A stretch of 63,879 nt of DNA, counting the filler, from Stramenopiles sp. TOSAG23-6 (taxonomy: Eukaryota), in NCBI GenBank assembly GCA_900128565.1. It is 3 parts of 3 records of this genome, joined end to end, with 100 filler letters (N's around TTAATTAATTAA, not from the genome) between each part and the next. Parts side by side here need not be neighbours in the genome. Positions count along the whole stretch, not along the records: positions 1 to 22,740 come from LT636012.1; positions 22,841 to 45,285 come from LT636013.1; positions 45,386 to 63,879 come from LT636061.1. The stretch is one strand, 5' to 3'. This document shows positions 1 through 63,879 of this stretch, in pieces (within the stretch, counting starts at the first letter, position 1; the number at the start of each line of letters is the position of its first letter). The notes below the pieces were generated by a model. That model had not been told where the DNA came from. It did not search any database and worked only from the letters and a program-made list of their open reading frames with translations. The translations under genes and the position numbers were made by a program.

Positions 1-137
1 TTTTTATTTTTTTTTTTTTTTTTTTTTTTGTTTTTTTTTTAATTTTTTTTTTCGTACGAAATTTTGTACCTAACAATTTTTTTTTTTTACTAACCAAAAA
101 AAAAAAAAAAATTTTGAAATATTTTTTCACAATACAT
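1..137 (+). other. Intron (3' part), family member ending AATACAT
   Basis: TTCGTACGAAATTTTGTACCTAAC at 51-74, TTCACAATACAT ending at 137, open frame resumes at 138. Confidence 0.75.
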
Positions 138-341
138 GTACGTTACGAGTCTTGTATAACAGACAAACTTCCACCATTAGAAACAGATGACACAGGAATC
201 ATTGTATATCCAGATATATTCCCTTGGTGTGTCGCAGAACCTGTATCATCATCCATTCCTCCACTTTTTGCAGGATCTTGGGGATATTGCAACTGTGCGA
301 ATTGTAAGGAATGGGATACTCGTGGTGTGTATGTACGTTTT

Positions 342-374
<33 letters not shown>

Positions 375-2399
375 TTTTTTTTTTTAAAAAAATTTTTTAC
401 CCTAAAAAAAAAAAAAAAAACAATTGAAGTTCCAAAATGTTTTTTTTTTTCCCTACATGATGATTTCAATTTTTTTTTTTTTTTTTTTTTTTTTTCGTAC
501 ACAATTTCATACCTAACAAAACCAAATCAATGTTTGAAATATTCTCCTATACTATATGTAAACATAACGAAAGAGTTCTACAACATAAGTGTGTTAAATG
601 TCCTATAGGCTCAACACGAAAAGCAGGTGATAATCCAACAGGTCAAAATACAAAATGTAAAAACGTTATATGTAAACAAAGAGAACATGTGATTAATCAT
701 GAATGTAAAAAGTGCAAAGAAGGATGTATGTTTTATTTATTTTTTTACAAAAAAATCGAATTTTTTTTTTTTATAAAAATTTTGTACCTAACGAGTTTTT
801 TCTTGAAATATTTTTCCAAAATACATGGGGTAGACCACTTGGTGATAAAGCGGTTGGTCCTGATACGTTTTGTTCCAAATTAAAATTTTGTAATTTAGAT
901 ATGTATGCTATACAAAATTTTGAATTCGATGATAATGATTCTCAAAATAGTGAAATAATTGAGACTTCATTTATTAAATATACACATTATGCTAAAGGTA
1001 CAGAGGATGGTGGTTCAATTTGTGTAAAATGTCCAAGACCAGATAAATCAGCAAAAAATGCTATTGTTACATGTACAACTGAATTTGATTCTAGAGTCTC
1101 TCAATGTCAACCTGGTCATTATATTGAAGGTGGTATTGAAGCTGATGCGTCGAATGATTCAAACAAGAATAAAAATGATTTGCATTTAGGTGCTCCAGAT
1201 GTTTGTTGGCCTTGTACACCTCCATCTGTATCCTCTGATGTTTGTCAAGAAGATGAATATGTATGTTTTATTTTTTTTTTTTACAAAAAAATCGAGTTTT
1301 TTTTTATAGTAAATTTTGTACCTAACGTTTTTTTTTTCAATTTCGAATTTATTTTTCCAAAATACATTTACCTCACTGCTCTGGAAAGGAACGCATGGAT
1401 GTTGGATGCTTACCATGTCCATCTATTTCACATGCGACACGTGTCAGTTGCTCAGGCAAACCTCCAAAACATTTTAATCAAAGGAAATCAAATACTATGT
1501 CTACAATGAATGTAATCCTATCTTCATGGGTTATTACTTGTGCAAAAAACTATCATAAATCTCAAGATGTATCAAAATGTATCAAAAATGAAACGATGAG
1601 TAGTGTAACTAATGATTCTATGGATGCAGCTATCATTGTAAATGACTCCAATACAAAAATATCAGACAAAAATACAAAAATATCAGACAAAAATACTGGG
1701 CAGAATACTACACAGGGTATGGATACTGAAAATTCATTTGTTGATCTACAAAGTGAAGCATGTATATTTTATTTTTTTTCAATTTCGAATTTATTTTTCG
1801 TACGAAATTTTGTACCTAACAAAAAACATTTTGAAATATTTTTCTAAAATACATTCACAAATGTTTTTGTTGAGCAACAAAGTGAAGCATTTGTAAATAT
1901 TTCTAGACGTTGGGAAATTGGGTATGAAAATATTAAAAAGTTAAGTGGCGATGAAGAAAATATTGTACGTTTTCAAAATTGAATTTTTTTTTTGAAATTA
2001 TTTTTTCATACGAAATTTTGTACCTAACAAAAAAACAAAAAAACAAAAAACAAATATTTTTTCACAAAACATCTTAAACTTGATGATTCTTTTTTCAGCA
2101 TGAAACAAACGATTGAAGAAGCTGCAGATTTACATAGAACATCAATGGAAAGAATTGTAGAATTAGAACAAATAATATTGAAAAAACAAATACATGTAAA
2201 TGAAGAGAATTCGTGTGATGCTATGCAAAAAGGACCGACATTGTTCCCACAATTCATAAATTCATTTTTGAATAAAGAGACAAAAGATTTTATAAATGAA
2301 ACTCCATTAAGTGTTTTAGCGGTTGCTATTGGAGTTGGTTTCAATGTAGCTTGGTCAATGACGAGTCTCTTATCTCTTGTCATGAAATCTTTCTGGTGA
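138..2399 (+). CDS. Cys-rich surface/membrane protein, 5'-partial, at least 6 exons
   Basis: Exons ~138-328, ~556-725, 827-1260, 1368-1761, 1855-1964, 2073-2399. Splicing restores the repeat register (CVKCPIGSTRKAGDNPTGQNTKC vs CKKCKEG|WGRPLGDKAVGPDTFC, both 23 aa) and a QSEAF repeat. Has a WC...WGYC motif (FN2-like, tentative) and a hydrophobic C-terminal segment. Confidence 0.75.
329..555 (+). other. Intron, family member; exact boundaries ambiguous
   Basis: Donors GTATGT at 329 or GTACGT at 333; TTCGTACACAATTTCATACCTAAC near 494-517; no AG near the 3' end, which falls at about 550-557. Confidence 0.55.
726..826 (+). other. GT-AT intron, 101 nt
   Basis: GGAT|GTATGT...TTTTGTACCTAAC...CCAAAATACAT|GG; removal restores the Cys repeat register. 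Confidence 0.85.
1261..1367 (+). other. GT-AT intron, 107 nt
   Basis: TAT|GTATGT...TTTTGTACCTAAC...CCAAAATACAT|TTA; phase 0 joins CQEDEY|LPHCSG. Confidence 0.8.
1762..1854 (+). other. GT-AT intron, 93 nt
   Basis: GCAT|GTATAT...TTCGTACGAAATTTTGTACCTAAC...CTAAAATACAT|TC; restores QSEAF, matching a second QSEAF downstream. Confidence 0.85.
1965..2072 (+). other. GT-AT intron, 108 nt
   Basis: ATT|GTACGT...TTTTGTACCTAAC...TTCACAAAACAT|CTT; phase 0; cannot be redrawn as AT-AC. Confidence 0.8.
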
Positions 2400-2520
2400 G
2401 TATTTTGTTAAAAGAGGATGAAAAATAAATTAAATTTAAATTTTTTTTTTTTTTTTTTTTTTAACAAAAAAATTTCATCGAGTTTACTACAGATTTATTG
2501 TATATAAAGGACCAGGTTCT

Positions 2521-3549
2521 CTATAAATACATCTTAATATCATCATTCCATTCAAAAGTATCTACATTATCTGTATTAACTTCATGTTTCTCAACTGATA
2601 AACCATCCAATTCATTCAACACAACTATATTAGTAACCATTGCACCCCAGTCATTTAACGGTTTTGAACTTTTCAGAATATTAATAATTTGAAGAACTGA
2701 ATTTTTACTTCCACAAAGAGTAACTAGTACAAAATTACGTAACTCTTCATTCGTATTATTAGAATCAGTACCATTTGTCGCACCTGCACAAAGTCCTCGT
2801 CTTTTAGCACCACGTATTAAGGTCTGCCTAAACATTACGTTGTGAACTGTACCATATACCTTGTAATACATTTTCACTTGTGTATCATCCACTACAGGAG
2901 GATTGTTTTGTTTTGATGTCTCAGAGGTTGAATTAGGAACCTCCGGCGGCATTATTGAAAGTGTATTCTTGGTACCTACGTCGAAATCAGGACTAAAGGG
3001 GTCGATATCCATTGGAAGTCCTTGCAGTTTACGATGTTTCAGTTCTTCAACTACTTTCAACCTCGCAAGTTCCATTTTCTCCCGTGCTGCTCTTAAATGA
3101 TTTTGATGTGCTCCTTCCTGTTTCATTCTTAAACTCGCGTGTAATAATTTCTTCTTCGCATCGAGAAGTTTCGTTTTTAAACATTCTATGTCACCTAGTT
3201 GTACCGACTTATGAAGATGTGTCCACTCGTGGCGTTGTTTTTCATATTCATTTTCAACTTCAGCTGGTTTATCCCGAATTCGAAGTTCACATCCTGGCAA
3301 GGCCTCTCGTTTTTCATACTCCGGTATTAACCAAGAGTATGCGGTACTACGCTTAATAAATGTTTTTTCCAAACAAACAAGTACACCAGCAGTAAGCTCT
3401 TTCCAATGTGGAGCATATATGTACCACAATCCTTGTGTGTCACTAATTGTCCATTTTAATATCTTGGGTGTAGTTGAACATTCTTTTTTCTGAGAAGTAT
3501 GTGTCACTTTTGTATCTTGGTTTCTTACTGGCATATTGGCTGTTACCAT
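2521..3549 (-). CDS. Protein with C-terminal acylphosphatase-like domain
   Basis: KVYGTVHNVMFRQTLIRGAKRRGLCAGATN resembles the acylphosphatase V.G.VQGV.FR...A...GL.G...N motif; the N-terminal half is unrecognised. Confidence 0.6.
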   Translation of the reverse strand: MVTANMPVRNQDTKVTHTSQKKECSTTPKILKWTISDTQGLWYIYAPHWKELTAGVLVCLEKTFIKRSTAYSWLIPEYEKREALPGCELRIRDKPAEVENEYEKQRHEWTHLHKSVQLGDIECLKTKLLDAKKKLLHASLRMKQEGAHQNHLRAAREKMELARLKVVEELKHRKLQGLPMDIDPFSPDFDVGTKNTLSIMPPEVPNSTSETSKQNNPPVVDDTQVKMYYKVYGTVHNVMFRQTLIRGAKRRGLCAGATNGTDSNNTNEELRNFVLVTLCGSKNSVLQIINILKSSKPLNDWGAMVTNIVVLNELDGLSVEKHEVNTDNVDTFEWNDDIKMYL

Positions 3550-3828
3550 GAGAAATGCGATGTACTGTAGGAAGAGATTCGCTGCTGTAATACTACAACA
3601 GAAGATACAGCATTACAAATAATGGTCAATTGTTGTCAAGTCCAATAAATATTTTTTTGAGGACGACAAGAAGCGAGAGACTAAAAAAAAATAGTTTTTT
3701 CAAAAATCTGGAACAAACCTGTCTCAACCTATAAAAATCAACAAAATTGGAGTCAGCCTCCGATTTGTAGTACTGAATAGAACGGGTTGTTGGAACAAAT
3801 AGTACTAGAAATCCGTGTATAATTCAAT

Positions 3829-6800
3829 ATGTCTTTACAAGCACAGCTCCAACAGCTACGTGCCCAGCGTGGTGGTGGAGCAGTGCAGTCTCGACTAAAT
3901 CGTAAGCGATGTTTTACAATACTTTATGAAAGTCCACGCGCCGCGGCGGATGTTTCAGTTGACGTTCTACACTCTCAAGCCATCAATGGACTACTCACTC
4001 TAACCCAGATGTGCCCTGCTTTAGCTGCCTTTGAGAATACACTTCTCGCCCCATCAACGACAACATTAGAACGTGGGCTTCTTGGTAAACAAGAGAACAA
4101 TGCTCTAGATAAGTCTATTTCGAGATTCTTGAGATTGATATCTCCATATATTTTATTACGTGCAGCGCACAAAGTCTTTGAATACCTACTTCGAGTGTAT
4201 GAAGTACATGAGTGGAATATTGACGCTATTATGGAGTGTATTCTCCCATTTCATCAGACTGATTTGTTTGGAAAGTTCGTATCAACACTGCAGATAACAG
4301 ATTCTTCAATGTGGCATTTTCTAAAAGGTGTGAAAAAGAATAAATCACAACTCATGGGTTCGGTTCTCATCGAACAATGTCGAAAAGATCCGAAAGGTTT
4401 ATTGGACTTTATTTGCCGTCTTCCAAGTCGTTCCATTGAATCAGGTGCTAGTTCTAAAACCGCTGCAACATTTACTTCTGTAGTTGTAGTGGGAGTTTTG
4501 CAGAAAGGAGTTCCAAGTGATAGCATTGTCCGCTGCGTTTTGTCATCTGCCCTTTCATTACTGAATACTTCACAAACAAAACAGGAACAACATTGCATCG
4601 CGAGTGCATATCTTATCATTACACAAGTTGCTACAAGTGTAGAGCTCTCCGAAAACGTATTTAATAATATTGTAGATACTATATCTTCTCTATTTATTGA
4701 ATCCAAGACAAATTTTGGTATGAATATGTACCATGATGCTTTACTCTGCTTATTCTGTATATTCGAAACTCAACGGCCTACATCATTTCCAAGTACTGCA
4801 GCATATCGAATACTTAATACGGCATCGTTGACTGCCCTTCGTCATGGAAATGGAGGTGATGATTTTGAATCTGGTATTGTGGCTATTCTTGAAGGTATTT
4901 TTACTAATGATGATGAAACGACATCATGTGCTGGTCAAAGTATATTTGTTACATTGTTACTTGAGTCTCTTGCATCATTACTTGTGACACAATATGACAA
5001 ATTTCGGTTTATTTTACAAGAATTTCTTGACCGAGGTAGAAATATTCTAAATGATTCTCATTCCTGGCAATCATTCTGTCATATTGTTGTTGAAAATACA
5101 ACTGATTTAATACAAAACTCAAAAAATTCAAATGATGATGATATTCTTAAAACATTGAAAAAAATTCTTCATTCGGTCGAAGTAAAATACCCTGAATCTT
5201 TGGATGCTGCCTTGAGTAAATTTTTACATATCCAGAATGATAAAAGGAATGAACAAACAGAAAAAATTGCAAATGTTATTCATAAAATGCTTTCTGGATC
5301 TAACCTACCTCTTCGACTCAGACCAGTTGTTTTAGATACAAATAGTTCAATGATGGGTAGTTGTAATAGTAAAAGAATTACGACAACTGTTGCCTTGGGA
5401 CTTCAACATCCTCTAGCAGCTGTTCGAATGAAAAGTGTCGAACATATTTCTACATCTTTATCGTCAATAGTAAAAACATGTGAATCCGACGAAACAGAGG
5501 ATAAGAAGCAACACGAAGCATTTTTATTCTTTCAAAATAATTTTGTACCACTTCTTAAAAACTGCCTCTTTGACGATGAAGCAGACGTTTCAATTAATGT
5601 ATTACCTCTTCTTTCAATGATTGCAGATCTATCGAAGTCAACACGGACAGTACCAATAGAGTTGAATAGACAAGCTACATTTGGTAAAGAAGAATTAGCT
5701 GAAATTTTATTTTCTCGTCTTTGTAAAATGTTGGATAAAAAAACATCATCAAAAACAAAATTACCGCCAATGATTGAAACAGAAAGTAAGACGTTTATAT
5801 GTGAAATTCTGCGACGTTTTCCTTTACCACTTCCTGAATCAGTGAGTGATGACGCAGCGTCGGGTCATGTAAGTACAGGTGGTTTTTGTTCTCTATTATT
5901 ACAACTATTTCCAAAAGTTGTAGATAAGGTTCATGAGATACATAAAGCAGCCATTGATGCTGCTGATCGTAGTGAACATTGGCTCTTTTCTGGAATCTCG
6001 AAATCAATCTCAAAGAAAGGTACAGCTGAAAAACTTCTTTCTGTACTCGCTCAGAATATTTGTAATAACAGTGAAAAACAAATCGAATCTTGGATGTGCA
6101 GAGGACAAGGCAAATGGATCTTTTTTCGTGCTGCATCTTTGGCTTTACAAGGTATGAAAGACAAAAAAAACAAAGAAAACAAAAAAAACAAAAAAAACAA
6201 AAATGTGATGCCATCTTTTATTGTATCTTTACTACCTCATTTATTTCTTGAGCTTTCTCTACTTGCGAATGAATGTACTCAAAAAATAGATCATTCAACA
6301 ACGATAAAAAAAGCAAAATCGCCTCCATATATTCGTGAACGTCGAATTCGTCCATCATCGTTTGAAAGCCAAGTTGCTGTAATGATAAAATTCATAGAAA
6401 TTGCTTTTAGTCACCTTCCCATGATCAATGGTGATACTAATTTGGATAGTACAGCGTATACAAATGCAATCAATACAAGTTCTGGTCTTATTAATGGAAG
6501 TCTTGATTTTGAAAGGTGGGTTTCGGATAAGACGGAGAATGTAGCACTTATTGTGAATATTGCTTCACTACGTGGTCTTCTTCGTTTACCTCAGCCAATG
6601 TTTGCCTGGTTTCAACCTATTCTTTGTGATCTGCTCGGTCTTCAATTTGGTTCTTGTGGTGTCTCAAAAGTTCTGTCTTTTTTATATTCTTCATTACAAT
6701 TTGACAATGCACCAGTTGCAATTGTCCAAGAACGTGCATTATTACTCAATGCTAAATTGATTGCAAATGATGAAGAATCAGCTAAATTGTCTACGTTACT

Positions 6801-9800
6801 ATTTGTCCCGTTGACATCTCCAAATACAAAAATACGGCTTACAACTTTACAAGTTATTGAATCTATCATAAGCTCTATTGGAAATAGCGATTTGGCTAAA
6901 GGATTAAAGAATATTTTCTCTCTTACAGTTCAAAACAAACATTCAATATCTACTGATCCAGATGCAGTTGCTCATATACTTGCACCCATTTGCAGAGAAT
7001 CTAAACTTTCAAAAGGAAACAAAAAGGCAGTTCAGGTCATTCTAAAGAATGTTGTGTCGTCAAATATCTCAACTTTTTCTCAATGGAAGATTTTATCTGT
7101 ATTTAGATTTGTATGTCCAAAAACAATCATGACATCTTGTCTACCTCTCCTTCGTTCTTTATTATCCCGTGCGAGTCGTACTCTACAGAAAGGTGTTGAA
7201 TATGAGAATGAATTGGATATTAATGAAAATGCATCTATAGATATTCTCTTGAATTGTGCATTCAAAGCACGTACTTCAACTATTGGTACACCAGTTGAAA
7301 CTTTACTTCTTGATCTCTTTACTGATGGTTGTTTATTTTCAACCAAGTATGTAAAACAGGTCATTCCTCTAATAGATGCATCTCTATATGAATCAATTTC
7401 AAACTCTGCAAAGTTAAAATTGTTTGTTGCTTTGCTGAAAGTTATTGCACATAATAACTCGGATGTTGCAACGTTGGCGCGTGATGCTTTACAAAGAATT
7501 CCAATTACAAATGAACTTTTGATAAAACAAATTGAATTTGCATATTCTCACATAGCAACATCTATTGTAATAGCAAAAGCACCACCTCGGGAAGATGTCG
7601 AAATAGTAGCACAAGCATCAATGAAGGATAGAATAAGTGAAGGTTTATCGTTTTTAGAAACACTTTCTGCCGTAATTCAAAAACGTATTGAAGATTTGAA
7701 GTCACCTGTAGAGATCACTAAAGCGTTGTTCAATGCATTAGTTTCACTTCAACCTTTGGTATGTACTCTTGAAGCTAATGACGAAATGAATGCATCGATC
7801 AGTAATCTCGGTGGTACTACATCTGATTTTATAGTTGTACAAGTGATTTCGTGTCTTTCTGGACTTATTAAAAAACTATCAACTTCTATTCAAAATATCG
7901 AAACTGAAGATGAATGGTCTCAGATTGCTTCAAAAGACGCACTTGATGCTCTAGTTGCATGTATACGATTTACAAATAATCAACAAGTAAGAAACGCTGC
8001 TCTTCAACTACTTGGTACTATTGCATCAGCTGCTCCACATAAAATACTAAATTTAATTTTACCCATTCTGAAATGGGCTGGGAACGGAGCTTTACAACAA
8101 GAAGATAGCTATACTTTTTATATTATCCAAGGTATAGTCCGGTCTGCTATTCCTCCATTATTAGCAAATGGTCTTCGAATCGGTCCTTTGCTTGAATCGT
8201 GTATTGCAGCAGCAGCTGGCGCACCTATAATTAGACAACTCAGATTACTTAATTGTGTTATTGCTTCTTCTGGCCCAAAGCATCTTGCTGCTGCTGTACT
8301 GTTGATTCTATCAGGTTGTGGAGGTCCTCCAGAAGGTATGAAATCTGTGGATATGTCAGAATTATGTCATTCTTTATTACAATCATTTGGTGTTAAACAT
8401 CAATTAGTTGCATTACGTTGTATTTTAGCCACATCAAAAATGTTGTTTAATAATACAAAAGAATTATATGAATTTCTAGAGAATGATACAATTGTAGAGA
8501 AATTGAATCCTTCTTCGGAAGATTCATTGGATGATCTTTGTCATACTAAAATTTTATTGAAAGAAATACATGCAGGTTGTAAAGCAAACTCGGTTATATC
8601 TAATCGCGTAGGTCATTCAACTACTAAAAACGGAGCTTTTATTCTAGATCCTCAACACCTAGCTGTTCTTAGCGTCGGTTTTGTTGGATCTCATTTAAAT
8701 ACACGCAAGTATATATCGATGGCAATTGCTCATAAGAAGAGAAAGGTAAAGGCTCAAATTCAACGAAATTATCTTCATTTATGTCAACATATCTTTGAAT
8801 TAATTCGAAGTCCAAACTCAACACAATGTGACGATACTATATCAAAATCCTTGGGTGATAAAATGTCAACTGCTGTGTATGGTATTTTAGATATGTTGAA
8901 TCAATTACTTTCGGTACCTGGTTTTCTTGCTGCTATTGGTGAATTATTACAACATGAAGATCATACTGTTCGAAAGAAAGCTCTTGAACTTTTCAATCGT
9001 CGTGTTCAAGAGCATGGTGATAGTTTAAACAAACAACCTGAAGATCTCATGTTATTTTTGGATATGACAACTTCCCTTGAAGCTGTAATTCTTTCTGGTG
9101 TTCCACCAAAGTCTGACAAATCAAATAAAAATGGAAAGAAGCGTGGAAAGAAACATAACAAAAAGTTACAAGTAAAAGATATACCACAAACGTGTGTTGA
9201 TAATGCTTTAACTGCATTATTATCACTTCATGTTTTATCTGGAACGTTTGCAAAGAATAATCCTGGACCATTTTTGAAAATTTTACCTGCGGTGATTCAC
9301 GTAGCCCAGGTTTCTCAAGGTCAACTTCTTGGTTCTGCTTTAGGTGTTTTTGCATCCATTGCACTTGCTGTAGGTCCGAAAGCAATTCCATACTTACCCC
9401 GTGTAGTGCCTAGATTAATATTTGCTGTATCTTCAGTAGCAACGTCAGACAAATCATCTACAGGAGAGGATTGCATTTCTGATTATAGAACACTTGTTCA
9501 CGGTAGTTTGGAAGCAGTATCGGCTGTAGTTCGCGCATTACCTTGTTTTATGTCTCCTTATCTTGTTGATTTATTATCAGTTTTGACATCAAAAGATTTA
9601 CTAGTACAAGGTCGACTGGATAGTCTTGGTACAGCTGCTAGTGAAACACATAGAAGAACGTTACAACAACTTGCTGAACTCATTCCTGTACGTCTTTTAT
9701 TACCAGCGATTCGTTCTAGATATGTAGGTGCTGTAATTGATGGTGGTAATTCCATAGAGACGTTAATGCGGTTATTAGCTACAATGCTACAACGTTTGAA

Positions 9801-10872
9801 GAGATCAGAAGTGAAGAAACATTCCGTTGAGATATCTGAATTTTTCATTCTTGCACTCGATCATTTAATTGATTCAACATCAGATTCATTTGATTCGCCA
9901 CTAGTCAAACGTGGTGAGAAAGCAGTCATAGCAGCTCTCGTATCCTTTGTCGTGAAGATGACTGAACTTGAACTACGTCCATTTTTTCACAAACTTTGTC
10001 ACTGGGCCAGTAACAATAATTCTTGCAACGATAGTGATGATGAAAGTGATGTTGACGATGATGATGAGAGTATTGTTGTATCATACAAATCCAGACGACG
10101 TCAAAGTGCGTTATTTGGTGTTGTTGCTTCTTTACTTGAAAATCTTAAATCTATTTTTGTTCCTTTTGTTGGGCATCTTTGGCAACTATGTGCTGAACTT
10201 CTCGAAATTCCAGTACCTACAACAAATTCTACAACATCCATAGAAGGAACAATTGAACAATTTGAGACTGTAGTTGACGAGAATAACCAAAAGTATGGAA
10301 AACGTAAATTAAAGTCAAATCAACAAAACAGTAACAAAAGACAACGTTGTGAAATCACTCGAGGTACACGAAATCTTACTATTTGGTTGGAATTACGTAC
10401 GCGTATTCTTTTGACCATTCAACGAACATGTCGATATGATACAGGTGATTTCATTGACCAATCTCGATTTGAATTAATTATGCCACGAATTGTTAATGTT
10501 CTTGATGGTGATGGTTTTACAACAAGAGCTCGAATTGAATATCAAGAATATATGGAAACATTTGTAATACCATGCTTATGGCGTTTGGCTGCTGCTGCAG
10601 GTACAGATATATTATGGAAGCCATTGAATCATATGGTTCTTTTGAAGACTCGATCAGAGAGTGCAAAGATTCGTCATGCATCCCTGATGGTGATTCAACA
10701 AATGTATCAAAATTTGGGTGAGGATATGTTAGTATTGCTTCCAGAAACAATTCCATTTATTGCCGAACTTATGGAAGATTCAGATGAACAAGTTGAAAAC
10801 GTATGCATGGAAATGAAAGAACAAATAGAAGAATTATCTGGAGAAAAACTTGATGATTATTTAATGAATTAA
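3829..10872 (+). CDS. HEATR1: U3 snoRNP/SSU processome HEAT-repeat protein UTP10/HEATR1 (BAP28)
   Basis: 2347 aa intronless ORF; N-terminal MSLQAQLQQL and FLRLISPY...EYLLR...LPFH; C-terminal BP28CT-like LWKPLNH.VLLKTR...LLPETIPFIAELMED. Confidence 0.93.
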   Translation: MSLQAQLQQLRAQRGGGAVQSRLNRKRCFTILYESPRAAADVSVDVLHSQAINGLLTLTQMCPALAAFENTLLAPSTTTLERGLLGKQENNALDKSISRFLRLISPYILLRAAHKVFEYLLRVYEVHEWNIDAIMECILPFHQTDLFGKFVSTLQITDSSMWHFLKGVKKNKSQLMGSVLIEQCRKDPKGLLDFICRLPSRSIESGASSKTAATFTSVVVVGVLQKGVPSDSIVRCVLSSALSLLNTSQTKQEQHCIASAYLIITQVATSVELSENVFNNIVDTISSLFIESKTNFGMNMYHDALLCLFCIFETQRPTSFPSTAAYRILNTASLTALRHGNGGDDFESGIVAILEGIFTNDDETTSCAGQSIFVTLLLESLASLLVTQYDKFRFILQEFLDRGRNILNDSHSWQSFCHIVVENTTDLIQNSKNSNDDDILKTLKKILHSVEVKYPESLDAALSKFLHIQNDKRNEQTEKIANVIHKMLSGSNLPLRLRPVVLDTNSSMMGSCNSKRITTTVALGLQHPLAAVRMKSVEHISTSLSSIVKTCESDETEDKKQHEAFLFFQNNFVPLLKNCLFDDEADVSINVLPLLSMIADLSKSTRTVPIELNRQATFGKEELAEILFSRLCKMLDKKTSSKTKLPPMIETESKTFICEILRRFPLPLPESVSDDAASGHVSTGGFCSLLLQLFPKVVDKVHEIHKAAIDAADRSEHWLFSGISKSISKKGTAEKLLSVLAQNICNNSEKQIESWMCRGQGKWIFFRAASLALQGMKDKKNKENKKNKKNKNVMPSFIVSLLPHLFLELSLLANECTQKIDHSTTIKKAKSPPYIRERRIRPSSFESQVAVMIKFIEIAFSHLPMINGDTNLDSTAYTNAINTSSGLINGSLDFERWVSDKTENVALIVNIASLRGLLRLPQPMFAWFQPILCDLLGLQFGSCGVSKVLSFLYSSLQFDNAPVAIVQERALLLNAKLIANDEESAKLSTLLFVPLTSPNTKIRLTTLQVIESIISSIGNSDLAKGLKNIFSLTVQNKHSISTDPDAVAHILAPICRESKLSKGNKKAVQVILKNVVSSNISTFSQWKILSVFRFVCPKTIMTSCLPLLRSLLSRASRTLQKGVEYENELDINENASIDILLNCAFKARTSTIGTPVETLLLDLFTDGCLFSTKYVKQVIPLIDASLYESISNSAKLKLFVALLKVIAHNNSDVATLARDALQRIPITNELLIKQIEFAYSHIATSIVIAKAPPREDVEIVAQASMKDRISEGLSFLETLSAVIQKRIEDLKSPVEITKALFNALVSLQPLVCTLEANDEMNASISNLGGTTSDFIVVQVISCLSGLIKKLSTSIQNIETEDEWSQIASKDALDALVACIRFTNNQQVRNAALQLLGTIASAAPHKILNLILPILKWAGNGALQQEDSYTFYIIQGIVRSAIPPLLANGLRIGPLLESCIAAAAGAPIIRQLRLLNCVIASSGPKHLAAAVLLILSGCGGPPEGMKSVDMSELCHSLLQSFGVKHQLVALRCILATSKMLFNNTKELYEFLENDTIVEKLNPSSEDSLDDLCHTKILLKEIHAGCKANSVISNRVGHSTTKNGAFILDPQHLAVLSVGFVGSHLNTRKYISMAIAHKKRKVKAQIQRNYLHLCQHIFELIRSPNSTQCDDTISKSLGDKMSTAVYGILDMLNQLLSVPGFLAAIGELLQHEDHTVRKKALELFNRRVQEHGDSLNKQPEDLMLFLDMTTSLEAVILSGVPPKSDKSNKNGKKRGKKHNKKLQVKDIPQTCVDNALTALLSLHVLSGTFAKNNPGPFLKILPAVIHVAQVSQGQLLGSALGVFASIALAVGPKAIPYLPRVVPRLIFAVSSVATSDKSSTGEDCISDYRTLVHGSLEAVSAVVRALPCFMSPYLVDLLSVLTSKDLLVQGRLDSLGTAASETHRRTLQQLAELIPVRLLLPAIRSRYVGAVIDGGNSIETLMRLLATMLQRLKRSEVKKHSVEISEFFILALDHLIDSTSDSFDSPLVKRGEKAVIAALVSFVVKMTELELRPFFHKLCHWASNNNSCNDSDDESDVDDDDESIVVSYKSRRRQSALFGVVASLLENLKSIFVPFVGHLWQLCAELLEIPVPTTNSTTSIEGTIEQFETVVDENNQKYGKRKLKSNQQNSNKRQRCEITRGTRNLTIWLELRTRILLTIQRTCRYDTGDFIDQSRFELIMPRIVNVLDGDGFTTRARIEYQEYMETFVIPCLWRLAAAAGTDILWKPLNHMVLLKTRSESAKIRHASLMVIQQMYQNLGEDMLVLLPETIPFIAELMEDSDEQVENVCMEMKEQIEELSGEKLDDYLMN

Positions 10873-10960
10873 AGTTGTATTGGTATTTGAAATAATAAAT
10901 TTTATAATAGAACATTAAAAAATCTATATATATAAAAATCTATATAATTTTTTTTTTGTC

Positions 10961-11226
10961 ATGGTGTCACTAAATGTTTGAAAACTGCAGCAAAATGGAA
11001 CGGAAAAGCAGAAAAGCAGATGAAAGATGTAAAAAGTGATACTCTACAGAAATCCATAATTAAATTCAGCAAATCAACATGTTTTACATGTGGGAAAGAG
11101 GGTAAACATAAAAAAATGGTTCCTTGTAGTCGGTGTAATTGTGCGACATATTGTTCAAAGAAGTGTCAGAGAAAGCATTGGAAGAGTACACACAAGAGTG
11201 AGTGTTTGAAGAAAACAAAAAAATGA
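10961..11226 (+). pseudogene. 5'-truncated duplicate of the neighbouring Sel1/zf-MYND gene
   Basis: Matches 12320-12585 from GTCACTAAATGTTTGAAAACTGCAGC through the MYND finger; the 3' flank is also duplicated; Sel1 repeats are absent. Confidence 0.65.
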
Positions 11227-11781
11227 GATATTGCTTTTATATTTTTTAATGTAAAACAACGCCAAGCACAAACAAATAGATGAAATAATTATTTTTTTAT
11301 TACACTCTAACTTGAAATTGAAAAAAATAAATATAAATTTTACACAATCTATATTATCGGATTATTCAGAATGAGTTAATTTCTATTCATAAATTCGGAA
11401 AAAGACTCAAAATTTTCATTTCATAATTAATTTAAATGAGGAACAATATTCAAACCTCCTATTATTATTATTATCATTATTATGTTTATGTTTTTTCCAC
11501 AACTACTCATATCAAGATGTAAAAGTGTTTTGTTACGAAAATGAACGAAATGAATGAAAATCTCCGCTTTTTCGATCGACGGAGGTTTTAATTTTTTTTT
11601 GCTCTGACCACTCATCCTGATGTGGCAGAATTCGGCCAACCGATATGACATTGGATCGATTGGCTTATTTTGAAGCTCTACTTTCTCTCTCTCATTAAAC
11701 TCCCTCTGTCTATCTCTCTCTCTTGGCCACTGACAGGTGGTGTGGTGCGTCTAGATCCTTGTGTATGCTGAATACTGAACA

Positions 11782-12585
11782 ATGGGTGCGAAAGACAAAC
11801 AAGAAGCGTTCAAGCGGTATACTAAATCTGCGAATACAGGTAATAATGCCGCACAATACAGTCTTGGTGACTGCTATTTTTATGGTGATGGTGTTGCTGA
11901 AGATAAAAAAGAAGCTATCAAGTGGTATACTAAATCTGCTAATGCTGGTAATAGTGCTGCACAATTTTGGCTTGGTGTTTGCTATTTGAAAGGTCATGGT
12001 GTTGATATAGACAAAAAAGAAGCTTTTAAGTGGTATACTAAATCAGCGAATGCCAAAAATAGTTGTGGACAATTCTATCTTGCTTTATGCTATGATGAGG
12101 GTGTTGGCGTTGCTGAAGACAAAAAAGAAGCTTTCAATTGGTATACTAAATCTGCGAATGCCGGTATTCGTGAAGGACAAAATAGTCTTGGTGATTGCTA
12201 TTTTTATGGTGATGGTGTTGCTGAAGACAAAACAGAAGCTTTCAAGTGGTATACTAAATCTGCGAATGCTGGTGATATTGAAGCACAAATCAATCTTGGT
12301 CGTTGCTATTTTTTTGGTAATGGAGTCACTAAATGTTTGAAAACTGCAGCAAAGTGGAATGCAAAAACATTAAAGCAGATAAAAGATGTAGACCATGATG
12401 AGCTAAAGAGTTTAATCATTGAATACAGCTATTCAACATGTTTAACTTGTGGTAAAGAGGGTAAACATAAAAAAATGCTTCTTTGTAATCGGTGTTATTC
12501 TGCGACATATTGTTCAAAAGAGTGTCAGAAAATAGATTGGAAGAGTTCACATAAAAAAGAGTGTTTGAAAAGAACAACAAAATGA
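11782..12585 (+). CDS. Sel1-like repeat protein with C-terminal zf-MYND
   Basis: Repeated AQ..LG.CY..G.GV..D..EA.KWY.KSA units; C..C...C.RC....YCSKECQ..DW...HK..C finger. Confidence 0.88.
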   Translation: MGAKDKQEAFKRYTKSANTGNNAAQYSLGDCYFYGDGVAEDKKEAIKWYTKSANAGNSAAQFWLGVCYLKGHGVDIDKKEAFKWYTKSANAKNSCGQFYLALCYDEGVGVAEDKKEAFNWYTKSANAGIREGQNSLGDCYFYGDGVAEDKTEAFKWYTKSANAGDIEAQINLGRCYFFGNGVTKCLKTAAKWNAKTLKQIKDVDHDELKSLIIEYSYSTCLTCGKEGKHKKMLLCNRCYSATYCSKECQKIDWKSSHKKECLKRTTK

Positions 12586-12787
12586 GATCTTACTTTCATA
12601 TTTTTTAGTGTAAAAAGACGCCAAAAAAAAACAAATAGATGAAATAATTATTTTTTGATGACACTCTCAATTGAAATTGAAAAAAATAAAAAATCTATAC
12701 AAAATTTTGTACCCATGATTTATTTTTCCTAAAAAAGTGTCTTTTTATACTTACTTGTACTTACTGATCTCTTAGAAAGAAAAGTTG

Positions 12788-14134
12788 TTATCTAGGTTGT
12801 TTCCATACAATTTCAATTTCAAAAGACTTTTTAGTTGACCAATTTCTTTTGAATTTCACCGTTGGAATTGGACCAGATAGTTGATTGTCTCCTAATTGCA
12901 AACATTTGAGATTTGTTAGTTGACCTATTTCCTTTGGAATTAGACCAGCTAGTTTGTTTCTATACAAGCTTAATTCTTCGAGATTTTTTAGTTGGCCAAT
13001 TTCGGTTGGAATTGTATCAGTTAGTTTGTTGTTGTACAATTTCAATTTTTTGAGCTTTTTTAGTTGGCCAATTTCTTTTGGAATTGAACCAGATAGGTAG
13101 TTGTATGTCAAGGACAATTCTTCGAGCTTTGTTAGTTGACAAATTTCACTCGGTATTGAACTAGTTAGTCCGTTGTGACCCAACCTCAAAAAATTGAGAT
13201 TTGTTAGTTTACCAATTTCACTCGGAATTGAACCATATATGTTGTTGTTGAAAGACAAGTCCAATAGATTGAGATTTGATAGTTGACCAATTTCCTTTGG
13301 AATTGTGCCAGATAGGTTGTTGTCATTTAATCCCAAATATTTGAGACTTGTTAGTTGACCAATTTCTTTTGGAATTGAACCAGATAGTTGATTGTTTGAC
13401 AAGTCCAATGCAGTAACACTTCCTTCAGTACACGTAACTCCATACCATGTACAAATATCTTTATGTGGTTTCCAATTTGTTTTATTTTTCCAAGAATATC
13501 CATTTGTATCAACATACAATGCAGTTAAAGCTTCTTTTTCCAATGACTTACGAGATTGATGAATAGCTTCTACACGGATTAGCCATTTGTTAAAGGTTTC
13601 GTTTTCTTTTTTTGTAAGGGTGTTTTTTTTTATGTTGAAGCCTTTTAAACATTCAACAAACATTCTGTGAATTTTTTGTACACGGTGTCGCCACTGCAAC
13701 AAATCTTCTTCTTCGGTTTGTTTGGTAAGTTCTTTCATTTGATTGGTAAGTTCTTCACGTTCTTTCTTTTTATCTTCAGTGGTGTATCCAAATGTTTTGA
13801 CAACTTCCATTGTTAAGTAATCTGCTTCATCCTTAGTCTGTTGACTCATATACTGATGTATCACATTATTTGTAGCGGAAAGAGACGATATGTCAGACGG
13901 AGTGAGAAAACTTCTTAGATTGCGCATACTGGAACCCATTAATTGTTGAGCGCTGACATATTGATTTGCAAGACTAGTAGAAACATGCGCTAGTTCAGGT
14001 CGTTCAGCAGGGGTGAGAAAGGGGATTATATTACCGAGATGTAAGGGAGTAATGGGATGTTTTGAAGCATTGACGAGAGTAATAAACATTAAGGATAACA
14101 TCATTGAAGTACTTTGAGAGAATAAAATTGACAT
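12788..14134 (-). CDS. LRR protein with signal peptide and F-box-like segments
   Basis: Hydrophobic N-terminus; EALTALY...W...W...ICTWYGVTC LRR N-cap; 24-aa LxxLxLxxNxLSGxIPxEIGxL repeats; start inferred at ATG 14134. Confidence 0.85.
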   Translation of the reverse strand: MSILFSQSTSMMLSLMFITLVNASKHPITPLHLGNIIPFLTPAERPELAHVSTSLANQYVSAQQLMGSSMRNLRSFLTPSDISSLSATNNVIHQYMSQQTKDEADYLTMEVVKTFGYTTEDKKKEREELTNQMKELTKQTEEEDLLQWRHRVQKIHRMFVECLKGFNIKKNTLTKKENETFNKWLIRVEAIHQSRKSLEKEALTALYVDTNGYSWKNKTNWKPHKDICTWYGVTCTEGSVTALDLSNNQLSGSIPKEIGQLTSLKYLGLNDNNLSGTIPKEIGQLSNLNLLDLSFNNNIYGSIPSEIGKLTNLNFLRLGHNGLTSSIPSEICQLTKLEELSLTYNYLSGSIPKEIGQLKKLKKLKLYNNKLTDTIPTEIGQLKNLEELSLYRNKLAGLIPKEIGQLTNLKCLQLGDNQLSGPIPTVKFKRNWSTKKSFEIEIVWKQPR

Positions 14135-14533
14135 GGTGTGTTTTCCCAAACAAAAAGTAATACTAGTTATGCGAGAGAACGGTCGATGCGCAGTATTATC
14201 GATGCGCAGTATTATATGCATGCGCCGAGTTGAGTTTCCTTGGTCAAGTCAGCTGACCTAGCTAGTACGATACCGATCAGTTAGGTACAGATTTTTGTAG
14301 CAAAACGAAAACGTGACGTGCTCGATCGACGAACGAAATAATTCCTTGGTTTAATTTTGTAACTGTATGTATGTCCTTCCTTCTGTCAATTTTGATAGTT
14401 TTTTTCTTACAAAACAGGGTACCCATACGCACATAGCTACAGTAGACAGGCTATAATCTTACAATTTCGCTCTCCAACTGAGCAGTTTTGATAAATAATA
14501 TATATAAAGTACGTGTACATATCTCATACATAA

Positions 14534-15325
14534 ATGAACAAACTGAGTGATCCTGATTTCTACCAAGGAGGGTTTCCATGTCTCAGTAAGAGATTTGGAA
14601 AGTCATTCTGGGATGTTGTTATGACCGATGGTCAGCCTGTAACTGAAAGTAAAATTCGAGGAGCTAAACTTATTGAGCTGAATCGCCGAAGAGCAAGTAT
14701 TGGGAAGGAATTAATAGGGTCAACTTTGAAGTATACAGGTGGTGTCCCCGCATCACGGCGAAATAATACTCGAAAACATAGCACAAAGTCAAAAGACAAA
14801 GTAAATGAAGAATCTAAACGTACGAAAGATTTAAAACGAAAAGATAACCAAGAAGGGAAAGAGCAGGACATTGTCCCATCAATTATAGAAAGAACTCGCT
14901 CTATTCTTCAAAGAAATGAAAGATCTTATTATGCGATCAGAAGTGATTTAGTTGGAAAGTTTGGTGAACATACGTATAAGCTTCACAAGCCTGCTATAGT
15001 TAAATTGCTACAAGAAGCCAATATTAAAGTTAGAATACACAGAAATCCAAAATACAAAGCCAGAACAAAAGGTGGAAAAGGACGCGCAAGGAGAAAAGCT
15101 GTGAAGACTGAACTTACAAAGGATAAAATAGGTCGTTGGCGAAGTCGTAAGGTGACCACAAAAAGTCAGGCAAGAGCAGACGTTGCACCAAAACAACAAG
15201 CTTTGATTTCAAAAATAGCTGGACCTGCTCCGGAAAAACCTCAAAAGAAAGTGATTAAACCAACAAAGTCAAATACACTTGAAGTGAAACTCAAAGCCTT
15301 AGAAACAGAATTGGCTATGGCATAA
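14534..15325 (+). CDS. Hypothetical basic protein
   Basis: 263 aa ATG-initiated ORF, Lys/Arg-rich, no recognised domain. Confidence 0.6.
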   Translation: MNKLSDPDFYQGGFPCLSKRFGKSFWDVVMTDGQPVTESKIRGAKLIELNRRRASIGKELIGSTLKYTGGVPASRRNNTRKHSTKSKDKVNEESKRTKDLKRKDNQEGKEQDIVPSIIERTRSILQRNERSYYAIRSDLVGKFGEHTYKLHKPAIVKLLQEANIKVRIHRNPKYKARTKGGKGRARRKAVKTELTKDKIGRWRSRKVTTKSQARADVAPKQQALISKIAGPAPEKPQKKVIKPTKSNTLEVKLKALETELAMA

Positions 15326-15435
15326 AAATGATATAATAGTATAGAGAGTTCTTTACTTTGAGTATGAAATTTGTTGCTTGTAATACGTCTGTAAAATAAA
15401 ATCAAAAACAATTATATATATATATATATTTATTT

Positions 15436-16644
15436 TCAGACTTCCATTATATTGTTCAAGTAATAATTCTCTGACCTAGAACGCTTTCGCTTTGAAGCAG
15501 ATGGTGCAATATAATTAGGGTTGCGGATAGGGACAGTCACAGGAGCAAATGATGATAGACCTGTGGCACTTGGCAAATTCGAAATCGAATCTGTACCAAA
15601 TTTCGCAGAATTGGATAACGGCCTATTTAATACATTCTTTGGATTCGTTTCACATATTTCCATAGTATTATGTATTATATTTTTGTCTTTCTTTGAACTA
15701 TGACTACTAAGAACGCTTTTTCTATTTCCATGAAGGACTTTATTCGGTGTTTTCTTCTTTCTATTTTTTGATGATGAGCAATTTGAGGGAAGAATTAACT
15801 CAATAGGCCACCATTTACCTCCAAGAATCTCGGGAAGATTTTTTGTATTGCCAACACCAACAGAACCATCAGAAGGATCGACAGACTCCACAATAGCTTC
15901 ACCAGATGCCCAGAGAGTATAATCTTGACGGGTGCGATCAGCAAATTTTTCCTGAAAAAGCATGACCCACCGATAACGTGGAAGTTTTAAGATTTCGTGT
16001 ATTGGGGCCATTGTTATAACAACACCAGGAACACACCAGGCTGGGATAGTAGGAACTAATGTATTTTCGGATAACTGTTCAATATTTTGTCTAGGGGAAA
16101 TAGTACTATTCTCATTTGCTACTTGTCTATGTTCATTGTCTGGGCCATTCTCACCCGATAACTCCACATTTATCGTTTTTTTCTCTTTTTCTACTTCTTG
16201 TACTATTGTTGGTGGAATATATGCATCACCTTCATGTGATAATATAGTTTCAAGGTAATGGGCACCAAATAAAGGGAAATCTTTCATTGTTTTCGCTTTA
16301 TTAGCAAGAATGTCTCGCTCCCATTTTGCTCCACTTTCGCCAAGGAAAGATTCATCCCCGTTATGAAGGGTTTGTAAGTCCGCTAACGCAGTCAAGGAGA
16401 ATAAACTATACTGGAGTTTTTCAAGGTATGAAACTTGAGACTCAAATCTACCAAGATTTTGAGACTCAAAAATAGCAGCAAGCCATAAATCGTTGTCGTT
16501 CAGTGCGAGTTCAATCGTCTTGTGCATATACTCCGCATTTACTGGCTCAGACAACATTTCCATCGACGGTGCAGGCATTCGGCGTTGAATTGGATTGGCA
16601 TCACACCATTCCGACGACGTCATTCCTTGGGTAAAGCCTGGCAT
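15436..16644 (-). CDS. Hypothetical protein
   Basis: About 400 aa ORF; start inferred at first ATG; C-terminal KRKRSR possible NLS. Confidence 0.6.
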   Translation of the reverse strand: MPGFTQGMTSSEWCDANPIQRRMPAPSMEMLSEPVNAEYMHKTIELALNDNDLWLAAIFESQNLGRFESQVSYLEKLQYSLFSLTALADLQTLHNGDESFLGESGAKWERDILANKAKTMKDFPLFGAHYLETILSHEGDAYIPPTIVQEVEKEKKTINVELSGENGPDNEHRQVANENSTISPRQNIEQLSENTLVPTIPAWCVPGVVITMAPIHEILKLPRYRWVMLFQEKFADRTRQDYTLWASGEAIVESVDPSDGSVGVGNTKNLPEILGGKWWPIELILPSNCSSSKNRKKKTPNKVLHGNRKSVLSSHSSKKDKNIIHNTMEICETNPKNVLNRPLSNSAKFGTDSISNLPSATGLSSFAPVTVPIRNPNYIAPSASKRKRSRSENYYLNNIMEV

Positions 16645-16920
16645 TACCACTAGAGATGTAATCAATAATGTGGATAATTTGGTTGATCCACCCGACTAAT
16701 TTGATCGTTCTTGTCTACTTTTATGGAGAGTCGCGTAATACGAGCGCAAACTTTTGATTGGCGTTTTTGATCGACGTGATTGAACTGGCTACACGAAATC
16801 CTCATTTTTTTTTGAATTTTTTTGCCGCGCCATCATCATTTGAAAGACCGATTATCGATATACAACAATAAATTCAAAGTCCGAATCTATCTTACTCATT
16901 GTATACAATTGCATGAAGCG

Positions 16921-19900
16921 ATGACTGCGACTTCACTACATGAACGTTTAAGTATTATTGCTTCCCAGTTTGAGGAATTACGCAAACAAGACATTGCAAT
17001 ACGCGATCGTGAAATAGCTGAATTGAAAGAAAAGTTACAAACTTTGGAAAAAAAAGAAAGGGAAAATAAAGAATTACGGGAGGAGAACGTAAGTCTCAAG
17101 CAACAAGTGAGCCATTCAAATGTTGCAATAGAGAAAATGCTATCTACTCACAAAACTGATGTAACTAAACTACGGGATGAACTCCTTAATCTACGCTCGA
17201 AATTACAAGGTAATTCTATCAATGCTATTGATGTTGAGGGGGAACTAAAATCCGTTCAATCAAAGACAGAACAAGTTCTTGTATCTGTGAAAACACCCAT
17301 CGAAAAATTCATCAATACTGTAGAAAATACATGCCCCAATGCAAATATATCTAAAGGCGTGAATATAAATTATGCAAAACCTCGGGGGACATTCCAGGAA
17401 AAACCTATTCTTGAACATAAAGTTTCTGAACATGCAACAATCAATTCTAGTTACACAACAAAAGCATCTAGCAAAGCTGCAGAAGAATCGTTTGATAGAG
17501 AGTCAACCATCTTACCTAGTTCAAAGTCAAATGAAGTTGAAGACAAAAACGTGTCCAAAAATGAAACCGTTGAAGAAGATCATTCTCTAAATGTACAAAA
17601 ACAGGAAATGTTAATGTTTGCTGCAGAACAAGGTCTTGTATGTTTTTCAATTTTTTTCGTACGAAATTTTGTACCTAACGATATTTTTTTTTCGAGAAAT
17701 GTCAAAATATTTTCATCATGAATTTCAATTTCTTTTTCGTCGAAAATTTTTGTTCCTCACGAAAAAATTTCCATAATATTTTTACACAATACATGTCGGT
17801 GTTGTGAAAAAAATATTAGAACCAAAAATTGATACAGAAAATGAAGAGGACATGAAAGAGACGATAAACTTGGCTTTTAAACACGCATGTACGCTTTCAT
17901 CATTTAAAAAAAAAAAAAAAAAAAAAATATTTCGTACGAAATTTTGTACCTAACAAAAAAATTTAATTTTTTTTTGAAATATTTTTTTATAATACATGCA
18001 GTCATGGTCATACTGATGTCAGTTTGTATTTATTAAGCATTGGTGCATCTATTCAATCCACAAATGATTTTGGACAGAATGGACTTCATCTTGCTGCGGG
18101 GAGTGGTTCAAAAGATTTGGTAAAAAAATTTCTTGATCGAGGTATGTTTTATTTTTTTTCAATTTCAAATTTATTTTTTTCGTACGAAATTTCGTACCTA
18201 ACAAATTTTACAGTTTTTTTTTTCACAACACAGGGGCTGATATTGAAAGTAAAGATTGCGATGGCTTAACACCAATGGCATATGCAGCATTACACGATCA
18301 ATCGGATTGTTTAGAATTATTACTTTTTGCTGGTAGTGACACTGAAATACTTGTCTATCGCCCAAAATCAAAGGAAATAGCAAATATAAATATAGGAGAA
18401 CTTTCCAAATCTAAAAAAAATAAAAAAAATGAAAAAAATAAAAAAAATGAAAAAAATAAAAAAAATGAAAAAAATGAGATGATCGAAGAAGAAGATAGTA
18501 CAGCAAATGATATAGATGTTTCGGAACAGTCCCAACCAGTTCCAATTGTAGATGCATGTTTATTCCGTGAATCCAAAGCGTGTATTGAGGTACTACAGAA
18601 TAAGAAAATATTATTTTGGAATTCGTGTACTCGTGGAAATTTAACGTATAATATCGGCAATCATCATGCTGCATTGACACTGTTCAAAAAGGCGCTTCAG
18701 CTTACAATGGACAAAACATTAAATATTCCTGTCAAAGATATTTCTACGATTCATTATAACTGTGCTCGAGCAGCCATGCGCTTATCGAAACATGTTCTTG
18801 CTGTTACACACTGCGATCAAGCAATAGCTTTAAAAGAAACATTTTTCAAAGCGGTTAAACTTCGCGCAGAGAATTTCATGGAACTTCACGATTTTAAAAA
18901 AGCTGTCAAAGATTACGAAAATTTGCTACGGTTACTCCCTGGTGTAGGTTTGTCTGGTGCTTCTTCACCTCCAAGTGAATCTCGTAGCAAACATGCAAGT
19001 GTTTCACCTCCTAATATTCGGAATGGAAACTCCAAAGCAAAGTTAGAAGCTGCTTTGCAAAATGCAAAAGCATTGCAAAATTTAAGTCATTATTCACTAC
19101 TTAACATTAATGAAAAAGCAGATGCTGCAACCATTCGAAAAGCCTATCGGAAAATGTGTTTAAAATGGCATCCTGACAAAAATGGCGGCTCCGATGAAAC
19201 TAGATATAGATCTAGTTTAATGTTTCAAAGAATTAGTAAAGCATATGATGAGTTAAATGATTCTTATAAAAGAATAATGTACGATTTAGAACTCAAAAAA
19301 CAAAAATTGGAAACTGAAAAAAAATGTTTATATAGATCTGCATTTTCAAGGAATGGACTAAGTGGAAGTAAAACTTCAACACCAACAATATTTAGAAGTA
19401 GAAGACGATCGTCAACAGTGAAATCACCACAAAGTAGTATGAAACGTGATAGTAATACACCTGTTGCAAACAATCAAACTAAAAACACATTTTTTTCAAG
19501 TCCTGATTCTGATGCAAATATTAATTTAAAGACAGAAAAACGAACTCCAAAGCATCCAAGATTCAGCGCAACCAGAAGTTCAAGTAAACAATATATGAAA
19601 ACTCCAAAGACACCAAAGGATAGAAATAGTTCTTCATTTTCCACTGGGAAAACTCGGCGTTCATACGTTTCTTCTTCTCAAGCTTCTGAATTTCCTGGGC
19701 ATATTTCGTCCACATCAAACCACTCAGCTACAAATGGTCAATATGTAGGAAAGAGTCCATTAAGTGGTATGTACGACAGACTCAAACGTAAACAAGAGAC
19801 AAGTGAAAGTTTCTCAAATGAAGAATATAATTCAAAAAATGTTCCAATGAATTTACGATTTGATAGTGATAATGGGAATAATACCAGTAGTTCTAATTCA

Positions 19901-20242
19901 GATATCAATAATAAAGAATTCATTACAAAAGAGACAAGTATAAAAATAGATGGTAAAAACTTGCCTGCAGCAACAAATAATTCTCATACAGATGGTAATG
20001 ATTTAGATAATGGTCTTTTATTTAGTACTTTTCAGAACCAAACTCAAATGAAGTCTTCCTATTCTAAAAGATCAAAGTCAAATAATGAATATTCTGGAAA
20101 TTCTGGATTAGGGCATATTGACAGCAGTAGTAGTAATGATTATATCAACCCTGAATCAAAGGAAAACTCTTCAGAAGCTATAAATGATGTTTATATGTGG
20201 AAGCTTTTTGAAGAATATGAAAAAGCTTTTCAAGATTCATAA
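16921..20242 (+). CDS. Coiled-coil + ankyrin + TPR + DnaJ protein, 4 exons
   Basis: Exons 16921-17637, 17795-17888, 17998-18141, 18234-20242. Splicing restores ankyrin motifs LMFAAEQGL|VGVVKKIL, KHA|CSHGH and LDR|GADIESKD; TPR repeats and J-domain HPDK follow. Confidence 0.85.
17638..17794 (+). other. GT-AT intron, 157 nt
   Basis: CTT|GTATGT...TTCGTACGAAATTTTGTACCTAAC...TACACAATACAT|GTC; restores an ankyrin motif; contains a second, degenerate motif copy. Confidence 0.85.
17889..17997 (+). other. GT-AT intron, 109 nt
   Basis: GCAT|GTACGC...TTCGTACGAAATTTTGTACCTAAC...TATAATACAT|GC; restores ankyrin A-C-S-H-G-H. Confidence 0.85.
18142..18233 (+). other. GT-AG intron of the same family, 92 nt
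   Basis: CGAG|GTATGT...TTCGTACGAAATTTCGTACCTAAC...TTCACAACACAG|GG; restores RGADIE. Confidence 0.85.
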
Positions 20243-20380
20243 AATAAAACCTTTAATAAAGAATGTTTATTTTTTCTTTGTAATTAATTTTAAAAGTATT
20301 GTTTTTTCTCTTTGATGAAGAATCATCAAGGATGGAAGCCCATTGTTTTTACGTTATTTTTATGTACGTAGTAGCTTTAT

Positions 20381-21127
20381 TTAAACTTTTTGCAACCCAC
20401 CTGAACCGTCGTCTGAATCGTCGTCTGAAACAACCTCGCCTACATTTCTCAAAAGATTTGTAGCATACTCTTTAAGGGTTAAACTATTTCTTGAAGTTTT
20501 CTTTAACTCTTCAAATGCATTTTCAAATTTAGAATGTTCTTCTGCCGAATCATTATTTTCATACCCATCCAAAGCATTCTGATACCTATTTTCTAGGTTT
20601 TCTAGATATTCAACAACAATCAATAATTCCTTATATCGTTTTGGTAATCCTGTAAGCGCTGATCTGTCAAGTTCTGTCTCGGCTATTGATTCCAGTTTAT
20701 TCAATTCCTCTCTAGAAACATTGAATTTTTTTATTTTTGAACCAAGATGTTCACTGAAATATTTACGTTCGTCATCTTCCGCATAATCAGGAATTGCTTC
20801 CATTGCTGCCTCAATGGCATCTTCTTTTGATACTCTTGCTGGTATTTCAGAATATACAACATTGCGGTTAAATGTAACCACTCGTCGTTTTGGTCGTTTT
20901 GCACCACCATCATCAACCTCACCAGCACCACCAACACCATCACCATCAACATCAGCTTTAGCGTTAAGTTGAGCTGCAACTGCAGCAGCATGGTCAGCCT
21001 TATGTTTTTTTGACACTCGAGGCTTCGTCCCCCTCTGCTTCCCCAACATTGCCATTCCGGGTAAGAATGCAAACGAAAATATTGTTAATGAAGAAAGATA
21101 AAACATCAAATGCTTTGTTGATACCAT
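20381..21127 (-). CDS. Secreted-looking hypothetical protein with basic NLS-like patches and an RVxF-like motif
   Basis: Hydrophobic N-terminus LMFYLSSLTIFSFAFLPGMA; KQRGTKPRVSKKHK; KRPKRRVVTF; acidic helical C-terminus. Confidence 0.65.
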   Translation of the reverse strand: MVSTKHLMFYLSSLTIFSFAFLPGMAMLGKQRGTKPRVSKKHKADHAAAVAAQLNAKADVDGDGVGGAGEVDDGGAKRPKRRVVTFNRNVVYSEIPARVSKEDAIEAAMEAIPDYAEDDERKYFSEHLGSKIKKFNVSREELNKLESIAETELDRSALTGLPKRYKELLIVVEYLENLENRYQNALDGYENNDSAEEHSKFENAFEELKKTSRNSLTLKEYATNLLRNVGEVVSDDDSDDGSGGLQKV

Positions 21128-21259
21128 TTTCTAAATATCTTGGGTGTCTAGCAGTTATTACCAGCGGTACTACACTAACAGTATTTCTGTTCTTGAACAT
21201 CCAAATTGAAATTTTTTTAACGTATATATATACGTTATGTTCTCGATTTTAAAAAATAA

Positions 21260-21277
21260 TTAGGGTTAGGGTTTAGG
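21260..21277 (+). repeat. Interstitial telomere-like tract
   Basis: TTAGGGTTAGGGTTTAGG between divergent genes. Confidence 0.8.
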
Positions 21278-21431
21278 CGGTCAGTCCACCTGAAGGGTCA
21301 AGTTATCTGATTTGAGAGACTTACCTCTTATAACTTTTGCCTGTAGACGTATTGTACAAATTCAATAGGCGTGAGTTTGGAATTTACAAAGGAAATATAT
21401 TTTATAACTATAATATCAAGGTTCTCTGAAT

Positions 21432-22686
21432 ATGTATAACATCAGTTTCGTAATGATGCTTGTTTTTCTCTTGTTTGCGTCGTTTTGTTCAGTGGAGGCT
21501 GAGTCTTTTGACGGTTTTAACCTTCGATTGAATTGGAAGCCAAGTGTAGGTCAGTGGTTTATAAAAGACAGTGTGAGTGACAATTCTCAGTTTGAGTGTC
21601 CTAAAAAAGCATTCTCATGGAATTATTCTGAATCATCACATATTTTACGAGAAAGTGGCCCTCACACTAATGTAGAGGATTCTGATAGTATTGTAGTCGA
21701 CTACTTGGAGAAAAATAGTGAATATATCACTGTAGTTGGTGATGTATTAAAGCCAAATTCGCATAGCTCTTGTAATGATCGTTACTACTGGGAGATGACA
21801 ATTCTTGAGAATGAATTACATAATGTTTCAGACATAAAATTTGGATTATTGCAGGCGCAACAATTTACAGGTTCCACGGGTTCCCTTGCGTCACTGTTTA
21901 CCTCATGCCAAAAGTCAAAAGTAAATGTTGATTCACTTTTTCTTCCAAAGAAGATATTAGAAATTGCTGAAAAATATTCACAGTCAAGAGATCAATACAC
22001 ATCAAACAGTGATTCGTTTGATAGATTTGGTATACAGAGAATCCCTGTAAGTCGTTCATGGGAAGTAGATTTTCTTGGTGACAAATTGAATTGGTTTGTT
22101 GATGGCGTTTTTAGTCTACCTAATGGATTTCGTAATGAAACAGATAACATTTATTGGACAGATAAAATTGAACATTGGGGTTCTTTTGGTTCTTGGGTAT
22201 CTGAGGAAAAATCTATATTTGATATAAGTACTTCAAAAAAGGATAAAAGTGGTGTTGAGAATGAAAATGAAAACGACAGTGAGAATATTGTGAAAAAACT
22301 TACTTTTGGTGTTGTATTGGACTTTGGTTGTACTAACCCTAACCCTAAAACATCCGAGATATTTCCCGCAACTCTTTCATTTTGGAACAAGGCTAAGAAT
22401 GAGACACTCATTATGAATATTGATCCATTTCAACGTCTTCAGAATGATACAAAAAATAATACAAAAAATAATACAAAAAATGATACAAAAAATGATACAA
22501 AAAATAATACAAAAAATAATATAAAAAATAATACAAAAACATTTCAAAGTTCACTAAAGGGCATCGTAAATTCTTTTTCATTATCAGGGCGCGTATTTAC
22601 TTCAGCAGAGCTCGCCTCTTTTGGTCCAGGTTTTCCGCTTGAACCGTTACGCGTTGCTGTTACGTATTCGAATCCTTTTGATGGTT
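21432..22686 (+). CDS. Signal-peptide protein with SPRY/B30.2-like motifs (exon ending before the gap)
   Basis: RYYWEMTI...IKFGL and TFGVVLDF...TLSFWN resemble SPRY strands; exon ends GGT T|GTACGT. Confidence 0.55.
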
Positions 22687-22894
22687 GTACGTTTTCATTT
22701 CAATTTCGAATTTATTTTTTTTTCGTACGAAATTTTGTACNNNNNNNNNNNNNNNNNNNNNNNNNNNNNNNNNNNNNNNNNNNNTTAATTAATTAANNNN
22801 NNNNNNNNNNNNNNNNNNNNNNNNNNNNNNNNNNNNNNNNTACGAAATTTTGTACCTAACGATTTTTTTTTTGAAATATTTTTCCAAAATACAT
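22687..22894 (+). other. GT...AT family intron sequence split by an assembly gap
   Basis: GTACGT...TTCGTACGAAATTTTGTAC | gap | TACGAAATTTTGTACCTAAC...CCAAAATACAT; both sides are phase 1. Confidence 0.6.
22741..22840. other. Assembly gap with artificial TTAATTAATTAA linker
   Basis: N runs flanking a six-frame stop linker. Confidence 0.95.
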
Positions 22895-25138
22895 CACCTG
22901 CTGACTTTCACGGAAGCCCTCATTCATTTTCAACACCACAACAACCACCACGTTCTACATTTTTAAACTTTGATAATGAAGTTGGTGAAAGTATTGCAGA
23001 TTCATTGAAGGATATTTCTCCGGTTGTTTTACCTAATGAATGTCAAACTCCAATGCACAAAAAAATGATGTCTTCTACGAAATATACAGATAATGATAAT
23101 AATAATAATGATTTAATGAATACTATTACATCAATAAATGATGATGTTACAAGTGATGTAACATTAAAAGATGATTGTGAAGAATTTGTACGACGTGCAA
23201 AGTCAATACTTCTTTTAGCAGAACATTCCCAAGGTAAAAAATCTGGTAATTTAGAACCAGACGATTTAAATAAACTAGCAAAACAATTAAAGAATCTTGT
23301 AGTTGAGAGACTTGCTGACTCGGAACCTGTATTTCGTGTTGCAAACGAGTTAAAACTAATGACAAGAGATTTTGGGTTTTCTCTGCAATGTAGGTTCCCA
23401 TTACTTACTTGGAATTTATTTCATTTTCTGAAGAATTTCGTACCTAACAAATTTCAAATTTGGCATATTTTTTTACAATGTAGGTGCGACTGATATGGAA
23501 GCATTACTATACAACAGTCTTTGGAGAGAAAATAAAGATTCAATAGATAAAAAAGATTCGAATAATGAATCTGTATTGTGTCAAGCAAGGCAAATTGGTC
23601 TTCAAAAACTTATTGAAAAATCTCGTAGCACAAGTGAAGTGATAACTGCAATTTCGGATGTCTCATTTAATAGTACTACTTCACTTGGAAGTGATAATAA
23701 ATCACTAAATCTGATAACATCAATAAGCAACAATAGTTATACGCATAGCATTGCTGATGGTGGTATGGATAATGGATCACCAGCTGTAGTACATGCACAC
23801 TCTTTATTAAATCAAGGTATAATTTCAATAGAAGAATTTGAAGAATTGGTAGAGAAAGATAGGAAATTTAGGTTGAAAGAAACAGTTGATATTGTTCAAC
23901 AACAACAGACTAATAGAATAACACCAGCAGAATTCAAAGAACTTATTGAAGCTCATAAAAACACAACAAATGAAGTACCTATGCACATACTTGAACAAAA
24001 GGAATCAGTGAATACTAAAGAGACCACTAAAGATTTTTCATCAATGAGTGCTTCATTTATGAATAACTCCGATAGTGATTCTATTTCAATGACTCCACCT
24101 TCAATCAAAAATGATGGTACAGTAATTCTTCATAATCCTGCATTGGTTGTATCGAATGCAACACTTTCTAAACTCAGAAGAGTTTTGAAACGAAAACTGA
24201 AATTAATTAAGCAGCGAATTAAAGCAAAAATCATGAGACAAAGTAGAAAAAAACAAACTAAAGAATCATTGCGACACACATCAACAGTGGAAACGACCAA
24301 AACTTCACCTGAAAGTGAATGCTTCACTTTATTTGATGAAATACAAAAACATCAACTTCGAGCATTATTAGATAATCAAAAGTTTTTTGAATTATCTTGT
24401 CAAAATATAGATTATTATCGTGGTGATTATTTGAATTTACGAGGAGATGAAACTGTAAAACAAACCTTAGTACGTGGTGGATCTATGCCACATGAAACTA
24501 TATTCTTTAGTTCCGTCATTGAACGAGTTCAGCCACAGTCGTGGTGGAGCAATGGAAGAACACAAAGAATTCTTGTTATAACTGAGGCTGCTGTGTATGA
24601 ATGTACTACATCTACTGGACAATCATCTATATCTGCTGCTGTTTGGGGAAGTATTACAAAATCTCCAAGAAAATCTCTACTGGAAAGAACACCAAGTAAA
24701 TTATTTGCACCTAACTCTGATTCCTTACCTCAAATTGGATCACTTTTATTATCAAGTAATAAGACAAAGCTTAGCACCACAACATCTATATTATCTGGAA
24801 ATAGTAGTAGCAGTTCTAGTAGTTGTCCACAAACTTTTATGACAATAGGAAAAGTTATAAAGAGATTTCCATTAGAAAGTATAGGTTGTATATCTCTAAG
24901 TAAACTTATAGTTGGTGGAGCGTTCTGTCTAATCATACCTAGTGAATATGATGTTCTTTTTGACACTGTGAGACGAACAGAAATCGTATCTTGGATGATT
25001 CATTTATACGAAATCCGTACGGGTCAGCCATTGATATGTAATTTTATGGAAAGCATGTTATTAACATTGGAAGACGGGCAGACAATGACTACTTATTTCG
25101 ATGAAACAGCTGGGACTGTACGAATGTTAAAATTATAA
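22895..25138 (+). CDS. Protein with C-terminal myosin-I TH1-like domain (exons 22895-23389, 23484-25138)
   Basis: ETIFFSSVIER...QRILVITEAAVY...KRFPLESIGCISLS...FCLIIPSEYDVLF...RTEIV...LY...G..L...F matches the Myosin_TH1 pattern; no motor domain seen. Confidence 0.65.
23390..23483 (+). other. GT-AG intron, degenerate family member, 94 nt
   Basis: CAAT|GTAGGT...AATTTCGTACCTAAC...TTACAATGTAG|GT; phase 1 joins the two ORFs. Confidence 0.7.
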
Positions 25139-25205
25139 AACTCTTTAAATTCACTATTTATTTTTCCTTCAAAATCCATATAAAACTTGCGAAATATATA
25201 ACAGC

Positions 25206-25808
25206 TTATAAGCCACGTCCGCGACCAAAAGGCGGAGGAGGTCCACGACCAAAACCCAAGTTAAAAGGATTAGGAGGTGGACCACCATAACTCATCGGGC
25301 GGGGGGGAGGAGCTCCCATTGGAGGATGACCCATCATTCCACGTGGCGGCATCATTCCTGGAGGCGGAGCGCCCATCATTCCTGGATGTGGCATACCTCG
25401 AGGCATCATGCCCTGCGGAGCCATTGCAGCCATAGGCCCCCTTAAACCTTGAGGTGGTGCTGCACCTGAAGATGATATTACTTTCCCGCGACCAGCAGCA
25501 ACACCTATTCCAGTTCCTACCCTTGCGACACGCTTTTTACGACCGGTAGAAGGAGGAGGACCTTCTACATTTAATGAAACGACACAATCTCCTCTTAACA
25601 AAATCATACCCAATGAACGTCTTTCCACTCGAACGTCGTCGTTGTTCCCACTACGTCTTTGTCTCCTCTCCTCGCAATCACCAAGAACAATATTAAGATT
25701 CTTATCGAACGCCATAAAAGTACCTACCAATTCTCTACTATCCCGTAAAGTAATTTTCATTCTATAGTTGATATAGTGGAGCATCTTGCTCGACTTTTTC
25801 ATCGACAT
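25206..25808 (-). CDS. SNRPB: Small nuclear ribonucleoprotein SmB
   Basis: SSKMLHYINYRMKITL.D.R.LVGTFMAFDK.LNIVLGDCEE Sm fold; LRGD.VVSL.VEGPPP; Gly/Pro/Met-rich tail. Confidence 0.93.
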   Translation of the reverse strand: MSMKKSSKMLHYINYRMKITLRDSRELVGTFMAFDKNLNIVLGDCEERRQRRSGNNDDVRVERRSLGMILLRGDCVVSLNVEGPPPSTGRKKRVARVGTGIGVAAGRGKVISSSGAAPPQGLRGPMAAMAPQGMMPRGMPHPGMMGAPPPGMMPPRGMMGHPPMGAPPPRPMSYGGPPPNPFNLGFGRGPPPPFGRGRGL

Positions 25809-25949
25809 GGTTTTCAACTAATGAAATTAATATACTTTTGTATCTCTTTCACCAAGTATGGTCTCTATATGCTTCAGAACAACAAGCCGTGATCACTGAT
25901 TAGGGTTCGCGAAATTGGAATGCGTGTCGCGGGTCAAAAATTTTAGTAG

Positions 25950-25970
25950 CCCTAAACCCTAACCCTAACC
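25950..25970 (-). repeat. Interstitial telomere-like tract upstream of SmB
   Basis: CCCTAAACCCTAACCCTAACC. Confidence 0.8.
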
Positions 25971-26078
25971 GCATCGATTATGTCATGTGACTCATGTCGA
26001 AATTATAGAGGAGAGTTGAAAATTAAAATTTTGAATATTTTTATATTCCTTTCTTAGTACTCCTCGATTAGTTATATC

Positions 26079-28265
26079 ATGGCAAGTTCTTCACCAGAGA
26101 ACAACGATGATGAAATAATCACCGATGGACTAGCTACAGTTTCCATTCTGCGTTGGAAACGCCATGCAACTCGATTACAGTTAAGAAATTTAGAAAAGTT
26201 CAAAGAAGAAAATTTGCATCCTCCAAATATTCGTGCGGAACAACGAGAAAAGACTTTGTGTGCGAGTCCCAAAATATTAAAAGAAAATGAAAAACTTTTG
26301 TCTGCTGCTGATGCGGCGGGTGGCTCTATCATAAATAAGAATGAAAATAGTCCATTATCACCCAAGGTTCGCCCTGCGCTTATGATCCGTCCAAAGCAAA
26401 AAGCAAATTTGCAAGTATCCGTATTGAAAACTAACAAAAGCGTTGAAAATACTCTAGAGGAAGAGGAAAAAAGTAGTGACCTCGACACTTTTCTAATAGA
26501 GAAAAATCGTAACATCCAACGAGCTCGAAAAAGAATTAAGAAATTACAAAAAGATTTATTAAAACTAAAGGAAAAAGAAGAAGAAGAAAATATTAATGAC
26601 ACTGGTAAAACTATGAAGTTAACATCAAATATGAAACACGAAAATTCTACTATTCAGGAGATCAATCCTTTAGTCGATATACGTACAAGGTATGATGCAT
26701 CGGTAGTGAGAGAACTAAAACTTTATGACAAAATTAATGTCATAAAACTACAAAACAAATTAGAAAAAGACAATTTACGTGACGAAAATCAACAATTGAA
26801 AATAGAAGTCGTCAACTGTAAAGCTGATTGTAGACAAATGAAAGAAATGCTTACACAGTCACAAAATAGACAATCCACATTATATTCCGCATTAAGTGAA
26901 CAACGTCGCACACTGGGTGAAATTCTTCCTGAAAAAGATAAACTTATAAAACAATTAGAAAATGATATGAAAAAGGCAAATAAAATTAGAAAAAAATTAG
27001 AAAATGATATAATCAAAGCAAAAACTTCACTTAAACGAAGTGGTGATGACATCATTAAACTGATTGCTGATGCGGAAAAAGAAAAATCTGTAAATAAAAT
27101 TGAAATGATTCAAAAAGATAAAATAATAATGAAATTACAGGAACAATTAGCTAGAGCAAATATATCGCTTAATGCAAATGAAAAACAAAAGAGAAAGTTG
27201 AAGTCTGAATTTGAATACTTTGAAAATAGTATAGACGAAAAACTTTCTCATGTCAATAGTGATACAATAAAAATAAAAAATCAAACAATTGAATCGTTTT
27301 TATTTGAAAAATGTCAAGAATTGGACCAAAGACGTGAAAATGTCACTGAATTACGGTGTAAACTTAGCAAAGGTGATAAAGATGTTGAGAAATCACTACT
27401 TGAGCTAGAAGAGATATCTACTGAAATGTCTAATTTAAATAAAAATCAAACTCCAAATGGTTTAGAGGCTTTGGAGAATTTATCAAAAGTTTTGATATGT
27501 GAAATGAAGACGTTGAAAAAAAAACAAATAGAAACCTCGAGTTCATTTCAAACAGAGTATGACACATTACGTGAAAGTTTATCCCTTGCTCAAAAGAAAT
27601 TAAATACTGCAAATAAAAAACTGATGACTTCATCTGAGACATTGGAATATTGGGAAAATTATTCACAGAGTAAAGAAAAGGAAATAGAAGAAATATATAC
27701 AAAAGAGCATATATTGCAAGATCAATTAGAAAAAGCAAAGGGATCAGTCGAAGAATTTGTAAAACATAGTGAATATAATGAAAACAAAATGTTAAATGTT
27801 GAAAAAGTGAAGATAGATCAACTAAAAATGAGAGTAGTCAGAACATTAATGTACAGAACACGAAAGTGGAAATATACAACACAGTATAAGTCTTTCATTC
27901 ATTGGAAAAAAAATGTGATGTCACAATTAGCAAAAGAAAGTGAATCTGTTGTTGCTGCTGTAACTCGAGATGAAATTTTATCACAAATCTCTGAGCAAAA
28001 TAATGTAAATAATGCAATTTTGAAAAAAGTAGCACTGTCGCGTTTATTTATTGGTTGGATACAGGCAGTGAAATTACATTTGAGTGAACAGAAATTGAAA
28101 CAAAGTATTCAAAAAGTAGAACAACTACGTATTGAGAAAGAAAGTGGAAAAGTTCTTGTCAATAAACTAAGGCATAATATGCAGAATCTTCGTGAATCAT
28201 TGAATGAATTCCGAATAAATAGAGGAAAAATAGAAAAACAAAATGAAGAAAACTTTAGTAAATAA
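26079..28265 (+). CDS. Long coiled-coil protein
   Basis: 728 aa, E/K/L/Q-rich heptads; Sfi1-like F..WK segments near the C-terminus. Confidence 0.7.
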   Translation: MASSSPENNDDEIITDGLATVSILRWKRHATRLQLRNLEKFKEENLHPPNIRAEQREKTLCASPKILKENEKLLSAADAAGGSIINKNENSPLSPKVRPALMIRPKQKANLQVSVLKTNKSVENTLEEEEKSSDLDTFLIEKNRNIQRARKRIKKLQKDLLKLKEKEEEENINDTGKTMKLTSNMKHENSTIQEINPLVDIRTRYDASVVRELKLYDKINVIKLQNKLEKDNLRDENQQLKIEVVNCKADCRQMKEMLTQSQNRQSTLYSALSEQRRTLGEILPEKDKLIKQLENDMKKANKIRKKLENDIIKAKTSLKRSGDDIIKLIADAEKEKSVNKIEMIQKDKIIMKLQEQLARANISLNANEKQKRKLKSEFEYFENSIDEKLSHVNSDTIKIKNQTIESFLFEKCQELDQRRENVTELRCKLSKGDKDVEKSLLELEEISTEMSNLNKNQTPNGLEALENLSKVLICEMKTLKKKQIETSSSFQTEYDTLRESLSLAQKKLNTANKKLMTSSETLEYWENYSQSKEKEIEEIYTKEHILQDQLEKAKGSVEEFVKHSEYNENKMLNVEKVKIDQLKMRVVRTLMYRTRKWKYTTQYKSFIHWKKNVMSQLAKESESVVAAVTRDEILSQISEQNNVNNAILKKVALSRLFIGWIQAVKLHLSEQKLKQSIQKVEQLRIEKESGKVLVNKLRHNMQNLRESLNEFRINRGKIEKQNEENFSK

Positions 28266-28310
28266 ATTACAACTATAAACCAAATTATTGTATTTATTTT
28301 ACTAAATTTT

Positions 28311-31300
28311 TTATGAATTGAGACGAATTATTTCGTCTTCTAAGAGTTGAAAGTCAGACCTTGCAGCAGCCAAGTCAGCCATTGCTTGATCTACTAATGT
28401 AACACTAACCATTCCTTTTGAGTTAGTTTCAAGTTTTTTTTCGAGTTTTTCTATATTGTTATCTTTTTCTTTACATTCATCAGATAATGTACAAATTTGT
28501 TCATTCATTACATTGATATGAAATGCAAACACTGTACTAGACCATTTTCGCATCGCCCTTGAAAGCGAAATATTACTTACTCTTTGAATAAATAAATATA
28601 GTATATGAGTTGCTCGCTTCTTTTCGGATGCATTTATACGTGATATAAAGTTATTGTGTGCCTCTTTCATATAATGATCATTTGTTACACTACACCATCC
28701 ACGCCATGCTTGAGCTAGTAATTGTTTGCACATTCCTCGGAGGGTATGATTTATTATATGTAGTGCGTGGACTTTCTTTTGATCTGACATTTTTATCAAC
28801 ATATCTTTATTTTGTAAATTGAAAGAGAGTTGTTCAAGTTCTCGGTGATATTGAACGAGTTTTCTATGCCATACATGCCAAGCTACACTTAATTGTCTAT
28901 GTAACAGATGACAAATAACTCTATTCATCATAGATAATGCATGACGTTGTGCATCTTCTTCAGCAATTTCATCTAGTACAACTATATGCCATTGTCGCCA
29001 TCCACGTGCAACCGACATATGTTGCATTCGTAAAACAGTTTTCTCCAATAGATGTAGTGCATGCCTCCTAGTATGCTCTTCAAAAGTCGCAAATGAACAT
29101 TCCTCGACCCATGTACGCCAACCCATGGTCAAATAACGATTTCGAACAAATTGTAAAAGCTTTTTAAAAAGAAGGAGTTTGAGACATTTTCGATTTTCGA
29201 CTAACTGCTGAAGTATCATAGATGTTTTCCATTTGTGAAAACCACGAGCTAAATATTTTTTCGTCAACGCAAGCACACATTGGTTCATGACAACAAGCAT
29301 GTGCTGTTTATGAGAAGCTACTTCAGCATGATGTTTTTGTCGTAAAACTGTCAAAGCTTTCAATAGATGAAATCCACGAGACATTGACGACCGCTTGATA
29401 CGCTTTGCTGTGTTTTCTATTGTTTGTAGTAACCTGAATAAATTCTTAGCCACAATTGTATTTTCAAATTTAGCAATACGCTGATCCATCAATAACGCCC
29501 GTTGAGATGTTGCATGTCGATGATTTTCTTTGATCCATGCATTCCAAGCTTTGACCATCTTTCTGTACTGAATATGGAATATACATTTATTTAATTGTTC
29601 GACGGCAGAGGCTTTCCTATTCATGACGGTTGAGTGAATGTGTGCCGACTTTGTCCACTTCAGTAAACCTTGGGATAATGCTAAATGAGACATACGCCGC
29701 GTCGTCTTTTCTATTAAATAAAGAGTGTGTTGTTTATGTTGTGCCTTTAGCTCAAGTTCTTGGTGATATTTAACGAGTTTTCTATGCCATACATGCCAAG
29801 CTACACTTAATTGTCTATGTAACAGATGACAAATAACTCTATTCATCATAGATAATGCATGACGTTGTGCATCTTCTTCAGCAATTTCATCGAGCACAAC
29901 TATATGCCATTGTCGCCATCCACGTGCGAGTCTCACATGGTATAACGTCTTTAGTATATGTTGTACCATCCTTAACGACGTTAACTTGTTTTGTTGCGCT
30001 TCAGAAATATTTTCGTCGTGAATGATACGTTGTTGTACAAATTCTGACCATGTATCAAAAGCACCATTAAGTCTATTCCGATAAATTCTTTCGATGGCGG
30101 ACCCTAGTTTTTTAAATCCATGTCTTAGTGCTATATCCTTCAATGTTTTTTCATATTCTTGAATAGCCTCAAATTTTTTATGAAGTTGAGTAAATTTCTG
30201 ACTAAATTTCTGACTAAATTTTAAACTAAGTGTCCAACTGTTCCAAGCTATACTGTATAATTTCCTTTCTATTCGCCGCACTACACGAGCAATCAATTTT
30301 GCAGCTATAACTTTTGTATGTCGAATTGTTTTCTTATGATTTATCATTTTGCACCATTTATTCCATCCAGCTAAGGTTTGTAAATGTAGCACATGACCGA
30401 ATATCCTTGTTATTATTCGCAATGCATCTTTTTTACCTAAATTTTTAATGTGTACGTTCAGCCCAACGATCTGCTGATTAAGATCTTTTTTATGTTGTGA
30501 TAAAATAAAATGCTGCCAAGAATGCCATGCTTTGTTCAATACAGTGTATTCCATATGCCTTATAACAAGAAATAATTTACGGATTTCACGCTCATGCTTA
30601 TCCAAAATTTCCTTCTGATTCCTTACATAATTTATCCATTTTAGTAAACCTCGGGATAATGCTAACTGTGCCATTCGCCGTGTCGTCTTTTCTATTAAAT
30701 AAAGAGTGTGTTGTTTATGTTGTGCCTTTAGCTCAAGTTCTTGGTGATATTTAACGAGTTTTCTATGCCATACATGCCAAGCTACACTTAATTGTCTATG
30801 TAACAGATGACAAATAACTCTATTCATCATAGATAATGCATGACGTTGTGCATCTTCTTCAGCAATTTCATCCAGTACAACTATATGCCATTGTCGCCAT
30901 CCACGTGCAACAGACATATGTTGCATACGTAAAACAGTTTTCTCCAATAGATGTAGTGCATGTTTCCTTTTATTTTGTTCTACTATTTTTTTGATATCTT
31001 CCAGATCTTCCTCTTTTTGCCATATACGATGTGCATGTAGTAACTGTAACCAAGTATTAAAGCTTTTATGAATATACTTATGCATAATTGCTTTTACTAA
31101 AATATTAAGTCTTTTAAGTACTGTTTTTCTATGTCGCTGTTCATGACTGATTGAACGGCAGAAACCTGCCCATTTATTCCATGCTCTATTATAGAAAATA
31201 TGTTGAAATTTACCTAAAATATTCATAAGTTTGCATATAGCGACATCTTGGGTATGTTCCTTTAATCGCTCACGGATAATAACATCATGCCAGGTGTTCC

Positions 31301-31775
31301 ATGCAGCAGTGTACTTTGCTTTAAGAATATGTTGTACTACTCTATTAACTAATTGTACCGCACGATCAAGAGCGGTATTTTCTCTATGATTCTGCAAGGA
31401 AATACCTAATGCACTACAATATTGTTTCAATTCAAAAAGTTCAATAGAAAGCTCTCTATGTTTGTTATCTTTTGATTCATACTCTTCATTCATAGAGGTA
31501 AAACTTTGTTTGACAACGTTCAATTCTTGGCGAAGCTTTTCTTCCCAGATTATGTTTTCAACTTCACTTTGACTCTGTGAGGAAGTATATATTGATTCAT
31601 CTAAAAATTGATTCATTTTTCGTGTATTATTATTCTTTTCACCTGTCAGATTTTTACTCTTTTGAGGTTCTAATTTTTGTGTACTATTATTCTTTTCAAC
31701 CGTCAAACTTTTAATCTCTTGAGACTCTATTTTTTGTTCTAAATCTTCATCCCCAGAACTTAGACTAATCTCCAT
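28311..31775 (-). CDS. Sfi1-like (centrin-binding type) repeat protein
   Basis: Many L..AW..W / L.RGW..W repeats; start inferred at ATG 31775. Confidence 0.7.
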   Translation of the reverse strand: MEISLSSGDEDLEQKIESQEIKSLTVEKNNSTQKLEPQKSKNLTGEKNNNTRKMNQFLDESIYTSSQSQSEVENIIWEEKLRQELNVVKQSFTSMNEEYESKDNKHRELSIELFELKQYCSALGISLQNHRENTALDRAVQLVNRVVQHILKAKYTAAWNTWHDVIIRERLKEHTQDVAICKLMNILGKFQHIFYNRAWNKWAGFCRSISHEQRHRKTVLKRLNILVKAIMHKYIHKSFNTWLQLLHAHRIWQKEEDLEDIKKIVEQNKRKHALHLLEKTVLRMQHMSVARGWRQWHIVVLDEIAEEDAQRHALSMMNRVICHLLHRQLSVAWHVWHRKLVKYHQELELKAQHKQHTLYLIEKTTRRMAQLALSRGLLKWINYVRNQKEILDKHEREIRKLFLVIRHMEYTVLNKAWHSWQHFILSQHKKDLNQQIVGLNVHIKNLGKKDALRIITRIFGHVLHLQTLAGWNKWCKMINHKKTIRHTKVIAAKLIARVVRRIERKLYSIAWNSWTLSLKFSQKFSQKFTQLHKKFEAIQEYEKTLKDIALRHGFKKLGSAIERIYRNRLNGAFDTWSEFVQQRIIHDENISEAQQNKLTSLRMVQHILKTLYHVRLARGWRQWHIVVLDEIAEEDAQRHALSMMNRVICHLLHRQLSVAWHVWHRKLVKYHQELELKAQHKQHTLYLIEKTTRRMSHLALSQGLLKWTKSAHIHSTVMNRKASAVEQLNKCIFHIQYRKMVKAWNAWIKENHRHATSQRALLMDQRIAKFENTIVAKNLFRLLQTIENTAKRIKRSSMSRGFHLLKALTVLRQKHHAEVASHKQHMLVVMNQCVLALTKKYLARGFHKWKTSMILQQLVENRKCLKLLLFKKLLQFVRNRYLTMGWRTWVEECSFATFEEHTRRHALHLLEKTVLRMQHMSVARGWRQWHIVVLDEIAEEDAQRHALSMMNRVICHLLHRQLSVAWHVWHRKLVQYHRELEQLSFNLQNKDMLIKMSDQKKVHALHIINHTLRGMCKQLLAQAWRGWCSVTNDHYMKEAHNNFISRINASEKKRATHILYLFIQRVSNISLSRAMRKWSSTVFAFHINVMNEQICTLSDECKEKDNNIEKLEKKLETNSKGMVSVTLVDQAMADLAAARSDFQLLEDEIIRLNS
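28838..30963. repeat. Three near-identical internal blocks within the Sfi1-like gene
   Basis: Blocks at about 28838-29063, 29699-29927 and 30682-30963 encode the same GWRQWHIVVLDEIAEEDAQRHALSMMNRVICHLLHRQLSVAWHVWHRKLV. Confidence 0.85.
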
Positions 31776-31977
31776 ATCTCTTGTAATAAATGCTGCCAGT
31801 AAAGGCAAGTTTCACTTATCAAAGCGAACTTTCGTTAAAGTTGCGAGGATTACGCGTGAGTGAGTAATACGTCGTACACGGTACCACTACTACTACTGCT
31901 ACTATTAGAGCTAGTACGTAGTATAGCATATAAGAAAGTAGTATATAACGGACTATATATATACAGTTACATTTTTT

Positions 31978-31992
31978 TTAGGGTTAGGGTTT
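31978..31992 (+). repeat. Interstitial telomere-like tract
   Basis: TTAGGGTTAGGGTTT. Confidence 0.75.
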
Positions 31993-32025
31993 ACTAAATT
32001 ATTTTCAAACATGTTATTTATTTAC

Positions 32026-32520
32026 TTAAAGTTTGTCAATAAGATGAAAACGATGTTTCAAACTATATGGAAATGAATCTTCACTTCTTTCATTCCTTGT
32101 ATCACTCAGATCTTTCCTATTGATTTTTCTTCTATTTACATTTTTTTTTAATTTTTCAAATGTATCATTCTTATGATGCGTTGAATTGTTTAATGGACTT
32201 GAAGCACTCTGCATAACCAATTTGAATACATTTTCTCTATTTTTTAAGCGTCGTTGAAAATATTTTTGTTTTAGTTCCTTTGCTTTTTCACGACGGTGTA
32301 CCTCACGAACTGCTGCTTTCAAATATTTTTTAGTTTTTGTATCTACCTTAGCACCACTTCCAACGTTTTGGATTTTCGAAATTGTTGTACAACTTTGGTG
32401 TTTTTGGTGTTTACTGAACTTATTCTGTTGATGTTTTCTTTGATACAACTTCTTTTCACTTGGGTTACGCCTTGTGATGTTTGGAACTCGATTCATATGT
32501 TTATAGAGCTTAGAGTTCAT
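32026..32520 (-). CDS. Hypothetical basic protein
   Basis: 164 aa ATG-initiated ORF, Lys/Arg-rich. Confidence 0.45.
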   Translation of the reverse strand: MNSKLYKHMNRVPNITRRNPSEKKLYQRKHQQNKFSKHQKHQSCTTISKIQNVGSGAKVDTKTKKYLKAAVREVHRREKAKELKQKYFQRRLKNRENVFKLVMQSASSPLNNSTHHKNDTFEKLKKNVNRRKINRKDLSDTRNERSEDSFPYSLKHRFHLIDKL

Positions 32521-32527
32521 TTTATTG

Positions 32528-33698
32528 TCACTTTTTGTATTTTTTTGTATTTTTTGTATTTTTTGTATCTTTTGTATTTTTTGTATTTTTTGTATTTTTT
32601 GTATTTATATCTTTATGTATAGCAATATGGTTAGGGTTAGTGCTATCTTTAAGGGCATATGTCGTAGAAGCTAATGTAGAAGGCACATCATCAGGTTCTG
32701 TTTTACAAAACCAAGAATGTAATTTCAGTGCTCTTATACCGTCATTTGGAAAATTAGGTAAACCTTCCGTATTAATGTTCCACCAATTTATTAATTTAGC
32801 TCCTCTTGGAGCACCAAACAATCGCGCACTCTTTACAAGATCAAACTTTTTAATCCAAATTTGGTTGATACCTATCCCACTACTAGATGAAGTTGGTAAA
32901 CGAAATTTGTCTAATAAATAACACGGTGGGCCATCTTTCAACATTCGCGACTTCGTTTCAGAGCAAGTGGCTTTATTGAATTTATATAAAAAATTATCCC
33001 ACTGACTACGTTGTAAATTTTGAAGACATTCTAAACATAAATACGATGGTCTCCAATATATTTCTCCAATACACTTATACTCACAATAAGTATCATCTGT
33101 AATTTGCTTGTAACAATCTTTGCATACTGAAGATGCTGTTGGCTTTTGGTGACGTACTAACAACTCTGGACGCTCATGTATTGTGAAATTGTTTTTTTGT
33201 AATTTGTTTTGTTAGGTACAAAATTTCGTACGAAAAATAAATTCGAAATTGAAAAAAAATACAACATACATATTTTCGTATTCGTCTTGTTGCTTCTTTT
33301 CGTTGCTTACGGAACTCAAACTTCCTTTGAGATTTTTCTTTTTTTGTCATCTTTAGCAACACACCATCACAGTATACGCGTGGACGCCAAGCTCTATGAA
33401 GTGGTGAATGTCTTTCACGACGTTTCATTTCTACTTCGTCTTTTCGCAAGACGATTTCTAAGTCAGCTTTTGTAATTGGTACTTTGTCAGGTGGTATACC
33501 ATCTTTTCCTCGATCTGGTCTGAGTTCATGAGCTGTCGCATCATCCTGACCTTTTATTTCTAATGAATCAGCATCCCAATATAGAACACGATATATATTG
33601 GTCACTGGATCAACGAAGAGAACTCTACAACCCCACCACCGTCCACTAAGAAAATAAAAAGCGTCATCACCTTGAGAAAAACAAGGGTTGGTATTCAT
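32528..33698 (-). CDS. Hypothetical protein, 2 exons, Cys-containing C-terminal domain
   Basis: Exons 33698-33270 and 33175-32528 join in phase 0 (RKY|ERPEL); CKDC...YCEY...W.PS..C.EC motif. Confidence 0.7.
33176..33269 (-). other. GT-AT intron, 94 nt
   Basis: Minus strand TAT|GTATGT...CAATTTCGAATTTATTTTTCGTACGAAATTTTGTACCTAAC...TTCACAATACAT|GAG. Confidence 0.85.
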
Positions 33699-34027
33699 AT
33701 TATATACAAAAAATCCAACTTAAAACATGCTTCTATAGTCGTAAGTAAAAAAAACTGATGCTTTTGATCCTTGCTACACTCTTACGGTTATTAGACAGTT
33801 CCTATTTGATAATAATAAGAACAACAACCATGCTTTGTCGTGAGAGCGAACAAAAAAAAATTAATATATATAAATATGTTTGGGGTGTGAATAGAGAAAG
33901 ACCGTTAAACCTTTAAAACGGACGAAAAATTGAAGAAGAATTCGTGATGATGACCGATGACTGACCTCACGCGATTGTTAACTTTCAGACGCATCACCAA
34001 AATTCTTCGACAGCACTAACATTCAAC

Positions 34028-35335
34028 ATGGCTTGTCTTTCGAATGACGCGGAATTACGTGCATTTCTTGTACGTTTCATGGAGGCTGTTCGCGATAGAG
34101 ATAGTTCGCGTTTATCGGAAGGTTTTGTGGCCCCAAAAGGAGCTACAGAAATAGTAAATACAAAATTTCTTGGGTCAATTTCTATTGAGTCGGCGTGTGC
34201 TTCAATTGCTGTGGGAAGTTGTGAACCATATGCTAACATTTTAGCTCTCAGACTTCAAAGTCGTGTTGCAGCTGCTGAACCAAACCCCGAACCCCTGAGA
34301 GCATATGAATTGGAGAAGGAATTGGCGTCAAAGTTTTTACAAATATTCACAGGAGAAGACAACTGGCTTTGTCCGTCGCTTTATGCCATTGTCCGCAACT
34401 TACGAGTGGCAGCAACTCGTGCTGATGCAACAGCTATTGCAGCTCGTCCTTCTGGTGAAAACCGCGATAAGCGTACTCGTGTAGAGCCTACAAAATGTCT
34501 TAATGACTGTGTTCAACTTTTGTTATCAGCATTTCGACAGACTGTAAGTGATCGTGCTCCACTTGAAGTGAGTAAAAAAGTAGCAACAATATACGTAGCT
34601 GTAAACTTGTTTAAAGTTTATTTTCGAGTAAATAAGGCGTCGAAGTGTACGGAAGTTTATCAAGCAGTAGCAAAACTCCCACGATTTCCTAAAATTGAAT
34701 CTTTTCCGCTTGCGCATAGCGTTGCGTATCAATATTACGTTGGACGCCTTCACATGTTAGAGGGAAGTAATGAACTTGCTGAGCGAGAACTTTCTTTTGC
34801 TTTACAGCATTGTGATAAGTCACACAGAGTAAATATAAGAAAGATTCTAGCATGTCTTATTCCTGTTAGAATGCTTCGTGGTACTATGCCATCTTTATCA
34901 TTACTGAAAAAGTTCGGATTATTAGAATTTACAGATATTGTGAAGGGAGTAAGAACTGGAGATGTAAGACTTTTCAGGAATGCACTTTCACGACATCAAT
35001 CCATATTTATAGAACAAGGCACATTTTTAGTTCTTGAGAAATTACGAAATCTTACATATAGAAATTGTTTAAAACGTTTATGGTTTATCAATGGAAGCGG
35101 AAAACGTCTTGATACTAGAGAAATTGTGCGGATATTTAGTTGGTTAGATATTTTCAATGAAGGATATATTTCTACAAAAATTGATGAAGAAGAACAATTG
35201 GATGATGTGGAATGTATTCTTGCTAATCTTATTCATAGCGGTTTTGTCAAAGGTTATATTGCTCATAATCATAGAAAACTTGTACTTAGTGGTAAAAATG
35301 CTTTTCCCAGTGTAAAACAAGTACTTCAAAAATAA
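34028..35335 (+). CDS. PCID2: PCI domain protein PCID2/Csn12/Thp1-like (TREX-2)
   Basis: SKK.AT..V.VNLFKVYF, YQYYVGR, NIRKILACLIPVRML.G, DDVECILANLI..GFVKGYIAH.H.KLVLS.KNAFP. Confidence 0.88.
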   Translation: MACLSNDAELRAFLVRFMEAVRDRDSSRLSEGFVAPKGATEIVNTKFLGSISIESACASIAVGSCEPYANILALRLQSRVAAAEPNPEPLRAYELEKELASKFLQIFTGEDNWLCPSLYAIVRNLRVAATRADATAIAARPSGENRDKRTRVEPTKCLNDCVQLLLSAFRQTVSDRAPLEVSKKVATIYVAVNLFKVYFRVNKASKCTEVYQAVAKLPRFPKIESFPLAHSVAYQYYVGRLHMLEGSNELAERELSFALQHCDKSHRVNIRKILACLIPVRMLRGTMPSLSLLKKFGLLEFTDIVKGVRTGDVRLFRNALSRHQSIFIEQGTFLVLEKLRNLTYRNCLKRLWFINGSGKRLDTREIVRIFSWLDIFNEGYISTKIDEEEQLDDVECILANLIHSGFVKGYIAHNHRKLVLSGKNAFPSVKQVLQK

Positions 35336-35337
35336 AA

Positions 35338-35351
35338 TTAGGGTTAGGGTT
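35338..35351 (+). repeat. Interstitial telomere-like tract just after the PCID2 stop
   Basis: TTAGGGTTAGGGTT. Confidence 0.75.
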
Positions 35352-35426
35352 GAGTATGTAATTTAACTTTTTGTTTGCTTTTTGTTTTATATATATATTT
35401 ATGATTAGACCGTGACTAACATTCAT

Positions 35427-37349
35427 TTAGAAGGATTTACATTTCGATTTTCCCGCTGATTCTTTTTGNTTTTTTTTTTGTTGTGATATATTTTTTCTAT
35501 TACGATTGCGCACTCGTTTAGGTTGTTTTAGTTTTGGTGATGATGGACCATTGTTTTTTCGTTTACTATGTTGTTGTTGTTGTTGTTGTTGTTGCTTTTG
35601 TTTTTGTTGTTGTTGTTGTTGTTGTCTTTGAATTACATCTTTATTTACTTTACTACGTTTTTTAATAGAAGAACTACTGGAAGAATTTCGTCTGACATCA
35701 CGAGAAACATGTGGTCTGATATCACGATCAACATTTTGCTTTTGGTGTAATTTCTTTTTTGGACCACCACAACAATCAGGTAAAGATAAAAACCAACTTG
35801 GAATATTTGATCCACTTTCTTTCAAGGCTGCTAGAATATCTTTAGCAAGTTTTCCATTTTCCGATTTCTTATCCATACCAGGCATATAAAATGTAGTTGC
35901 CACTCCATTATGTCCTGCACGACCTGTTCTTCCAATTCGGTGTACATAGGAATCAAATTCATCTGGTAGAGAAAAATTTATTACATGTTCAATATTTGGA
36001 ATATCTAGTCCTCTTGCAGCAACATCAGTAGCTACAAGAATACGAACTTTCCCGTACCGAAATTGTTTTAATGCCGATTCTCTTTGGTTTTGACTTCGAT
36101 CACCATGAATGGCAACTGCACTTAGATCAACTGTTTCTTGTATATACTTTTCCTTTTCACTATTAGGTGTAGGATTATTATTACTAATTTTAACCTTTTC
36201 ACTATTAGGTGTAGGATTATTATTACTAATTTTAACTAATTGTTTTGTCAACCAACGGGCTTCTGATTTTTTCTTTACAAAGACTAAAGTTCTTCCACTA
36301 ATTTTGGAAAGTTCATGTAGTAACATATCAAGTTTGGCTCTTTTATCTTTTGGTGCATGCAATATGATTTGTTTAATTGCCTCTACAGTTCCTCCAACTT
36401 TACCAACAGCAACAAATACATAATTTTTATGCAAGAAAGAAGACGCCAATTTCTGGATTGAAACTGGAAAAGTAGCAGAGAAAAGAAACGATTGACGTCC
36501 CATACTTGAGGACATCATACCACGCTGCATCACTATTTTTCTAATTTGTGGTTCAAAACCCATGTCAAGCATTCGGTCTGCTTCATCAAGAACTAAAAAT
36601 TTGCACTTTTGGAGTGAAATTAAACCTCTGTCAACAAAATCTTGCAAACGACCTGGTGTTGCTACTAGAACATATAGCTTATTGTATGCGAGTGCTGCCA
36701 ATTGTGGTTTTGCCTTTGCACCGCCATATACAACTGCTGTTTGAATATTTGATTTAAAAGTGAGTTTTTTTGCTTCTAACTCAATTTGTTGAGCAAGTTC
36801 ACGAGTAGGAGCTAGAATGAGTGCCCTTGGCATACAAGGTGATGTTATTGCAGCTTTCGCTATAGATCCTGTAGAATGAATAGCAGCACAAAGAGGCAAA
36901 AGAAATGCAAATGTCTTACCAGAGCCGGTTTGTGCGCAACACATGAGATCGTGACCAAATAAACCAAGGGGAACAGCGTGCTTCTGAATAGGTGTTGGTG
37001 TCTTATACCCCATTCTCTGAATGTTACTCTTTAGAAAACCAGGAATATTTTTTATATCAGAGAATTTTTCTAAAGATGAAACCTCATCCGCATTTGGACC
37101 GGAGCGGACGACATTGATTTTATCATATGCTTTGAAATTTATACCCACTGTACCACTTTTCTTGCCAAACAGTTGTTCAATTGATAGTGTTTCTTGTTTC
37201 GACCCTCCCTTCTTTGACGCCAACTTTTCTTTCATTTCCCAGAAATATTTTCCTTCGGTAGCTGCTTTTTCAGCCATCGCCTGTAATTGCTTAGCACGGC
37301 GACCCTGCTTGCGTTGCTTGCGCTTGGACAAAGCATTTACATCAGCCAT
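35427..37349 (-). CDS. DEAD-box RNA helicase, DDX3/Ded1/Vasa-like
   Basis: PTPIQ, DLMCCAQTGSGKT, PTRELA, LDEADRMLDMGFEPQIR, SAT, HGDRSQ, YVHRIGRTGRAG; poly-Q tail. Confidence 0.9.
   Translation of the reverse strand: MADVNALSKRKQRKQGRRAKQLQAMAEKAATEGKYFWEMKEKLASKKGGSKQETLSIEQLFGKKSGTVGINFKAYDKINVVRSGPNADEVSSLEKFSDIKNIPGFLKSNIQRMGYKTPTPIQKHAVPLGLFGHDLMCCAQTGSGKTFAFLLPLCAAIHSTGSIAKAAITSPCMPRALILAPTRELAQQIELEAKKLTFKSNIQTAVVYGGAKAKPQLAALAYNKLYVLVATPGRLQDFVDRGLISLQKCKFLVLDEADRMLDMGFEPQIRKIVMQRGMMSSSMGRQSFLFSATFPVSIQKLASSFLHKNYVFVAVGKVGGTVEAIKQIILHAPKDKRAKLDMLLHELSKISGRTLVFVKKKSEARWLTKQLVKISNNNPTPNSEKVKISNNNPTPNSEKEKYIQETVDLSAVAIHGDRSQNQRESALKQFRYGKVRILVATDVAARGLDIPNIEHVINFSLPDEFDSYVHRIGRTGRAGHNGVATTFYMPGMDKKSENGKLAKDILAALKESGSNIPSWFLSLPDCCGGPKKKLHQKQNVDRDIRPHVSRDVRRNSSSSSSIKKRSKVNKDVIQRQQQQQQQKQKQQQQQQQQHSKRKNNGPSSPKLKQPKRVRNRNRKNISQQKKXQKESAGKSKCKSF
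36152..36235. repeat. Perfect 42-nt tandem duplication inside the helicase
   Basis: VKISNNNPTPNSEK encoded twice by identical DNA. Confidence 0.9.
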
Positions 37350-37525
37350 TGTCACGAGAACTCGTTTTTGCCGAAGTCAAGTAACCAACACAAAAGGAAG
37401 ATCCAAAAAAAAACGAAAAAAATTTCGCAAAAATTTCGTCTAAAAAAAAAGTTTAAATGATATAATAAATAACTAATAACCGCATAATAACCTTGTAAAA
37501 AACATAGTTGTTTTAATTCAATAAA

Positions 37526-38619
37526 TTACAACTGTTTAGACTTTTTTGAATAAACATTTTCACCCTTTTCATCATGGATGCCATTATTATTTTGTCCAGA
37601 TGAAAGAGATTTTATTGTGTTATTCGTAGATAAACTTCTTTTTTTTCCCAAAATTTGGTCAACTGAAGAATTACTAGAATGAGTGGGTACAATATTTAAT
37701 ATATCTGCACCTTTCATTGGACCTCCAGATGTATTCATATTATGTGTTGCTTCTAGTCCTTTGAAGTATTTCACAGTTTTAACCCGTAACTCTAACGTTG
37801 CATCTTCGTCACAAACAACGCAAGCTCGTGGATGCATTTGAAGCATTGAAACAGTCCACATGTATTTTGGAAAAATATTTCAAAAAAAATCGTTAGGTAC
37901 ACAATTTCGTACGAAAAATAAATTCGAAATTGAAAAAAAAATAAAACATACATGTGACTAATACCTTCCTCAATGCATTTATACATCGCATACGCTTTGT
38001 GTGCACCTGTTATAATAATCAATACTTCGCGTGAATCCATTACAGTACCAACGCCTACTGTAAGCGCCATTTTGGGTACTTTCGAAATGTCATTGTCAAA
38101 AAACCTAGAATTGGCAACTATTGTGTCATAAGCTAATGTTTTCACACGTGTACGTGATGTCAAGCTTGAACCCGGTTCATTGAATGCAATATGCCCATCT
38201 GGCCCAATACCACCCAAGAATAATTCAATACCCCCGTATTGAAATATTTTTTCTTCATATAAACGGCACTCTTCGACCAAATCATTTGCGTTGCCATTCA
38301 GCATGTGAACGTTGTTTGGATCAATGTCCACGTGTTTGAATAAGTTATTCCACATAAAAGCATGGTATGATTCTGGATGATCTTCGGCGATACCGACGTA
38401 TTCATCCATATTGAATGTTGCAACATATTTGAAGCTTAATTCCCCCGCGTTATAAAAATTTACAAGTTGTTTGTATACTGGGATGGGAGATGAGCCAGTT
38501 GGCAACCCAAGAACAAAAAGATTATTGGCACTTGGTGCGTACTCTGTGATACGTTTTTGAACATATTTCGCAACCCAAAGTCCAGCATCATCCTTAGATT
38601 CCTTGATAATAATACGCAT
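37526..38619 (-). CDS. GNPDA: Glucosamine-6-phosphate deaminase, 2 exons
   Basis: [34 protein letters not shown]; exons 38619-37952 and 37859-37526 restore conserved IEEG.SHMWTVS..Q.HP...[20 protein letters not shown]. Confidence 0.95.
37860..37951 (-). other. GT-AT intron, 92 nt, containing no AG dinucleotide
   Basis: Minus strand CACAT|GTATGT...TTCGTACGAAATTGTGTACCTAAC...CCAAAATACAT|GTGG; exact removal is needed for HMWTVS. Confidence 0.92.
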
Positions 38620-38898
38620 TTATCCAATAAATTTAAAGTTTATCCTCGCGTTTCTACTTTCAATTTAATGGATTTATTTTATTTATTCATGAAGAAGAAG
38701 AAGATGATGCATATGATCATCGAGAATCAAAATTTAATCACCATCATTGTCCATTGGCCAATCAATTTTTTTGACAGGTGTGTCCCATTTTTTTTACGTA
38801 TGAAAAATCGCTTGTCTTCAGTACTTTTTATGATCTTTTCGAATATTATAAGGGACGTTCCCGGTAACGGTAACTAAAAAAGCCTCGTGTCATGACTC

Positions 38899-40005
38899 AT
38901 GACGATGAGACATCGCGCGACGTTTGCTCGTCTCGTCGTCGTGTTCGCGTTGTTTTTGTCCTTTTTCTCTTTTCAGTCAATCAAACAAAGACATATGACG
39001 ATGATTGCCCCCGTGTATGATACCGCCCGTGTAATGGCTACCTCTCCTGCTTCTTCTAATCCTCTCCTTCAGAAAGGTCCGTCTGGATTTCGCCCACTTG
39101 AGTTTTACGGAAAGTGTATGATGGGAGGTATTCTAGCTTGTGGTGTGACTCACGCCTCAGTTGTTACCCTTGATGTTGCAAAGTGCCGCACACAAGCACA
39201 TAGCAAATCAGGAGCTTGGCCTAATGGCCTTGTTGCATCTATCAGTAAGACTTGGAAAGGTGAAGGTGTCGGAGGTGTTACAAAAGGTGTAGTTCCAACC
39301 TTTTTTGGCTATGGTGCACAGGGTCTGTGCAAATTTGGACTTAACGAGTTTTTCAAGGATTTCTACACCAATCTTGTTGGCCAGGAGACAATTGATAACT
39401 CAACTGTCAAACGTATGATTCTTTGGGGTGCTGCTTCTGGTTCCGCCGAAATTTTTGCGGACGTTGCACTTTGCCCATTTGAGATGACCAAGGTCAAGAT
39501 GCAGGTAACCCTTCCAGGTCAACCTGGACAGGTTCCAGGTGGTATGCTCAGTGCCATGAGTCACATGAGTGCAAACAAAGCGGAAACTAAATTTCCTTTC
39601 GGATCTCTCGCACCGTTATGGGGACGCCAAGTTCCATATACTATGATCAAGTTCGTCGGTTTTTACCAAACTCAAAACATGGTCTACGATCAGCTTCTTA
39701 AACGCACTGGCAACAAGAAAGAAGATTACGGTGACGCAGCTCAGCTTGGTATTACTTTTGGATGTGGTTATTGGGCTGGTATTTTCTGCGCTATTGCTAC
39801 TCAGCCTATGGATAATCTTGTATCAATGAAAGGTATTCCTGAAAACAAAACAAAACCTTGGGGACAAATGGCAAGTGAAATGGGTGTTAAAGATTTATTC
39901 TTGAAAGGTCTCACAACTCGTATTATTATGATTGGTACTCTTACTGGTCTCCAGTGGTGGATCTATGGTTCATTCAAGAATGCTATGGGTTTTGGAACGT
40001 CATAA
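38899..40005 (+). CDS. Mitochondrial phosphate carrier (SLC25A3/Mir1-like)
   Basis: GG.LACG.TH, PTFFGYG.QG.CKFG..E.FK, AE.FADVALCPFE..KV, LWGRQVPYTM.KF, RIIMIGTLTGLQW.IY; true start may be a downstream ATG (~38995). Confidence 0.92.
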   Translation: MTMRHRATFARLVVVFALFLSFFSFQSIKQRHMTMIAPVYDTARVMATSPASSNPLLQKGPSGFRPLEFYGKCMMGGILACGVTHASVVTLDVAKCRTQAHSKSGAWPNGLVASISKTWKGEGVGGVTKGVVPTFFGYGAQGLCKFGLNEFFKDFYTNLVGQETIDNSTVKRMILWGAASGSAEIFADVALCPFEMTKVKMQVTLPGQPGQVPGGMLSAMSHMSANKAETKFPFGSLAPLWGRQVPYTMIKFVGFYQTQNMVYDQLLKRTGNKKEDYGDAAQLGITFGCGYWAGIFCAIATQPMDNLVSMKGIPENKTKPWGQMASEMGVKDLFLKGLTTRIIMIGTLTGLQWWIYGSFKNAMGFGTS

Positions 40006-40430
40006 ACTTCTCAATTTCGAATTTATTTTGACATAAACTTCACTTTTTTCTTTGGTAAGTTTTACTATCAACTTCTAAGAAATCCTTTTTTTCATCTGAG
40101 TGATTCAAAAGTGTTTTATTTTAATATAGATGAAGTATTCGTGAAATAAAGATAATTTACTCGTTCATTTTTTGTTTGTTTGTATGTGGAATAAAGTTAT
40201 TTTTACTCTTTCAAATCAAACTTTTCGATTTCGAATCAAAATTCTTTTTTTTTTCTTGCTCTTTTTCGTGTCACATCACATCGTCAAAAAAATAGAGGAG
40301 CCAACTTCGAATCAAATTCTAATCTCTCAAAAATCGCAAAAGTACAATAAAATATATATTTTTAAATATCTCGTCTCTGTCCACCAAAGCCTATTTTACT
40401 CGATTAAAGGGAACTAATTAAAGGAAACCA

Positions 40431-41809
40431 ATGTTCAAGTGGGCTAAATATATCACCACGCTGTGCTTTCTTTGGATGATGCCAGTTAAGAGTAATAAAT
40501 ACGCTGTTGCTAAGATCGAGTCCTCCGATGGTTCAGCCACTGTTAGTGGTTTCGTTCAGTTTATCCAAATCGCAGACGGTGACGTACTTATGAGTTATTC
40601 TATTACAGGTTTAACACCTGGGAAACACGGTATTCATGTACATCAAAATGGCGATTGCACGGACACAAAAACACTAAAAACATTAGGATATCATTTTATA
40701 CCAATAATGTCTTGTGATCCTGAAGGTGACAAAGACAAGTATGAAGCCTGCAAGAACGTCAGTTTTCACGGTATGCCACCTGAAGTGAAGAGACAATCTG
40801 GTGATATGGGTAATATTGATGTGTCTGCTCAAGGTGTAGCAACGGGCAGTGTCCTACTCGGGCAGTCAAAGCTAAGTCTCACTGATCAATTTTTATCAAT
40901 AATCGGTCGATCCGTTGTAATTCACGCAGGAGAAGATAAGGGCAGCAGTGCACAACCTTGGGGTGATGCTGGTGGGCATATTTGGTATTTATCCAAAGAT
41001 TTTTTCTTTTTACACTATATTAGTATATACTTGTTTTTACTCAGTTTAACTACATTTGATATATCATATACATGACAGCGGAAGCATACGGGATTATTGG
41101 AATAGCTAATCCAGCCATGCTTGTTAATCTTCGTTTACCATATGAACCAAATAAGTGCACAGCAAACAATGCTGCTGATCCAACTAAACCAACTGCCGGG
41201 TGTGCTCCAATTAATCCTGCTCCAAAAACAAACACTGCAATAGCACCGTCGCTTCCTCATGTTCAAAAGGTTGTTTGCAACTTCACTGGTCCATATATCA
41301 AAGGAAAAGCAATTATTTATAAACCAGATTTTTCGAAAGCAGAAGCTACGCTCCAGTCCGAATTTACTGTCACAGAAAAATGTCCTGATGGTTGTAAAAC
41401 ATTATCCTGGCATTTTCATATGTTTGGAGATACACCTTCATTTGACGAATCTAAACCAGATACTTCTCAAAGTATGGGTCCAGTATTTACTTCAGAAACA
41501 TTAGTACTTGATACAATTTCAAGGACAGCAAATTCAAGTGACGTCTATTTTATTGACCAATTTACACCCAAAAGTCTTCTGGATCACGTTGGAATTACAC
41601 TGACGCTACACTCGCCAGCAGGTGGACCACCATATCATCCAACAGTGGCAGCTGCGGTCTGCGGAATTGCTTCTCCAGATACATGCATTGATAAAGATGG
41701 CGGTTGTTCCAAAGCAGTACTAATTCATGGCAATCCTAGTACAACACAAAGCTTAAGTATAGTGTTTATGGTATTCATTATGTCTTCTTCTTTATGGTGT
41801 CAGCAGTAA
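40431..41809 (+). CDS. Secreted/anchored Cu/Zn-SOD-like protein with two SOD-fold domains, 2 exons
   Basis: Signal peptide; GLTPGKHGIHVH, GDMGNI, IIGRSVVIH; second domain WHFH...LTLH...AVCGI; hydrophobic C-terminus; intron at about 40972-41078. Confidence 0.75.
40972..41078 (+). other. Intron, boundaries ambiguous
   Basis: AT-rich interruption between WGDAG and EAYGIIG; possible ends ATACAT (41073) or GACAG (41078); lacks the full family motif. Confidence 0.45.
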
Positions 41810-42188
41810 CTATAAATTTGTAATAATTTCCATATTTTACCATAAATAACTCTTTTAAGTTTTTCAAATTGTGTGTTTTGTGTAATTCTATTTATTTCTT
41901 CCTACATACCATCAATAAATCTTAGTATCTGCCTCACTTAGCTATAGCCATGGATAGTCATAGTCAGTAGCGTTGGATACTATAGTTGGATGTCCGTGCG
42001 GTATACGGTACGGTATTTGAAATTTGCGACCACGTGGTAACGGGTAACGCGCTGTTCGAACTTCGAACTGACTTGACTACTGGTACACCGAGAGCAAGGG
42101 TACCTTGCTTGCAGAGACCGTAGCTACGTACTAATAGCCACACAAGAACTACCTATATCAAACCATGAAGGAGAGAGTCTAACGAAAT

Positions 42189-43493
42189 ATGTCGTATATT
42201 TATGTATTGGAGTTGATTGTTTTATTGGTTATTTCACCACTAAGAATTGCACACTCTGTTGATCCAGTGAACAAGTTGCTAGATATAGAAAGCAACTTCC
42301 CTAACACCCCGGTCAATCCACATATTCATGATATTCCACCAGAGCCAGAGTTTCAATCTGTACGAAATAATAATAGTGAAATAACAATGGCCCAGAATTA
42401 TATCCATGATCAACTCTATGGAAAACGGGAAATAGAAGACATTCAAAAACTAAACCCTATTGAAGTCTATCGTTCACGAGAAAATAAGATAGATAGTCTC
42501 ATCGGCTGTTATTTTTTTATGACGTATGTTTTTTGTTGTCTGGCACCAGGGTTTGCGGTTTTCGCCATCATTTCCGAGATCCCTATATACAAAACTATCG
42601 ACGGGCATATAGGTGAGATATATATCGATCCTGTGGATTTGACAGACAGAGCGCAGTTACAATCGTGTGACGACACTGTGGGAACAAGTGAATCAATGGA
42701 AACGTTTTGCCAGTGTAAATATTTTCAGCTGTATCCACCTGATATAAAATTTGAGGACAGAGCATTAGGCAAGTACAAGTGTAAAATTTGGTTTAACACT
42801 ACCAGCTTGGATACTGCAACTGCAGTCTGTATGCGTAGCAAACTTGATTGGTCCAGATGGGACCAATTTCAAAGAGAGTGTCTGCAGCATATTGAAAAGA
42901 ATGCCACGTACCCTGGCTGGATCCCAGATCAAAGGGTGGAGACCAATACAATGGCATTAAGTATCCCCTTTTCACTTTTTACAATATATACTTCTCTTTA
43001 TATTATTAATGCTTGCGCGGAGGATATACAGAGTAAGGCAGAAACATTAGCAAAGAAAATCCTAAAACTAAAATCAAACAAGAAAGACTTGTTCCGAACC
43101 GACGCTCATTTTTCCACACAGCATAACCTCTCACAGGTTAAAAAGACTATAGACAAGCGAATAGAACTAGTAAGGGCAAAAATACGGCTAAATTTTGTCA
43201 AAGGTTCCATAGCTATTGGATTTGAAGACTTTGATATCGTTGAAAACATTGCTCATCACATAAATAAATCAAAGCTAAATACACACATAACAGCTTTAAG
43301 AGATTTCGAAAGCCATAAGGCTAATATTATAATGAGGATTCTTCGAGATAGTACCCCCAGACTTCGAGGCAAAACAGCAGTGGACGTTGGATTTCGAAAT
43401 GCGTTGCGAGAGATTTATGAATCAACACCTTCAAAGTTAGAATTAACAGCACGGCAGCATCCGGCAGCTGCCTATTTTCTTGCCAAATGGTGA
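42189..43493 (+). CDS. Hypothetical membrane protein with signal peptide
   Basis: Hydrophobic N-terminus; two further hydrophobic segments flanking a Cys-rich loop. Confidence 0.6.
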   Translation: MSYIYVLELIVLLVISPLRIAHSVDPVNKLLDIESNFPNTPVNPHIHDIPPEPEFQSVRNNNSEITMAQNYIHDQLYGKREIEDIQKLNPIEVYRSRENKIDSLIGCYFFMTYVFCCLAPGFAVFAIISEIPIYKTIDGHIGEIYIDPVDLTDRAQLQSCDDTVGTSESMETFCQCKYFQLYPPDIKFEDRALGKYKCKIWFNTTSLDTATAVCMRSKLDWSRWDQFQRECLQHIEKNATYPGWIPDQRVETNTMALSIPFSLFTIYTSLYIINACAEDIQSKAETLAKKILKLKSNKKDLFRTDAHFSTQHNLSQVKKTIDKRIELVRAKIRLNFVKGSIAIGFEDFDIVENIAHHINKSKLNTHITALRDFESHKANIIMRILRDSTPRLRGKTAVDVGFRNALREIYESTPSKLELTARQHPAAAYFLAKW

Positions 43494-43777
43494 ATAAAGT
43501 AGAGGAAGGATTATTAGAAATCCTCACATAATCTAAATATATAAAGTAAAGTGATGGCTAGTTTTATTAGAATCTGATTTATTACTTCTTTTACTGGTAT
43601 ACCAGTTTTGTCCTTTTGCTACGGTATCGATTTTTCGATTTGACCTGTGTCGAAAGACACAATCAAAAAACCTTATTACGTCCACTACCCAGATACTATG
43701 TACGTAGCTACTGCTAGCACTAACTTCCTGCAATTATATTATTGATATCAATAGTTGATGTCATCAATAATTAAAAT

Positions 43778-45285
43778 ATGATTAGAGCACTTCATCGCTG
43801 GTTGCATGCACCTGTATGTAGCTTTTCACTTTCGTTATTCCGTATTTTATTTGGTATTGTCATGGCAATATCGAGTATTAAGCATTTTAATCGATTAGAC
43901 GAAGTCCGTTCTTCATTCCGACTTTACTATTCTGGCTTTTCATGGATTCCCAAGTTTGCATTCTCAAATATGAAACTTCAGGTCATTGCTATGGGAGTTG
44001 CATCTATTTTAATTTCATTTGGTCATAAAGCTATGTACCGATTCGCTGTGTTAGTTGCGCTTATTTTGTACTCGTTATTGTTTTTCAGTGATGCTACCTA
44101 TTACAACAATCACTATTATCTCATTATACTTTTCTTGTTGTTTTTTTCGGTAACTGATGCAAATACATATGGAATTCAGGATATAATCAACGAATTGATA
44201 AGTTGGTGTACGTTTTCAAAATATCATAGTCAAACAATTAGGAAAGTGCAACGCTGGCAAGTTGTTTTGTTCAAGGTTCAGATTTCACTTGTCTATTTTT
44301 TTGCAGGCATTTCAAAACTCAATTCTGAATGGCTTCGAGGATACCCAGTAATGAAGTTAAGCATAGATTGTTATCGAAAAGCGTTTATTGATGTTATTGG
44401 ATTTCGTGCATCGCATGAGGATGTAATTATTCCACTAATATTTACATATTTTATATGCTATGGTGGTTTGATATTTGACATTGTTATAGGATTCATTTTG
44501 ATGAGTTCTTCCTCAGCTACAAGAAAGAAAGGTCTACAATTTGCAGCTTTGTTCCATATCATGAATTATTTTATGTTTGATATTGGTGTATTTCCTTTTT
44601 TAATGCTATGTACATCAGTGTTATTTATAGATTGTAGAAATATTGAAAGAGACTCTTTTTCAGCTGATAATAATTCACAAGATTTTATTGACGATACAAA
44701 AAGTAGAAAGTCAATGAAAGATTTTGTTGACGATACAAAACGTAGAAAGTCAAAGAAAGATTTTGTTGACGATACAAAAAGTAGAAAGTCAAAGATAATT
44801 ACGTTTATTCTTTTGATATTCTTTAGTATACAATTTTGTTTACCATTACGACATTACTGGTATCAATACAAATATGCTGATTATATAATTCACAATTTTC
44901 CAATAGACGCTTATGACATAGATTCATTAAACCCTAACCCTGAAACCCCTAACCCTTCGGAAACAGATTTCGATACTATCTCATTAAAGCAGGTTCGTGT
45001 TGGATGGACAGGATTAGGAGAGCTGTTTGCATGGCGTATGATGCTTACATCCAAAATCTGTAATGGACAGTTTCATGTGAAAATACGGGGAGGAAAACAT
45101 CAAAGAATAAAAATTGTGGACACTATTTTAAATACTGATCTACTATATATCACTCAAAGACAAGCTTTTCGAGTATTCCAATATCCTCATTATATCGTAC
45201 AAGCAGCTCAACATACAAAAGTATTGATTGATAATGAAATAGATACATTTACGTCAAAAATCTCCGCGGTGGGGTCATCATCTCG
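43778..45285 (+). CDS. HTTM-domain / vitamin K-dependent gamma-carboxylase-like protein, 3'-partial
   Basis: SL..FRILFG, YYNNHYYL, VYFFAGISKLNSEWLRG, FHIMN..MF.IG.FP, WT...ELFAWRMML; runs into the gap. Confidence 0.82.
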
Positions 45286-45385
45286 NNNNNNNNNNNNNNN
45301 NNNNNNNNNNNNNNNNNNNNNNNNNNNNNTTAATTAATTAANNNNNNNNNNNNNNNNNNNNNNNNNNNNNNNNNNNNNNNNNNNN
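45286..45385. other. Assembly gap with artificial TTAATTAATTAA linker
   Basis: N runs flanking a six-frame stop linker. Confidence 0.95.
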
Positions 45386-45476
45386 TTTCAAAAAAAAATC
45401 TAAAAAAATTGTTAGGTACAAAATTTCGTACGAAAAAAAAAATTTAAATTTTCAAAAAAAAAAAAAAAAAACATAC
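45386..45476 (-). other. Family intron (5' part), 3' end lost in the gap
   Basis: Minus strand GAT|GTATGT...TTCGTACGAAATTTTGTACCTAAC...TTGAAA. Confidence 0.75.
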
Positions 45477-45749
45477 ATCTGTTTGGAGACGTCGTTTCAC
45501 TTCTAATTCATCTAAATCATTATTTGTATGCAATGTTTGATACTTTTGTATAATACGGCTGTAAAAATCTTTTGTTGAAAGGTTTGTACCATTTTTTGTA
45601 CCATTTTCACTTTGAATTGATTCTGCTAATGCATTTTCAACAATAACGACTAAATTGTTTTGTTTTTTTGTTGCATTCAACAAACTTTGTAAACATATTG
45701 TTGTTGATGCTGTTGATGTTGTTGATGCTGTTGATATATATTCAGACAT
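45477..45749 (-). CDS. First exon of an unknown gene
   Basis: ATG-initiated frame ending at a family donor site. Confidence 0.5.
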
Positions 45750-46315
45750 AAGACTCAATTGAGGAATCACTTGTTAGACTAGAGACGTATTCACTGCATG
45801 AAAGTTATTCAAAACTGATTTGATAAATTTGAATGAAAGAATCAATGAAATGAAAACTTTACACTATGTATACACAAAGTACAATAAATGTTAGATTAAC
45901 TTTTGAACTGTTGTACTACCTTATTGATATTGACCACAATGAAAAATATTCTTTTGTTCTTATTATTTGAATTAAAATACAGTAGTTAATTGTTAATACA
46001 AGTATAAAGTATACTAGTAGTAGTAGACGCTAAGTTAGTCCTATATAAAACAAATTGTTTCAATAGATCTTTTCATTTTCATCGGTTACTTTTTTTTTTT
46101 GATTCCCGGGTACCGAGCCTTTTTTGGACGTCGCCACCGCACGAAATCATCGAAATCTCTCCCATCGTCCAAAAAAATTGTTTTCGATTCGATCCGGTGA
46201 TTTTTCGATCCGGTGATTTTCATCACAAATCGAATCTTTTCTTTCTTTGTGTGAATTCTATATCTTTATATCTCTCTATATACAGACTGTCACAAAAGCC
46301 ACAAAACTTATAAAT

Positions 46316-47113
46316 ATGAAGATCATTTCTACTGCAAAAACTTTGATTGTTGGGCCACTGCTCATCGCAAATTCAACAACGGCTACTTCTTCTTTTTTGG
46401 AAACAAACCACGCAAAAAACAAGAAAGCGCAGACACTTGGTATCGGACACAAAGCGATGAATACGTGGCACAAAGTCAGAAAGAATTGTGAAGCGGCTAA
46501 AACACAGGACGAGTGCAAAGAACCTAAATGTTATTACTGCCCCCTGGCAGTTGGCAAAAAATACAAATACAATTGTATCAAGAAGACGGACGAAGAAACT
46601 GAAAGAGAAGAGGCCTGTGCAAAACGTATGAATCAGCGACAAGACGGGAAAACCCCATTGTATAGTCTAATTGAGGACGCTGATTCACAGGAAGGTCTTA
46701 CAGGGGAAATTGAAACATATCTTGCTGCTGGTGCAGAAGTCAATGTGAAAAATGCTCATGATGCACGCTTAGCTGGCGGAGCTGCACCATTGCATGTTGC
46801 TTCACAGAAAGGTTTTGTGGAAGTAGTTGAACTACTTCTTGATAAAAAAGCAGAAGTCAATATGGTTAACGAATCCAAAGGAACCCCATTGTATGTTGCT
46901 TCAAACTCTGGTCGTGCGGGAGTAGTTGAAAAACTTCTCGAAGCAGGTGCTAATGTCAATCAGCCTAGTAATGATGGATTTACCCCATTCAGAAAGGCTC
47001 AAGAGAATAAGAGGCATCGTCATTGTAAAAGTAACCCTGATTGTAAAAACCGTTATAAAAAAGTAATCAAAAAATTTAAAAAACTAAAAAAAAAGGGGAT
47101 AGTAGTTCATTGA
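46316..47113 (+). CDS. Ankyrin-repeat protein with signal-peptide-like N-terminus and Cys motif
   Basis: GKTPLY, APLHVASQKGFVEVVELLL, GTPLYVAS.SG...VVEKLL.AGA.VN; N-terminal C....T..EC...C.YC. Confidence 0.8.
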   Translation: MKIISTAKTLIVGPLLIANSTTATSSFLETNHAKNKKAQTLGIGHKAMNTWHKVRKNCEAAKTQDECKEPKCYYCPLAVGKKYKYNCIKKTDEETEREEACAKRMNQRQDGKTPLYSLIEDADSQEGLTGEIETYLAAGAEVNVKNAHDARLAGGAAPLHVASQKGFVEVVELLLDKKAEVNMVNESKGTPLYVASNSGRAGVVEKLLEAGANVNQPSNDGFTPFRKAQENKRHRHCKSNPDCKNRYKKVIKKFKKLKKKGIVVH

Positions 47114-47448
47114 ATGTAATGAATAGAAAGATATTAGTTCATCGAATGTAATGAATAGTAAGAAGAGTCATCTATTGAGCGCACATTGTAAGTGTTACAT
47201 ATTATTCATTGTCCACTGGTTCATTCAGTAAACATTGACTTTTTAAATATAACTTATATTCAGTTGGTGCAACACCTTGATTGAATATAAAACATANTTA
47301 TCTNCCNTTTTTTNAAATACATTTATATTATATATGTGATATATCGCATGATATTCGCATTCATAGGGATAGACTAAAAGCTATCGCACTACACATAACT
47401 AAATCAATAAAAGCAACCTCGCTAGTAGGTAAATACCCTGTATATAGC

Positions 47449-48552
47449 CTAAATACCTCCATATCTTCTAATCACATTATTGTCTTTTCCGTAAAAAATA
47501 GTTTGAGTATGTGTTGCTTCAACTCTTACTTCACTTTGTAATGTTTCAACAAATTTAGGTGTAAGTTGTTTATTTCCAATACTATAATAACCAAGTTGAC
47601 CACTAAATCCATTTCCCCATGTGTATACATCTCCATTTTCAAGTAATGCAACAGTGTGATAAGAACCAGCTGATATTTGCTTTACTTTTTTATGTTTTAA
47701 TTCTTCAACAAGTTTAGGTTTAAGTTGTTCTTCTGTATCACCATGACCAAGTTGACCAAACCATCCTCTTCCCCATGTGTATACAGTACCATCTTTTAGT
47801 AATGCAACAGTGTGATGATCACCAGCTGATATTTGCTTTACTTTTTTACCTCTTAATGCTTCAACCATTTTAGGAACTATTTGGTCTTTTTCATCACCAT
47901 GACCAAGTTTACCATAACGTCCACTTCCCCATGTATATACATTACCACTTTCTTGTAGTAAAACAAGTCCTCTGTTTTTCCATGCATTAATAAAAACATC
48001 ATTTTTAGACGTATATTTGATCAAGTTGTTTCCTATAAACATTTTTTGTTGTGTAGATTTGGAAAATATTTTCAATAATTGTTTTTGTAGAGATTTGTAT
48101 TGTTCTTTTGAAGATTCATTTACATCGTTTTCATCGTTTTTTCCTTTGCCTTTCTCGTTTTCATCGTTTGTTTCTTTGCCTTTCTCTGTACATGCCGTAA
48201 GTGTCATACTTTCATCATCTGGGATGAAACCTAATGATTTCATAAATTCTAATACAGGTATAAGGTCATTACATAGACGATTTACACGTAGTGCGTAATC
48301 CCGTTGAGCAACAATACCCGAATCGAGTGAAAGAATTGAAAACGTACCTAAATCTCTGTCACTTAAATAACGTAGAGGACTAGATACAACATTATCACTT
48401 AGAACACTGCGTAGAGTGCGAGGAATTAGAAGTGTAGGTGAAGTTCTTTTCGTTTTTTTCGTTTCAGATTCAGATTCAGAATAGTATATTTCTTGATAAA
48501 AAAGTAAAAATACAAATACGATTAATCCTCCCTGTACTATCAGCTGTTTCAT
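47449..48552 (-). CDS. RCC1-repeat protein with signal peptide
   Basis: VYTWG.G..G.LGHG...P..VE.L....VKQISAG..HTVAL repeats; hydrophobic N-terminus. Confidence 0.85.
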   Translation of the reverse strand: MKQLIVQGGLIVFVFLLFYQEIYYSESESETKKTKRTSPTLLIPRTLRSVLSDNVVSSPLRYLSDRDLGTFSILSLDSGIVAQRDYALRVNRLCNDLIPVLEFMKSLGFIPDDESMTLTACTEKGKETNDENEKGKGKNDENDVNESSKEQYKSLQKQLLKIFSKSTQQKMFIGNNLIKYTSKNDVFINAWKNRGLVLLQESGNVYTWGSGRYGKLGHGDEKDQIVPKMVEALRGKKVKQISAGDHHTVALLKDGTVYTWGRGWFGQLGHGDTEEQLKPKLVEELKHKKVKQISAGSYHTVALLENGDVYTWGNGFSGQLGYYSIGNKQLTPKFVETLQSEVRVEATHTQTIFYGKDNNVIRRYGGI

Positions 48553-48875
48553 TCTGTTATAGTAGTAGGATAGTAGTATAGTATTATATAAATGTCAAAA
48601 CCAAAAAGAAGTATACAATAAATATATTCAAGTGTATTCAGTGTAAGTATTGTGTTTTTGTCGTTTTTGTCGATTCGTTCGACGTCGACGAACGATGATT
48701 GCCAGGAACTAGCCTTTGATTTCGTACAAAATTTCATACCTAAAAAATTGGTCAGCTGACTTTCATGAACGGCCGGTGCGAAATCGGCCGTGCGCATCTC
48801 TCTCAAAGTCAACTGAACTCTACTCCATAAAGCTTCCTCAAATTGTACAGTCTTCTTCAAAGTAGTTTTAAAACA

Positions 48876-50057
48876 ATGAAAACAACACGTGTATTTGTTC
48901 TTTTGGTTATACTATGTAACACAAGATTTGTACATGCTGGAACAACACCAGCAGGAGCGAAAATCGATGAAATTGATTCAATACGACAAGCTCTCAAAGA
49001 AGCACAACAACAACAAATACAAGCAAAAGAGACCCACGATGGCTTGACTGATGAAACAAAGACATTGAATGATATACCAGAGTACACTTTAAATCAGTTT
49101 CTCTCTGTACCTGATGTCGTATCTCTATCCACTATAAATAACAGGATGCATCAGCGGGTGAGTAGCGAGTCTGAGCTCTTGGCAAGAGGCTTATTCACGG
49201 AAGTTGTCAGAGAAATTGAACAATACAACCCCGAAGAAGAAATAAAAGAAGAATCTACTGAAAAACCAGAAAACGAACCTGTATTAAAGTGGTTATATCG
49301 TGTACGAAGAATTCACCGAATGCTAAAATCTCAAATTCCTATTCACTTCAAAAATACAAGAAAAGGTCTTACAAGGAAAGAAAACGAAAGCCGTGATAAT
49401 TGGTTACACCGTATTGAAAGTATGTTGTTGGAAAGAGAAGCTTTGATTGCATTGTATAATAATACAAATGGAGATGATTGGAACCGTAAAGATAATTGGA
49501 ATACAGATACAAATATTTGTAAATGGTATGGAGTTACGTGTAATAAAGAAGGAAGTGTTACTGAATTGAGATTGTGGGGCAACGAACTATCTGGTTCAAT
49601 ACCAATGCAAATTGGTCAACTAAAAAATCTCAGAGAATTGGCCTTGCAGTTAAACAACCTATCTGGTCCAATACCAAAAGAAATTGGTCGACTAACAAAT
49701 CTCATAGAATTGTGGTTGAACGGCAACAAACTAACTGTTTCAGTTCCAAATAAAATTGGTCGATTAACGGAGCTCAAATATTTGATATTGCATAACAACG
49801 AACTATCTGGTGCAATTCCAACGGAAATTGGTCGATTAACAAATCTCAAAGAATTGTACTTGGCCAAAAACAAACTAACTGGTTCAATACCAACGGAAAT
49901 TGGTCTTCTAACAGAGCTCGAACTATTGAACTTGTCATTCAACAAACTAACTGGTCCAGTTCCAAAAGAAATTGGTCAACTAAAAAAGCAGCTCGAAACT
50001 TTGTTCTTGGCAGGGAACAACCTAACTGGTTCAATTCCAAAAAAAATCGTCAACTAA
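48876..50057 (+). CDS. LRR protein with signal peptide and F-box-like segment (paralog of 12788-14134)
   Basis: VFVLLVILCNTRFVHA signal; EREALIALY...ICKWYGVTC cap; 24-aa LRRs; shared LT.KENE....WL.R.E segment. Confidence 0.87.
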   Translation: MKTTRVFVLLVILCNTRFVHAGTTPAGAKIDEIDSIRQALKEAQQQQIQAKETHDGLTDETKTLNDIPEYTLNQFLSVPDVVSLSTINNRMHQRVSSESELLARGLFTEVVREIEQYNPEEEIKEESTEKPENEPVLKWLYRVRRIHRMLKSQIPIHFKNTRKGLTRKENESRDNWLHRIESMLLEREALIALYNNTNGDDWNRKDNWNTDTNICKWYGVTCNKEGSVTELRLWGNELSGSIPMQIGQLKNLRELALQLNNLSGPIPKEIGRLTNLIELWLNGNKLTVSVPNKIGRLTELKYLILHNNELSGAIPTEIGRLTNLKELYLAKNKLTGSIPTEIGLLTELELLNLSFNKLTGPVPKEIGQLKKQLETLFLAGNNLTGSIPKKIVN

Positions 50058-50618
50058 CAAAACTCGAAATTTTGAGCTTGGATAACAACAAACTAACTGA
50101 TTCAATTTTCATCAATGATAACCTGTAAAAAAAATAAATTTCAATTATTGACTATTATAATTAGTATAATACTACTATTCACATTGAATATTCTTTTTTA
50201 TTATGTACAAATGTTTATTAAAAAAAAAGAATAAAAACAAATATAATAAAATTATTTGTTTACTATTTCCAGTCGAGTCCCCAAACACATGATTTTCAAG
50301 AATTCGTGTTTATTTTTGTCGGTTAAAATTTGATATTTTTGTCCGGCGTTTTTCCATCAGACAAAAGATATACACTACATTACGCCAACAAGTCTTCTAA
50401 CTTCTGTAATCAAATCTCTAATACGTACAATTATAAAAGTTATAAGCAGCCTCTACAAAAAATATACCCTCTAAATCGGTACGAAAAGTAGCCGCTTCAA
50501 CAAAAACCGCTCAGAAATAGCATCTGAAGGTATCGTATCCAGAATCCAGATTCATTCCAGATTCTTTGTTTTGTTCTTTTTTTCCACCACAAAATAAAGC
50601 CAGGTATCGTAAGGAACA

Positions 50619-51953
50619 ATGTCAACATCTGAAACTCCACTCTTGGGGGGAAACTCAAATGTGACCAAGAAAAAAGTGTTCTGGACAAAAACGAAAATAA
50701 TTATACTTGTAGTCTTTCTAGTGGTTGCAATATCTTTTGGGATTTTAATTCCATTGGTCTTTCTACGTCGTTCAAAGCCAAGTTCAAAGCCACCACCACC
50801 ACCAGGACCAGCACCACCAGGACCAGCACCACCACCACCAGAAAAACAGCCAGCATCTCCAACATCAACACCACCAGGACCACCACTACCAAGACCAGCA
50901 CCACCATCTCCACCACCACCAGAAAAACAGACAGCATCTCCAACATCAACACCACCAGGACCACCACTACCAAGACCAGCACCAAAACCAACCACAACAT
51001 CAGCCAGCTCAAAAATTAAACCACCCGAAAAGTGGACTAAATCTGGTAAATCTTCAGAAGATGAAGTTGAATATTTGACGGAAAAAATGAAAGGCATTGG
51101 TCATTTCCAGAAAAATGGAGACTTTAAAAGTGATGCAGAAATGATTATTACAAGGGCAGCAATAGATGAAAAAGGTTTGGCTGACTGTAGAAAAATTATT
51201 GAAATCAATGAGGAATCAAAAAAAAATGGTATTGGAGCTATCGAATACGGCGTCATGGCTTTTTGGAGGGGACCTTGTAATATGTATGAACTTCAACTAA
51301 GAGGTAAAGTTGACTCCATGAAAGACTACAACACACAAGTTCAATTTGATGAGGCTAAAAACCAGTTAGATGCCTATGTAACGAAAGGGGAATTCAATTA
51401 CGCTGTCTTCATTGCCAAAATAAATGGTCATATTGTTGGCGGAATAACTGCGATTTGGTACATACCTGGGAAGGTATGTGCTCAAACTAACGAAATGCCA
51501 GAGTGGGATATTGAAAAGGGTGGAAAAATCTTGCGTTTTGTAGGGATACATAAAACACGGCCATATTTCCTTGCAAATGACAGATCACAAAAAGAACCTT
51601 TCAGCACACAAATGCTGAAGTTTGTGGAGGATGAAGCCAGAAAGGAAGGTTGCAAAGCAATATCTGTCATTCGGCCAGCGGGGGCTATGATTAAAAAGTT
51701 TAAGAATAACGAGTTTACCAAGGAGAGAGATGAAAAATACAGTCAAGGCAACAACCAAATTCAACTACCAGATATATTGAAAGAGACAACTTCTTTTATT
51801 ACTGATGCTTATAATTATAAATACATCAAATACCTTGATCCCAATCCGCAGGTTGCAAAAAATTACAACGATAAATATATTGAACAACAGATACAAAAAC
51901 CTTTACAAAAAAAAAAATTTTGCTTTCCGACCGCGGTGAATCTTTTTGATTGA
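50619..51953 (+). CDS. Type II membrane protein with Pro-rich stalk and GNAT-like C-terminal domain
   Basis: ETPLL motif, one TM helix, duplicated PPPPEKQ.ASPTSTPPGPPLPRPAP, then VFIAKINGHIVGG...QMLKFVEDEARKEGCKAISV. Confidence 0.6.
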   Translation: MSTSETPLLGGNSNVTKKKVFWTKTKIIILVVFLVVAISFGILIPLVFLRRSKPSSKPPPPPGPAPPGPAPPPPEKQPASPTSTPPGPPLPRPAPPSPPPPEKQTASPTSTPPGPPLPRPAPKPTTTSASSKIKPPEKWTKSGKSSEDEVEYLTEKMKGIGHFQKNGDFKSDAEMIITRAAIDEKGLADCRKIIEINEESKKNGIGAIEYGVMAFWRGPCNMYELQLRGKVDSMKDYNTQVQFDEAKNQLDAYVTKGEFNYAVFIAKINGHIVGGITAIWYIPGKVCAQTNEMPEWDIEKGGKILRFVGIHKTRPYFLANDRSQKEPFSTQMLKFVEDEARKEGCKAISVIRPAGAMIKKFKNNEFTKERDEKYSQGNNQIQLPDILKETTSFITDAYNYKYIKYLDPNPQVAKNYNDKYIEQQIQKPLQKKKFCFPTAVNLFD

Positions 51954-52261
51954 TTGAGTTATTCTGTTTATCTCTTTTAATATTTATAACTTTGAATCTA
52001 TTGAATTAAGATTTGATAGATAAATAAAAAGCCAATTTTTCAATTCCCAAGTCATGCCATTTCAATCATTATATATAATATATCCAGGATCCTTGATTAT
52101 TATAGTAATGATTAAAAATTAAAAATTGCTTTCAAAAGTTGTTTCTTTGTTACCCGGTAACAATAAGAATATGAAACGGTCAAAAACTGATTGACACACA
52201 AACATGTGTCCAACAAACAAGTCAAATTGTATCACAACAAATTAAACTGTACTACTTTCAA

Positions 52262-54328
52262 ATGTCCCTTATATTTCAAATACAAAAATTATTGAATCGC
52301 CAATGTCGCTTTTCATCTTCCTGTGGTCAAATTTTAGCTTCTCTCAACAGTTCAAAATTAGAAATCAGAAAAACACAGGCACCGAAACCAAAACCAACAA
52401 ACATCAACTTGGAATTCGGAAAAGTTTTCACAGATCACATGTTAGAAATCGATTGGAATGCTGATACAGGATGGCATACCCCACTCATTAAACCATATGG
52501 TGATATGGCGATATCACCAGCTGCGAGTGCACTACATTATGGTTTACAATGTTTTGAGGGAATGAAAGCTTACATCGATCCTTCAGGGAACATTCGTCTG
52601 TTTCGTCCTGAGAAAAATATGACAAGATTGAGTACTTCAATGAAACGATTAAATATGCCATCATTTGATGAATCAGAGTTTCTTGAATGCATCAAAGAAC
52701 TTTTAAGAGTTGATAAAGACTGGATCCCTAAAGAAAAAGGATTTTCCTTATATATTAGACCAACAGCTATATCTTTGCACTGTATGTTTTTTTCATCATT
52801 TTTTTCATCATTTTTTTTTCATAGAGAATTTCATACCTAACAAATTTAAAATTTTTTTTGTATCATTTTTTTTCATTGAGAATTTCATACCTAACAAAGT
52901 TCAAATTGTACAATATTATTTTCAATATATGTACGCTTGGTGTCACAACAGTGCGTTTATATTATTGATTTCAAATATATTCTGCTAATATTTTGTAACA
53001 CTTGGAATTGTTTTGTATTCAAAACAAAATTGAAATTAAATTTTACATATTTTTGTTTCGTACCTAACAAAACAATTCATGTTTTAGAATATTCTTTCAC
53101 AATACACTCTTTACATACAAAACTGTTTTGTATAATGTGCCCAGTAGGACCATATTTTACTGATGGAATAAAACCAGTGCACTTGCTAGCTGATGAACGA
53201 AATGTGCGTGCTTGGCCTGGTGGAACTGGTGATGTAAAAATTGGGGGTAATTATGCTTGTATGTTTTTTATGTTGATGTCAACATCATTTAAAAAAAAAA
53301 ATTTTCATTTAAATTTTTTTTTTAATATATGGATTTTTATATTGTATTATAATATACAACTAATGAATTATATACTATGAAAATATTTTGTCACTAGTAA
53401 AGCCACTATTTCACCACAAACGAAAGCAACTGAAGATGGATATTCGCAAATACTTTGGTTATTTGGTGATGATCATCAAGTGACTGAAGTGGGTGTAATG
53501 TACGTTTTTTTTTTTTTTTCAAGTTTTTTTTTTGTAGTATATTTTGTACCTAACTAAAAAAAAAATAAAAAATAAAAAAATCACAATACATGAATTTTTT
53601 TGTTTTATGGGAAAAAAAAGATGGTTCAGGAAAAGAGTTAATTACAGCACCTTTAGATGGTACCATGTAAGTTTTAAACCCTAACCCTAATATAATTTCA
53701 TATGTTTTTGTATAGAAAATTTTTGTACCCTTTTCTTTAAAAAAAAACAAAAAAAACAAAAAAATCTCATATAAACATTCCAAAATAAAACATATTTTTT
53801 TCAATATATATTACCGGGTGTCACCAGAAGTTCAGTGATTGAACTTGCACGCTCTATAGGTGACTTTGACGTCACTGAACGAATATTTAATATGGCAGAA
53901 TTAACTGAAGCGATAAACGATGATCGTGTCATTGAAGCGTTTGGTTGTGGTACTGCAGCTGTTGTTAGTCCAGTCAAAGCGATCACTTATAAAGATAAAA
54001 TGTTTTCAATACCTACAGGAGATGATGAAACTATGGGACACTTTTCTAAATTTGTTTTAGAAAAGTTAACTGCAATTCAATATGTAAGTCAAGTATTCTG
54101 AATTTTCAAATGTGTTTTTTTTTTTTTTTGAAAATATTTTTTGAAATGTATTATTTTTTGAAATGTATTATTTACCAAATATTATTTTTTAATAGAAAAT
54201 CAAAAGGTTTCGTGTACTTCTTTGTATCCACTGTATAATATTATTTACCAAATATTTTTTTTAAATCTTGTTTATCAGTATATGGGAATGATAAAGGTCC
54301 TGATGGTTGGTCTGTTGTTGTCAAGTAA
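52262..54328 (+). CDS. BCAT: Branched-chain amino acid aminotransferase, 7 exons
   Basis: Exons 52262-52781, 52931-52950, 53108-53258, 53403-53499, 53592-53666, 53810-54083, 54284-54328 give [85 protein letters not shown]...W. Confidence 0.93.
52782..52930 (+). other. GT-AT intron, 149 nt
   Basis: CACT|GTATGT...GAGAATTTCATACCTAAC (two copies)...TTCAATATAT|GT. Confidence 0.85.
52951..53107 (+). other. GT-AC intron, 157 nt
   Basis: ACA|GTGCGT...TTTCGTACCTAAC...TTCACAATACAC|TCT; gives the expected LGV-to-PVGPY spacing. Confidence 0.75.
53259..53402 (+). other. Canonical GT-AG intron, 144 nt
   Basis: GCTT|GTATGT...CAACTAAT...TAAAG|CC; restores NYASTISPQ; lacks GTACCTAAC. Confidence 0.8.
53500..53591 (+). 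other. GT-AT intron, 92 nt
   Basis: GTAAT|GTACGT...TTTTGTACCTAAC...TCACAATACAT|GAAT; restores TEVGVMNFF. Confidence 0.9.
53667..53809 (+). other. GT-AT intron, 143 nt
   Basis: ACCAT|GTAAGT...TTTTGTACCC...TTCAATATAT|ATTA; restores DGTILPGVTR. Confidence 0.88.
54084..54283 (+). other. GT-AT intron, 200 nt
   Basis: TAT|GTAAGT...TCAGTATAT|GGG; restores IQYG...W; the nearby CAG is out of frame. Confidence 0.8.
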
Positions 54329-54553
54329 ACATTTAGTATAGAATTCATAAAAAATGGTAGATATGAAGTTATTCTCAAAATAAAAGTAGCAAGTGAATAT
54401 TTTCTTTGAACACGAAATATTTTTTTTTATAAAGTTTGACAAAAACATCGAAAAAAATGCAAAAAAAATGAAAAATTGCGAAAAGTTTGTGTGTGACTTG
54501 ACAAGTGTTTCCTTAATTTAATAGTACCTCTTATTATATATTGCATAAATAGA

Positions 54554-57500
54554 ATGACAAAATTATCTATATTACTTTTCATGCTTTTTTCGTATATGAT
54601 GAATGCAACTAGTACTGTGAGTCCGAATATATTTTTCGTTCATACGAGTAAAGAGACTGTACCATCTGATATTATTCTCTGTAGTGTTGAAAGTGCATTA
54701 GTTCAATACCCAAATGCCTCTGTTCATATTTTCTCAAACTCATGGGAATTTGATGCGTTTCATCACCTTATAGGTAATAAAGTAACTCATAGTCAACGCA
54801 TTCAGGTCCGTCGATTCAAGTATGAAATTGAATTTCTTGGAACGCCATTTTCAGATTGGTTTGCTTCAGGGCTTTGGCGTGATGGTTTTTTGGAGCATAA
54901 TTTATCAGACGCTCTTCGCTTATCAATATTATACAAGTATGGTGGTTCATACTTTGATACAGACATATTACATGTACGTAGTTTATCATTATTTAGTAAT
55001 GTGCTCACTTTGGAAACAAACGTTAATATAAATAATGCTGTATTACGTTTTTCAAAAGGACATTGGTTTGTTTGGGAACTCATGACAAAATTTGTACAAC
55101 GTCACTCAGGACAAAAATGGGGAAGTGGAGGTCCAAAATTAGTGACTTATTTATGGAAAGAACATCGTCATATCATTGATAATACAAAAGATGACGAATG
55201 GGTTACTCTTCCACCTGATGCATTTTATCCTATTTCATTTATGTTTTCATTATGAATGTCGAAATTTAAAATTTTCAATTATGACTGTCGAAATTTGAAA
55301 TTTCGTTTTTTTATTTTACATTTCGTACCTAACAAATTTTGAATGTCCATTTCTTTTTTTACATTACATGGGATGCAACAAATGTTTTATTTGTACAACC
55401 AAAATCATATAATGATGAAAGAAAAAAAATTGATAAAGAAAAAAAAAATAATTTAAATAATTTAAATAATTTAAATGATGATAATGATGAATTGATTGCG
55501 TTTGAAAAATATGAAATAATAATGAAATCTACATATGGCTTACATTTGTGGAACAGTTTAACACATGGCCAGTTTCCATATACAAAAGTCTCTTCATTGT
55601 TAGGTATTGTAATGAAACAGGTTTGTCCGAAAACATCCTATACTTTTTTTTCTCAACAAATTCGAAATTCGTCAAGTACAAAATTTTCAATGAAAAAAAT
55701 AAAACAATTTGAATATAAAACAAAAATTATTGAACCTGTTGTTGGAAAACAATACGTTGGTGCTGTCATTAATGTATTAATTAAAGTAGTTCAAATATTA
55801 AAAATCGATGAAGAAAGAAATTCAAAAAATTCAAAAAAGGAAAATAATCAAAAGAATCAAAAGAATACTACTCTTTGCATTTCAGTGGGTACTGAGTACA
55901 CGAAATGCATACCTTTGTCGCAAAATCAACAAACACAAATGATTTCTTTACAAATATATGATTTGTTACCGGGTCACCATGTTTGTATAGTTTGGGTTGA
56001 GACTGAAAAAAAAATTATTCTAAGTGAAAAAAGCTTTGCTGCATTTAATTTTAATTTTCATTCTGTTGCAAAAAATAGAATAAATACAATAAAAAATGAT
56101 ACAATAAAAAATGATACAATAAACAATGATACAATAAACAATGATACAATAAAAAATAATACACTAAATACAAGATCTATTCAATATCATAAAAAGTATG
56201 AATTATGTCGATTTTTATCATTATGTGATTCATTAGGCTCAACACATTCATATTTATATTGGAATGAAAGTGGAAATGAATTTAGTTCTAGAATATTAGA
56301 TGTACGTTATTGTATATCATTTTTTAATATCATTTTTTAACATCATTTATTTTCAATGTAAATATATTGTTTATATTGTTTATATTGTTTATATCTAACA
56401 AAATATAATGTTTCAAATACTTTCCAAATATATATAAAACATGTCAAACATGTAATCATCTATGTCATATAGAAGAAACATATAAACATAATAAAGATGA
56501 ATTAGAATCTTTTGCTAATCGTCAACGTCGGATTCGATCTTTTCATAAATTAGAAATTGAAAATTTTATGTCTTTATCCATACCTAGTAACAATTGGCAA
56601 TGTGAACGTATCATTCAAAATCTAGATACAAAATCGTCTACTAAAAAAATAGAGACAAAAAATGAAATTGAAATAAATCTTTTTTTTATCGGTTATATTG
56701 ATGATTTATCATGTACAACACCAAAAATAATAACTGCAATAGTACCTCAAAATGTAACATCGACAACGAATTTATTAGGTAATAAAATTAATACAGATTC
56801 AGGACATCTAAATGATTATAATTGTAATGATTTTGATACTTGTGCTAATGAAATTCCAAAATATACTATGCAAAACAGGAAAGAATTTGAGTATTATATA
56901 CGAAATAATGCTTTTTTTAATCAAAAAGATCAAAACAATAATTTTAAATTTTGTGCAGATGTTTGGATGGTAAGTCACTCTGAATTGATTGATGTTTTTA
57001 ATATATTTGAATTAAGAGAAATGTTGACCACCACCTTCAATACTACCAATATTGATACTGAAAGTCAACAACAACGAAAAAAGACGAAATTTGGTAAAAA
57101 AAAAATCAGTTCAGTGGCAACATTTGAATTTGATTTGTGGAAAAGTATTGAGTATGTTTTTATCTTTTATTTTTTTTGTTTTTATCTTTTATTTTCGAGT
57201 ATTGTATAGTATGTATATCATTCATGTGTTTTTTCAAATGTTTCAAATATATTTCACAATAAAACATTGATACAACATTTGATACACATAAAAAAAGACA
57301 AATGGCAGATCTAGTCACACAAAATATTTTTGAGATATTAACCGACAATGGAATTTTATGTATTTTACATGAACATCCAACTATTATACATTGGATTGAA
57401 ACTGTCATTTTAGATCATTCATTTGTTATTGTAAAAGACATTGATGATGAATCAGTGATGAAATGTTCTGTTTTAGTAAATTCACTATATGATGAAAGCT

Positions 57501-60500
57501 CAGCTCAATGGGGGGTCACAATGAAGAAAATATTGAATACACGAAATCCTTTATTTTCTACAACGTTTATAAAAAAAACAAAACAAACAAAACAGACAAA
57601 ACAAACAAAAATTGGTCGTTATCATAAACGATTGAAAATACATAATCATCAAAATATTATTTTGAATACTACTACAACAATACCCGATACAAAAAATAAT
57701 GAAACTCAAGTTTTTGTAATCAATCTTGATCGACGACCTGACAGATGGATTGAAATGTCAAATAAATTACATGAAAATAATTTTAGTATGAAAAATGTCA
57801 TACGAATTTCTGCAGTAGATGGACATTTGCTCGATATGACGTCATCACGAATTCAAAAACTGTTTCAATCTCAAAATAAACATAATAAAAGATGGACTGC
57901 GCCCTATGGAGGACATAAAATGAATCGAGGTGCAATTGGTTGTGCTTTGAGTCACTATATATTATGGAATACATTGTCTTCTATTTCACCTCAACTACCA
58001 AATATTGGTACAGATAGTTTTTGGTTAGTTTTGGAAGATGATATTTATTTTTCACCACAATTTTCATCTCGTTGGAATGAAATTATAGAAAAGGTGAAAA
58101 ATGATTCGTCTTGGGGACTTTTGTATTTAGGGTTTACAGACTATCATGTAAGTCTTTTTTAGTATGAATTTTAATACGTTTTTTAGTATGAATTTTAATA
58201 CGTTTTTTAGTATGAATTTTAATTTTTGTTTTTGATACAATGTTTATTTATTATTTTTACAATTTTGACTTTTTGTTTTTGTTTATTTGAAATTGTTTTT
58301 CATGTACAATTTCATACCTAACACATTTCAAATTTAATATATATATTAATTATTACATGGAAAATCGAATATTTATGGTGATACAAATGCGTATCATAAC
58401 TTTCCATATATAAAACAATTTAGTGATGTTCCAAGAAGTACTGGCGGTGGAACATTTGGATATGCGATACGTCAAAACGCTGCTGAAATGTTAGTTCAAT
58501 CTGCGAACAAGAATGTAAGTTTTATAATTTACATGTTTTATTATTTCAAAAAAAAAAATAGTATTATTATGATTTAAAAAAATAGAATAGTATATTATTA
58601 TTATTTCAAACAATATAGAATAGTATATATATATATTCTAAAAAACAACAAATTTGACATATTCTTTTTACCTACATGGGATAATAGATCCAATTGATTT
58701 TTTTATGATTGAACATTTCGGTGATATAAAATCTTATATTTGTACTCCTCCACTAGTAACTGCAGATTGGATACTTCAAAAACCAAATACTGATAGCGAT
58801 ATTTCAAGCAATGATGGTGGTGAAGCACAAAAAAAGGAGAATCCTACATCTACAAAAACAAATGAGTCTATCAAAATCAACATAGAGAAAAGAAAAAATA
58901 CACGAAATATTCAACTTGAAATGCAATATTTAGAAACTTTATTAGACTTTATACCACCTGAAAATGAAATTGCTGTAGCATTTCAATATACAAATTATCA
59001 AAATGAACAATTGAATAATTTTCCAATACAATTAAAAATTAAACAACCACAAAATGGTGATTATACAGGGATAAATTTTATTGTCAAGGCAGATGTAGGT
59101 TTTGAATTTCAAATTTATTTTTTGAATACGATATTTCATACATATATTTTTTTTAATATTTTCTACATTTTCAATGTTTACTTTGATTTTTTTGAATACG
59201 ATATTTTGTTTGTTTTGTACAAAATAATATACCAAACAAAAAAAATACACGAAATATCCCATCAATATACATATAATAATAAAAAATCAAGAGGAATCTT
59301 TTCAATATTTACCGAGAAATTGGCAGGAATTGGCTAGAGTTTGCATTGGTGTTGAAAGTCCATTTTTTGCTCCATCTCGTAGCAAATTTTTGGGATGTAG
59401 GTTTATTTTTTTTTTGTTGAATTTCAATTTTTTTGTTTTTCCTTTGAAAATTCTATGAAATTTTATTATGATGTTTTGTTCTAAATTTCAAATTTTTGGA
59501 ATATTTTCAACTGTATTTGTACAAAACTGAATTTACCTGTTTTAACTGTCACTAGCATGCCATATGGTCGATCAATGGTTCGATTTTGGATGCAATTAGA
59601 ATTTGAAGATGTGGTACGTTTGTACAATTAAATTTATTAATTTTATTTTTTTTTGTCATGAAAAATTTGTACCTAACAAAAAAAAATTGACTGTAAAATA
59701 TTTTTCCAAAATGTATAATAACGTATATGCAGCTACAATTCAACAAGTTTCGGCTATATCTTCTGTATATGTTCATGTGACACCACTCCACAATCATCGT
59801 TTGGCTGTAGAAGTAGATACAATACAAATTCGAAATTCGTTTGGTACAAAAGTACTAGCAAAGAACCCTAACCCTATTGAATCGAAATCGAATTTGAGTA
59901 GTATAAAACAAAAAAAAAAGGAAAAAACATCTTCAAATATTTTTATGAATAAGACATGTCTTGATGGGTTACCTGAAAAGTTGCAGTATAGTTACATTCT
60001 AGCAAAACAAAAATTTCAAACACAAGAAAACCCTAACCCTAGTTTTGCAATTGGCATTTTAATGAATAGAGGTGAAAAATCATTTAGAGATGCACTGGAG
60101 TCTTGGTATATCTCTGGATTATTAGATATGGCATCACAACGCTTATTATTCATACAAGAATACAATGGAAAATATGATACGCGTCTTTTACATTTACATA
60201 GACCTTTTCATGAATATAAAATTACTGTTGTATCTGTTGACAAACCTGAAAATGCTACACAAATTGGAATTTCTGGTGGAATTTTGAAATTATTAAAGAC
60301 TGTTGATTTGAGTATTGACTCATTTTTATTTTTAGAAGAAGATTGGATAATACACCCAATTGTATCAAATAATTTGGTACAAAAACAAATTGAAACTTCG
60401 TTACAATTGTTACAAAGTGGTAAAAGTGACGTCATTCGGCTTCGCAATAGAGAATTACCGGGTAACCCACATTGTTCCTCTGTGTGGAAAGGATACGAAA

Positions 60501-61009
60501 AAAACGTGTTACAGATGATCACACCAAATATAGCGAATCATACCGTTCTTGAATCAATATTTTGGAGTAATAATATTACTGAAATATTCCCTGATATAGT
60601 GTGGAATTGTACATGTTCTAATCAGGTACCAAAAAATTATACATATTCGAGTTTTCCAGGCGAAACTATCAAAGATAATGAAAAATATGTATGTACAACA
60701 TCACCGTATGCTGCATGGAGTAACAATCCATTTTTAGCTCGAATCCCTTGGTTATTATGTAACATTGTTCCTATACTAACTTTTGATTTTGAAGTGTACA
60801 AAAAATGGCCTCAGCAACACACGAAAAAACGCAGGGGGGATAAAGGAATTTTAGAGCCAGCAATAAATCTTTCACCATTTTTATGGGATGATCGCAAATA
60901 CTTGATATCGCATGGGAGAGGCATTTTTACGCACAATGACATTGATCGCAATATTACTTTACAATCACCATGTGCTGCATTTGAAACAATGAATATAATA
61001 CATGTATAA
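54554..61009 (+). CDS. Multi-domain glycosyltransferase (GT32-like + GT25-like + third GT-like domain), about 9 exons
   Basis: Exons 54554-55238, 55370-56301, ~56436-57151, ~57268-58147, 58359-58514, 58678-59094, 59273-~59396, ~59517-59613, 59717-61009. GT32: SDALRL.ILYKYGG.YFDTD, FYPISW, LHLWN. GT25: VINLDRRPDRW, AVDG, GAIGCALSH, LEDD, GTFGY. Third domain: FLFLEEDW. Confidence 0.72.
55239..55369 (+). other. Family intron with TT donor (TT-AT), 131 nt
   Basis: TCAT|TTATGT...TTTCGTACCTAAC...TACATTACAT|GG; restores FYPISW. Confidence 0.7.
56302..56435 (+). other. GT-AT intron, about 134 nt
   Basis: GAT|GTACGT...TATCTAAC...CCAAATATATAT|AAA; phase 0; 3' end uncertain by a few nt. Confidence 0.6.
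57152..57267 (+). other. Non-AG intron; 3' end at 57267 (CAT) or 57264 (AAA)
   Basis: GA|GTATGT...TTCACAATAAAACAT|T; phase 2. Confidence 0.55.
58148..58358 (+). other. GT-AT intron, 211 nt
   Basis: CAT|GTAAGT...AATTTCATACCTAAC...TATTACAT|GGA; opens the exon with GT25 motif GTFGY; has an internal triple tandem repeat. Confidence 0.8.
58515..58677 (+). other. GT-AT intron, 163 nt, degenerate
   Basis: AAT|GTAAGT...TTACCTACAT|GGG; phase 0, joins to GIIDPID. Confidence 0.72.
59095..59272 (+). other. GT-AT intron, 178 nt, degenerate
   Basis: GAT|GTAGGT...ATACCAAAC...CAATATACAT|ATA; opens a stop-free exon. Confidence 0.62.
59397..59516 (+). other. Non-AG intron, boundaries ambiguous
   Basis: Donor at 59397 (GTAGGT) or 59401 (GTTTAT); T-rich body; likely end CAACTGTAT. 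Confidence 0.45.
59614..59716 (+). other. GT-AT intron, 103 nt, no junction redundancy
   Basis: GTG|GTACGT...AATTTGTACCTAAC...CCAAAATGTAT|AAT; phase 0. Confidence 0.75.
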
Positions 61010-61115
61010 TTTTTTGCTGTCAATTTATTTTTTTTGATAAAATCAAGATAATAAATTATAATTTCATTGAATCTTATATCCGAATCATGTCTTTTGGCAT
61101 GTCTAAGAGAATACT

Positions 61116-63155
61116 TCACCATCCGAGTGAATGAATAGCAGGATTGTCTTGGGTTCCGTTTACATAATCTCCAGTAATGTCACCAAACATAGACATGTCC
61201 TTTGCTTCTCGAATGGAATTCTCAACCACTTGTTGTTCGACTTTAACTTCAACATTACTGCCATCTCCCTCGTGCGCCTTCTCAATCGCACTTTTCAATT
61301 CTTTCTGTTCGGTAACATAATCCTTTGTGATTTTTTCAGCAATTTCCCATTCATTTCCTTGTATCGTATCGAAATCTGCAGACTGGATCGCGATGGCCAC
61401 ATTCATGGCCACTGTCAACATTTCACTTGGTAGCCGTAATCTTTTTTCCTGCGCAATACGGAGACCATCACCACGATTAATTTGCCGTATGTGACCAATA
61501 ATAGTTACATCACGAGATCTTAAGCCATGATCTTGATACCATTTCAAGTCTTCCTTGACAATATTTTGGACGTGCGTCTTCTGATCATCGTCTGCTTCAT
61601 TTGCATCATACCATTTACCACTGTAATCAGCATTAATCTTTTTAAATTCTCTTTTGTAATCTTGTTCTCTCTCACGTTTCTTTTCTTCGTATTCACCAGT
61701 TTGCGTATTTGCAGCTTCAGATAAAATTTCTTCAACTTTTTTGGTAATGTATAATTTTTGCTCCTCATTTTCATAAATTCCCTTGATAACATCTTGATCT
61801 GGCATATTTTTCGAAACATTTAGAACTTTATCAATTGTGGAATAATAACTACCATCCAGTTTGTACGACGTAGTTTTTACACCATCTTTAGCTTCAAAAA
61901 TCGTTAAATAGTACATGGACGAAAATGTGCTCTGGTTGTGAACAATACTATCCCACACCATACTCTCTCGATCTTTCATTTGCTTACAGTAGTTCTTTGA
62001 TTCCATTACACATTGGTTCGTATCGATATTACTGTTACTTGCTTGGACCAATAGACGTTCCTTGGAACATTTGGTCGGCCAGTCCAAACAACTACAGCAA
62101 TGAAGCAAATCATCCTTTGTAGGTTTCTCCATATATCCCAAGTTTTCAAGGCAGATATTGTAAAAATTGGGACATAGCTCTTTCGCGTGAATGAGCTGCT
62201 CTTTTGTCTGACTTTCAAGTGCCTGCTCTGTGTTTTCCCTCAGTTTTTTTAAATCCGACTGTAATTTTTCAGACTGCTGCGTCCTATCATTATCCTTCAA
62301 ATTTTGCATGTATACGTCAAACTGATAAATTTGTTTTTTCAAAGCATAATCCTCTTCTTTGAGTACCTCCTCAGCAATTTGTACTTTATCAGCTCTTTTT
62401 TTTATAACCTGAATAACAGCTTCCAGGTCAGTCTTCTGAGCTTCTGCCACACCCTTTAATTGTTCAAGATATTCTTTTCGACCTTTAATTCCTTCGGCAG
62501 TAGGTGCACATTTTAACGCGTGCTTCGCATTATTCTCCTCAGGCTTTTTCTTATCTGGCCATTTTGTTTCAAATGTTTTATCCAGAACCTTTTTAATTTT
62601 TTCTTTGACTCCTTTTAGTTTGTTATCCATATCCTCTAACGTTGATGCGTTAAATGGTGAAGCCAATAAAAGGTCACAACGTTTGTCTTCATTTCCAGAA
62701 GCCTTTTTTTCACAGCAAGCACTCTTGTTGTCTTGTACAACTTCACCAAACTTTCGTTCAGGTTGATCTCTTGCTCTACAAACATATGAGCAACGGACGT
62801 GTTTACGCGAGAGATATGATAGCCCCCGAAGAGGTCTGAATTCGCTCTTCTTGTCGTCGCCCAAAATATTTTCGAACTTTTTTTCGAGTTCTTGAGTTTC
62901 TTTTTTCTCGTGTAGCGTAACTAGATGTGCATCATTATATTCTTGCATATATGCTGTCGTATCAAAACTTCCATATTCACAATATACGCACTCAGTTTGA
63001 TCCTTATTGCACTCTTCTTTAGTCGTATGTCTTTTACATTTCGCGTCAATTTCTCTTTTCTGTGCGTCAAGTATAATTACGTTTTTTACAGCAGTATCTG
63101 CTAGAGAAAAAGCAATAACATTGAAGAACACAAGACATTTGTACAGTGTAGTCAT
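61116..63155 (-). CDS. Secreted-looking Cys-containing coiled-coil protein
   Basis: LYKCLVFFNVIAFSLA signal-like segment; Cys clusters; E/K-rich helices; intronless; start inferred. Confidence 0.7.
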   Translation of the reverse strand: MTTLYKCLVFFNVIAFSLADTAVKNVIILDAQKREIDAKCKRHTTKEECNKDQTECVYCEYGSFDTTAYMQEYNDAHLVTLHEKKETQELEKKFENILGDDKKSEFRPLRGLSYLSRKHVRCSYVCRARDQPERKFGEVVQDNKSACCEKKASGNEDKRCDLLLASPFNASTLEDMDNKLKGVKEKIKKVLDKTFETKWPDKKKPEENNAKHALKCAPTAEGIKGRKEYLEQLKGVAEAQKTDLEAVIQVIKKRADKVQIAEEVLKEEDYALKKQIYQFDVYMQNLKDNDRTQQSEKLQSDLKKLRENTEQALESQTKEQLIHAKELCPNFYNICLENLGYMEKPTKDDLLHCCSCLDWPTKCSKERLLVQASNSNIDTNQCVMESKNYCKQMKDRESMVWDSIVHNQSTFSSMYYLTIFEAKDGVKTTSYKLDGSYYSTIDKVLNVSKNMPDQDVIKGIYENEEQKLYITKKVEEILSEAANTQTGEYEEKKREREQDYKREFKKINADYSGKWYDANEADDDQKTHVQNIVKEDLKWYQDHGLRSRDVTIIGHIRQINRGDGLRIAQEKRLRLPSEMLTVAMNVAIAIQSADFDTIQGNEWEIAEKITKDYVTEQKELKSAIEKAHEGDGSNVEVKVEQQVVENSIREAKDMSMFGDITGDYVNGTQDNPAIHSLGW

Positions 63156-63747
63156 ACAATTTGATCCTCTCATTGACTTTGTCATTTCTTGCAATAAGAA
63201 AACTCGTCGCCGAACTTTTACAACGTTCCTCAGTGCGAAGAGTCGTATCCAATGTGAAGATTCGTATCCAAGAAATTTTTATTGAAATTTTCAAAATTTC
63301 GAAAAAAAGTTGAGCGTTTTTATTTTTGAAAAAAAAAATCTTCTTAACTCCACGAAATCTGATGAATTATATTAACGAAAAAAAAGAGAGAAATTTGAAA
63401 TTTCTTTTCAAATTCAAAATGGAAAGGGAAAAACGAAACAAAAAAAAAACAGGTTTTGATTAATTTTAGTCTCTCTCTGTATTCTCTCTGTATAACTCTT
63501 TTGTTTGATGAACCATCGAACTTTGATATTTAAACTCATGTAACATCTTCCAAATATAAAATCATGAATTAACCAAGGAAAATTACTTGAGCTACTCAGC
63601 AAAGTCTCAAACTTTATTGAAAACATAATCTTCTTAAGAACAGTTTTCGTTCGAAATAAAGAAGCTGTTCGATTAAAAAAGTATTTGAATATGAAGCGAT
63701 AGATATTCATTCGTGCGCTTATAGAAATGACTTTTTAGATATACTGA

Positions 63748-63860
63748 AGAGACTTTCGTAGATGCGCTGTATAACCAAACCCAAGAGTCTTTCGTAAATG
63801 CGATATATAACAAAACCCAAGAGACTTCCGTAGATGCGCTATATAACCAAATCCAAGAGA
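63748..63860. repeat. Three-copy 36-nt tandem repeat
   Basis: Unit AAGAGACTTTCGTAGATGCGCTGTATAACCAAACCC with substitutions. Confidence 0.8.
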
Positions 63861-63879
63861 AAACGAGAGTCTTTCAAAG

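Follow-up and report, generated by a model that had tools for sequence, protein, structure and literature searches.

The terminal AG of introns is among the most conserved signals of eukaryotic gene expression, and its conservation is explained structurally by the pairing of the last G of the intron with the first one. The stretch of DNA from Stramenopiles sp. TOSAG23-6 analysed here (63,879 nucleotides in its whole length, referred to as the window) raises the question of how the introns of this organism end, and whether those that appear to end in AT could be read as ordinary GT-AG introns.

Intron Catalogue and 3′ Ends

The intron catalogue, rebuilt by script, includes 22 complete introns and three introns cut at contig ends. 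In the window, 24 introns have an assignable 3′ end: 20 of them end in AT, three in AG (18142–18233, 23390–23483, and 53259–53402), and one in AC (52951–53107), which are the same figures as the 20 YAT, one CAC, and three AG counted over 24 introns in the first-pass annotation. The final four bases of the AT-ending introns are mostly ACAT or ATAT. Among the complete introns, the 5′ end is GT in 21/22 and the 3′ end is AT in 19/22, the share of AT among intron dinucleotides being 12%; moreover, no AG exists anywhere inside 7 of the 19 non-AG introns. Since copies of the repeat family described below (hereafter, family introns) share their ends by descent, the 20 AT ends do not correspond to 20 independent events. 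The occurrence of AT-ending introns in the window is confirmed at the level of predicted intron ends, and the view that the majority of the introns of the window cannot end in AG is supported.

Twelve introns, all lying on the plus strand (as do all the features below) unless otherwise indicated, were placed by reading frame, i.e., those starting at 726, 1261, 1762, 1965, 22687, 33269, 57152, 58148, 58515, and 59614, plus those at 333 and 23390. Both flanking frames are open in all of them (12/12, chance expectation 1 in 3 each), a count that includes introns 333 and 23390, whose ends were picked by frame. The family introns at 1261–1367 (GT-AT, 107 nt), 1762–1854 (GTATAT...ACAT, 93 nt), and 59614–59716 (GTACGT...AAATGTAT, 103 nt), the latter two with no internal AG, are placed by frame and family alignment together. 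Other family introns are located at 726–826 (GT-AT, 101 nt, with 87 open codons upstream and 226 downstream), at 1965–2072 (GT-AT, 108 nt, without internal AG), on the minus strand at 33176–33269 (GT-AT, 94 nt, without internal AG), and at 22687–22894, where a copy of the GT...ACAT type ending in ...AAAATACAT is split by an N-TTAATTAATTAA-N linker and has phase 1 on either side. The intron at 57152–57267 (GT-AT, 116 nt) is flanked by 247 open codons upstream and 297 downstream, and the two at 58148–58358 (GTAAGT...TTACAT, 211 nt) and 58515–58677 (GTAAGT...CTACAT, 163 nt) are likewise placed by frame. The 3′ end of the intron of a Cys-rich gene (333–550, GT...CTCCTAT) is less certain, being frame-chosen: the in-frame TAT at 550 leaves 110 open codons on each side. 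The family-aligned end of this intron, at 557, hits a stop. Lastly, the open frames around the GT-AG intron at 23390–23483 (GTAGGT...CAATGTAG) join only on removal of 94 nt, and this intron is flanked by two copies of a 10-nt direct repeat, CAATGTAGGT.

Introns Positioned by Conserved Proteins

Protein homology or repeat periodicity pins down nine of the non-AG introns, namely one in the GNPDA gene, five of the six in the BCAT gene, two in the ankyrin gene, and one in a glycosyltransferase gene. The GNPDA intron (37860–37951, minus strand) is 92 nt long and contains no AG, as had been claimed, and its junction HM|WTVS is invariant in 7/7 homologues among the matches listed. In the ankyrin gene, an exact period of 33 residues is held by four repeats across three introns; these introns are located at 17638–17794 (GT-AT, 157 nt), 17889–17997 (a GT-AT family intron of 109 nt without internal AG), and 18142–18233. 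The last one, placed by both family alignment and repeat period, is a family copy with GT-AG ends, and the preceding exon likewise ends in AG. The glycosyltransferase intron (55239–55369, 131 nt), placed by homology, is family-like, with a T as first base in place of G.

In the BCAT gene, once the six introns are removed, no gap is left at any junction relative to the closest relative, P0001; the spliced protein shares 307 identities with P0001 over 393 aligned positions, and apart from a one-residue gap in the N-terminal presequence the alignment is ungapped. The alignment with P0001 places intron 1 (52782–52930, GT-AT, 149 nt, with two copies of TACCTAAC), intron 2 (52951–53107, GTGCGT...CACAATACAC, i.e., GT-AC, unslidable), intron 3 (53259–53402, canonical GT-AG), intron 4 (53500–53591, a GT-AT family copy of 92 nt), intron 5 (53667–53809, GTAAGT...CAATATAT, GT-AT, or AT-AT if read at −2), whose junction DGTI|LPGVTR matches P0001, and intron 6 (54084–54283, GTAAGT...CAGTATAT), with an out-of-frame AG 5 nt upstream. 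Exon 2 (52931–52950) is just 20 nt long and encodes (C)TLGVTT, matching the conserved xTLGV of the homologues.

An in-frame AG exists for only four of the nine introns, and using each of them deletes 6–18 conserved residues; no in-frame AG is present within 60 nt for the GNPDA intron, for BCAT introns 2 and 4, and for introns 17889 and 55239. On the predicted gene structures, the conserved proteins are unobtainable via any AG acceptor at these nine introns. In P0002, the public model of the BCAT of the window itself, five of the six BCAT junctions come out garbled; its alignment has 244 identities over 317 positions and four gaps totalling 25 residues. This is the result expected from forcing GT-AG ends, whereby the public model loses 25 residues.

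Splice Signals

The 5′ site follows the consensus GTAWGTTTT, with the TTT extension lying at positions +7 to +9. In the 21 introns tabulated, G is found at +1 in 20, T at +2 in 21, A at +3 in 20, G at +5 in 20, and T at +6 in 20; on the 3′ side of the same introns, A occupies position −2 in 21, −4 in 19, and −7 in 19, within an extended motif of about 10 nt, TTTYCAMAATACAT. A branch motif, TACCTAAC, in which the branch nucleotide is putative, is located 32–45 nt from the 3′ end in 14 introns, and 21 of its 23 occurrences fall within introns on the coding strand. A polypyrimidine tract is absent from these introns. YAT triplets located upstream of the assigned 3′ site are skipped, so that a simple scanning for the first site after the branch does not apply.

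With respect to the signals of U2-type introns, the GTRWGT 5′ site and the upstream branch motif are both present, and the YAG 3′ end is missing, AG being found in just 3/24 introns. The introns with a GTAAGT 5′ site that do not belong to the family (BCAT introns 5 and 6, and intron 58515) likewise end in AT. An Rfam search of the window disclosed no snRNA genes, including those for U11, U12, U4atac, and U6atac. When the folding of 13 introns was compared with that of shuffled sequences, z ranged from −2.71 to +1.72, with just one value below −2; in these 13 introns, no stable structure pairing the intron ends, as in introns of the euglenid/Amoebophrya type, was detected.

An Introner-Like Repeat Family

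Roughly half of the introns belong to a single family of introner-like repeats, a feature that was absent from the first-pass annotation. Ten aligned copies from six genes have a median pairwise identity of 0.68 (maximum 0.88), versus a median of 0.55 (maximum 0.60) in shuffled controls, and their similarity begins at the GT and ends at the AT. The family has many similar members, found in unrelated genes, and every member makes up a single intron. The inverted ends are only 4–6 nt long (GTAT/ATAC), and in 14/22 introns the final two bases of the preceding exon are identical to the final two of the intron (AT/AT in 13, AG/AG in one). The repeat breaks the assembly, as four of the six contig ends lie inside family copies; examples are the 3′ portion of a family intron truncated at a contig start (1–137, ending in CACAATACAT, with TACCTAAC at 67 and an open frame from 138) and a 5′ part recognized by family match and cut by a contig end (45386–45476, minus strand, GTATGT...TACCTAAC). 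Scans of metagenome and viral contigs for the motifs gave no matches.

Register of the Introns and Alternative Explanations

At junctions with a non-conserved codon, homology determines how many nucleotides are removed and leaves the register unfixed. An unlikely, though not negligible, possibility is that the introns are truly spliced in a mixed or shifted register, that is, AT-AC where the exon ends in AT and GT-AT, AT-AT, or GT-AC elsewhere, according to an RT-AN rule. AT-AC is a terminal pair known to be tolerated, and A+1 with C−1 is a known compatible pair, a point in favor of this possibility; we know of no U2-type system in which G+1 functions with U−1. The preceding exon ends in AT at 13/22 introns, so that the AT-AC reading is equally possible there, the overlapping pairs AT|GT...AC|AT giving an identical mRNA. 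According to the slide sets, AT-AC is allowed at 726, 1261, 1762, 17889, 33269, 37951, 53500, 58148, and 58515; for the GNPDA intron (37951), the possible registers are AC-AT, CA-TA, AT-AC, TG-CA, GT-AT, TA-TG, and AT-GT. Intron 55239–55369, with a T at the G+1 of the family, has a best-fitting length allowing TT-AT, TT-CA, AT-AC, and CA-TA, which is compatible with AT-AC and excludes GT-AT. However, AT-AC is impossible at 1965 (which slides by −1 and 0 only), 17638, 22687, 52782, 52951, 53667, 54084, 57152, and 59614 (57152 and 59614 being unslidable), and these include the four introns (1965, 17638, 52782, and 59614) for which the impossibility of shifting to AT-AC had been asserted from the beginning. 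Shifted 2 nt upstream, the introns are much less regular: 5′ AT in just 13/22, 3′ ends that are a mixture of AC, AT, GT, CT, and AA, and the conserved GTAWGT at positions +3 to +8, where, to our knowledge, no 5′ site uses it. The residues at the junctions are not decisive: the shift replaces H with Q, the residue of the two closest relatives, at BCAT intron 1, and L with H at intron 17638. The initial claim that GT...AT is the sole reading fitting all the introns stands in the sense that this single register, with 5′ GT in 21/22 and 3′ AT in 19/22, accommodates nearly every intron, and fails at 55239–55369, where the best-fitting register lacks a GT.

A massive expansion of U12-type introns, removed by a minor spliceosome tolerating GT-AT, AT-AC, and AT-AT ends as in Physarum, appears improbable. 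The branch motif TACCTAAC agrees with the U12 branch consensus TCCTTAAC at 6/8 positions, and the TTT extension at +7 to +9 points in the same direction; nevertheless, the U12-type 5′ site RTATCCTT is not found, the ATCC core at +3 to +6 and its CC occurring in none of the 21 introns (+5 is G in 20/21 and +6 is T in 20/21), the branch motif lies 32–45 nt from the 3′ end versus roughly 10–20 nt for U12-type introns, AT ends co-occur with GTAAGT 5′ sites, and a minor class would have to become the majority. In Physarum, GT-AT accounts for 17% of 1,014 non-canonical U12-type introns (10.1101/2020.10.12.336362). It is very improbable that the segments are not spliced at all, and are instead transposons newly inserted into dying genes, artefacts of the assembly, or sequences removed at the DNA level: the source assembly is indeed fragmented, with contig breaks within the repeat, and one copy (55239) lacks the first G, but all of the in-gene copies bearing TACCTAAC are in sense orientation (21/21), frames are open on either side of every assigned intron, conserved proteins are restored exactly at nine junctions, and the motifs at the 5′ site and the branch are those classically found in spliceosomal introns. 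Ordinary GT-AG splicing at nearby AGs, at the cost of minor indels in the proteins, is assumed by the public gene model and might be entertained for intron 33269, located in a non-conserved gene with an in-frame AG 3 nt past its AT end; as a general explanation it is extremely improbable, given the seven of 19 introns devoid of AG, the five homology-fixed introns with no in-frame AG within 60 nt, the deletion of conserved blocks elsewhere, and the 25 residues and four gaps of the forced BCAT model. At the nine homology-fixed introns, GT-AG ends are contradicted by the AG scan together with the protein alignment.

Proposed Interpretation

The explanation that we favor, and regard as probable to a moderate degree, is that these are major (U2)-type spliceosomal introns ending in AT, for which the recognition of the last base is relaxed or switched. 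The A at −2 is constant and the last base is mostly U, with few G and one C, which suggests that the reading of the last base only has been relaxed or switched. A marine stramenopile is suggested as host by the name under which P0002 is listed, 'GSMAST32...', and by those best hits that carry names. The host genome would be a compact, AT-rich, nuclear one, whose U2-type introns carry yeast-like signals; the machinery would keep G+1, the branch site, and A−2, and would join the second exon after A-U rather than after A-G. An introner-like repeat might have spread through the genes in sense orientation, carrying the splice signals along. Splicing itself and its exact register, as well as an altered spliceosome in the host organism, are what we infer from genomic DNA.

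There is about an even chance that a broader scenario holds, in which an abundant, uncultured lineage of marine stramenopiles would possess a major spliceosome with a default YAU 3′ site, set by a motif of about 10 nt instead of a polypyrimidine tract plus AG. The exon end would mirror the AU (AU|GUAWGU ... AYAU|G, versus the usual AG|GURAGU ... YAG|G), implying co-evolved changes of the pairing between G+1 and the last base in the step-2 active site, and perhaps of U1, and a signal-carrying introner family would have spread through the genes. If so, a free-living protist with textbook 5′ and branch sites and AU ends would represent a natural experiment on the pairing between G+1 and the last base, and on 3′ site choice without U2AF-type signals. 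Gene finders assuming GT-AG would mis-build genes in this lineage, as the 25 residues lost by the public BCAT exemplify, so that the number of genes and the functions deduced for organisms of this ecological importance may be underestimated or mistaken.

Comparison with Known Systems

The U2 introns of budding yeast have the structure GTATGT ... TACTAAC ... YAG. The introns of the window resemble them in the GTATGT-like 5′ site, in the near-invariant branch motif, in the weak or absent polypyrimidine tract, and in a 3′ site lying tens of nt past the branch. They differ in ending with U and not G, in the extra C of the branch motif (TACCTAAC), and in a 3′ site having a consensus of about 10 nt, with upstream YATs skipped.

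It had been stated that a GT-AT majority was not known from the lineages rich in non-canonical introns. This requires a qualification, since AT is already reported as the most frequent 3′ intron end in Fritillaria borealis and F. pellucida (44% and 34%, respectively), followed by AC; the statement survives in that AT is mostly combined there with a 5′ AG (PMC13326754). Non-GT/AG introns are the majority in these Fritillaria genomes, the authors link them to introner/transposon activity, and the U2AF subunits are duplicated and demonstrably bind the new ends (PMC13326754). Compared with what is described there, where 5′ ends are mostly AG (AG/AC, AG/AT) and termini are very diverse, the window has a strict GTAWGT and a strong branch motif, no polypyrimidine tract, and a protist rather than an animal as host. 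In Physarum polycephalum, GT-AT, AT-AC, and AT-AT pairs are reported as a small minority of U12-type introns, with a [GA]TATC[CT]TT 5′ site and a branch 10–12 nt from the 3′ end, unlike the GT at +5/+6 and the 32–45 nt of the window (10.1101/2020.10.12.336362).

The introns of Amoebophrya (introners) and the nonconventional introns of euglenids, like those of the window, are repeated, have non-canonical borders, and are flanked by direct repeats; their termini are inconsistent and they rely on inverted repeats of 8–20 nt or stable hairpins, whereas termini in the window are regular and folds are no stabler than shuffled ones (PMC7789003, PMC4770533). Close parallels to the family are the introners of Micromonas, Aureococcus, and dinoflagellates, which share with it the many short similar copies, one intron each in unrelated genes, the short direct repeats at the borders, the short inverted ends (GTAT...ATAC in the window), and the assembly breaks in the copies (PMC12130899, PMC7789003). 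The family of the window ends in AT; the published surveys accept a 3′ AG or AC and drop families with unfamiliar splice sites unless supported by RNA, and with such a filter AT-ending families would be missed (PMC12130899, PMC7789003).

Intron catalogue

Introns were located by breaks in the open frames, by a repeated motif (TACCTAAC) and by homology. The catalogue comprises 22 complete introns and three cut by contig ends. The 3' end can be assigned in 24 cases, with AT as the terminal dinucleotide in 20, AC in one (52951-53107) and AG in three (18142-18233, 23390-23483 and 53259-53402), the same numbers as those counted in the first-pass annotation. Two further segments, 56302-56440 (starting with GTACGT and without any AG inside) and 59397-59560 (starting with GTAGGT), are likely introns that fall outside the 24 with an assigned 3' end, and they were left out of every count. 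In the case of the 12 introns embedded in non-conserved genes, both flanking frames are open with the assigned ends in 12 out of 12, the chance expectation being one in three for each.

The GT-AG intron 23390-23483 carries the same 10-nt direct repeat, CAATGTAGGT, at its two borders (23386-23395 and 23476-23485), with a repeat period of 90 nt and an intron length of 94 nt. A 90-nt reading between the two repeats was rejected, since it creates a stop codon; the frames are joined by the 94-nt GT-AG reading alone. The repeat may be the trace of an origin by duplication or insertion.

Intron boundaries fixed by conserved proteins

The boundaries of nine non-AG introns follow from conserved protein sequence. 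In the GNPDA gene, whose best relatives are 79% identical, exon 1 ends with EEGISHM, and the uninterrupted HMWTVS stretch is found in 7/7 of the homologues shown; the removed segment is 92 nt long and contains no AG, exactly as had been proposed for this HM/WTVS junction. Concerning BCAT (52262-54331), the local scoring of junctions was too noisy with a tiny exon, and a whole-gene model was used in its place. The seven-exon model obtained from the rebuilt coordinates corresponds to a 393-residue protein sharing 307 identities over 393 positions with the closest relative (P0001); the sole gap is one presequence residue, and none falls at any of the six junctions. The model includes a 20-nt internal exon (52931-52950), located between a GT-AT and a GT-AC intron and encoding the conserved xTLGV block. 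The protein collection also holds a public model of this same gene (P0002, source name 'eukprot:GSMAST32.ASY1.ANO1.1695.1'), which reaches 244 identities over 317 positions and has four gaps that add up to 25 residues. Five of its six junctions are garbled, which is what a prediction restricted to GT-AG would be expected to give, and the last intron is read through. Gene predictions for this organism that are based on GT-AG are probably unreliable.

In the ankyrin gene, the removal of three introns leaves four repeats in an exact 33-residue period. In a glycosyltransferase gene, the removal of 131 nt brings back the motif FYPISW, and this reading scores highest (6067 vs. 5623-5779 for three GT-donor readings, summed over 63 spanning homologues). 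The protein searches, one of which gave only two matches, returned no transcript-derived protein of this organism spanning a junction. Two metatranscriptome runs contain 6% of the words of the region 52000-61900, a word share that alone is no evidence of expression or habitat.

Ordinary GT-AG splicing through a nearby AG was rejected for the homology-fixed introns. With the same donor, an in-frame AG is absent within 60 nt for the GNPDA intron, for BCAT introns 2 and 4 and for the introns starting at 17889 and 55239; for the other four, in-frame AGs are located 18-54 nt into the next exon, and their use would delete conserved blocks. Moreover, seven of the 19 non-AG introns examined for it contain no internal AG. 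For the intron starting at 33269, located in a non-conserved gene, splicing at a neighbouring AG is possible, as an in-frame AG lies 3 nt downstream. On the whole, the observation made in the first-pass annotation is confirmed, and the protein evidence strongly supports a non-AG end for most introns of the window.

Splice signals

The anatomy of 21 introns was tabulated. Their 5' site is strict (G at +1 in 20, T at +2 in 21, A at +3 in 20, W at +4, G at +5 in 20 and T at +6 in 20, followed by TTT). The window contains 23 occurrences of the putative branch motif TACCTAAC, 21 of them within introns and on the coding strand; in 14 introns, the motif lies 32-45 nt from the 3' end. The 3' end conforms to the extended consensus TTTYCAMAATACAT, with A at -7 in 19 introns, T at -5 in 17, A at -4 in 19, Y at -3 in 20 and A at -2 in 21/21; the terminal base is T in 18, G in two and C in one. 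A polypyrimidine tract is absent (median pyrimidine fraction of 0.55 at -23 to -4 vs. 0.58 for whole introns), and several tails are A-rich.

Splicing would have to bypass YAT triplets that lie nearer to the branch motif, such as a TAT located 15 nt upstream in most copies of the repeat family described below, so that the choice of the 3' site cannot follow a "first YAT after the branch" rule. In GNPDA, ending the intron at the upstream TAT would insert five residues into an invariant block. It is probably the 10-nt 3' motif that supplies the specificity of the site. The introns do not fold more stably than shuffled sequence; the bases +1 to +3 (GUA) can pair with -5 to -3 (UAC), and no covariation exists between +4 and -6 (C at +4 pairs with -6 in 0/6 introns, A at +4 in 1/4).

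An introner-like repeat family

Ten introns from six genes can be aligned from the first G through the last T, with unrelated flanks. Identity between pairs is 0.68 at the median and 0.88 at most, vs. 0.55 and 0.60 for shuffled sequences. Palindromic cores such as TTTCGTACGAAA recur among the copies, as do short inverted ends (GTAT...ATAC); the family represents an introner-like element, which had escaped the first-pass annotation. Of the six contig ends, four (at 1, 22740, 22841 and 45386) fall inside copies, so that the family is probably common in the genome and a cause of assembly breaks. A 20-nt family motif gave no match in metagenome contigs and none in viral contigs.

Since the AT-ending introns include copies of one repeat, their 20 AT ends did not arise independently of one another. 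Outside the family, BCAT introns 5 and 6 and the intron starting at 58515, with GTAAGT 5' sites, likewise end in AT. Within it, the copy starting at 18142 ends in AG and is preceded by an exon also ending in AG, and BCAT intron 2 is a relative ending in AC.

GT-AT or AT-AC register

Homology sets the removed length and not the register. In 22 introns, the last two bases of the preceding exon are AT in 13, TT in four and others in five, and the first base of the downstream exon is G in 12. For the 13 introns preceded by AT, an AT-AC register is possible, as a shift of 2 nt upstream gives AT-AC termini and an identical mRNA. The placement 2 nt upstream also receives a weak hint from BCAT intron 1 and from the intron starting at 17638, where it yields Q and H, a slightly closer match than H and L to the relatives or to the repeat consensus; both residues occur among homologues, so that these two cases decide nothing. 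AT-AC is impossible for the nine introns starting at 1965, 17638, 22687, 52782, 52951, 53667, 54084, 57152 and 59614, which include the four (1965, 17638, 52782 and 59614) that had already been recognised as unable to slide.

The first-pass annotation had regarded GT...AT as the only reading fitting all introns. What stands is that it is the more regular one, the GT register conforming in 21 (5') and 19 (3') of 22 introns, while the one 2 nt upstream conforms in 13 (AT) and about 15 (AC). The intron 55239-55369 is an exception. It aligns with the family with a T in place of the first G, and its best-fitting length allows TT-AT, TT-CA, AT-AC or CA-TA, never GT; among these, AT-AC is the sole register of a known type. 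This intron may use the AT-AC register, be defective, or carry a sequence error. GT-AT is the best single register, short of proof.

Possible splicing mechanism

In budding yeast, the intron is defined by a strong 5' site and a strong branch site; in yeast structures, the A at -2 pairs with the branch adenosine and the last intron base pairs with G+1. In a similar way, in the preferred reading, a major-type spliceosome would define the introns of the window through their 5' and branch sites, and the second step would accept A-U, less often A-G or A-C, where the extended motif marks the site. The A at -2 would be kept, and the last base, partner of G+1, changed. The AT mirrored at the exon end parallels the canonical AG/GT...AG/G arrangement, and may derive from target-site duplication by the introner, from a changed U1 contact at exon position -1, or from both. 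An altered spliceosome is a plausible hypothesis. A minor-spliceosome origin of the introns is unlikely, as the ATCC core is found in none of those tabulated and the branch motif is too distant from the 3' end. An Rfam scan of the window gave no match at the gathering threshold and one irrelevant match at E<=1, with no snRNA within the window.

Comparison with known systems

A 3' AT is described as the commonest intron end of Fritillaria pellucida and F. borealis (44% and 34%, respectively), with a 5' end that is mostly AG and with duplicated U2AF subunits of altered binding (PMC13326754). GT-AT is reported for 17% of 1,014 non-canonical U12-type introns of Physarum (10.1101/2020.10.12.336362), and the repeated introns of Amoebophrya are described as having inconsistent termini and inverted repeats forming hairpins (PMC7789003). 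In a recent introner survey, 3' AG or AC was accepted and families with unfamiliar sites were discarded unless supported by RNA (PMC12130899). The available portions of the single-cell genome paper on these stramenopiles treat splice sites only within the annotation methods (PMC5778133), and a 2026 preprint on marine protist single-cell genomes has the intron fraction as its only intron topic. Literature searches covering GT-AT introns, MAST-3 introners, Incisomonas introns and non-canonical stramenopile introns brought up no account of a GT-AT majority. The introns of the window belong with genomes rich in non-canonical, transposon-derived introns, and they are unusual in combining strict 5' and branch sites with an AU end.

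Gene content of the window

The window is AT-rich (25-41% GC in 2-kb bins) and densely packed with genes, and the standard code gives long open frames. Its three contigs are joined by two 100-nt linkers (N44-TTAATTAATTAA-N44, at 22741-22840 and 45286-45385). The intron halves on the two sides of the first linker agree in phase, so that contigs 1 and 2 may be real neighbours. The Pfam analysis disclosed eukaryotic genes for a U3 snoRNP10/BP28 protein, LRR proteins, an ankyrin-TPR-DnaJ protein, a myosin TH1 tail, an Sm/LSM protein, a DEAD-box helicase, GNPDA, a mitochondrial carrier, a vitamin-K-type carboxylase, RCC1 and glycosyltransferases; the best named matches in the protein search are from oomycetes and other stramenopiles. 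Together with the source name of P0002, this gene content is read as that of a marine stramenopile.

The open frame 43778-45283 contains HTTM and vitamin-K-dependent gamma-carboxylase lumenal domains (Pfam E-values of 5.7e-46 and 5e-9), a type of gene uncommon outside animals. On the minus strand, at 32530-32650, tandem AAAAATAC repeats give rise to a protein stretch of low complexity (KNT/KYK) where two overlapping open frames meet, and this junction may represent either an intron or a frameshift. Lastly, short telomere-like motifs of two CCCTAA/TTAGGG units are located at 53675-53690 (within BCAT intron 5), at about 31990 (intergenic) and at about 32625-32640 (in a coding region).

Follow-up and report, generated by a model that had tools for sequence, protein, structure and literature searches.

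A family of related introns was found in unrelated genes of Stramenopiles sp. TOSAG23-6, and it is best explained, with a probability of roughly 0.7, as an introner-like element, that is, as spliceosomal introns of about 92 nt that share a common descent and were multiplied by the insertion of copies into those genes. The window, meaning the whole stretch of DNA that was analysed, has a length of 63,879 nt (64 kb). The first-pass annotation had proposed an introner-like mobile family; the part of this proposal that concerns one sense-only intron family in unrelated genes was upheld, whereas the mechanism of mobility was not borne out.

The coordinates and strands of the five copies listed in that annotation were all reproduced, with the copy that starts at 22687 being cut by a gap, and the lengths of the four complete ones were also as claimed: 93 nt (1762-1854), 92 nt (18142-18233), 94 nt (33269-33176) and 92 nt (37951-37860). 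When an nhmmer profile built from these four copies was run over the 64-kb window, the four seeds and 18 further matches were detected at E<0.01, distributed over at least 8 genes and occupying about 19 loci per 64 kb, a figure that holds for the window only. The claim that the copies lie sense to the host gene was confirmed for all 22 matches, each of them on the strand of the local ORFs, and no antisense copy was present among these 22 matches in the window. Two of the 22 were located upstream of genes, outside the coding sequence, both also in the sense orientation. The members of the family and the other introns of their host genes are as follows.

1..137, plus strand: family intron at the window edge, represented by its 3' part, with the 5' end outside the view.
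333..557, plus strand: long composite intron with family pieces; its 3' border is ambiguous (550, 555, 557 or 565).
726..826, plus strand: family intron of 101 nt in the cysteine-rich gene.
1261..1367, plus strand: family intron of 107 nt with the CAATTTCGAATTTA block after the branch motif, not before it.
1762..1854, plus strand: family intron of 93 nt in the cysteine-rich gene, with the 5' end GTATAT.
1965..2072, plus strand: family intron of 108 nt, of the GTACGT type.
17638..17794, plus strand: family intron of 157 nt in the ankyrin gene, consisting of two partial copies in tandem.
17889..17997, plus strand: family intron of 109 nt in the ankyrin gene, for which a frame-keeping GT-AG alternative was not found.
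18142..18233, plus strand: family intron of 92 nt in the ankyrin-TPR-DnaJ gene, canonical in its borders (GT...CAG).
22687..22894, plus strand: single family intron of about 93 nt, split by a 100-base gap (22741-22840).
23390..23483, plus strand: decayed family intron of 94 nt, GT...TAG.
33176..33269, minus strand: family intron of 94 nt in a gene without known domain; the frames join in phase 0.
37860..37951, minus strand: family intron of 92 nt in the glucosamine-6-phosphate deaminase gene, its borders set by homology, with a 6-base direct repeat (ACATGT) across both borders.
45386..45476, minus strand: family intron whose 3' side is lost to the second gap.
52782..52930, plus strand: decayed family intron in the aminotransferase gene; its branch-motif block is present as a tandem duplicate and its end is AT.
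52951..53116, plus strand: decayed family intron in the aminotransferase gene, ending at 53116 (AT) or 53107 (AC), the latter matching the homologs gap-free.
53259..53402, plus strand: intron of the aminotransferase gene that lacks the family core, canonical GT-AG.
53500..53591, plus strand: family intron of 92 nt in the aminotransferase gene, its borders set by homology, with the direct repeat ATG; a GT-AG reading is impossible.
53667..53809, plus strand: intron without an intact family core in the aminotransferase gene, with a GTAAGT start and an AT end set by homology.
54084..54283, plus strand: intron of 200 nt in the aminotransferase gene, also lacking the family core; homology leads to a TAT end, 5 bases beyond an unused CAG.
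55239..55369, plus strand: decayed family intron in the Gb3-synthase-like glycosyltransferase gene, with the start TTATGT (T for the family G) and the end ACAT.
59614..59716, plus strand: decayed family intron of 103 nt with a TGTAT end (profile E 0.015).

The two parts of the copy interrupted by the first gap (22687-22740 and 22841-22894) come from contig ends that overlap by 15 bases, and they therefore represent one copy of about 93 nt. Near-identity between the copies, as first described, was found for a 43-base core and not for whole copies, as the four complete listed ones are 81-91% identical in pairwise comparisons. This core occurs three times with 0, 0 and 1 mismatches, while any match to it was seen in none of 100 shuffles, and a 13-base core word occurs 12 times with at most one mismatch (8 of them exact) against 0.14 expected. 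The consensus obtained from a 14-row alignment of the family was the one already proposed. The range from crisp to degenerate copies was also found, with decayed members at 53-76% identity against the 81-91% of the complete listed copies, and the longer, decayed relatives reported in the aminotransferase and glycosyltransferase genes are present at 52782-52930, 52951-53116 and 55239-55369. In contrast, the description of the element as recently active found no support, as the best pair is 91% identical and identical full copies are absent.

Sequence likeness ends at the intron borders. The flanking exons, which belong to deaminase, aminotransferase, ankyrin-TPR-DnaJ, glycosyltransferase and cysteine-rich genes, are unrelated, so that the earlier statement that one intron family occupies unrelated host genes proved correct. 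At the deaminase site, an unbroken CACATGTGG was found in a relative of 79% identity (L001, which may be cDNA) and in a genomic contig (L015) that has two introns elsewhere, this being the one site compared; the intron position checked against relatives is thus empty in two, one of them genomic. It is unlikely that old introns were homogenised by duplication or gene conversion, with no new insertions. Such a process would be favoured by the presence of six members in one repetitive cysteine-rich gene (1-2100) and of three in one ankyrin gene, and by the internal tandem duplications of two introns, but the three ankyrin introns each interrupt the repeat unit at a different point, the flanking exons are dissimilar, and the conversion of 92-base tracts without flanking homology across unrelated genes would be improbable in itself. 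The empty position of the deaminase intron in the two relatives also argues against it.

Regarding their internal organisation, each copy has the 5' end GTAYGTTTT and a 3' block, TTTYMMAAWACAT, and between them a long branch block, TTTYRTACCTAAC, which is placed at 31-44 bases from the 3' end. Even decayed introns retain these three signals, the branch block over 14 bases, and the filler consists largely of T and A runs. Persistence of these three signals amid T/A filler is what could be put forward for the quite improbable reading that there is no mobile family and that the likeness reflects the long splice signals this organism needs plus AT-rich filler. However, a non-repetitive, CG-containing stretch of 34-43 bases, CAATTTCGAATTTA...TCGTACGAAATTTT, is identical between copies of unrelated genes and missing from other introns that function in those genes, and therefore it is not a required signal. 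Between the 5' end and the branch block lies a spacer that crisp copies conserve, whereas decayed ones have A or T runs in its place; this spacer is thus dispensable for splicing and serves as a marker of common descent.

The ends of the copies form an inverted GTAT...ATAC of about 4 bases, or up to about 9 with one indel, and at this length they could simply be the splice signals. When six copies were folded, a stable structure was not obtained, as their z scores (-1.80 to +0.84) were no better than those of shuffles and only the 4-base pairing of the ends was present. A long copy encoding a transposase, which the first-pass annotation had considered, was not found in the window, and neither transposase nor reverse transcriptase was detected in the 40 ORF pieces scanned there.

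To consider the segments as introns, two kinds of data are available. The host reading frames join only once the repeat segments are removed, and in two conserved genes the borders are fixed by homologs. In the deaminase gene, the exons abut on SHM/WTV in 5 of 5 homologs, which read SHMWTVSML unbroken, and this alignment fixes the junction as GT...AT and makes a GT-AG reading impossible. In the (branched-chain) aminotransferase gene, the model with the borders given above could be aligned over its full length with 7 homologs, the one interruption being a 3-residue gap at one junction (also by tblastn), and its homology-fixed borders include GT...AT introns without a GT-AG reading. The alignments thus establish, at the level of predicted products, an exact excision with non-AG borders in both genes, and the removal would be carried out by the spliceosome at the RNA level. 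No homologs were found for the gene with the intron at 33269 that could confirm its junction. For introns supported by frame only, AT borders were assigned by analogy with the homology-fixed copies. Reading-frame logic was discarded as proof of AT borders, being insufficient where most frame-only introns also permit frame-compatible GT-AG alternatives.

AG is the near-universal 3' end of introns. Among 19 curated introns of the window, the 3' end is AT in 16 and AG in 3, a count that is partly circular because the borders of the frame-only introns were set by analogy. Some aminotransferase introns without the family core likewise end in AT, and therefore the 3' AT seems to belong to the splicing of the genome and not to the element alone. 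Thus, the non-canonical borders described in the first-pass annotation stand by homology in the deaminase and aminotransferase genes, but not as a trait peculiar to the element. From the sequence data, AT looks like a splicing rule of the genome that the element obeys, under which introns with or without the repeat core would mostly end in CAT or TAT instead of YAG.

The insertion sites are biased, with AT at the exon end in 12 of 20 introns (background 0.095, p=3e-8) and G as the first base of the following exon in 11 of 19 (p=1.6e-4). In 11 introns AT closes the exon as well as the intron, and AG does so in the intron at 18142. This AT/AT border repeat is explained equally well by a target-site duplication or by a site preference. 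A 10-base repeat at the intron at 23390 was also considered as a target duplication and rejected, as a stop codon is left when one period of the repeat is taken out.

The introner-like reading would work as follows. Each copy would bring a complete set of splicing signals, and a sense copy placed inside an exon, mostly at an AT/G site, would be excised exactly, thus leaving the protein unchanged. The copies probably arose by insertion, either through reverse splicing followed by reverse transcription or as a DNA element that duplicates a 2-base AT target, and the data fit both routes alike. The signals would be explained if the 5' end of U1 paired with AU/GUAUGU, if the branch-binding site of U2 paired with UACCUAAC, and if U2AF1 had been lost or altered.

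A broader proposal, to which we give a little less than an even chance, is that the major spliceosome of this lineage has lost the need for a G at the last intron position. It would take an A with T behind it, more rarely with G and perhaps with C, provided that a long branch signal lies at a set distance upstream, and the 92-base introner with its own CAT acceptor would have seeded a large share of the introns of the genome. Under this proposal, GT-AG annotation would break most intron-bearing genes and hide the family from introner surveys. The gene models of this organism and its relatives would be wrong wherever GT-AG was assumed, as ordinary gene finders would miss AT-ending introns. If RNA data confirm the borders, this organism would be a natural example, beyond animals and dinoflagellates, of a relaxed 3' splice-site rule, and it would provide a short, simple element for testing the entry of introns into genes.

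Bursts of intron gain are at present best explained by introners. The present family can be compared with the closest known systems. Like the introner elements of Micromonas (PMC4540971), it consists of short repeated introns in many unrelated genes, always on the coding strand and with their own 5' site and branch signal, and it also contains a complement of the 5' site inside the intron, here CGTAC within TCGTACGA. Those elements have canonical borders and dozens of identical copies (PMC4540971), whereas the copies described here mostly end in AT, reach 91% identity in the best pair and were counted for 64 kb only. The introners of Amoebophrya (PMC7789003), also from a marine protist, share borders other than GT-AG, crossed by direct repeats of a few bases that blur the exact cut; however, they carry inverted repeats of 8-20 bases that form hairpins and show no preference in border dinucleotides (PMC7789003), while here a GT...AT rule fits nearly all introns, the ends pair over about 4 bases and the folds do not surpass those of shuffles. 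As in transposon-type introners (PMC9860276), the element supplies the splice sites, insertion plus removal keep the mRNA length, and the exon end is repeated at the intron end as a possible target duplication, although the repeat here is AT/gt...at. It is noted in that work that repeats across introns cannot tell target duplication from site preference (PMC9860276). The known families came to light among introns that were annotated and for the most part canonical (PMC9860276); an AT-ending family would escape surveys of this kind. In tunicates, most introns of the genome break the GT/AG rule, and introner-type elements are one possible source of weak sites (PMC13326754); there the lineage is an animal one, with a changed U2AF and snRNA modification. 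Neither GT-AT introns nor this family are described in the article text that was searched, and the species lists of PMC9860276 could name the organism.

Three further readings were considered. Removal of the segments from DNA, as for the internal eliminated sequences of ciliates, instead of RNA splicing, would account for the short direct repeats at many borders (AT, ATG, CATG, ACATGT) and for the exact excision without AG. It is nevertheless very unlikely, given the strict sense orientation, the GTAYGT start and the CTAAC branch block at a fixed 3' distance, the GT-AG borders of some members, the 5 of 20 cases without T at exon position -1 or A at -2, and the conserved genes, which are read by the standard code and have no in-frame stops. 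Minor (U12-type) or AT-AC introns seem highly improbable. An AT...AC reading is possible through the border repeat for the deaminase intron and one aminotransferase intron, and we take the branch block of the family to resemble the U12 consensus, but AT-AC is impossible for several introns, including those at 17638, 22687, 53667 and 54084, the 5' end is GTAYGT and not of the U12 type, and the branch block, at 31-44 bases from the 3' end, presumably lies farther than in U12 introns. An assembly or amplification artefact is hardly credible despite the linker-filled gaps in the scaffold and the small source run, as the copies differ among themselves and occupy frame-consistent places, and fractions of 0.68, 0.43 and 0.32 of the words of the stretch are present in three later seawater metagenomes.

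The exact 23-base core gave no match in each of the metagenome, viral and prokaryote-genome public collections, and Rfam gave none over the whole window at gathering thresholds. The organism is a marine protist with a compact, AT-rich genome, and its best named relatives are 36-73% identical, while a relative represented in EukProt reaches a protein identity of 60-72%. Three of the four contig ends at the two gaps fall within family copies, as expected of a high-copy repeat.

All five intron copies proposed by the first-pass annotation, which had read them as a near-identical, introner-like mobile family, were found exactly at their predicted positions, and the proposed consensus was reproduced by a 14-row alignment.

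1762-1854, plus strand: family intron
18142-18233, plus strand: family intron
22687 onward, plus strand: family intron, running into the first scaffold gap
33269-33176, minus strand: family intron
37951-37860, minus strand: family intron in the glucosamine-6-phosphate deaminase gene

Near identity held for a 43-base core of the consensus, which occurred three times with 0, 0 and 1 mismatches and never in 100 shuffles, but not for whole copies, as the four complete listed ones were 81-91% identical. A 13-base core word was found 12 times at one mismatch or fewer (8 exact), against 0.14 expected. Identity fell to 53-76% in the members outside these four, in line with the proposed range from crisp to decayed copies.

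A family profile, made from four copies with 5-base flanks, was searched in the window. The four seeds were recovered at E values of 1e-22 to 1e-24, a further 18 matches passed E<0.01, and the listing up to E=1 comprised 33 rows; merging the matches per intron gave about 19 loci. Of these, 17 lay within coding regions, in at least eight genes; loci 14366 and 48720, each immediately ahead of a plus-strand gene, may represent introns of the 5'-UTR. Every profile match in the window (22 at E<0.01) had the same orientation as the ORFs around it, which is the sense genic placement characteristic of introners.

The copy at 22687 was split by the first scaffold gap, its halves overlapping by 15 bases, and the contig following the second gap started within a family copy. 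Thus three of the four contig ends at gaps fell within family introns, as expected from the behaviour of a high-copy repeat in short-read assembly.

22741-22840: scaffold gap 1, 44 N, 12-base linker TTAATTAATTAA, 44 N
45286-45385: scaffold gap 2, 44 N, the same 12-base linker, 44 N

The linker carries a stop in all six frames. A 23-base core word was absent from three public contig collections (metagenome, viral and prokaryote-genome), and the family had no match in Rfam.

Three blocks were kept in nearly all members: a 5' end GTAYGTTTT, a branch block TTTYRTACCTAAC located 31-44 bases from the 3' end, and a 3' block ending in ACAT. These are most simply explained as splicing signals. The spacer between the 5' end and the branch block consisted of a T run, CAATTTCGAATTTA, a T run and TCGTACGAAATTTT, and was conserved in crisp copies, while in decayed copies within intact genes it was replaced by A or T runs. 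As this spacer is neither low-complexity nor required, its identity across unrelated genes marks common descent, and the similarity extends beyond short splice signals. Three members were rearranged.

17638-17794: two partial copies in tandem
52782-52930: branch block duplicated
1261-1367: CAATTTCGAATTTA block placed after the branch block

No stable fold joining the intron ends was detected in six folded copies (z -1.80 to +0.84).

When left unremoved, the copies caused a frame shift or a stop codon in every case, and excision of GT...ACAT restored continuity in eight, joining open frames of 40 codons. In the deaminase gene, exon 1 ends in ...GISH(M), and 5/5 aligned homologs read ...SHMWTVSM... 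unbroken; exactly 92 bases have to be removed. A 6-base repeat (ACATGT) across both borders allows seven placements, including GT-AT and AT-AC and none with GT-AG. The exons of the BCAT aminotransferase gene were marked by tblastn with full-length homologs, and the resulting six-intron model aligned end to end with seven homologs.

52782-52930: family intron, ends TAT
52951-53116: family intron, ends CAT, or CAC nine bases earlier
53259-53402: canonical GT-AG intron
53500-53591: family intron, 92 bases, removed between ...GVM and NFF...
53667-53809: intron without the family core, TAT end required by homology
54084-54283: intron without the family core, TAT end required by homology

Intron 53500-53591 has the border repeat ATG and permits no GT-AG reading, and the CAC end for 52951-53116 removes the sole gap of the alignment (3 residues). 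In intron 54084-54283, a T-rich tract leads into a CAG five bases before the TAT end (54276-54283), a canonical acceptor that appears to be skipped. The ankyrin-TPR-DnaJ gene contained three family introns at three different ankyrin-repeat points, two ending in CAT and one in CAG, with the junctions judged by comparison with the ankyrin consensus. A Pfam profile spanned the intron junction of a Gb3-synthase-like glycosyltransferase.

55239-55369: glycosyltransferase intron, starts TTATGTTTTCA (TTATGT versus GTATGT in the family), with T for the first G

This change may mean that the gene is dead, that the sequence is wrong or that splicing tolerates it; the gene otherwise looks intact. The longer decayed relatives announced for the BCAT and glycosyltransferase genes were thus present (52782-52930, 52951-53116 and 55239-55369). 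A 10-base direct repeat, CAATGTAGGT, was observed at 23386-23395 and 23476-23485, overlapping the 5' junction of intron 23390-23483 and its 3' end; because excision of a single period would leave a stop codon in place, the working borders would lie 4 bases away from the repeat, at GT...TAG. For the gene carrying the copy at 33269, the search for homologs to confirm its junction found none.

Among 19 curated introns, the start is GT in 18, and the end is AT in 16 and AG in 3. For introns supported by frame only, the 3' border was placed where the shared block stops, and frame logic alone allowed some GT-AG alternative for most of these. Taking the deaminase and aminotransferase introns as the firm cases, GT...AT is, judged from the DNA, the single rule that fits all of them. 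As the AT end is also found in introns without the repeat core, we read it as a feature of how this genome splices, not of the element. The non-canonical borders reported earlier were supported by homology, but their attribution to the element was not. The repeated intron family is real and introner-like in its behaviour, and most introns of its genome appear to end in AT.

Similarity between copies extended from the GT, or the AT just before it, to the final AT, and the flanking exons were unrelated. AT was the last dinucleotide of the preceding exon in 12/20 cases (background 0.095, p=3e-8), T was its last base in 17/20, and G was the first base of the following exon in 11/19 (background 0.19, p=1.6e-4); hence, copies sit at ...AT|G... 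sites. Exon end and intron end were both AT in 11 introns and both AG in 18142. These matching ends fit a 2-base target duplication supplying the acceptor or, equally, a site preference plus one mutation, two origins that across-intron repeats cannot separate according to the available text of PMC9860276. The deaminase site reads CACATGTGG uninterrupted in a 79% identical relative (L001, possibly cDNA) and in L015, a genomic contig from another eukaryote with two introns elsewhere in the gene.

272-1093 of L015: deaminase gene interrupted by one intron following ...DEYVG and another following ...VGVGT

Both L015 introns are missing from the window gene, so intron positions differ between lineages, and the position of the deaminase family intron, the one site compared, is not shared.

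Removal at the RNA level by the spliceosome is indicated by four features: members start with GTAYGT, they carry a CTAAC-type branch block at a constant distance, their orientation is strictly sense, and some of them are plain GT-AG introns. The acceptor would be YA with a T, a G or perhaps a C after it, 31-48 bases past the branch block. The family could have spread through RNA, by reverse splicing and subsequent copying into DNA; consistent with this route, the element is the intron itself, an internal stretch is complementary to the 5' site, and neither antisense nor clearly intergenic copies were present among the 22 matches. Spread as DNA would agree with the AT...AT repeat and with the GTAT...ATAC ends, which are short, but neither a transposase nor a reverse transcriptase was detected in the 40 ORF pieces scanned in the window. 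The first-pass interpretation is supported in part: what is shown is a repeated sense intron family, and recent activity and a mechanism of spread would be inferences from it.

Reverse splicing followed by copying into DNA is the route proposed for Micromonas introners in the accessible text of PMC4540971; the present family resembles these introners in how the element works and differs from them in its acceptor. It also works like the transposon-type introners described, in about 5% of surveyed genomes, in the available part of PMC9860276. Its non-canonical borders recall the Amoebophrya elements, for which the consulted sections of PMC7789003 give border repeats of 3-5 bases and inverted repeats of 8-20 bases; unlike these, the family has a single consistent border rule and no hairpin. 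They also recall tunicate genomes, where the majority of introns depart from GT/AG (PMC13326754). Neither GT-AT introns nor this family were described in the accessible text of the searched literature.

The window is AT-rich (GC 0.25-0.38 in 4-kb bins) and gene-dense, with long unbroken ORFs, such as that of a 2349-residue UTP10/HEATR1-like protein, and a few fragmented genes. The shares of its sampled words present in three 2024 seawater metagenomes were 0.68, 0.43 and 0.32, which indicates a marine microbe as the source. The nearest protein matches were 79% (deaminase) and 60% (PCI protein) identical; named relatives (oomycetes, Mortierella-like fungi and a haptophyte) reached at best 36-73%.

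A telomere-like double unit, AACCCTAACCCTA, occurred 10 times at one mismatch or fewer, against 0.02 expected.

21261, 22335, 25955, 31979, 35339, 44930, 53677, 59864 and 60029, both strands: AACCCTAACCCTA sites

Several are intergenic near gene starts and others lie within ORFs or an aminotransferase intron; the unit may be a telo-box-type promoter motif. A palindrome, GGTCAGCTGAC, was found directly upstream of both leucine-rich-repeat gene starts (14285-14330, minus strand; 48745-48760, plus strand), adjoined in both by a branch-block-like piece, and the two genes may be paralogs with a common leader region. In unrelated genes, at 18400-18470 and 22430-22540, short repeats rich in A encode runs of short lysine/asparagine-rich units (KKNEKN..., NTKNNTKN...).

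Follow-up and report, generated by a model that had tools for sequence, protein, structure and literature searches.

An intron 3′ end of AG is near-universal. In the window considered here (the whole 63,879-nucleotide stretch of DNA that was analyzed), most introns apparently end in AT, as do the exons before them, and the locus thus offers a natural test of what makes an exon end and an intron end alike. The window's DNA is nuclear and comes from a MAST-3-like marine stramenopile; its best protein matches bear the source label eukprot GSMAST32. We rebuilt an intron set for this one window of one genome by combining reading frames with family alignment and homology. The set comprises 26 complete predicted introns, one donor-only copy (45476, minus strand), which runs into an assembly gap before its 3′ end, and one acceptor-only copy ending at 137, whose 5′ end precedes base 1 (Table 1). 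Eight of the 26 were placed by open reading frames (ORFs) only, with their AT acceptors picked among in-frame sites. A donor at 56302 (AGAT/GTACGT) was dropped for one at 56312 (TATT/GTATAT) because it breaks the frame with an AT acceptor.

Table 1. Predicted introns and intron parts in the window. Slashes mark exon-intron boundaries; letters outside them are exonic.
Intron	Class	Positions	Strand	Junctions	Support and remarks
A0	family, 3′ part	1..137	+	AATACAT/GTA	5′ end before base 1; family core and branch motif at 51-74; BLAST to family copies
A1		329..555	+	GTGT/GTATGT...ATACTAT/ATG	ORF continuity only; other registers possible
A2	family	726..826	+	GGAT/GTATGT...AATACAT/GGG	family alignment
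A3	family	1261..1367	+	ATAT/GTATGT...AATACAT/TTA	family alignment
A4	family	1762..1854	+	GCAT/GTATAT...AATACAT/TCA	family alignment; 0.90 identity to family consensus
A5	family	1965..2072	+	TATT/GTACGT...AAAACAT/CTT	family alignment; no in-frame AG alternative
B1	family, partial internal duplication	17638..17794	+	TCTT/GTATGT...AATACAT/GTC	family alignment; joined product reads as ankyrin repeat
B2	family	17889..17997	+	GCAT/GTACGC...AATACAT/GCA	family alignment
B3	family, AG end after exonic AG	18142..18233	+	CGAG/GTATGT...ACACAG/GGG	family alignment
C1	family	22687..22894	+	GGTT/GTACGT...AATACAT/CAC	BLAST to family copies; spans assembly gap 22741-22840
C2	second family, GT-AG	23390..23483	+	CAAT/GTAGGT...AATGTAG/GTG	ORF only; CAATGTAGGT at both ends, 90 nt apart; removed length 94
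D1	family	33176..33269	-	ATAT/GTATGT...AATACAT/GAG	family alignment; in-frame AG 3 nt downstream
E1	family	37860..37951	-	ACAT/GTATGT...AATACAT/GTG	alignment to 1ne7_A; glucosamine-6-phosphate deaminase gene
F1	family, 5′ part only	45386..45476	-	AGAT/GTATGT...	3′ end lost in gap 45286-45385
G1	second family, branch module duplicated	52782..52930	+	CACT/GTATGT...ATATAT/GTA	gap-free spliced alignment to paralog P0121
G2	second family, GT-AC	52951..53107	+	AACA/GTGCGT...AATACAC/TCT	15-letter alignment to paralog P0121; register unambiguous
G3	non-family, GT-AG	53259..53402	+	GCTT/GTATGT...GTAAAG/CCA	alignment to P0121
G4	family	53500..53591	+	TAAT/GTACGT...AATACAT/GAA	EVGVMNFFVLW identical in paralog; junction within Met codon
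G5	non-family	53667..53809	+	CCAT/GTAAGT...ATATAT/ATT	DGTILPGVTR identical in paralog
G6	non-family	54084..54283	+	ATAT/GTAAGT...GTATAT/GGG	17 letters aligned to IQYGDEECPNGWSVVVK; skips CAG 5 nt upstream
H1	second family, 5′ end TT	55239..55369	+	TCAT/TTATGT...TTACAT/GGG	Gb3_synth domain continues across
H2		56312..56442	+	TATT/GTATAT...AAACAT/GTC	ORF only
H3		57152..57267	+	TTGA/GTATGT...AAACAT/TGA	ORF only
H4	second family	58148..58358	+	TCAT/GTAAGT...TTACAT/GGA	ORF only; Glyco_transf_25 domain upstream
H5		58515..58677	+	GAAT/GTAAGT...CTACAT/GGG	ORF only
H6		59095..59272	+	AGAT/GTAGGT...ATACAT/ATA	ORF only
H7	least certain acceptor	59397..59563	+	GGAT/GTAGGT...TGCCAT/ATG	ORF only; sole in-frame site nearby ending AT, AG or AC
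H8	family	59614..59716	+	TGTG/GTACGT...AATGTAT/AAT	family alignment; CAG at 59732 out of frame

In the predicted set, 22 of 26 introns end in AT, three in AG and one in AC, although the AT count is partly circular because the acceptors of the eight ORF-only introns were chosen among in-frame sites. At the 3′ end the introns converge on T-A-Y-A-T (counts from −5 to −1: T 20, A 22, Y 25, A 26 and T 22; n = 26), with an invariant A at −2 and a last base that is mostly T and in a few cases G or C. Intron starts read GTANGTTT (G 25, T 26, A 25, N, G 24, T 25; n = 26). A branch site of the (T)ACCTAAC type is present, and in the 19 introns with the motif at that range its A lies 32-45 nt from the 3′ end. 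Of the 23 non-AG introns, 15 have no AG between −45 and +11 relative to the 3′ end, and 16 have no in-frame AG alternative; the copy at 33269 is a counter-case. The TT start at 55239 is one that a normal first step should reject, and an AT-AC register there yields an identical mRNA. By these signals, the introns appear to be ordinary U2-type spliceosomal introns except that cleavage follows T-A-Y-A-T instead of Y-A-G.

Homology fixes seven junctions, of which six belong to a branched-chain aminotransferase gene and the seventh to the deaminase gene. Once spliced, the aminotransferase model can be aligned over its full length with paralog P0121 (393 versus 394 aa); the single gap, of one residue, lies close to the N terminus, and the six junctions are gap-free. 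The model's seven exons, one of just 20 nt, remain in frame. The GT-AC intron at 52951 and the GT-AG intron at 53259 have no register ambiguity, and the other four end in AT once GT is fixed. The public coding sequence P0122, which is 100% identical to aminotransferase exon 1, departs from our model solely at the five non-AG introns, where part of it cannot be aligned, six residues are deleted and the end is truncated; the intron at 53259 is the only one that it splices identically. P0122 thus appears to be mis-spliced at exactly these five introns. Among the proteins searched, none derived from a transcript of the aminotransferase gene was found. For the deaminase, complete codons align with 1ne7_A residues 1-222 in exon 1 and with residues 224-264 in exon 2, so that a single split codon, AT/G, is left over. 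At four homology-fixed junctions the exonic AT sits in the codon of a residue that the paralog keeps; AT is forced in the Met and Ile codons, and T is the synonymous third base in the Tyr and His codons.

Half of the 28 introns or intron parts belong to one introner-like family spread over eight genes, whose complete ungapped copies measure 92-157 nt, and five further introns form a second family. In the family alignment, similarity begins at G+1 and ends at the last T, and therefore each copy brings all its own splice signals. Each of the 14 family copies sits within a gene and runs in its sense direction. No intergenic or antisense copies occur in the window, about one-fifth of which is intergenic by estimate, and no transposase was seen there. 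Two assembly gaps (22741-22840 and 45286-45385) fall within family copies.

To gauge the exon ends, we used a background of 29 stop-to-stop ORFs of at least 250 codons (44.6 kb). Exon positions −2 and −1 are AT at 16 of 27 donors, compared with 11.3% before GT in the background (binomial p = 2.6×10−9). T occupies position −1 at 23 of 27 donors (33% before GT in the background; p = 3.4×10−8), and A occupies position −2 at 17 of 27 (35%; p = 0.003). The downstream exon begins with G in 15 of 27 cases versus 18.4% (p = 1.7×10−5), an excess that holds (p = 4×10−4) against the 23.8% at which G follows AT in the background. A first-pass annotation had proposed that AT/G replaces the usual AG/G, counting AT at 17 and T at 22 of 26 donors and noting that G often follows. 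Our recount upholds this replacement statistically, with exonic AT far above codon background; the AT count differs by one mainly because of the placement at 56312 rather than 56302. Exonic AT is found in 7/12 family introns, 3/5 of the second family and 5/9 others, and family-unrelated introns with GTAAGT or GTAGGT starts have AT in 5/9 and T in 8/9. The exon bias, A-T before the intron and G after it, is real and general.

The likeness of the two ends could reflect birth from a transposon, the model invoked by the first-pass annotation, in which a GTAT...ATAC element inserts at AT (or ATG) and duplicates it, the second AT becoming the acceptor. What is removed would be the element plus one copy of AT, the exonic and intronic AT would be copies of each other, and the spliceosome would have needed only to tolerate A-T at the 3′ end. 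The closest precedents, Micromonas, where the introner 3′ AG is described as co-opted from the target duplication, and Fritillaria borealis, do use such duplications (PMC11282704). In the window, the copy at 18142 follows an exonic AG and ends in AG, the former as annotated; the four family copies nearest consensus (0.84-0.90) are all AT/AT, with the TT, TG and AG copies at 0.70-0.79; direct repeats in an intron's own pair of boundaries are longer than those in shuffled pairs (permutation p = 0.015 for the upstream boundary, 0.05 for both); and gaps inside family copies are what a high-copy repeat would give. Nonetheless, we consider this origin rather doubtful. The exonic and intronic ends covary marginally, with dinucleotide identity in 15 of 26 versus 12.8 expected (p = 0.055) and last-base identity in 21 versus 18.9 (p = 0.07). 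Four of 13 family donors have TT (1965, 17638 and 22687) or TG (59614) before an AT-ending or unread intron end, which a strict 2-bp duplication does not predict and which thus counts against it, and at 52951 CA precedes an intron that by homology ends in AC, not AT. These exceptions at 59614 and 52951 are real, and support the annotation's view that duplication is unnecessary for splicing. Exonic AT is equally common in family-unrelated introns, family copies are confined to genes in sense, and no transposase was seen in the window. The reverse-complementary junction that had been described, AT/GTAT...ATACAT, is present, but in its perfect 6-bp form in only 5 of 26 introns (726, 1261, 1762, 33269 and 37951); the terminal inverted repeat never exceeds 6 bp, two of which are the exonic AT. 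The proposed AT duplication with an inverted repeat is therefore not borne out. Because AT is its own reverse complement, duplication, inverted repeat and RNA pairing look the same in AT/AT cases.

It is less probable, indeed unlikely, that RNA pairing of the intron ends is responsible, with 3′ UACAU pairing with the 5′ junction AU/GUA (exon −1 U with the invariant A at −2, exon −2 A with the last U) and the helix setting the 3′ cleavage site, a milder form of what is found in euglenids or Amoebophrya. The consensus AT/GTA(T) and the consensus 3′ (A)TACAT are reverse complements, and exon −1 T (22/26) outnumbers exon −2 A (16/26), matching A at −2 (26/26) versus T at −1 (22/26). When the introns were folded, as the annotation had proposed, the helix had a pair probability above 0.5 in 7 of 25 and lay within the minimum-energy fold of three of five family introns folded. 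However, it consists of just 5-6 AU-rich pairs and is predicted in those seven only; fold energy beats shuffles in two of five (z = −2.78 and −2.04; the rest −0.65, +0.72 and +1.25); the AG/AG case at 18142 and the CA/AC case at 52951 do not pair, so that non-AT cases lack complementary covariation; and U6 and U5 are expected to hold the 5′ site during catalysis. Introns of the minor spliceosome, a class known for variable bases at the 3′ terminus, seem very improbable. The strongly conserved CCTAAC resembles the U12 branch consensus CCTTAAC, and GT starts carry AT, AC and AG ends; but the 5′ site is GTANGT rather than RTATCCTT, the branch-to-3′-end distance is 32-45 nt versus roughly 10-26 for U12-type introns, and these introns are the majority class rather than rare. 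U12-type introns with non-canonical ends are on record (PMC1557818). Equally slight is the chance that wrong gene models, decaying genes or segments never removed created the pattern. The introns were predicted from sequence alone, the assembly looks like a gapped single-cell draft, one intron (55239) begins with TT and the junctions are absent from public annotation. Against this, seven exons including the 20-nt one fit P0121 in frame and gap-free, the deaminase junction fits to the residue, and the public model fails exactly where non-AG sites are avoided.

Among known systems, fungal introner-like elements are near-identical introns of ~100 nt in unrelated genes, in which, as here, the repeat unit is the intron, all signals lie inside, orientation is sense only, and duplication and inverted repeats are not evident; they are GT-AG, whereas ours are mostly GT-AT, and RNA-mediated spread has been proposed but is unproven. 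Fritillaria borealis has AG-AC and AG-AT introns, with exonic TAC preceding the AG-AC class (PMC11282704), and inverted repeats, TAC duplication and divergent U2AF paralogs that bind the new 3′ ends (PMC11282704, PMC13326754). It resembles our case in that most introns of the lineage break the GT/AG rule, the intron closes with A followed by a base that varies, its 3′ end is echoed by an exonic motif just ahead of the intron, and the introns are recent and repetitive; unlike its 5′ AG, the 5′ site here is canonical GT and the last base alone differs, and neither an inverted repeat nor a duplication could be made out convincingly. The introners of Micromonas pusilla and Aureococcus anophagefferens, described with duplications of at least 3 bp, clear terminal inverted repeats and GT/GC-AG ends (PMC11282704, PMC7789003), likewise make many introns short repeated elements that supply splice signals, and a splice site can derive from the target duplication; here, in contrast, ends are GT-AT, complementarity is at most 6 bp and a 2-bp AT duplication is indistinguishable from consensus. 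In Amoebophrya, as covered in PMC7789003, more than 60% of introns are non-canonical, with no preferred terminal dinucleotides, 8-20-nt inverted repeats forming hairpins and U1 not found. This marine protist shares non-canonical introns, repeated families and short direct repeats over exon/intron boundaries, but not the one dominant GT-AT pattern, canonical 5′ site and yeast-like branch site seen here. Euglenid nonconventional introns, described as without GT or a conserved branch site and dependent on a stable end helix (PMC11282704, PMC4770533), also have ends that can pair and repeats at junctions; here GT is present in 25/26 and the end helix is weak (7/25).

The reading we prefer, at about an even chance, is a lineage-wide shift of both cleavage sites from AG/G to AT/G. 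The TT start at 55239, the in-frame AG near 33269, AG/AG at 18142, the direct-repeat p of 0.015 and the AT/AT state of the nearest-consensus copies stand against such a joint shift. In textbook splicing, separate components recognize the intron-end AG and the exon-end AG, the latter through U1 pairing. Under the joint shift, recognition of both sites would have changed together in the lineage, perhaps via contacts in the catalytic core between the last intron base and G+1 plus contacts of U1 and U5 with the exon end. U1/U5 pairing in favour of exonic AT was the other cause that the first-pass annotation had offered; no U1, U5 or other snRNA gene was found within the window. Both sites would now be AU/G, the first step cutting between exon AU and intron G and the second between intron AU and exon G, and target duplication would not be required. 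AT probably predates the intron where it lies in the Met and Ile codons, and the same would hold for the deaminase junction should homologs carry Met there. Where AT is older than the intron, the bias would mark where introns can land and be tolerated, and new copies may survive only at AT/G sites.

Among 26 complete predicted introns curated from this one window, 22 end in AT, three in AG and one in AC. Seven of the 26 have boundaries fixed by homology, 11 rest on family alignment together with frame continuity, and eight on frame continuity alone; the AT acceptors of these last eight are partly assumed. The set also includes one donor-only and one acceptor-only copy. Curation replaced blind pairing of donors and acceptors by ORF continuity, which was too permissive in AT-rich DNA. 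A branch-site-like motif, [GA]TA[CT]CTAAC, occurs 25 times in the window, and 22 of these occurrences lie on the same strand within short AT-rich segments that break reading frames, namely the introns. The reading frame that follows a Cu/Zn superoxide dismutase domain is shifted within a segment (see table) whose 50-nt removal, as GT...CA or AG...AC, would restore it. This segment, which lacks a homology anchor, is excluded from all intron counts; it may be a different kind of intron or the result of a sequencing frameshift.

Most of the homology-fixed boundaries come from a branched-chain aminotransferase gene. Its seven exons, when joined, yield a 393-residue product that aligns to P0121, a full-length paralog of 394 amino acids; the only gap in the alignment is one residue long and lies close to the N terminus. 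All six junctions are gap-free, and a 36-residue stretch identical in the two proteins spans two of them. The registers of 52951-53107 (GT...AC) and 53259-53402 (GT...AG) are fixed, because the borders of these introns carry no repeated base. Given a GT start, the other four introns end in AT, and in 54084-54283 a CAG located 5 nt upstream of the AT end is passed over. The junction in the glucosamine-6-phosphate deaminase gene was placed against PDB chain 1ne7_A: the complete codons of exon 1 cover residues 1-222 of this chain and the complete codons of exon 2 cover residues 224-264, such that exactly one split codon, AT/G (the slash marks the splice position), remains between them. Five AT ends and the single AC end are fixed by homology in this manner.

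The public CDS of the aminotransferase gene itself, P0122, is identical to our exon 1 (100%) and agrees with the homology-based model at the sole AG intron, but disagrees at the other five of six. Around the first two introns P0122 carries an insert that cannot be aligned, at the fourth a segment is substituted with a 2-residue gap, at the fifth six residues are deleted, and at the last the public model reads through into the intron. The annotator of P0122 did not have these five non-AG junctions, and further gene models of the same assembly may share its mis-splicing. Searches with exon 1 and with the paralog found no near-identical fragment of a transcript-derived protein of this gene except the public CDS. 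A related-locus search with the paralog returned 80 loci with no close relative among them (best 54% identity), and these were left out of the analysis. A search of sequencing runs identified two metatranscriptome runs with ∼5% of the sampled words, plus several DNA runs.

Splice signals upstream of the last intron base resemble those of ordinary U2-type introns. Counted over the 26 introns, the 5′ splice site reads G 25, T 26, A 25, N, G 24, T 25, T 22 and T 21, which conforms to GTRNGT except in 55239-55369. The latter begins with TTATGT, in contrast to GTATGT in its relatives; read as an AT-AC intron two bases further upstream, it gives an identical mRNA, and the TT start is possibly a base-calling error. 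A branch site of the YTRAY or TACTAAC kind is present, and in 19 introns a YTRAY motif places the branch A at a distance of 32-45 nt from the 3′ end. Positions −5 to −1 read T 20, A 22, C or T 25, A 26 and T 22, with A invariant at −2, in place of the U2-type YAG. The departure from the U2-type pattern is thus limited to the 3′ site and runs in one direction. AG is wholly absent from −45 to +11 in 15 of the 23 non-AG introns, and 16 of the 23 have no in-frame, stop-free AG alternative between −80 and +45, in a scan whose phase was mis-set for 52951 and 53667; both follow short exons and rest on homology instead. In U12-type introns the 5′ site is RTATCCTT, and the distance between the branch site, TCCTTAAC, and the 3′ end is 10-26 nt. 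Membership in this minor class was rejected on the basis of the 5′ site found here, GTANGTTT, and the longer branch-to-3′ distance.

Many of these introns are repeats of one another. The main introner-like family consists of 14 introns or intron parts in eight genes with the common sequence GTAYGTTTT..TTCAATTTCGAATTTATTTTTCGTACGAAATTTTGTACCTAAC..TTGAAATATTTTTCCAAAATACAT. Complete ungapped copies are 92-157 nt long, and the 11 aligned copies have identities of 0.70-0.90 to the family consensus. Similarity extends from G+1 to the last T, with unrelated sequence in the flanks, such that the likeness is confined to the intron, as in introner-like elements. A 10-nt palindrome, TTCGTACGAA, occurs nine times (0.07 expected), always within family introns. 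Five more introns, with the core ..GAATTTC[GA]TACCTAACAAATTT.., form a second family, to which 55239-55369 belongs. None of the 14 main-family copies is intergenic or antisense: a BLAST search of nine introns against the window found no such copy that was not of low complexity, and just a 27-nt match at 26750 and a 19-nt module at 40011-40029 fell outside the curated introns. The 20-nt family core has no match in metagenome_contigs. Two N runs flanked by TTAATTAATTAA linkers, read as assembly joins, both fall in family copies, which is consistent with a high genome-wide copy number.

Sequence related to the family was also observed in other settings. The 19-nt module lies in a 3′ flank and contains the family word AATTTCGAATTT directly after a stop codon. 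The same word is found antisense in two glycosyltransferase-gene exons, where both sites read QIRNS within similar 30-nt contexts; these occurrences outside introns may be exonised fragments or a separate motif. In two introns, 17638-17794 and 52782-52930, the intron's own branch-site module is duplicated internally, giving two candidate branch sites each.

The window is AT-rich (26-38% G+C in 4-kb windows) and gene-dense, with long uninterrupted ORFs (2349, 1166 and 735 codons) adjoining a few genes that are split into many pieces. We take it to be a piece of a MAST-3-like stramenopile assembly with an existing public gene set, because the best protein matches bear labels beginning ‘eukprot:GSMAST32...’; a DEAD-box ORF matches one of these at 82% identity. 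No snRNA genes were detected in the window by an Rfam scan with E up to 1, which gave one chance-level match, and the window likewise has no tRNA genes. The multi-domain glycosyltransferase gene shows, in exon 1, matches to Gly_transf_sug and Gb3_synth, together with a weak one to the TcdA_TcdB catalytic glycosyltransferase domain (E = 3e-5), which probably reflects general DXD-fold likeness. There are 10 occurrences of a two-unit telomere-like motif, AACCCTAACCCTA, 8 of them exact, distributed over both strands where 0.02 are expected. Some copies are intergenic, some lie in frame within exons (encoding NPNP) and one is intronic; the motif may represent a regulatory word of the telo-box kind or else a small insertion. 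Short A-rich tandem repeats of ATACAAAAA-like units lie in frame inside exons of four unrelated genes and encode runs such as NTKNNTKN, as though one microsatellite-like insert had spread through coding sequence.

Coordinates of features in the window (positions along the whole stretch)
Feature	Position	Remark
Branched-chain aminotransferase gene	52262-54340	
Glycosyltransferase gene, exon 1	54554-55237	
Frame-shifting segment behind Cu/Zn superoxide dismutase domain	41023-41072	
N runs	22741-22840, 45286-45385	
AATTTCGAATTT after stop codon	40013-40024	
AATTTCGAATTT antisense in exons	55658-55669, 59826-59837	minus-strand matches
AACCCTAACCCTA	21261, 22335, 25955, 31979, 32626, 35339, 44930, 53677, 59864, 60029	
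ATACAAAAA-like repeats	1650-1696, 22443-22539, 32519-32606, 56084-56168, 57571-57610	
CAATGTAGGT repeat	23386-23395, 23476-23485	90-nt spacing

On the exon side, the first-pass annotation had proposed that AT/G replaces AG/G, citing AT at the exon end for 17 of 26 donors, a final T for 22 of 26 and a frequent G at the start of the next exon. All three features hold in the curated set. AT precedes 16 of 27 donors, compared with 11.3% of the positions before GT in 44.6 kb of long ORFs (p = 2.6e-9), and is thereby more frequent than codon background, as the annotation had required of its own proposal. The exon-final base is T at 23 of 27 donors (33% background, p = 3.4e-8), and G is the first base of the next exon in 15 of 27 cases (18% background, p = 1.7e-5). 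The AT bias is not peculiar to the main family: exonic AT precedes 7/12 introns in the main family, 3/5 in the second and 5/9 among unrelated introns, and the corresponding values for exon-final T are 10/12, 4/5 and 8/9. At homology-fixed junctions, the AT lies in codons whose residue is shared by P0121, specifically Met (GVM/N), Ile (GT/IL) and Tyr (IQY/G). The codon demands AT for Met and Ile, whereas for Tyr the final T could as well be C. We infer from these alignments that AT at such junctions is older than the intron, and that the bias would mark where introns can land and persist.

AT is its own reverse complement, and therefore introns with AT both before them and at their end fit a 2-bp duplication, a 6-bp inverted repeat (ATGTAT with ATACAT) and an RNA helix equally well. 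For the same reason only the non-AT cases, which are few, can discriminate, and none of the three is established. A transposon that inserts with duplication of an AT target seems to us an unlikely source of the pattern. Such an origin would suit 18142, which has AG before it and AG at its end, as well as the direct repeats of true boundary pairs, which are longer than those of shuffled pairs (p = 0.015 at the upstream boundary, 0.05 for both boundaries), and the four family copies nearest the consensus, all of which have AT on both sides (chance ∼0.1). However, exon-end and intron-end dinucleotides are identical in 15 of 26 introns when 12.8 are expected (p = 0.055), and the last bases in 21 when 18.9 are expected (p = 0.07). 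Moreover, an AT end is preceded by exonic TT in three family copies and by TG in one, 52951 has CA before it and AC at its end, and 53259 has TT before it and AG at its end. The terminal inverted repeats typical of MITEs were not found, the most extensive being GTAT...ATAC, which reaches 6 bp with the exonic AT included; nor are there copies in both orientations and outside genes (0/14 in this window). What survives of the short inverted repeat claimed earlier is this 6-bp form, present in 5 of 26 introns, with no longer terminal repeat. The 10-nt repeat CAATGTAGGT was considered as a duplication at the GT-AG intron 23390-23483 and rejected, as its spacing breaks the frame; the frame-keeping removal is 94 nt.

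A rule by which the intron ends must pair with each other in the RNA is, in our estimation, quite improbable. Terminal helix probability exceeds 0.5 in 7 of 25 introns, and two of five folded family introns are more stable than shuffled sequences (z = −2.78 and −2.04), but the other three are no better than shuffles (z = −0.65, +0.72 and +1.25). The internal pairing of UUUCAA with UUGAAA that had been noted earlier is present in the minimum-energy fold of 37860-37951 and not clearly so in the other four folded. A euglenid-type nonconventional class was rejected given GT at 25 of 26 introns and the same small numbers of end helices and of introns with z ≤ −2. Both an AT-duplicating transposon and an end-pairing rule are compatible with an altered spliceosome, and under every reading the spliceosome must accept A-T at the 3′ end.

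The first-step signal and the branch site are canonical, AT/ precedes the first-step site, and the second-step site is TAYAT/, mostly followed by G; thus both cleavage sites read AU/G. We judge the chances to be evenly balanced that the spliceosome of this whole lineage has changed in its reading of the bases that adjoin both scissile bonds. That a eukaryotic lineage uses GU-AU as its normal intron type in place of GU-AG, with the exon end shifting from AG/ to AU/ in step, is a proposal for which belief and doubt weigh about the same. Under an altered spliceosome, U would have taken the place of G as the last intron base, and G and C would still be tolerated there. The consensus at the exon end would be coupled to that at the intron end, instead of the two arising independently, one by U1 pairing and the other by recognition of the 3′ site. 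Such coupling could come about if introns carry a copy of the exon end from birth, or if a single catalytic pocket reads both cleavage sites. Altered U1 or U5 contacts might account for the exon-side preference, as might that same pocket. Survival of new family copies would then be limited to AT/G sites, and a self-contained intron family of ∼100 nt could be spreading on the altered rule, missed by standard gene finders. In spliceosome structures, the intron A at −2 pairs with the branch adenosine and the last intron base normally contacts G+1. The invariant A at −2 fits the pairing with the branch adenosine, and these contacts might be used here as well.

Other lineages with unusual introns differ in the extent of the change. 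In Fritillaria borealis (PMC11282704, PMC13326754), most introns break the GT/AG rule, AG-AC and AG-AT introns have an exonic TAC mirrored at the 3′ end, a MITE origin is given and divergent U2AF paralogs are described. Amoebophrya (PMC7789003) is described as having mostly non-GT/AG introns with no preferred ends and long inverted repeats, and euglenids are another lineage in which most introns lie outside the rule. Micromonas introners (PMC11282704) take one splice site from the duplication. In contrast to all four, the introns examined here keep a textbook 5′ site and branch site, and essentially one base has changed. The literature on introners, MAST-3 and non-AG introns, supplementary files aside, yielded no account of AT-ending introns in stramenopiles; the words ‘splice’ and ‘canonical’ have no occurrences in PMC5778133, aside from its supplements, which may describe gene prediction. 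A large introner survey accepts AG and AC as 3′ sites and checks unfamiliar ones against transcripts. That survey would probably have missed a family that ends in AT.

Few bases in eukaryotic genes are as highly conserved as the terminal G of introns. If our reading is true, a free-living lineage that mostly uses U at this position, with canonical 5′ and branch sites, would amount to a naturally occurring mutant in second-step recognition of the 3′ site. The exon end (AG/) has long been noted to resemble the intron end (AG/). With both apparently changed to AT/, the choice among a proto-splice site, duplication and shared recognition becomes testable. In the sole gene checked, the public CDS (P0122) has errors at every non-AG intron. 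Wherever such introns occur, the gene sets of this group of marine grazers, which are uncultured, may therefore be biased, along with their completeness scores and conclusions about their metabolism. Surveys of introners that take annotated introns as their starting point would likewise overlook the family.

Follow-up and report, generated by a model that had tools for sequence, protein, structure and literature searches.

How does a spliceosome recognise the end of an intron that does not finish in AG? The question is raised by an intron in the glucosamine-6-phosphate deaminase gene of Stramenopiles sp. TOSAG23-6, which begins GTATGT and finishes ACAT on the minus strand, from 37951 to 37860 (positions refer to the window, i.e. 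the whole 63,879-nt stretch of DNA analysed). The first-pass annotation had delimited this 92-nt minus-strand intron correctly, and had proposed that a 12-nt palindrome followed by TACCTAAC forms a strong, unusual branch site that defines the 3′ end in place of AG scanning, possibly with the help of a variant U2 snRNA. By itself, the flagged module is less exotic than that, combining a site for normal U2 with a relic palindrome, and a minor slip concerns the spacer between the two, which reads TTGTG (5 nt) and not TTTTG. In all likelihood, the TACCTAAC module provides the branch site for a family of copied introns that, in this marine protist, end in AT instead of AG; the altered snRNA is U1, which the annotation had missed, and not U2. 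Most likely, U1 was altered to match the changed borders of these introns; such a rewiring of the splicing code is rare.

The flagged intron is removed exactly from RNA. One contig of the poly(A) run X4, with a depth of 9.4 and aligned at 85% likeness with 57 nt on its shorter side, skips exactly 92 nt. The protein junction is in agreement: exon 1 matches PDB 1ne7 as far as the splice, and exon 2 picks up at MWTVS (HMWTVS in 1ne7). The skip was found in one of the four RNA-library runs compared, out of 18 runs, which are seawater samples compared as contigs (X4, not X1, X2 or X8, where lack of cover could be the explanation); it is a single RNA contig in a comparison of RNA runs, and an intron-less strain could give the same skip. 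Because of a 6-nt repeat at the junction, the X4 contig leaves the splice register open. For the other introns between 32650 and 45300, no joint was listed in the contigs of these four runs, where cover may be lacking. A backward joint of 72 (37953 to 37882) was considered as a lariat trace and, lying 11 nt off the predicted branch, was not counted. By summed contig depth, a poor measure, element-matching contigs reach at least 10^4 at listed places in X4 and X8 and tens to hundreds in X1 and X2, while a nearby gene has a depth of 1-56 in all four runs; the excess covers 33176-33269 and 37860-37951, and its candidate sources are an abundant relative, DNA or stable intron RNA.

Table 1. Coordinates of the flagged intron, its parts and host exons, and of further family copies in the window
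Feature	Position	Strand	Evidence
GT...AT intron, 92 nt, phase 2, copy of the genome-wide family	37951->37860	-	RNA-library contig, protein junction, intron model
5′ splice site CAT/GTATGTTT (slash, splice site)	37944..37954	-	sequence, U1 pairing counts
12-nt palindrome TTTCGTACGAAA	37905-37916	.	pattern search, alignment, folding
TACCTAAC, predicted branch site (predicted branch A at 37893)	37899->37892	-	counts, conservation, U2 pairing
Tail box: U-run then YCAMAATAC, abutting the last two bases	37862..37875	-	matrix/alignment, partly circular
Terminal AT, identical to exon bases 37953-37952	37860..37861	-	2-bp duplication statistics
Exon 1, glucosamine-6-phosphate deaminase	37952..38619	-	E 1.4e-105 to 1ne7_A
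Exon 2, coding part, glucosamine-6-phosphate deaminase	37526..37859	-	E 3.4e-15 to 1ne7_A residues 221-264
Family copy, AG before donor and AG end (GT...AG), same module	18142..18233	+	module search, intron model
Family copy, GT...AT, exact palindrome and TACCTAAC	33176..33269	-	module search, intron model
Family copy, GT...AT, decayed palindrome, intact TACCTAAC	726..826	+	module search, intron model
Family copy, GT...AT, in a branched-chain aminotransferase-like gene (named by eye)	53500..53591	+	intron model

The motif is strongly over-represented. Exact matches to TACCTAAC number 23 in the window, whereas 100 shuffles gave a mean of 1.18 and a maximum of 4; the palindrome with up to two mismatches was found 24 times (nine exact) against 5.25 expected. 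Across the whole assembly, GTACCTAAC was counted 11,047 times versus 179 for the reversed control, the former being an upper bound because the assembly contains duplicated contigs. Intron calling covered the window and 80 assembly stretches (854,090 bases, some 4% of the assembly). It relied on one matrix for the GT donor, another for the tail and an open frame of at least 75 nt on either side, and was blind to the branch motif, the last two bases and the exon bases. The 137 candidates became 136 after shared ends were merged and 132 after four with less than 74% A+T were dropped; this set is biased towards the family, and a few of its introns are probably wrong at one end. Since the matrices were trained on motif-bearing introns, conservation of the donor (+1 to +9) and of the tail is circular, as for the donor GTAYGTTT found in 122 of the 132 introns. 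Of 54 earlier candidates, 40 had open flanking frames when joined at the predicted end, versus 16, 7, 7 and 16 at shifts of 1-2 nt; a shift of +3 nt again gave 40. Relative to flanking frames, 158 of 200 copies lie in sense, 10 in antisense and 32 could not be assigned. Many similar introns reside in unrelated genes; their nearest-neighbour scores have a median of 0.82, and 4 of the 132 reach 0.95.

Several further observations concern individual copies and the assembly. Of 104 good models in a motif-anchored set (41-61 stretches), 16 lack a GT start (AT 5, GC 3, GA 2, others), and some of these are probably miscalls. By eye, the aminotransferase-like gene at 52783-54090 has GT-AT introns, one of which bears two TACCTAAC modules, together with a diverged intron whose end seems to be AAG, and another diverged intron at about 40986-41073, in a superoxide-dismutase-like gene, lacks the module and apparently keeps an ATACAT end. 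On contigs C2 and C4, motif positions are mirror-symmetric, a sign of an inverted assembly or amplification artefact. Contig breaks often fall at the module, and runs of N with a TTAATTAATTAA linker (about 22740-22845 and 45340-45400) join contigs within family introns. Neither the module nor the U2-U1 pattern had any match in JGI metagenome contigs. The host is stramenopile-like, given that the relatives named for one of its proteins come from brown and yellow-green algae.

Within the 132 introns, TACCTAAC is exact in 104, CTAAC is present in 109 and TACTAAC in one, while the palindrome is exact in 41, which bears out the earlier impression that the 8-mer is kept better than the palindrome. 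The decay test gave the same answer, identity in the most diverged third being 0.92 for the 8-mer (TAC and CTAAC alike), 0.76 for the palindrome and 0.53 for the remainder of the intron. At C/G positions of this third, the values are 0.87 for the 8-mer versus 0.51 for the palindrome. Across the aligned copies, 90-92% retain the 8-mer's three C, against 60-77% for the palindrome's four C/G; the latter fall in CpG and include subfamily variants, and the comparison has no clean neutral C control. An asymmetry at CpG was dropped as proof of selection on the branch C, the palindrome having an equal one; the CpG ratio of the genome is 0.90.

Describing the motif as neither U2- nor U12-type was overstated: the 8-mer does differ from yeast TACTAAC, but its CTAAC core fits the human branch consensus yUnAy (PMC2367711). 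Conservation, position and sense orientation support a branch site, but predicted U2 pairing does not support a strong one, being weaker than for TACTAAC (-2.5 to -3.3 kcal/mol, against -4.7 to -5.9 after removal of one C). The proposed variant U2 did not materialise, the only U2 found by covariance search having a canonical branch-recognition region (GUAGUA); the two matches, at the same place and with the same score of 138.8 bits, are both canonical (47 of 1,185 candidates scored), and the contig bearing this U2 also carries a family copy. Branching at CUAAC through normal U2 is likely, at a predicted branch A. In this scheme, G33-G36 of canonical U2 would pair with CUA[A]C, and U37-U39, judged by inspection, would probably pair with the upstream R-U-A with one C bulged; a purine, G or A, occupies position -7 in 97% of 113 introns. 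The folding program did not return this double-bulge helix as the optimum. The TAC may be kept because of the bulged U2 helix or of a branch-binding protein; SF1 had no match in a genome search run without a positive control.

For the palindrome, a role as an RNA hairpin was rejected. The 12-mer folds neither alone nor within the intron, the C4-G9 pair had a probability of 0.00 in 29 of 29 exact copies among 70 folded introns (mean z -0.9; 17% below -2), and single-sided changes at symmetric positions (123) predominate over double ones (61, 23 of them complementary). The palindrome decays with age, and we read it as an inherited, DNA-level relic of the element.

The intron borders differ from the canonical code most clearly at the 3′ end, where 106 of the 132 introns finish in AT, nine in TT, six in GT, five otherwise and only six in the AG of the canonical GT-AG class. 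The last two bases commonly repeat the last two of the preceding exon (AT with AT 87, TT with TT 7, GT with GT 5, AG with AG 2, AA with AA 1): matches at non-AT ends number 15 versus 1.8 expected (maximum 8 in 20,000 permutations), and the match is limited to two bases, flanked by C and G. No match is seen for eleven of 26 non-AT ends or for 19 of 106 AT ends. At the level of sequence, these statistics demonstrate that 2 bp of a (C)AT(G) target are duplicated, and since the intron end duplicates the last two bases of the exon, the acceptor would be target DNA, mostly AT. In the flagged intron, we read the terminal AT as a 2-bp target duplication serving as acceptor. Non-AT duplicates are XT in 12 cases versus AX in three (p 0.018), and since a symmetric target preference predicts equal numbers, this suggests that splicing favours a final T.

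Just before the cut sits TTYCAMAATAC, the extended tail that had been proposed, represented in the flagged intron by a U-run plus CCAAAATAC. The evidence for this tail box is partly circular because the tail was used to place intron ends; positioned next to the cut, it is the best candidate for 3′-end definition. Its closing ATAC is the reverse complement of the GTAT intron start, which gives an inverted repeat of 4 bp. The replacement of AG scanning held up: AG occurs between branch and end in 34 of 113 introns, and among 107 non-AG introns there are 27 that pass over a CAG, TAG or AAG lying at least 9 nt past the branch A, the use of which would shift the frame or meet a stop in 20 of the 27. 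A mean of 4.3 AT dinucleotides per intron are skipped as well, as had been noticed. The near-fixed spacing stood in part, 98 of 113 introns falling at 31-44 nt, but with a range of 22-53 nt from branch A to last base (5-95%, 32-46; sd 5.6) and modes near 34 and 43 (59 versus 54 copies either side of 38), it is no ruler; in the flagged intron, 32 nt lie downstream of CTAAC. We propose that the U-run and the YCAMAAUAC tail set the 3′ end, instead of AG scanning or a fixed distance, and that the last two bases would be whatever the insertion duplicated, with U preferred last. The candidates searched in the genome yielded no tail-reading protein.

At the donor, U1 provides a counterpart to the altered borders. 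Its 5′ arm reads AAACGUACAUG; compared with the Rfam consensus, three positions are changed (2, 5 and 9). The gene matches with E 8e-12 and, aligned over the whole Rfam model (1-166) with an Sm site, with E 5e-13, at a score of 54 bits that is under the 69.5 cut-off (41 of 253 candidates scored). On average, 10.3 of 11 positions pair with the donors, compared with 7.4 for an in silico arm in which all three changes are undone, and the mean duplex energy is -10.2 versus -2.0 kcal/mol; reverting position 9 alone gives -7.4, a cost of 2.8 kcal/mol. The flagged 5′ splice site pairs at 11 of 11 positions, one being G-U. Exon position -1, for which the search did not select, is T in 121 of 132 introns against a background of 0.31. 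The U1 arm pairs with CAU/GUAYGUUU and would select the GT donor, its changed nucleotide 9 (A) reading the exon -1 U; judged from the gene sequence, donor choice by the altered U1 is likely. A second U1 may be missing from the incomplete assembly.

The genes for U1, U2, U4, U5 and U6 are all present (U1 under the cut-off), and the motifs checked in U2, U4, U5 and U6 have canonical sequences, with U6 keeping ACAGAGA and the U5 loop reading GCCUUUUAC. U5, U2, U1 and U4 lie head to tail on contig C1146 (L049, 9-645; same start on C6122) with spacers of 2, 23 and 5 nt, a tight spacing that suggests one precursor transcript, and U6 is on another contig. C1146 itself carries a family copy. Among splicing proteins, Prp8 was discarded as a cause, its alpha-finger NAQRSG being intact; the substitution test is weak because 93 of 114 comparators had one common motif set. 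This Prp8 (L010:2085-8150, minus strand) has no listed relative above 86% identity and shows changes at otherwise constant motifs, e.g. RKGML to RPFLL. A U2AF65-like protein (L071:664-2628, minus strand) has two RRM1-type domains and a UHM, a layout as in brown algae; as a cause it was set aside, the two RRM1-type domains being common to Pylaiella, Discosporangium and Chrysoparadoxa. Canonical U2AF65 was not among the matches examined, nor U2AF35 among 16 zinc-finger matches.

A further idea, to which we assign a rather low probability, is that the change at U1 nucleotide 9 serves both junctions, converting a code of CAG/GU...CAG/G into CAU/GU...CAU/G, with nucleotides 8-11 also reading the terminal CAU/G in place of U2AF35. 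CAT ends in 93 of 132 introns and a G at exon +1 in 71 of 132 would both fit, as would the lack of U2AF35 among the 16 zinc-finger matches; against this, the duplication already makes the junctions alike, the helix would have 4 bp, and introns ending in TT or GT are evidently tolerated too. Pairing of U1 with the 3′ splice site was reportedly proposed in fission yeast by Reich et al. (1992) and is said to have been rejected in budding yeast by Seraphin and Kandels-Lewis (1993). If U1 did read both ends, the family would be a natural covariation case for such pairing.

As to its origin, the family probably consists of U2-type introns of about 90-110 nt spread as one mobile element, an introner. 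The element would carry the donor, branch and tail, and insertion at (C)AT(G) would duplicate 2 bp and supply the acceptor. Consistent with an introner or MITE, the duplication is exactly 2 bp, although no empty site came to light, and similar introns are found in many unrelated genes; candidate terminal inverted repeats, by contrast, are only 4 bp (GTAT/ATAC), or 3 bp in GTAC copies. The search for a parent transposase covered one family and gave two loci, neither with the ends of the intron family. A Harbinger on C2432 was rejected as parent on account of its 28-bp inverted repeats and other ends. This two-ORF Harbinger-type transposon (L117:502-3610; C2432, also C2433, C2439 and C2440, identical over their shared length) contains a branch-module copy between its ORFs at about 1751-1785.

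Other readings of the module and of the register carry little weight. A variant U2 with an extra G would pair perfectly with UACCUAAC, as the first-pass annotation had envisaged, and the near-invariance of the 8-mer, in its TAC as much as in its CTAAC, its poorer pairing than TACTAAC with normal U2 and the fragmentation of the assembly into 6,236 contigs would suit such a molecule; with both U2 matches canonical among the 47 of 1,185 candidates scored, and one family copy on the very contig that holds canonical U2, we regard it as extremely unlikely. Alternatively, the palindrome and TACCTAAC may together be the DNA binding site of a mobilising protein, kept by copying, with the real branch elsewhere. 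A perfect palindrome suits a dimeric DNA binder, the block from -14 to +1 is conserved as one unit, and one copy lies outside coding sequence, inside the Harbinger element. Selection for mobility, however, cannot act on old fixed copies, where the 8-mer persists and the palindrome decays, and the 8-mer contains a yUnAy core at the usual distance, which makes this reading very unlikely. As for the register, where AT stands on both sides the mRNA is identical if the cuts are placed two bases upstream (AT...AC), with removal by the minor spliceosome or through U12-like pairing, and the X4 contig fits either register. U12-type introns have the branch TCCTTAAC and the donor RTATCCTT; that branch occurs in none of the 132 introns, the donors are those given above, and U6atac had no match (search without a positive control). 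At one of 13 discordant junctions the shifted register meets a stop codon, and two of the 13 keep a residue, which we take to be conserved, only in the GT register. GT...AT is favoured over AT...AC because U1 pairing peaks at GT and falls to 5.9 two bases upstream, and the AT...AC register is hardly credible.

The two remaining alternatives concern the cut and the spread of these introns. A fixed branch-to-end distance is found in Giardia, Trichomonas and U12 introns, and a ruler of this kind could account for the clustering of most introns within 31-44 nt and for the dispensability of AG; the wide range and the two modes make it highly improbable as the means of measuring the 3′ cut, although a loose distance window may still contribute. 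Finally, splicing could be as we propose while the introns spread via RNA, by reverse splicing into U1-matching CAU/G sites instead of DNA transposition. That copies are almost all sense and genic, that no matching transposase was found (one family searched) and that 13 junctions combine exon XT with an intron-end AT would be expected of such a process. But reverse splicing would not copy exon bases, and matching TT, GT, AG and AA pairs are nonetheless observed; seven of the 13 discordant junctions are moreover in phase 1 (p 0.05), which puts exon -2 at a wobble position, and we consider this route unlikely. Taken as a whole, the preferred explanation, in which a branch site, an altered U1, a tail-set end and an introner with a 2-bp duplication act together, appears probable to us.

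Among known systems, the closest likeness is to the tunicates Fritillaria borealis and F. pellucida, where most introns are non-AG and more of them finish in AT (34% and 44%) than in any other dinucleotide (PMC13326754, PMC11282704). Shared with the present, stramenopile-like lineage are this commonest end, YAY before the donor and at the end, and transposon marks (PMC13326754, PMC11282704), along with conservation of the U2 branch region, the U5 loop and U6 ACAGAGA (PMC13326754). The donors of Fritillaria, however, are AG and others and its U1 5′ end is strictly preserved, whereas here donors are mostly GT and that end carries three changes; for Fritillaria, U2AF paralogues and m6A changes have been invoked (PMC13326754). 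Co-evolved U1 variants have been described in Mastigamoeba balamuthi (ACGUAC) and Entamoeba (ACAAAC), the former sharing the position 5 change and an identical ACGUAC core that pairs with GUACGU; in the portion consulted, that report concerns intron +3/+4, and we did not encounter there a match of position 9 to exon -1 U combined with AT ends (10.1101/2022.06.08.495308). The U1 variants of diplonemids differ from the present one (PMC12621601).

Like the introners of Micromonas, Aureococcus and others, the family is a short repeat that brings a donor and co-opts a duplicated acceptor, but the known ones co-opt AG, and here it is mostly AT, TT or GT; the PNAS introner survey covered 3′ sites AG and AC, with others checked by hand (PMC11282704, PMC12130899). 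ISL2EU elements (PHIS superfamily) also make a 2-bp AT target duplication, although their target is A-AT-T (PMC4482050), as opposed to C-AT-G here, and the one transposase family searched gave no matching element. With ordinary U2 branch sites the motif shares the CUAAC core and a canonical U2, and the human spacing of 21-34 nt overlaps its lower mode; it differs from these and from yeast UACUAAC by an extra C between UAC and UAAC that most copies retain, longer spacing, an A-rich tail and no AG (PMC2367711). Our literature search found no report of genome-wide GT-AT introns in stramenopiles or of a U1 position-9 change; supplementary catalogues (PMC12130899) could list the family.

The weight of the finding lies more in the AT-ending system and U1 than in the palindrome. 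If true, it would provide a second lineage, far from tunicates, in which most introns lack a terminal AG, with the problem solved differently, via U1 base pairing at the exon side. Gene finders that require AG will break these genes. With roughly ten thousand copies, nature would have supplied a mutational scan that covers donor, branch and acceptor, and one could test whether the spliceosome can be pulled along by a mobile element.
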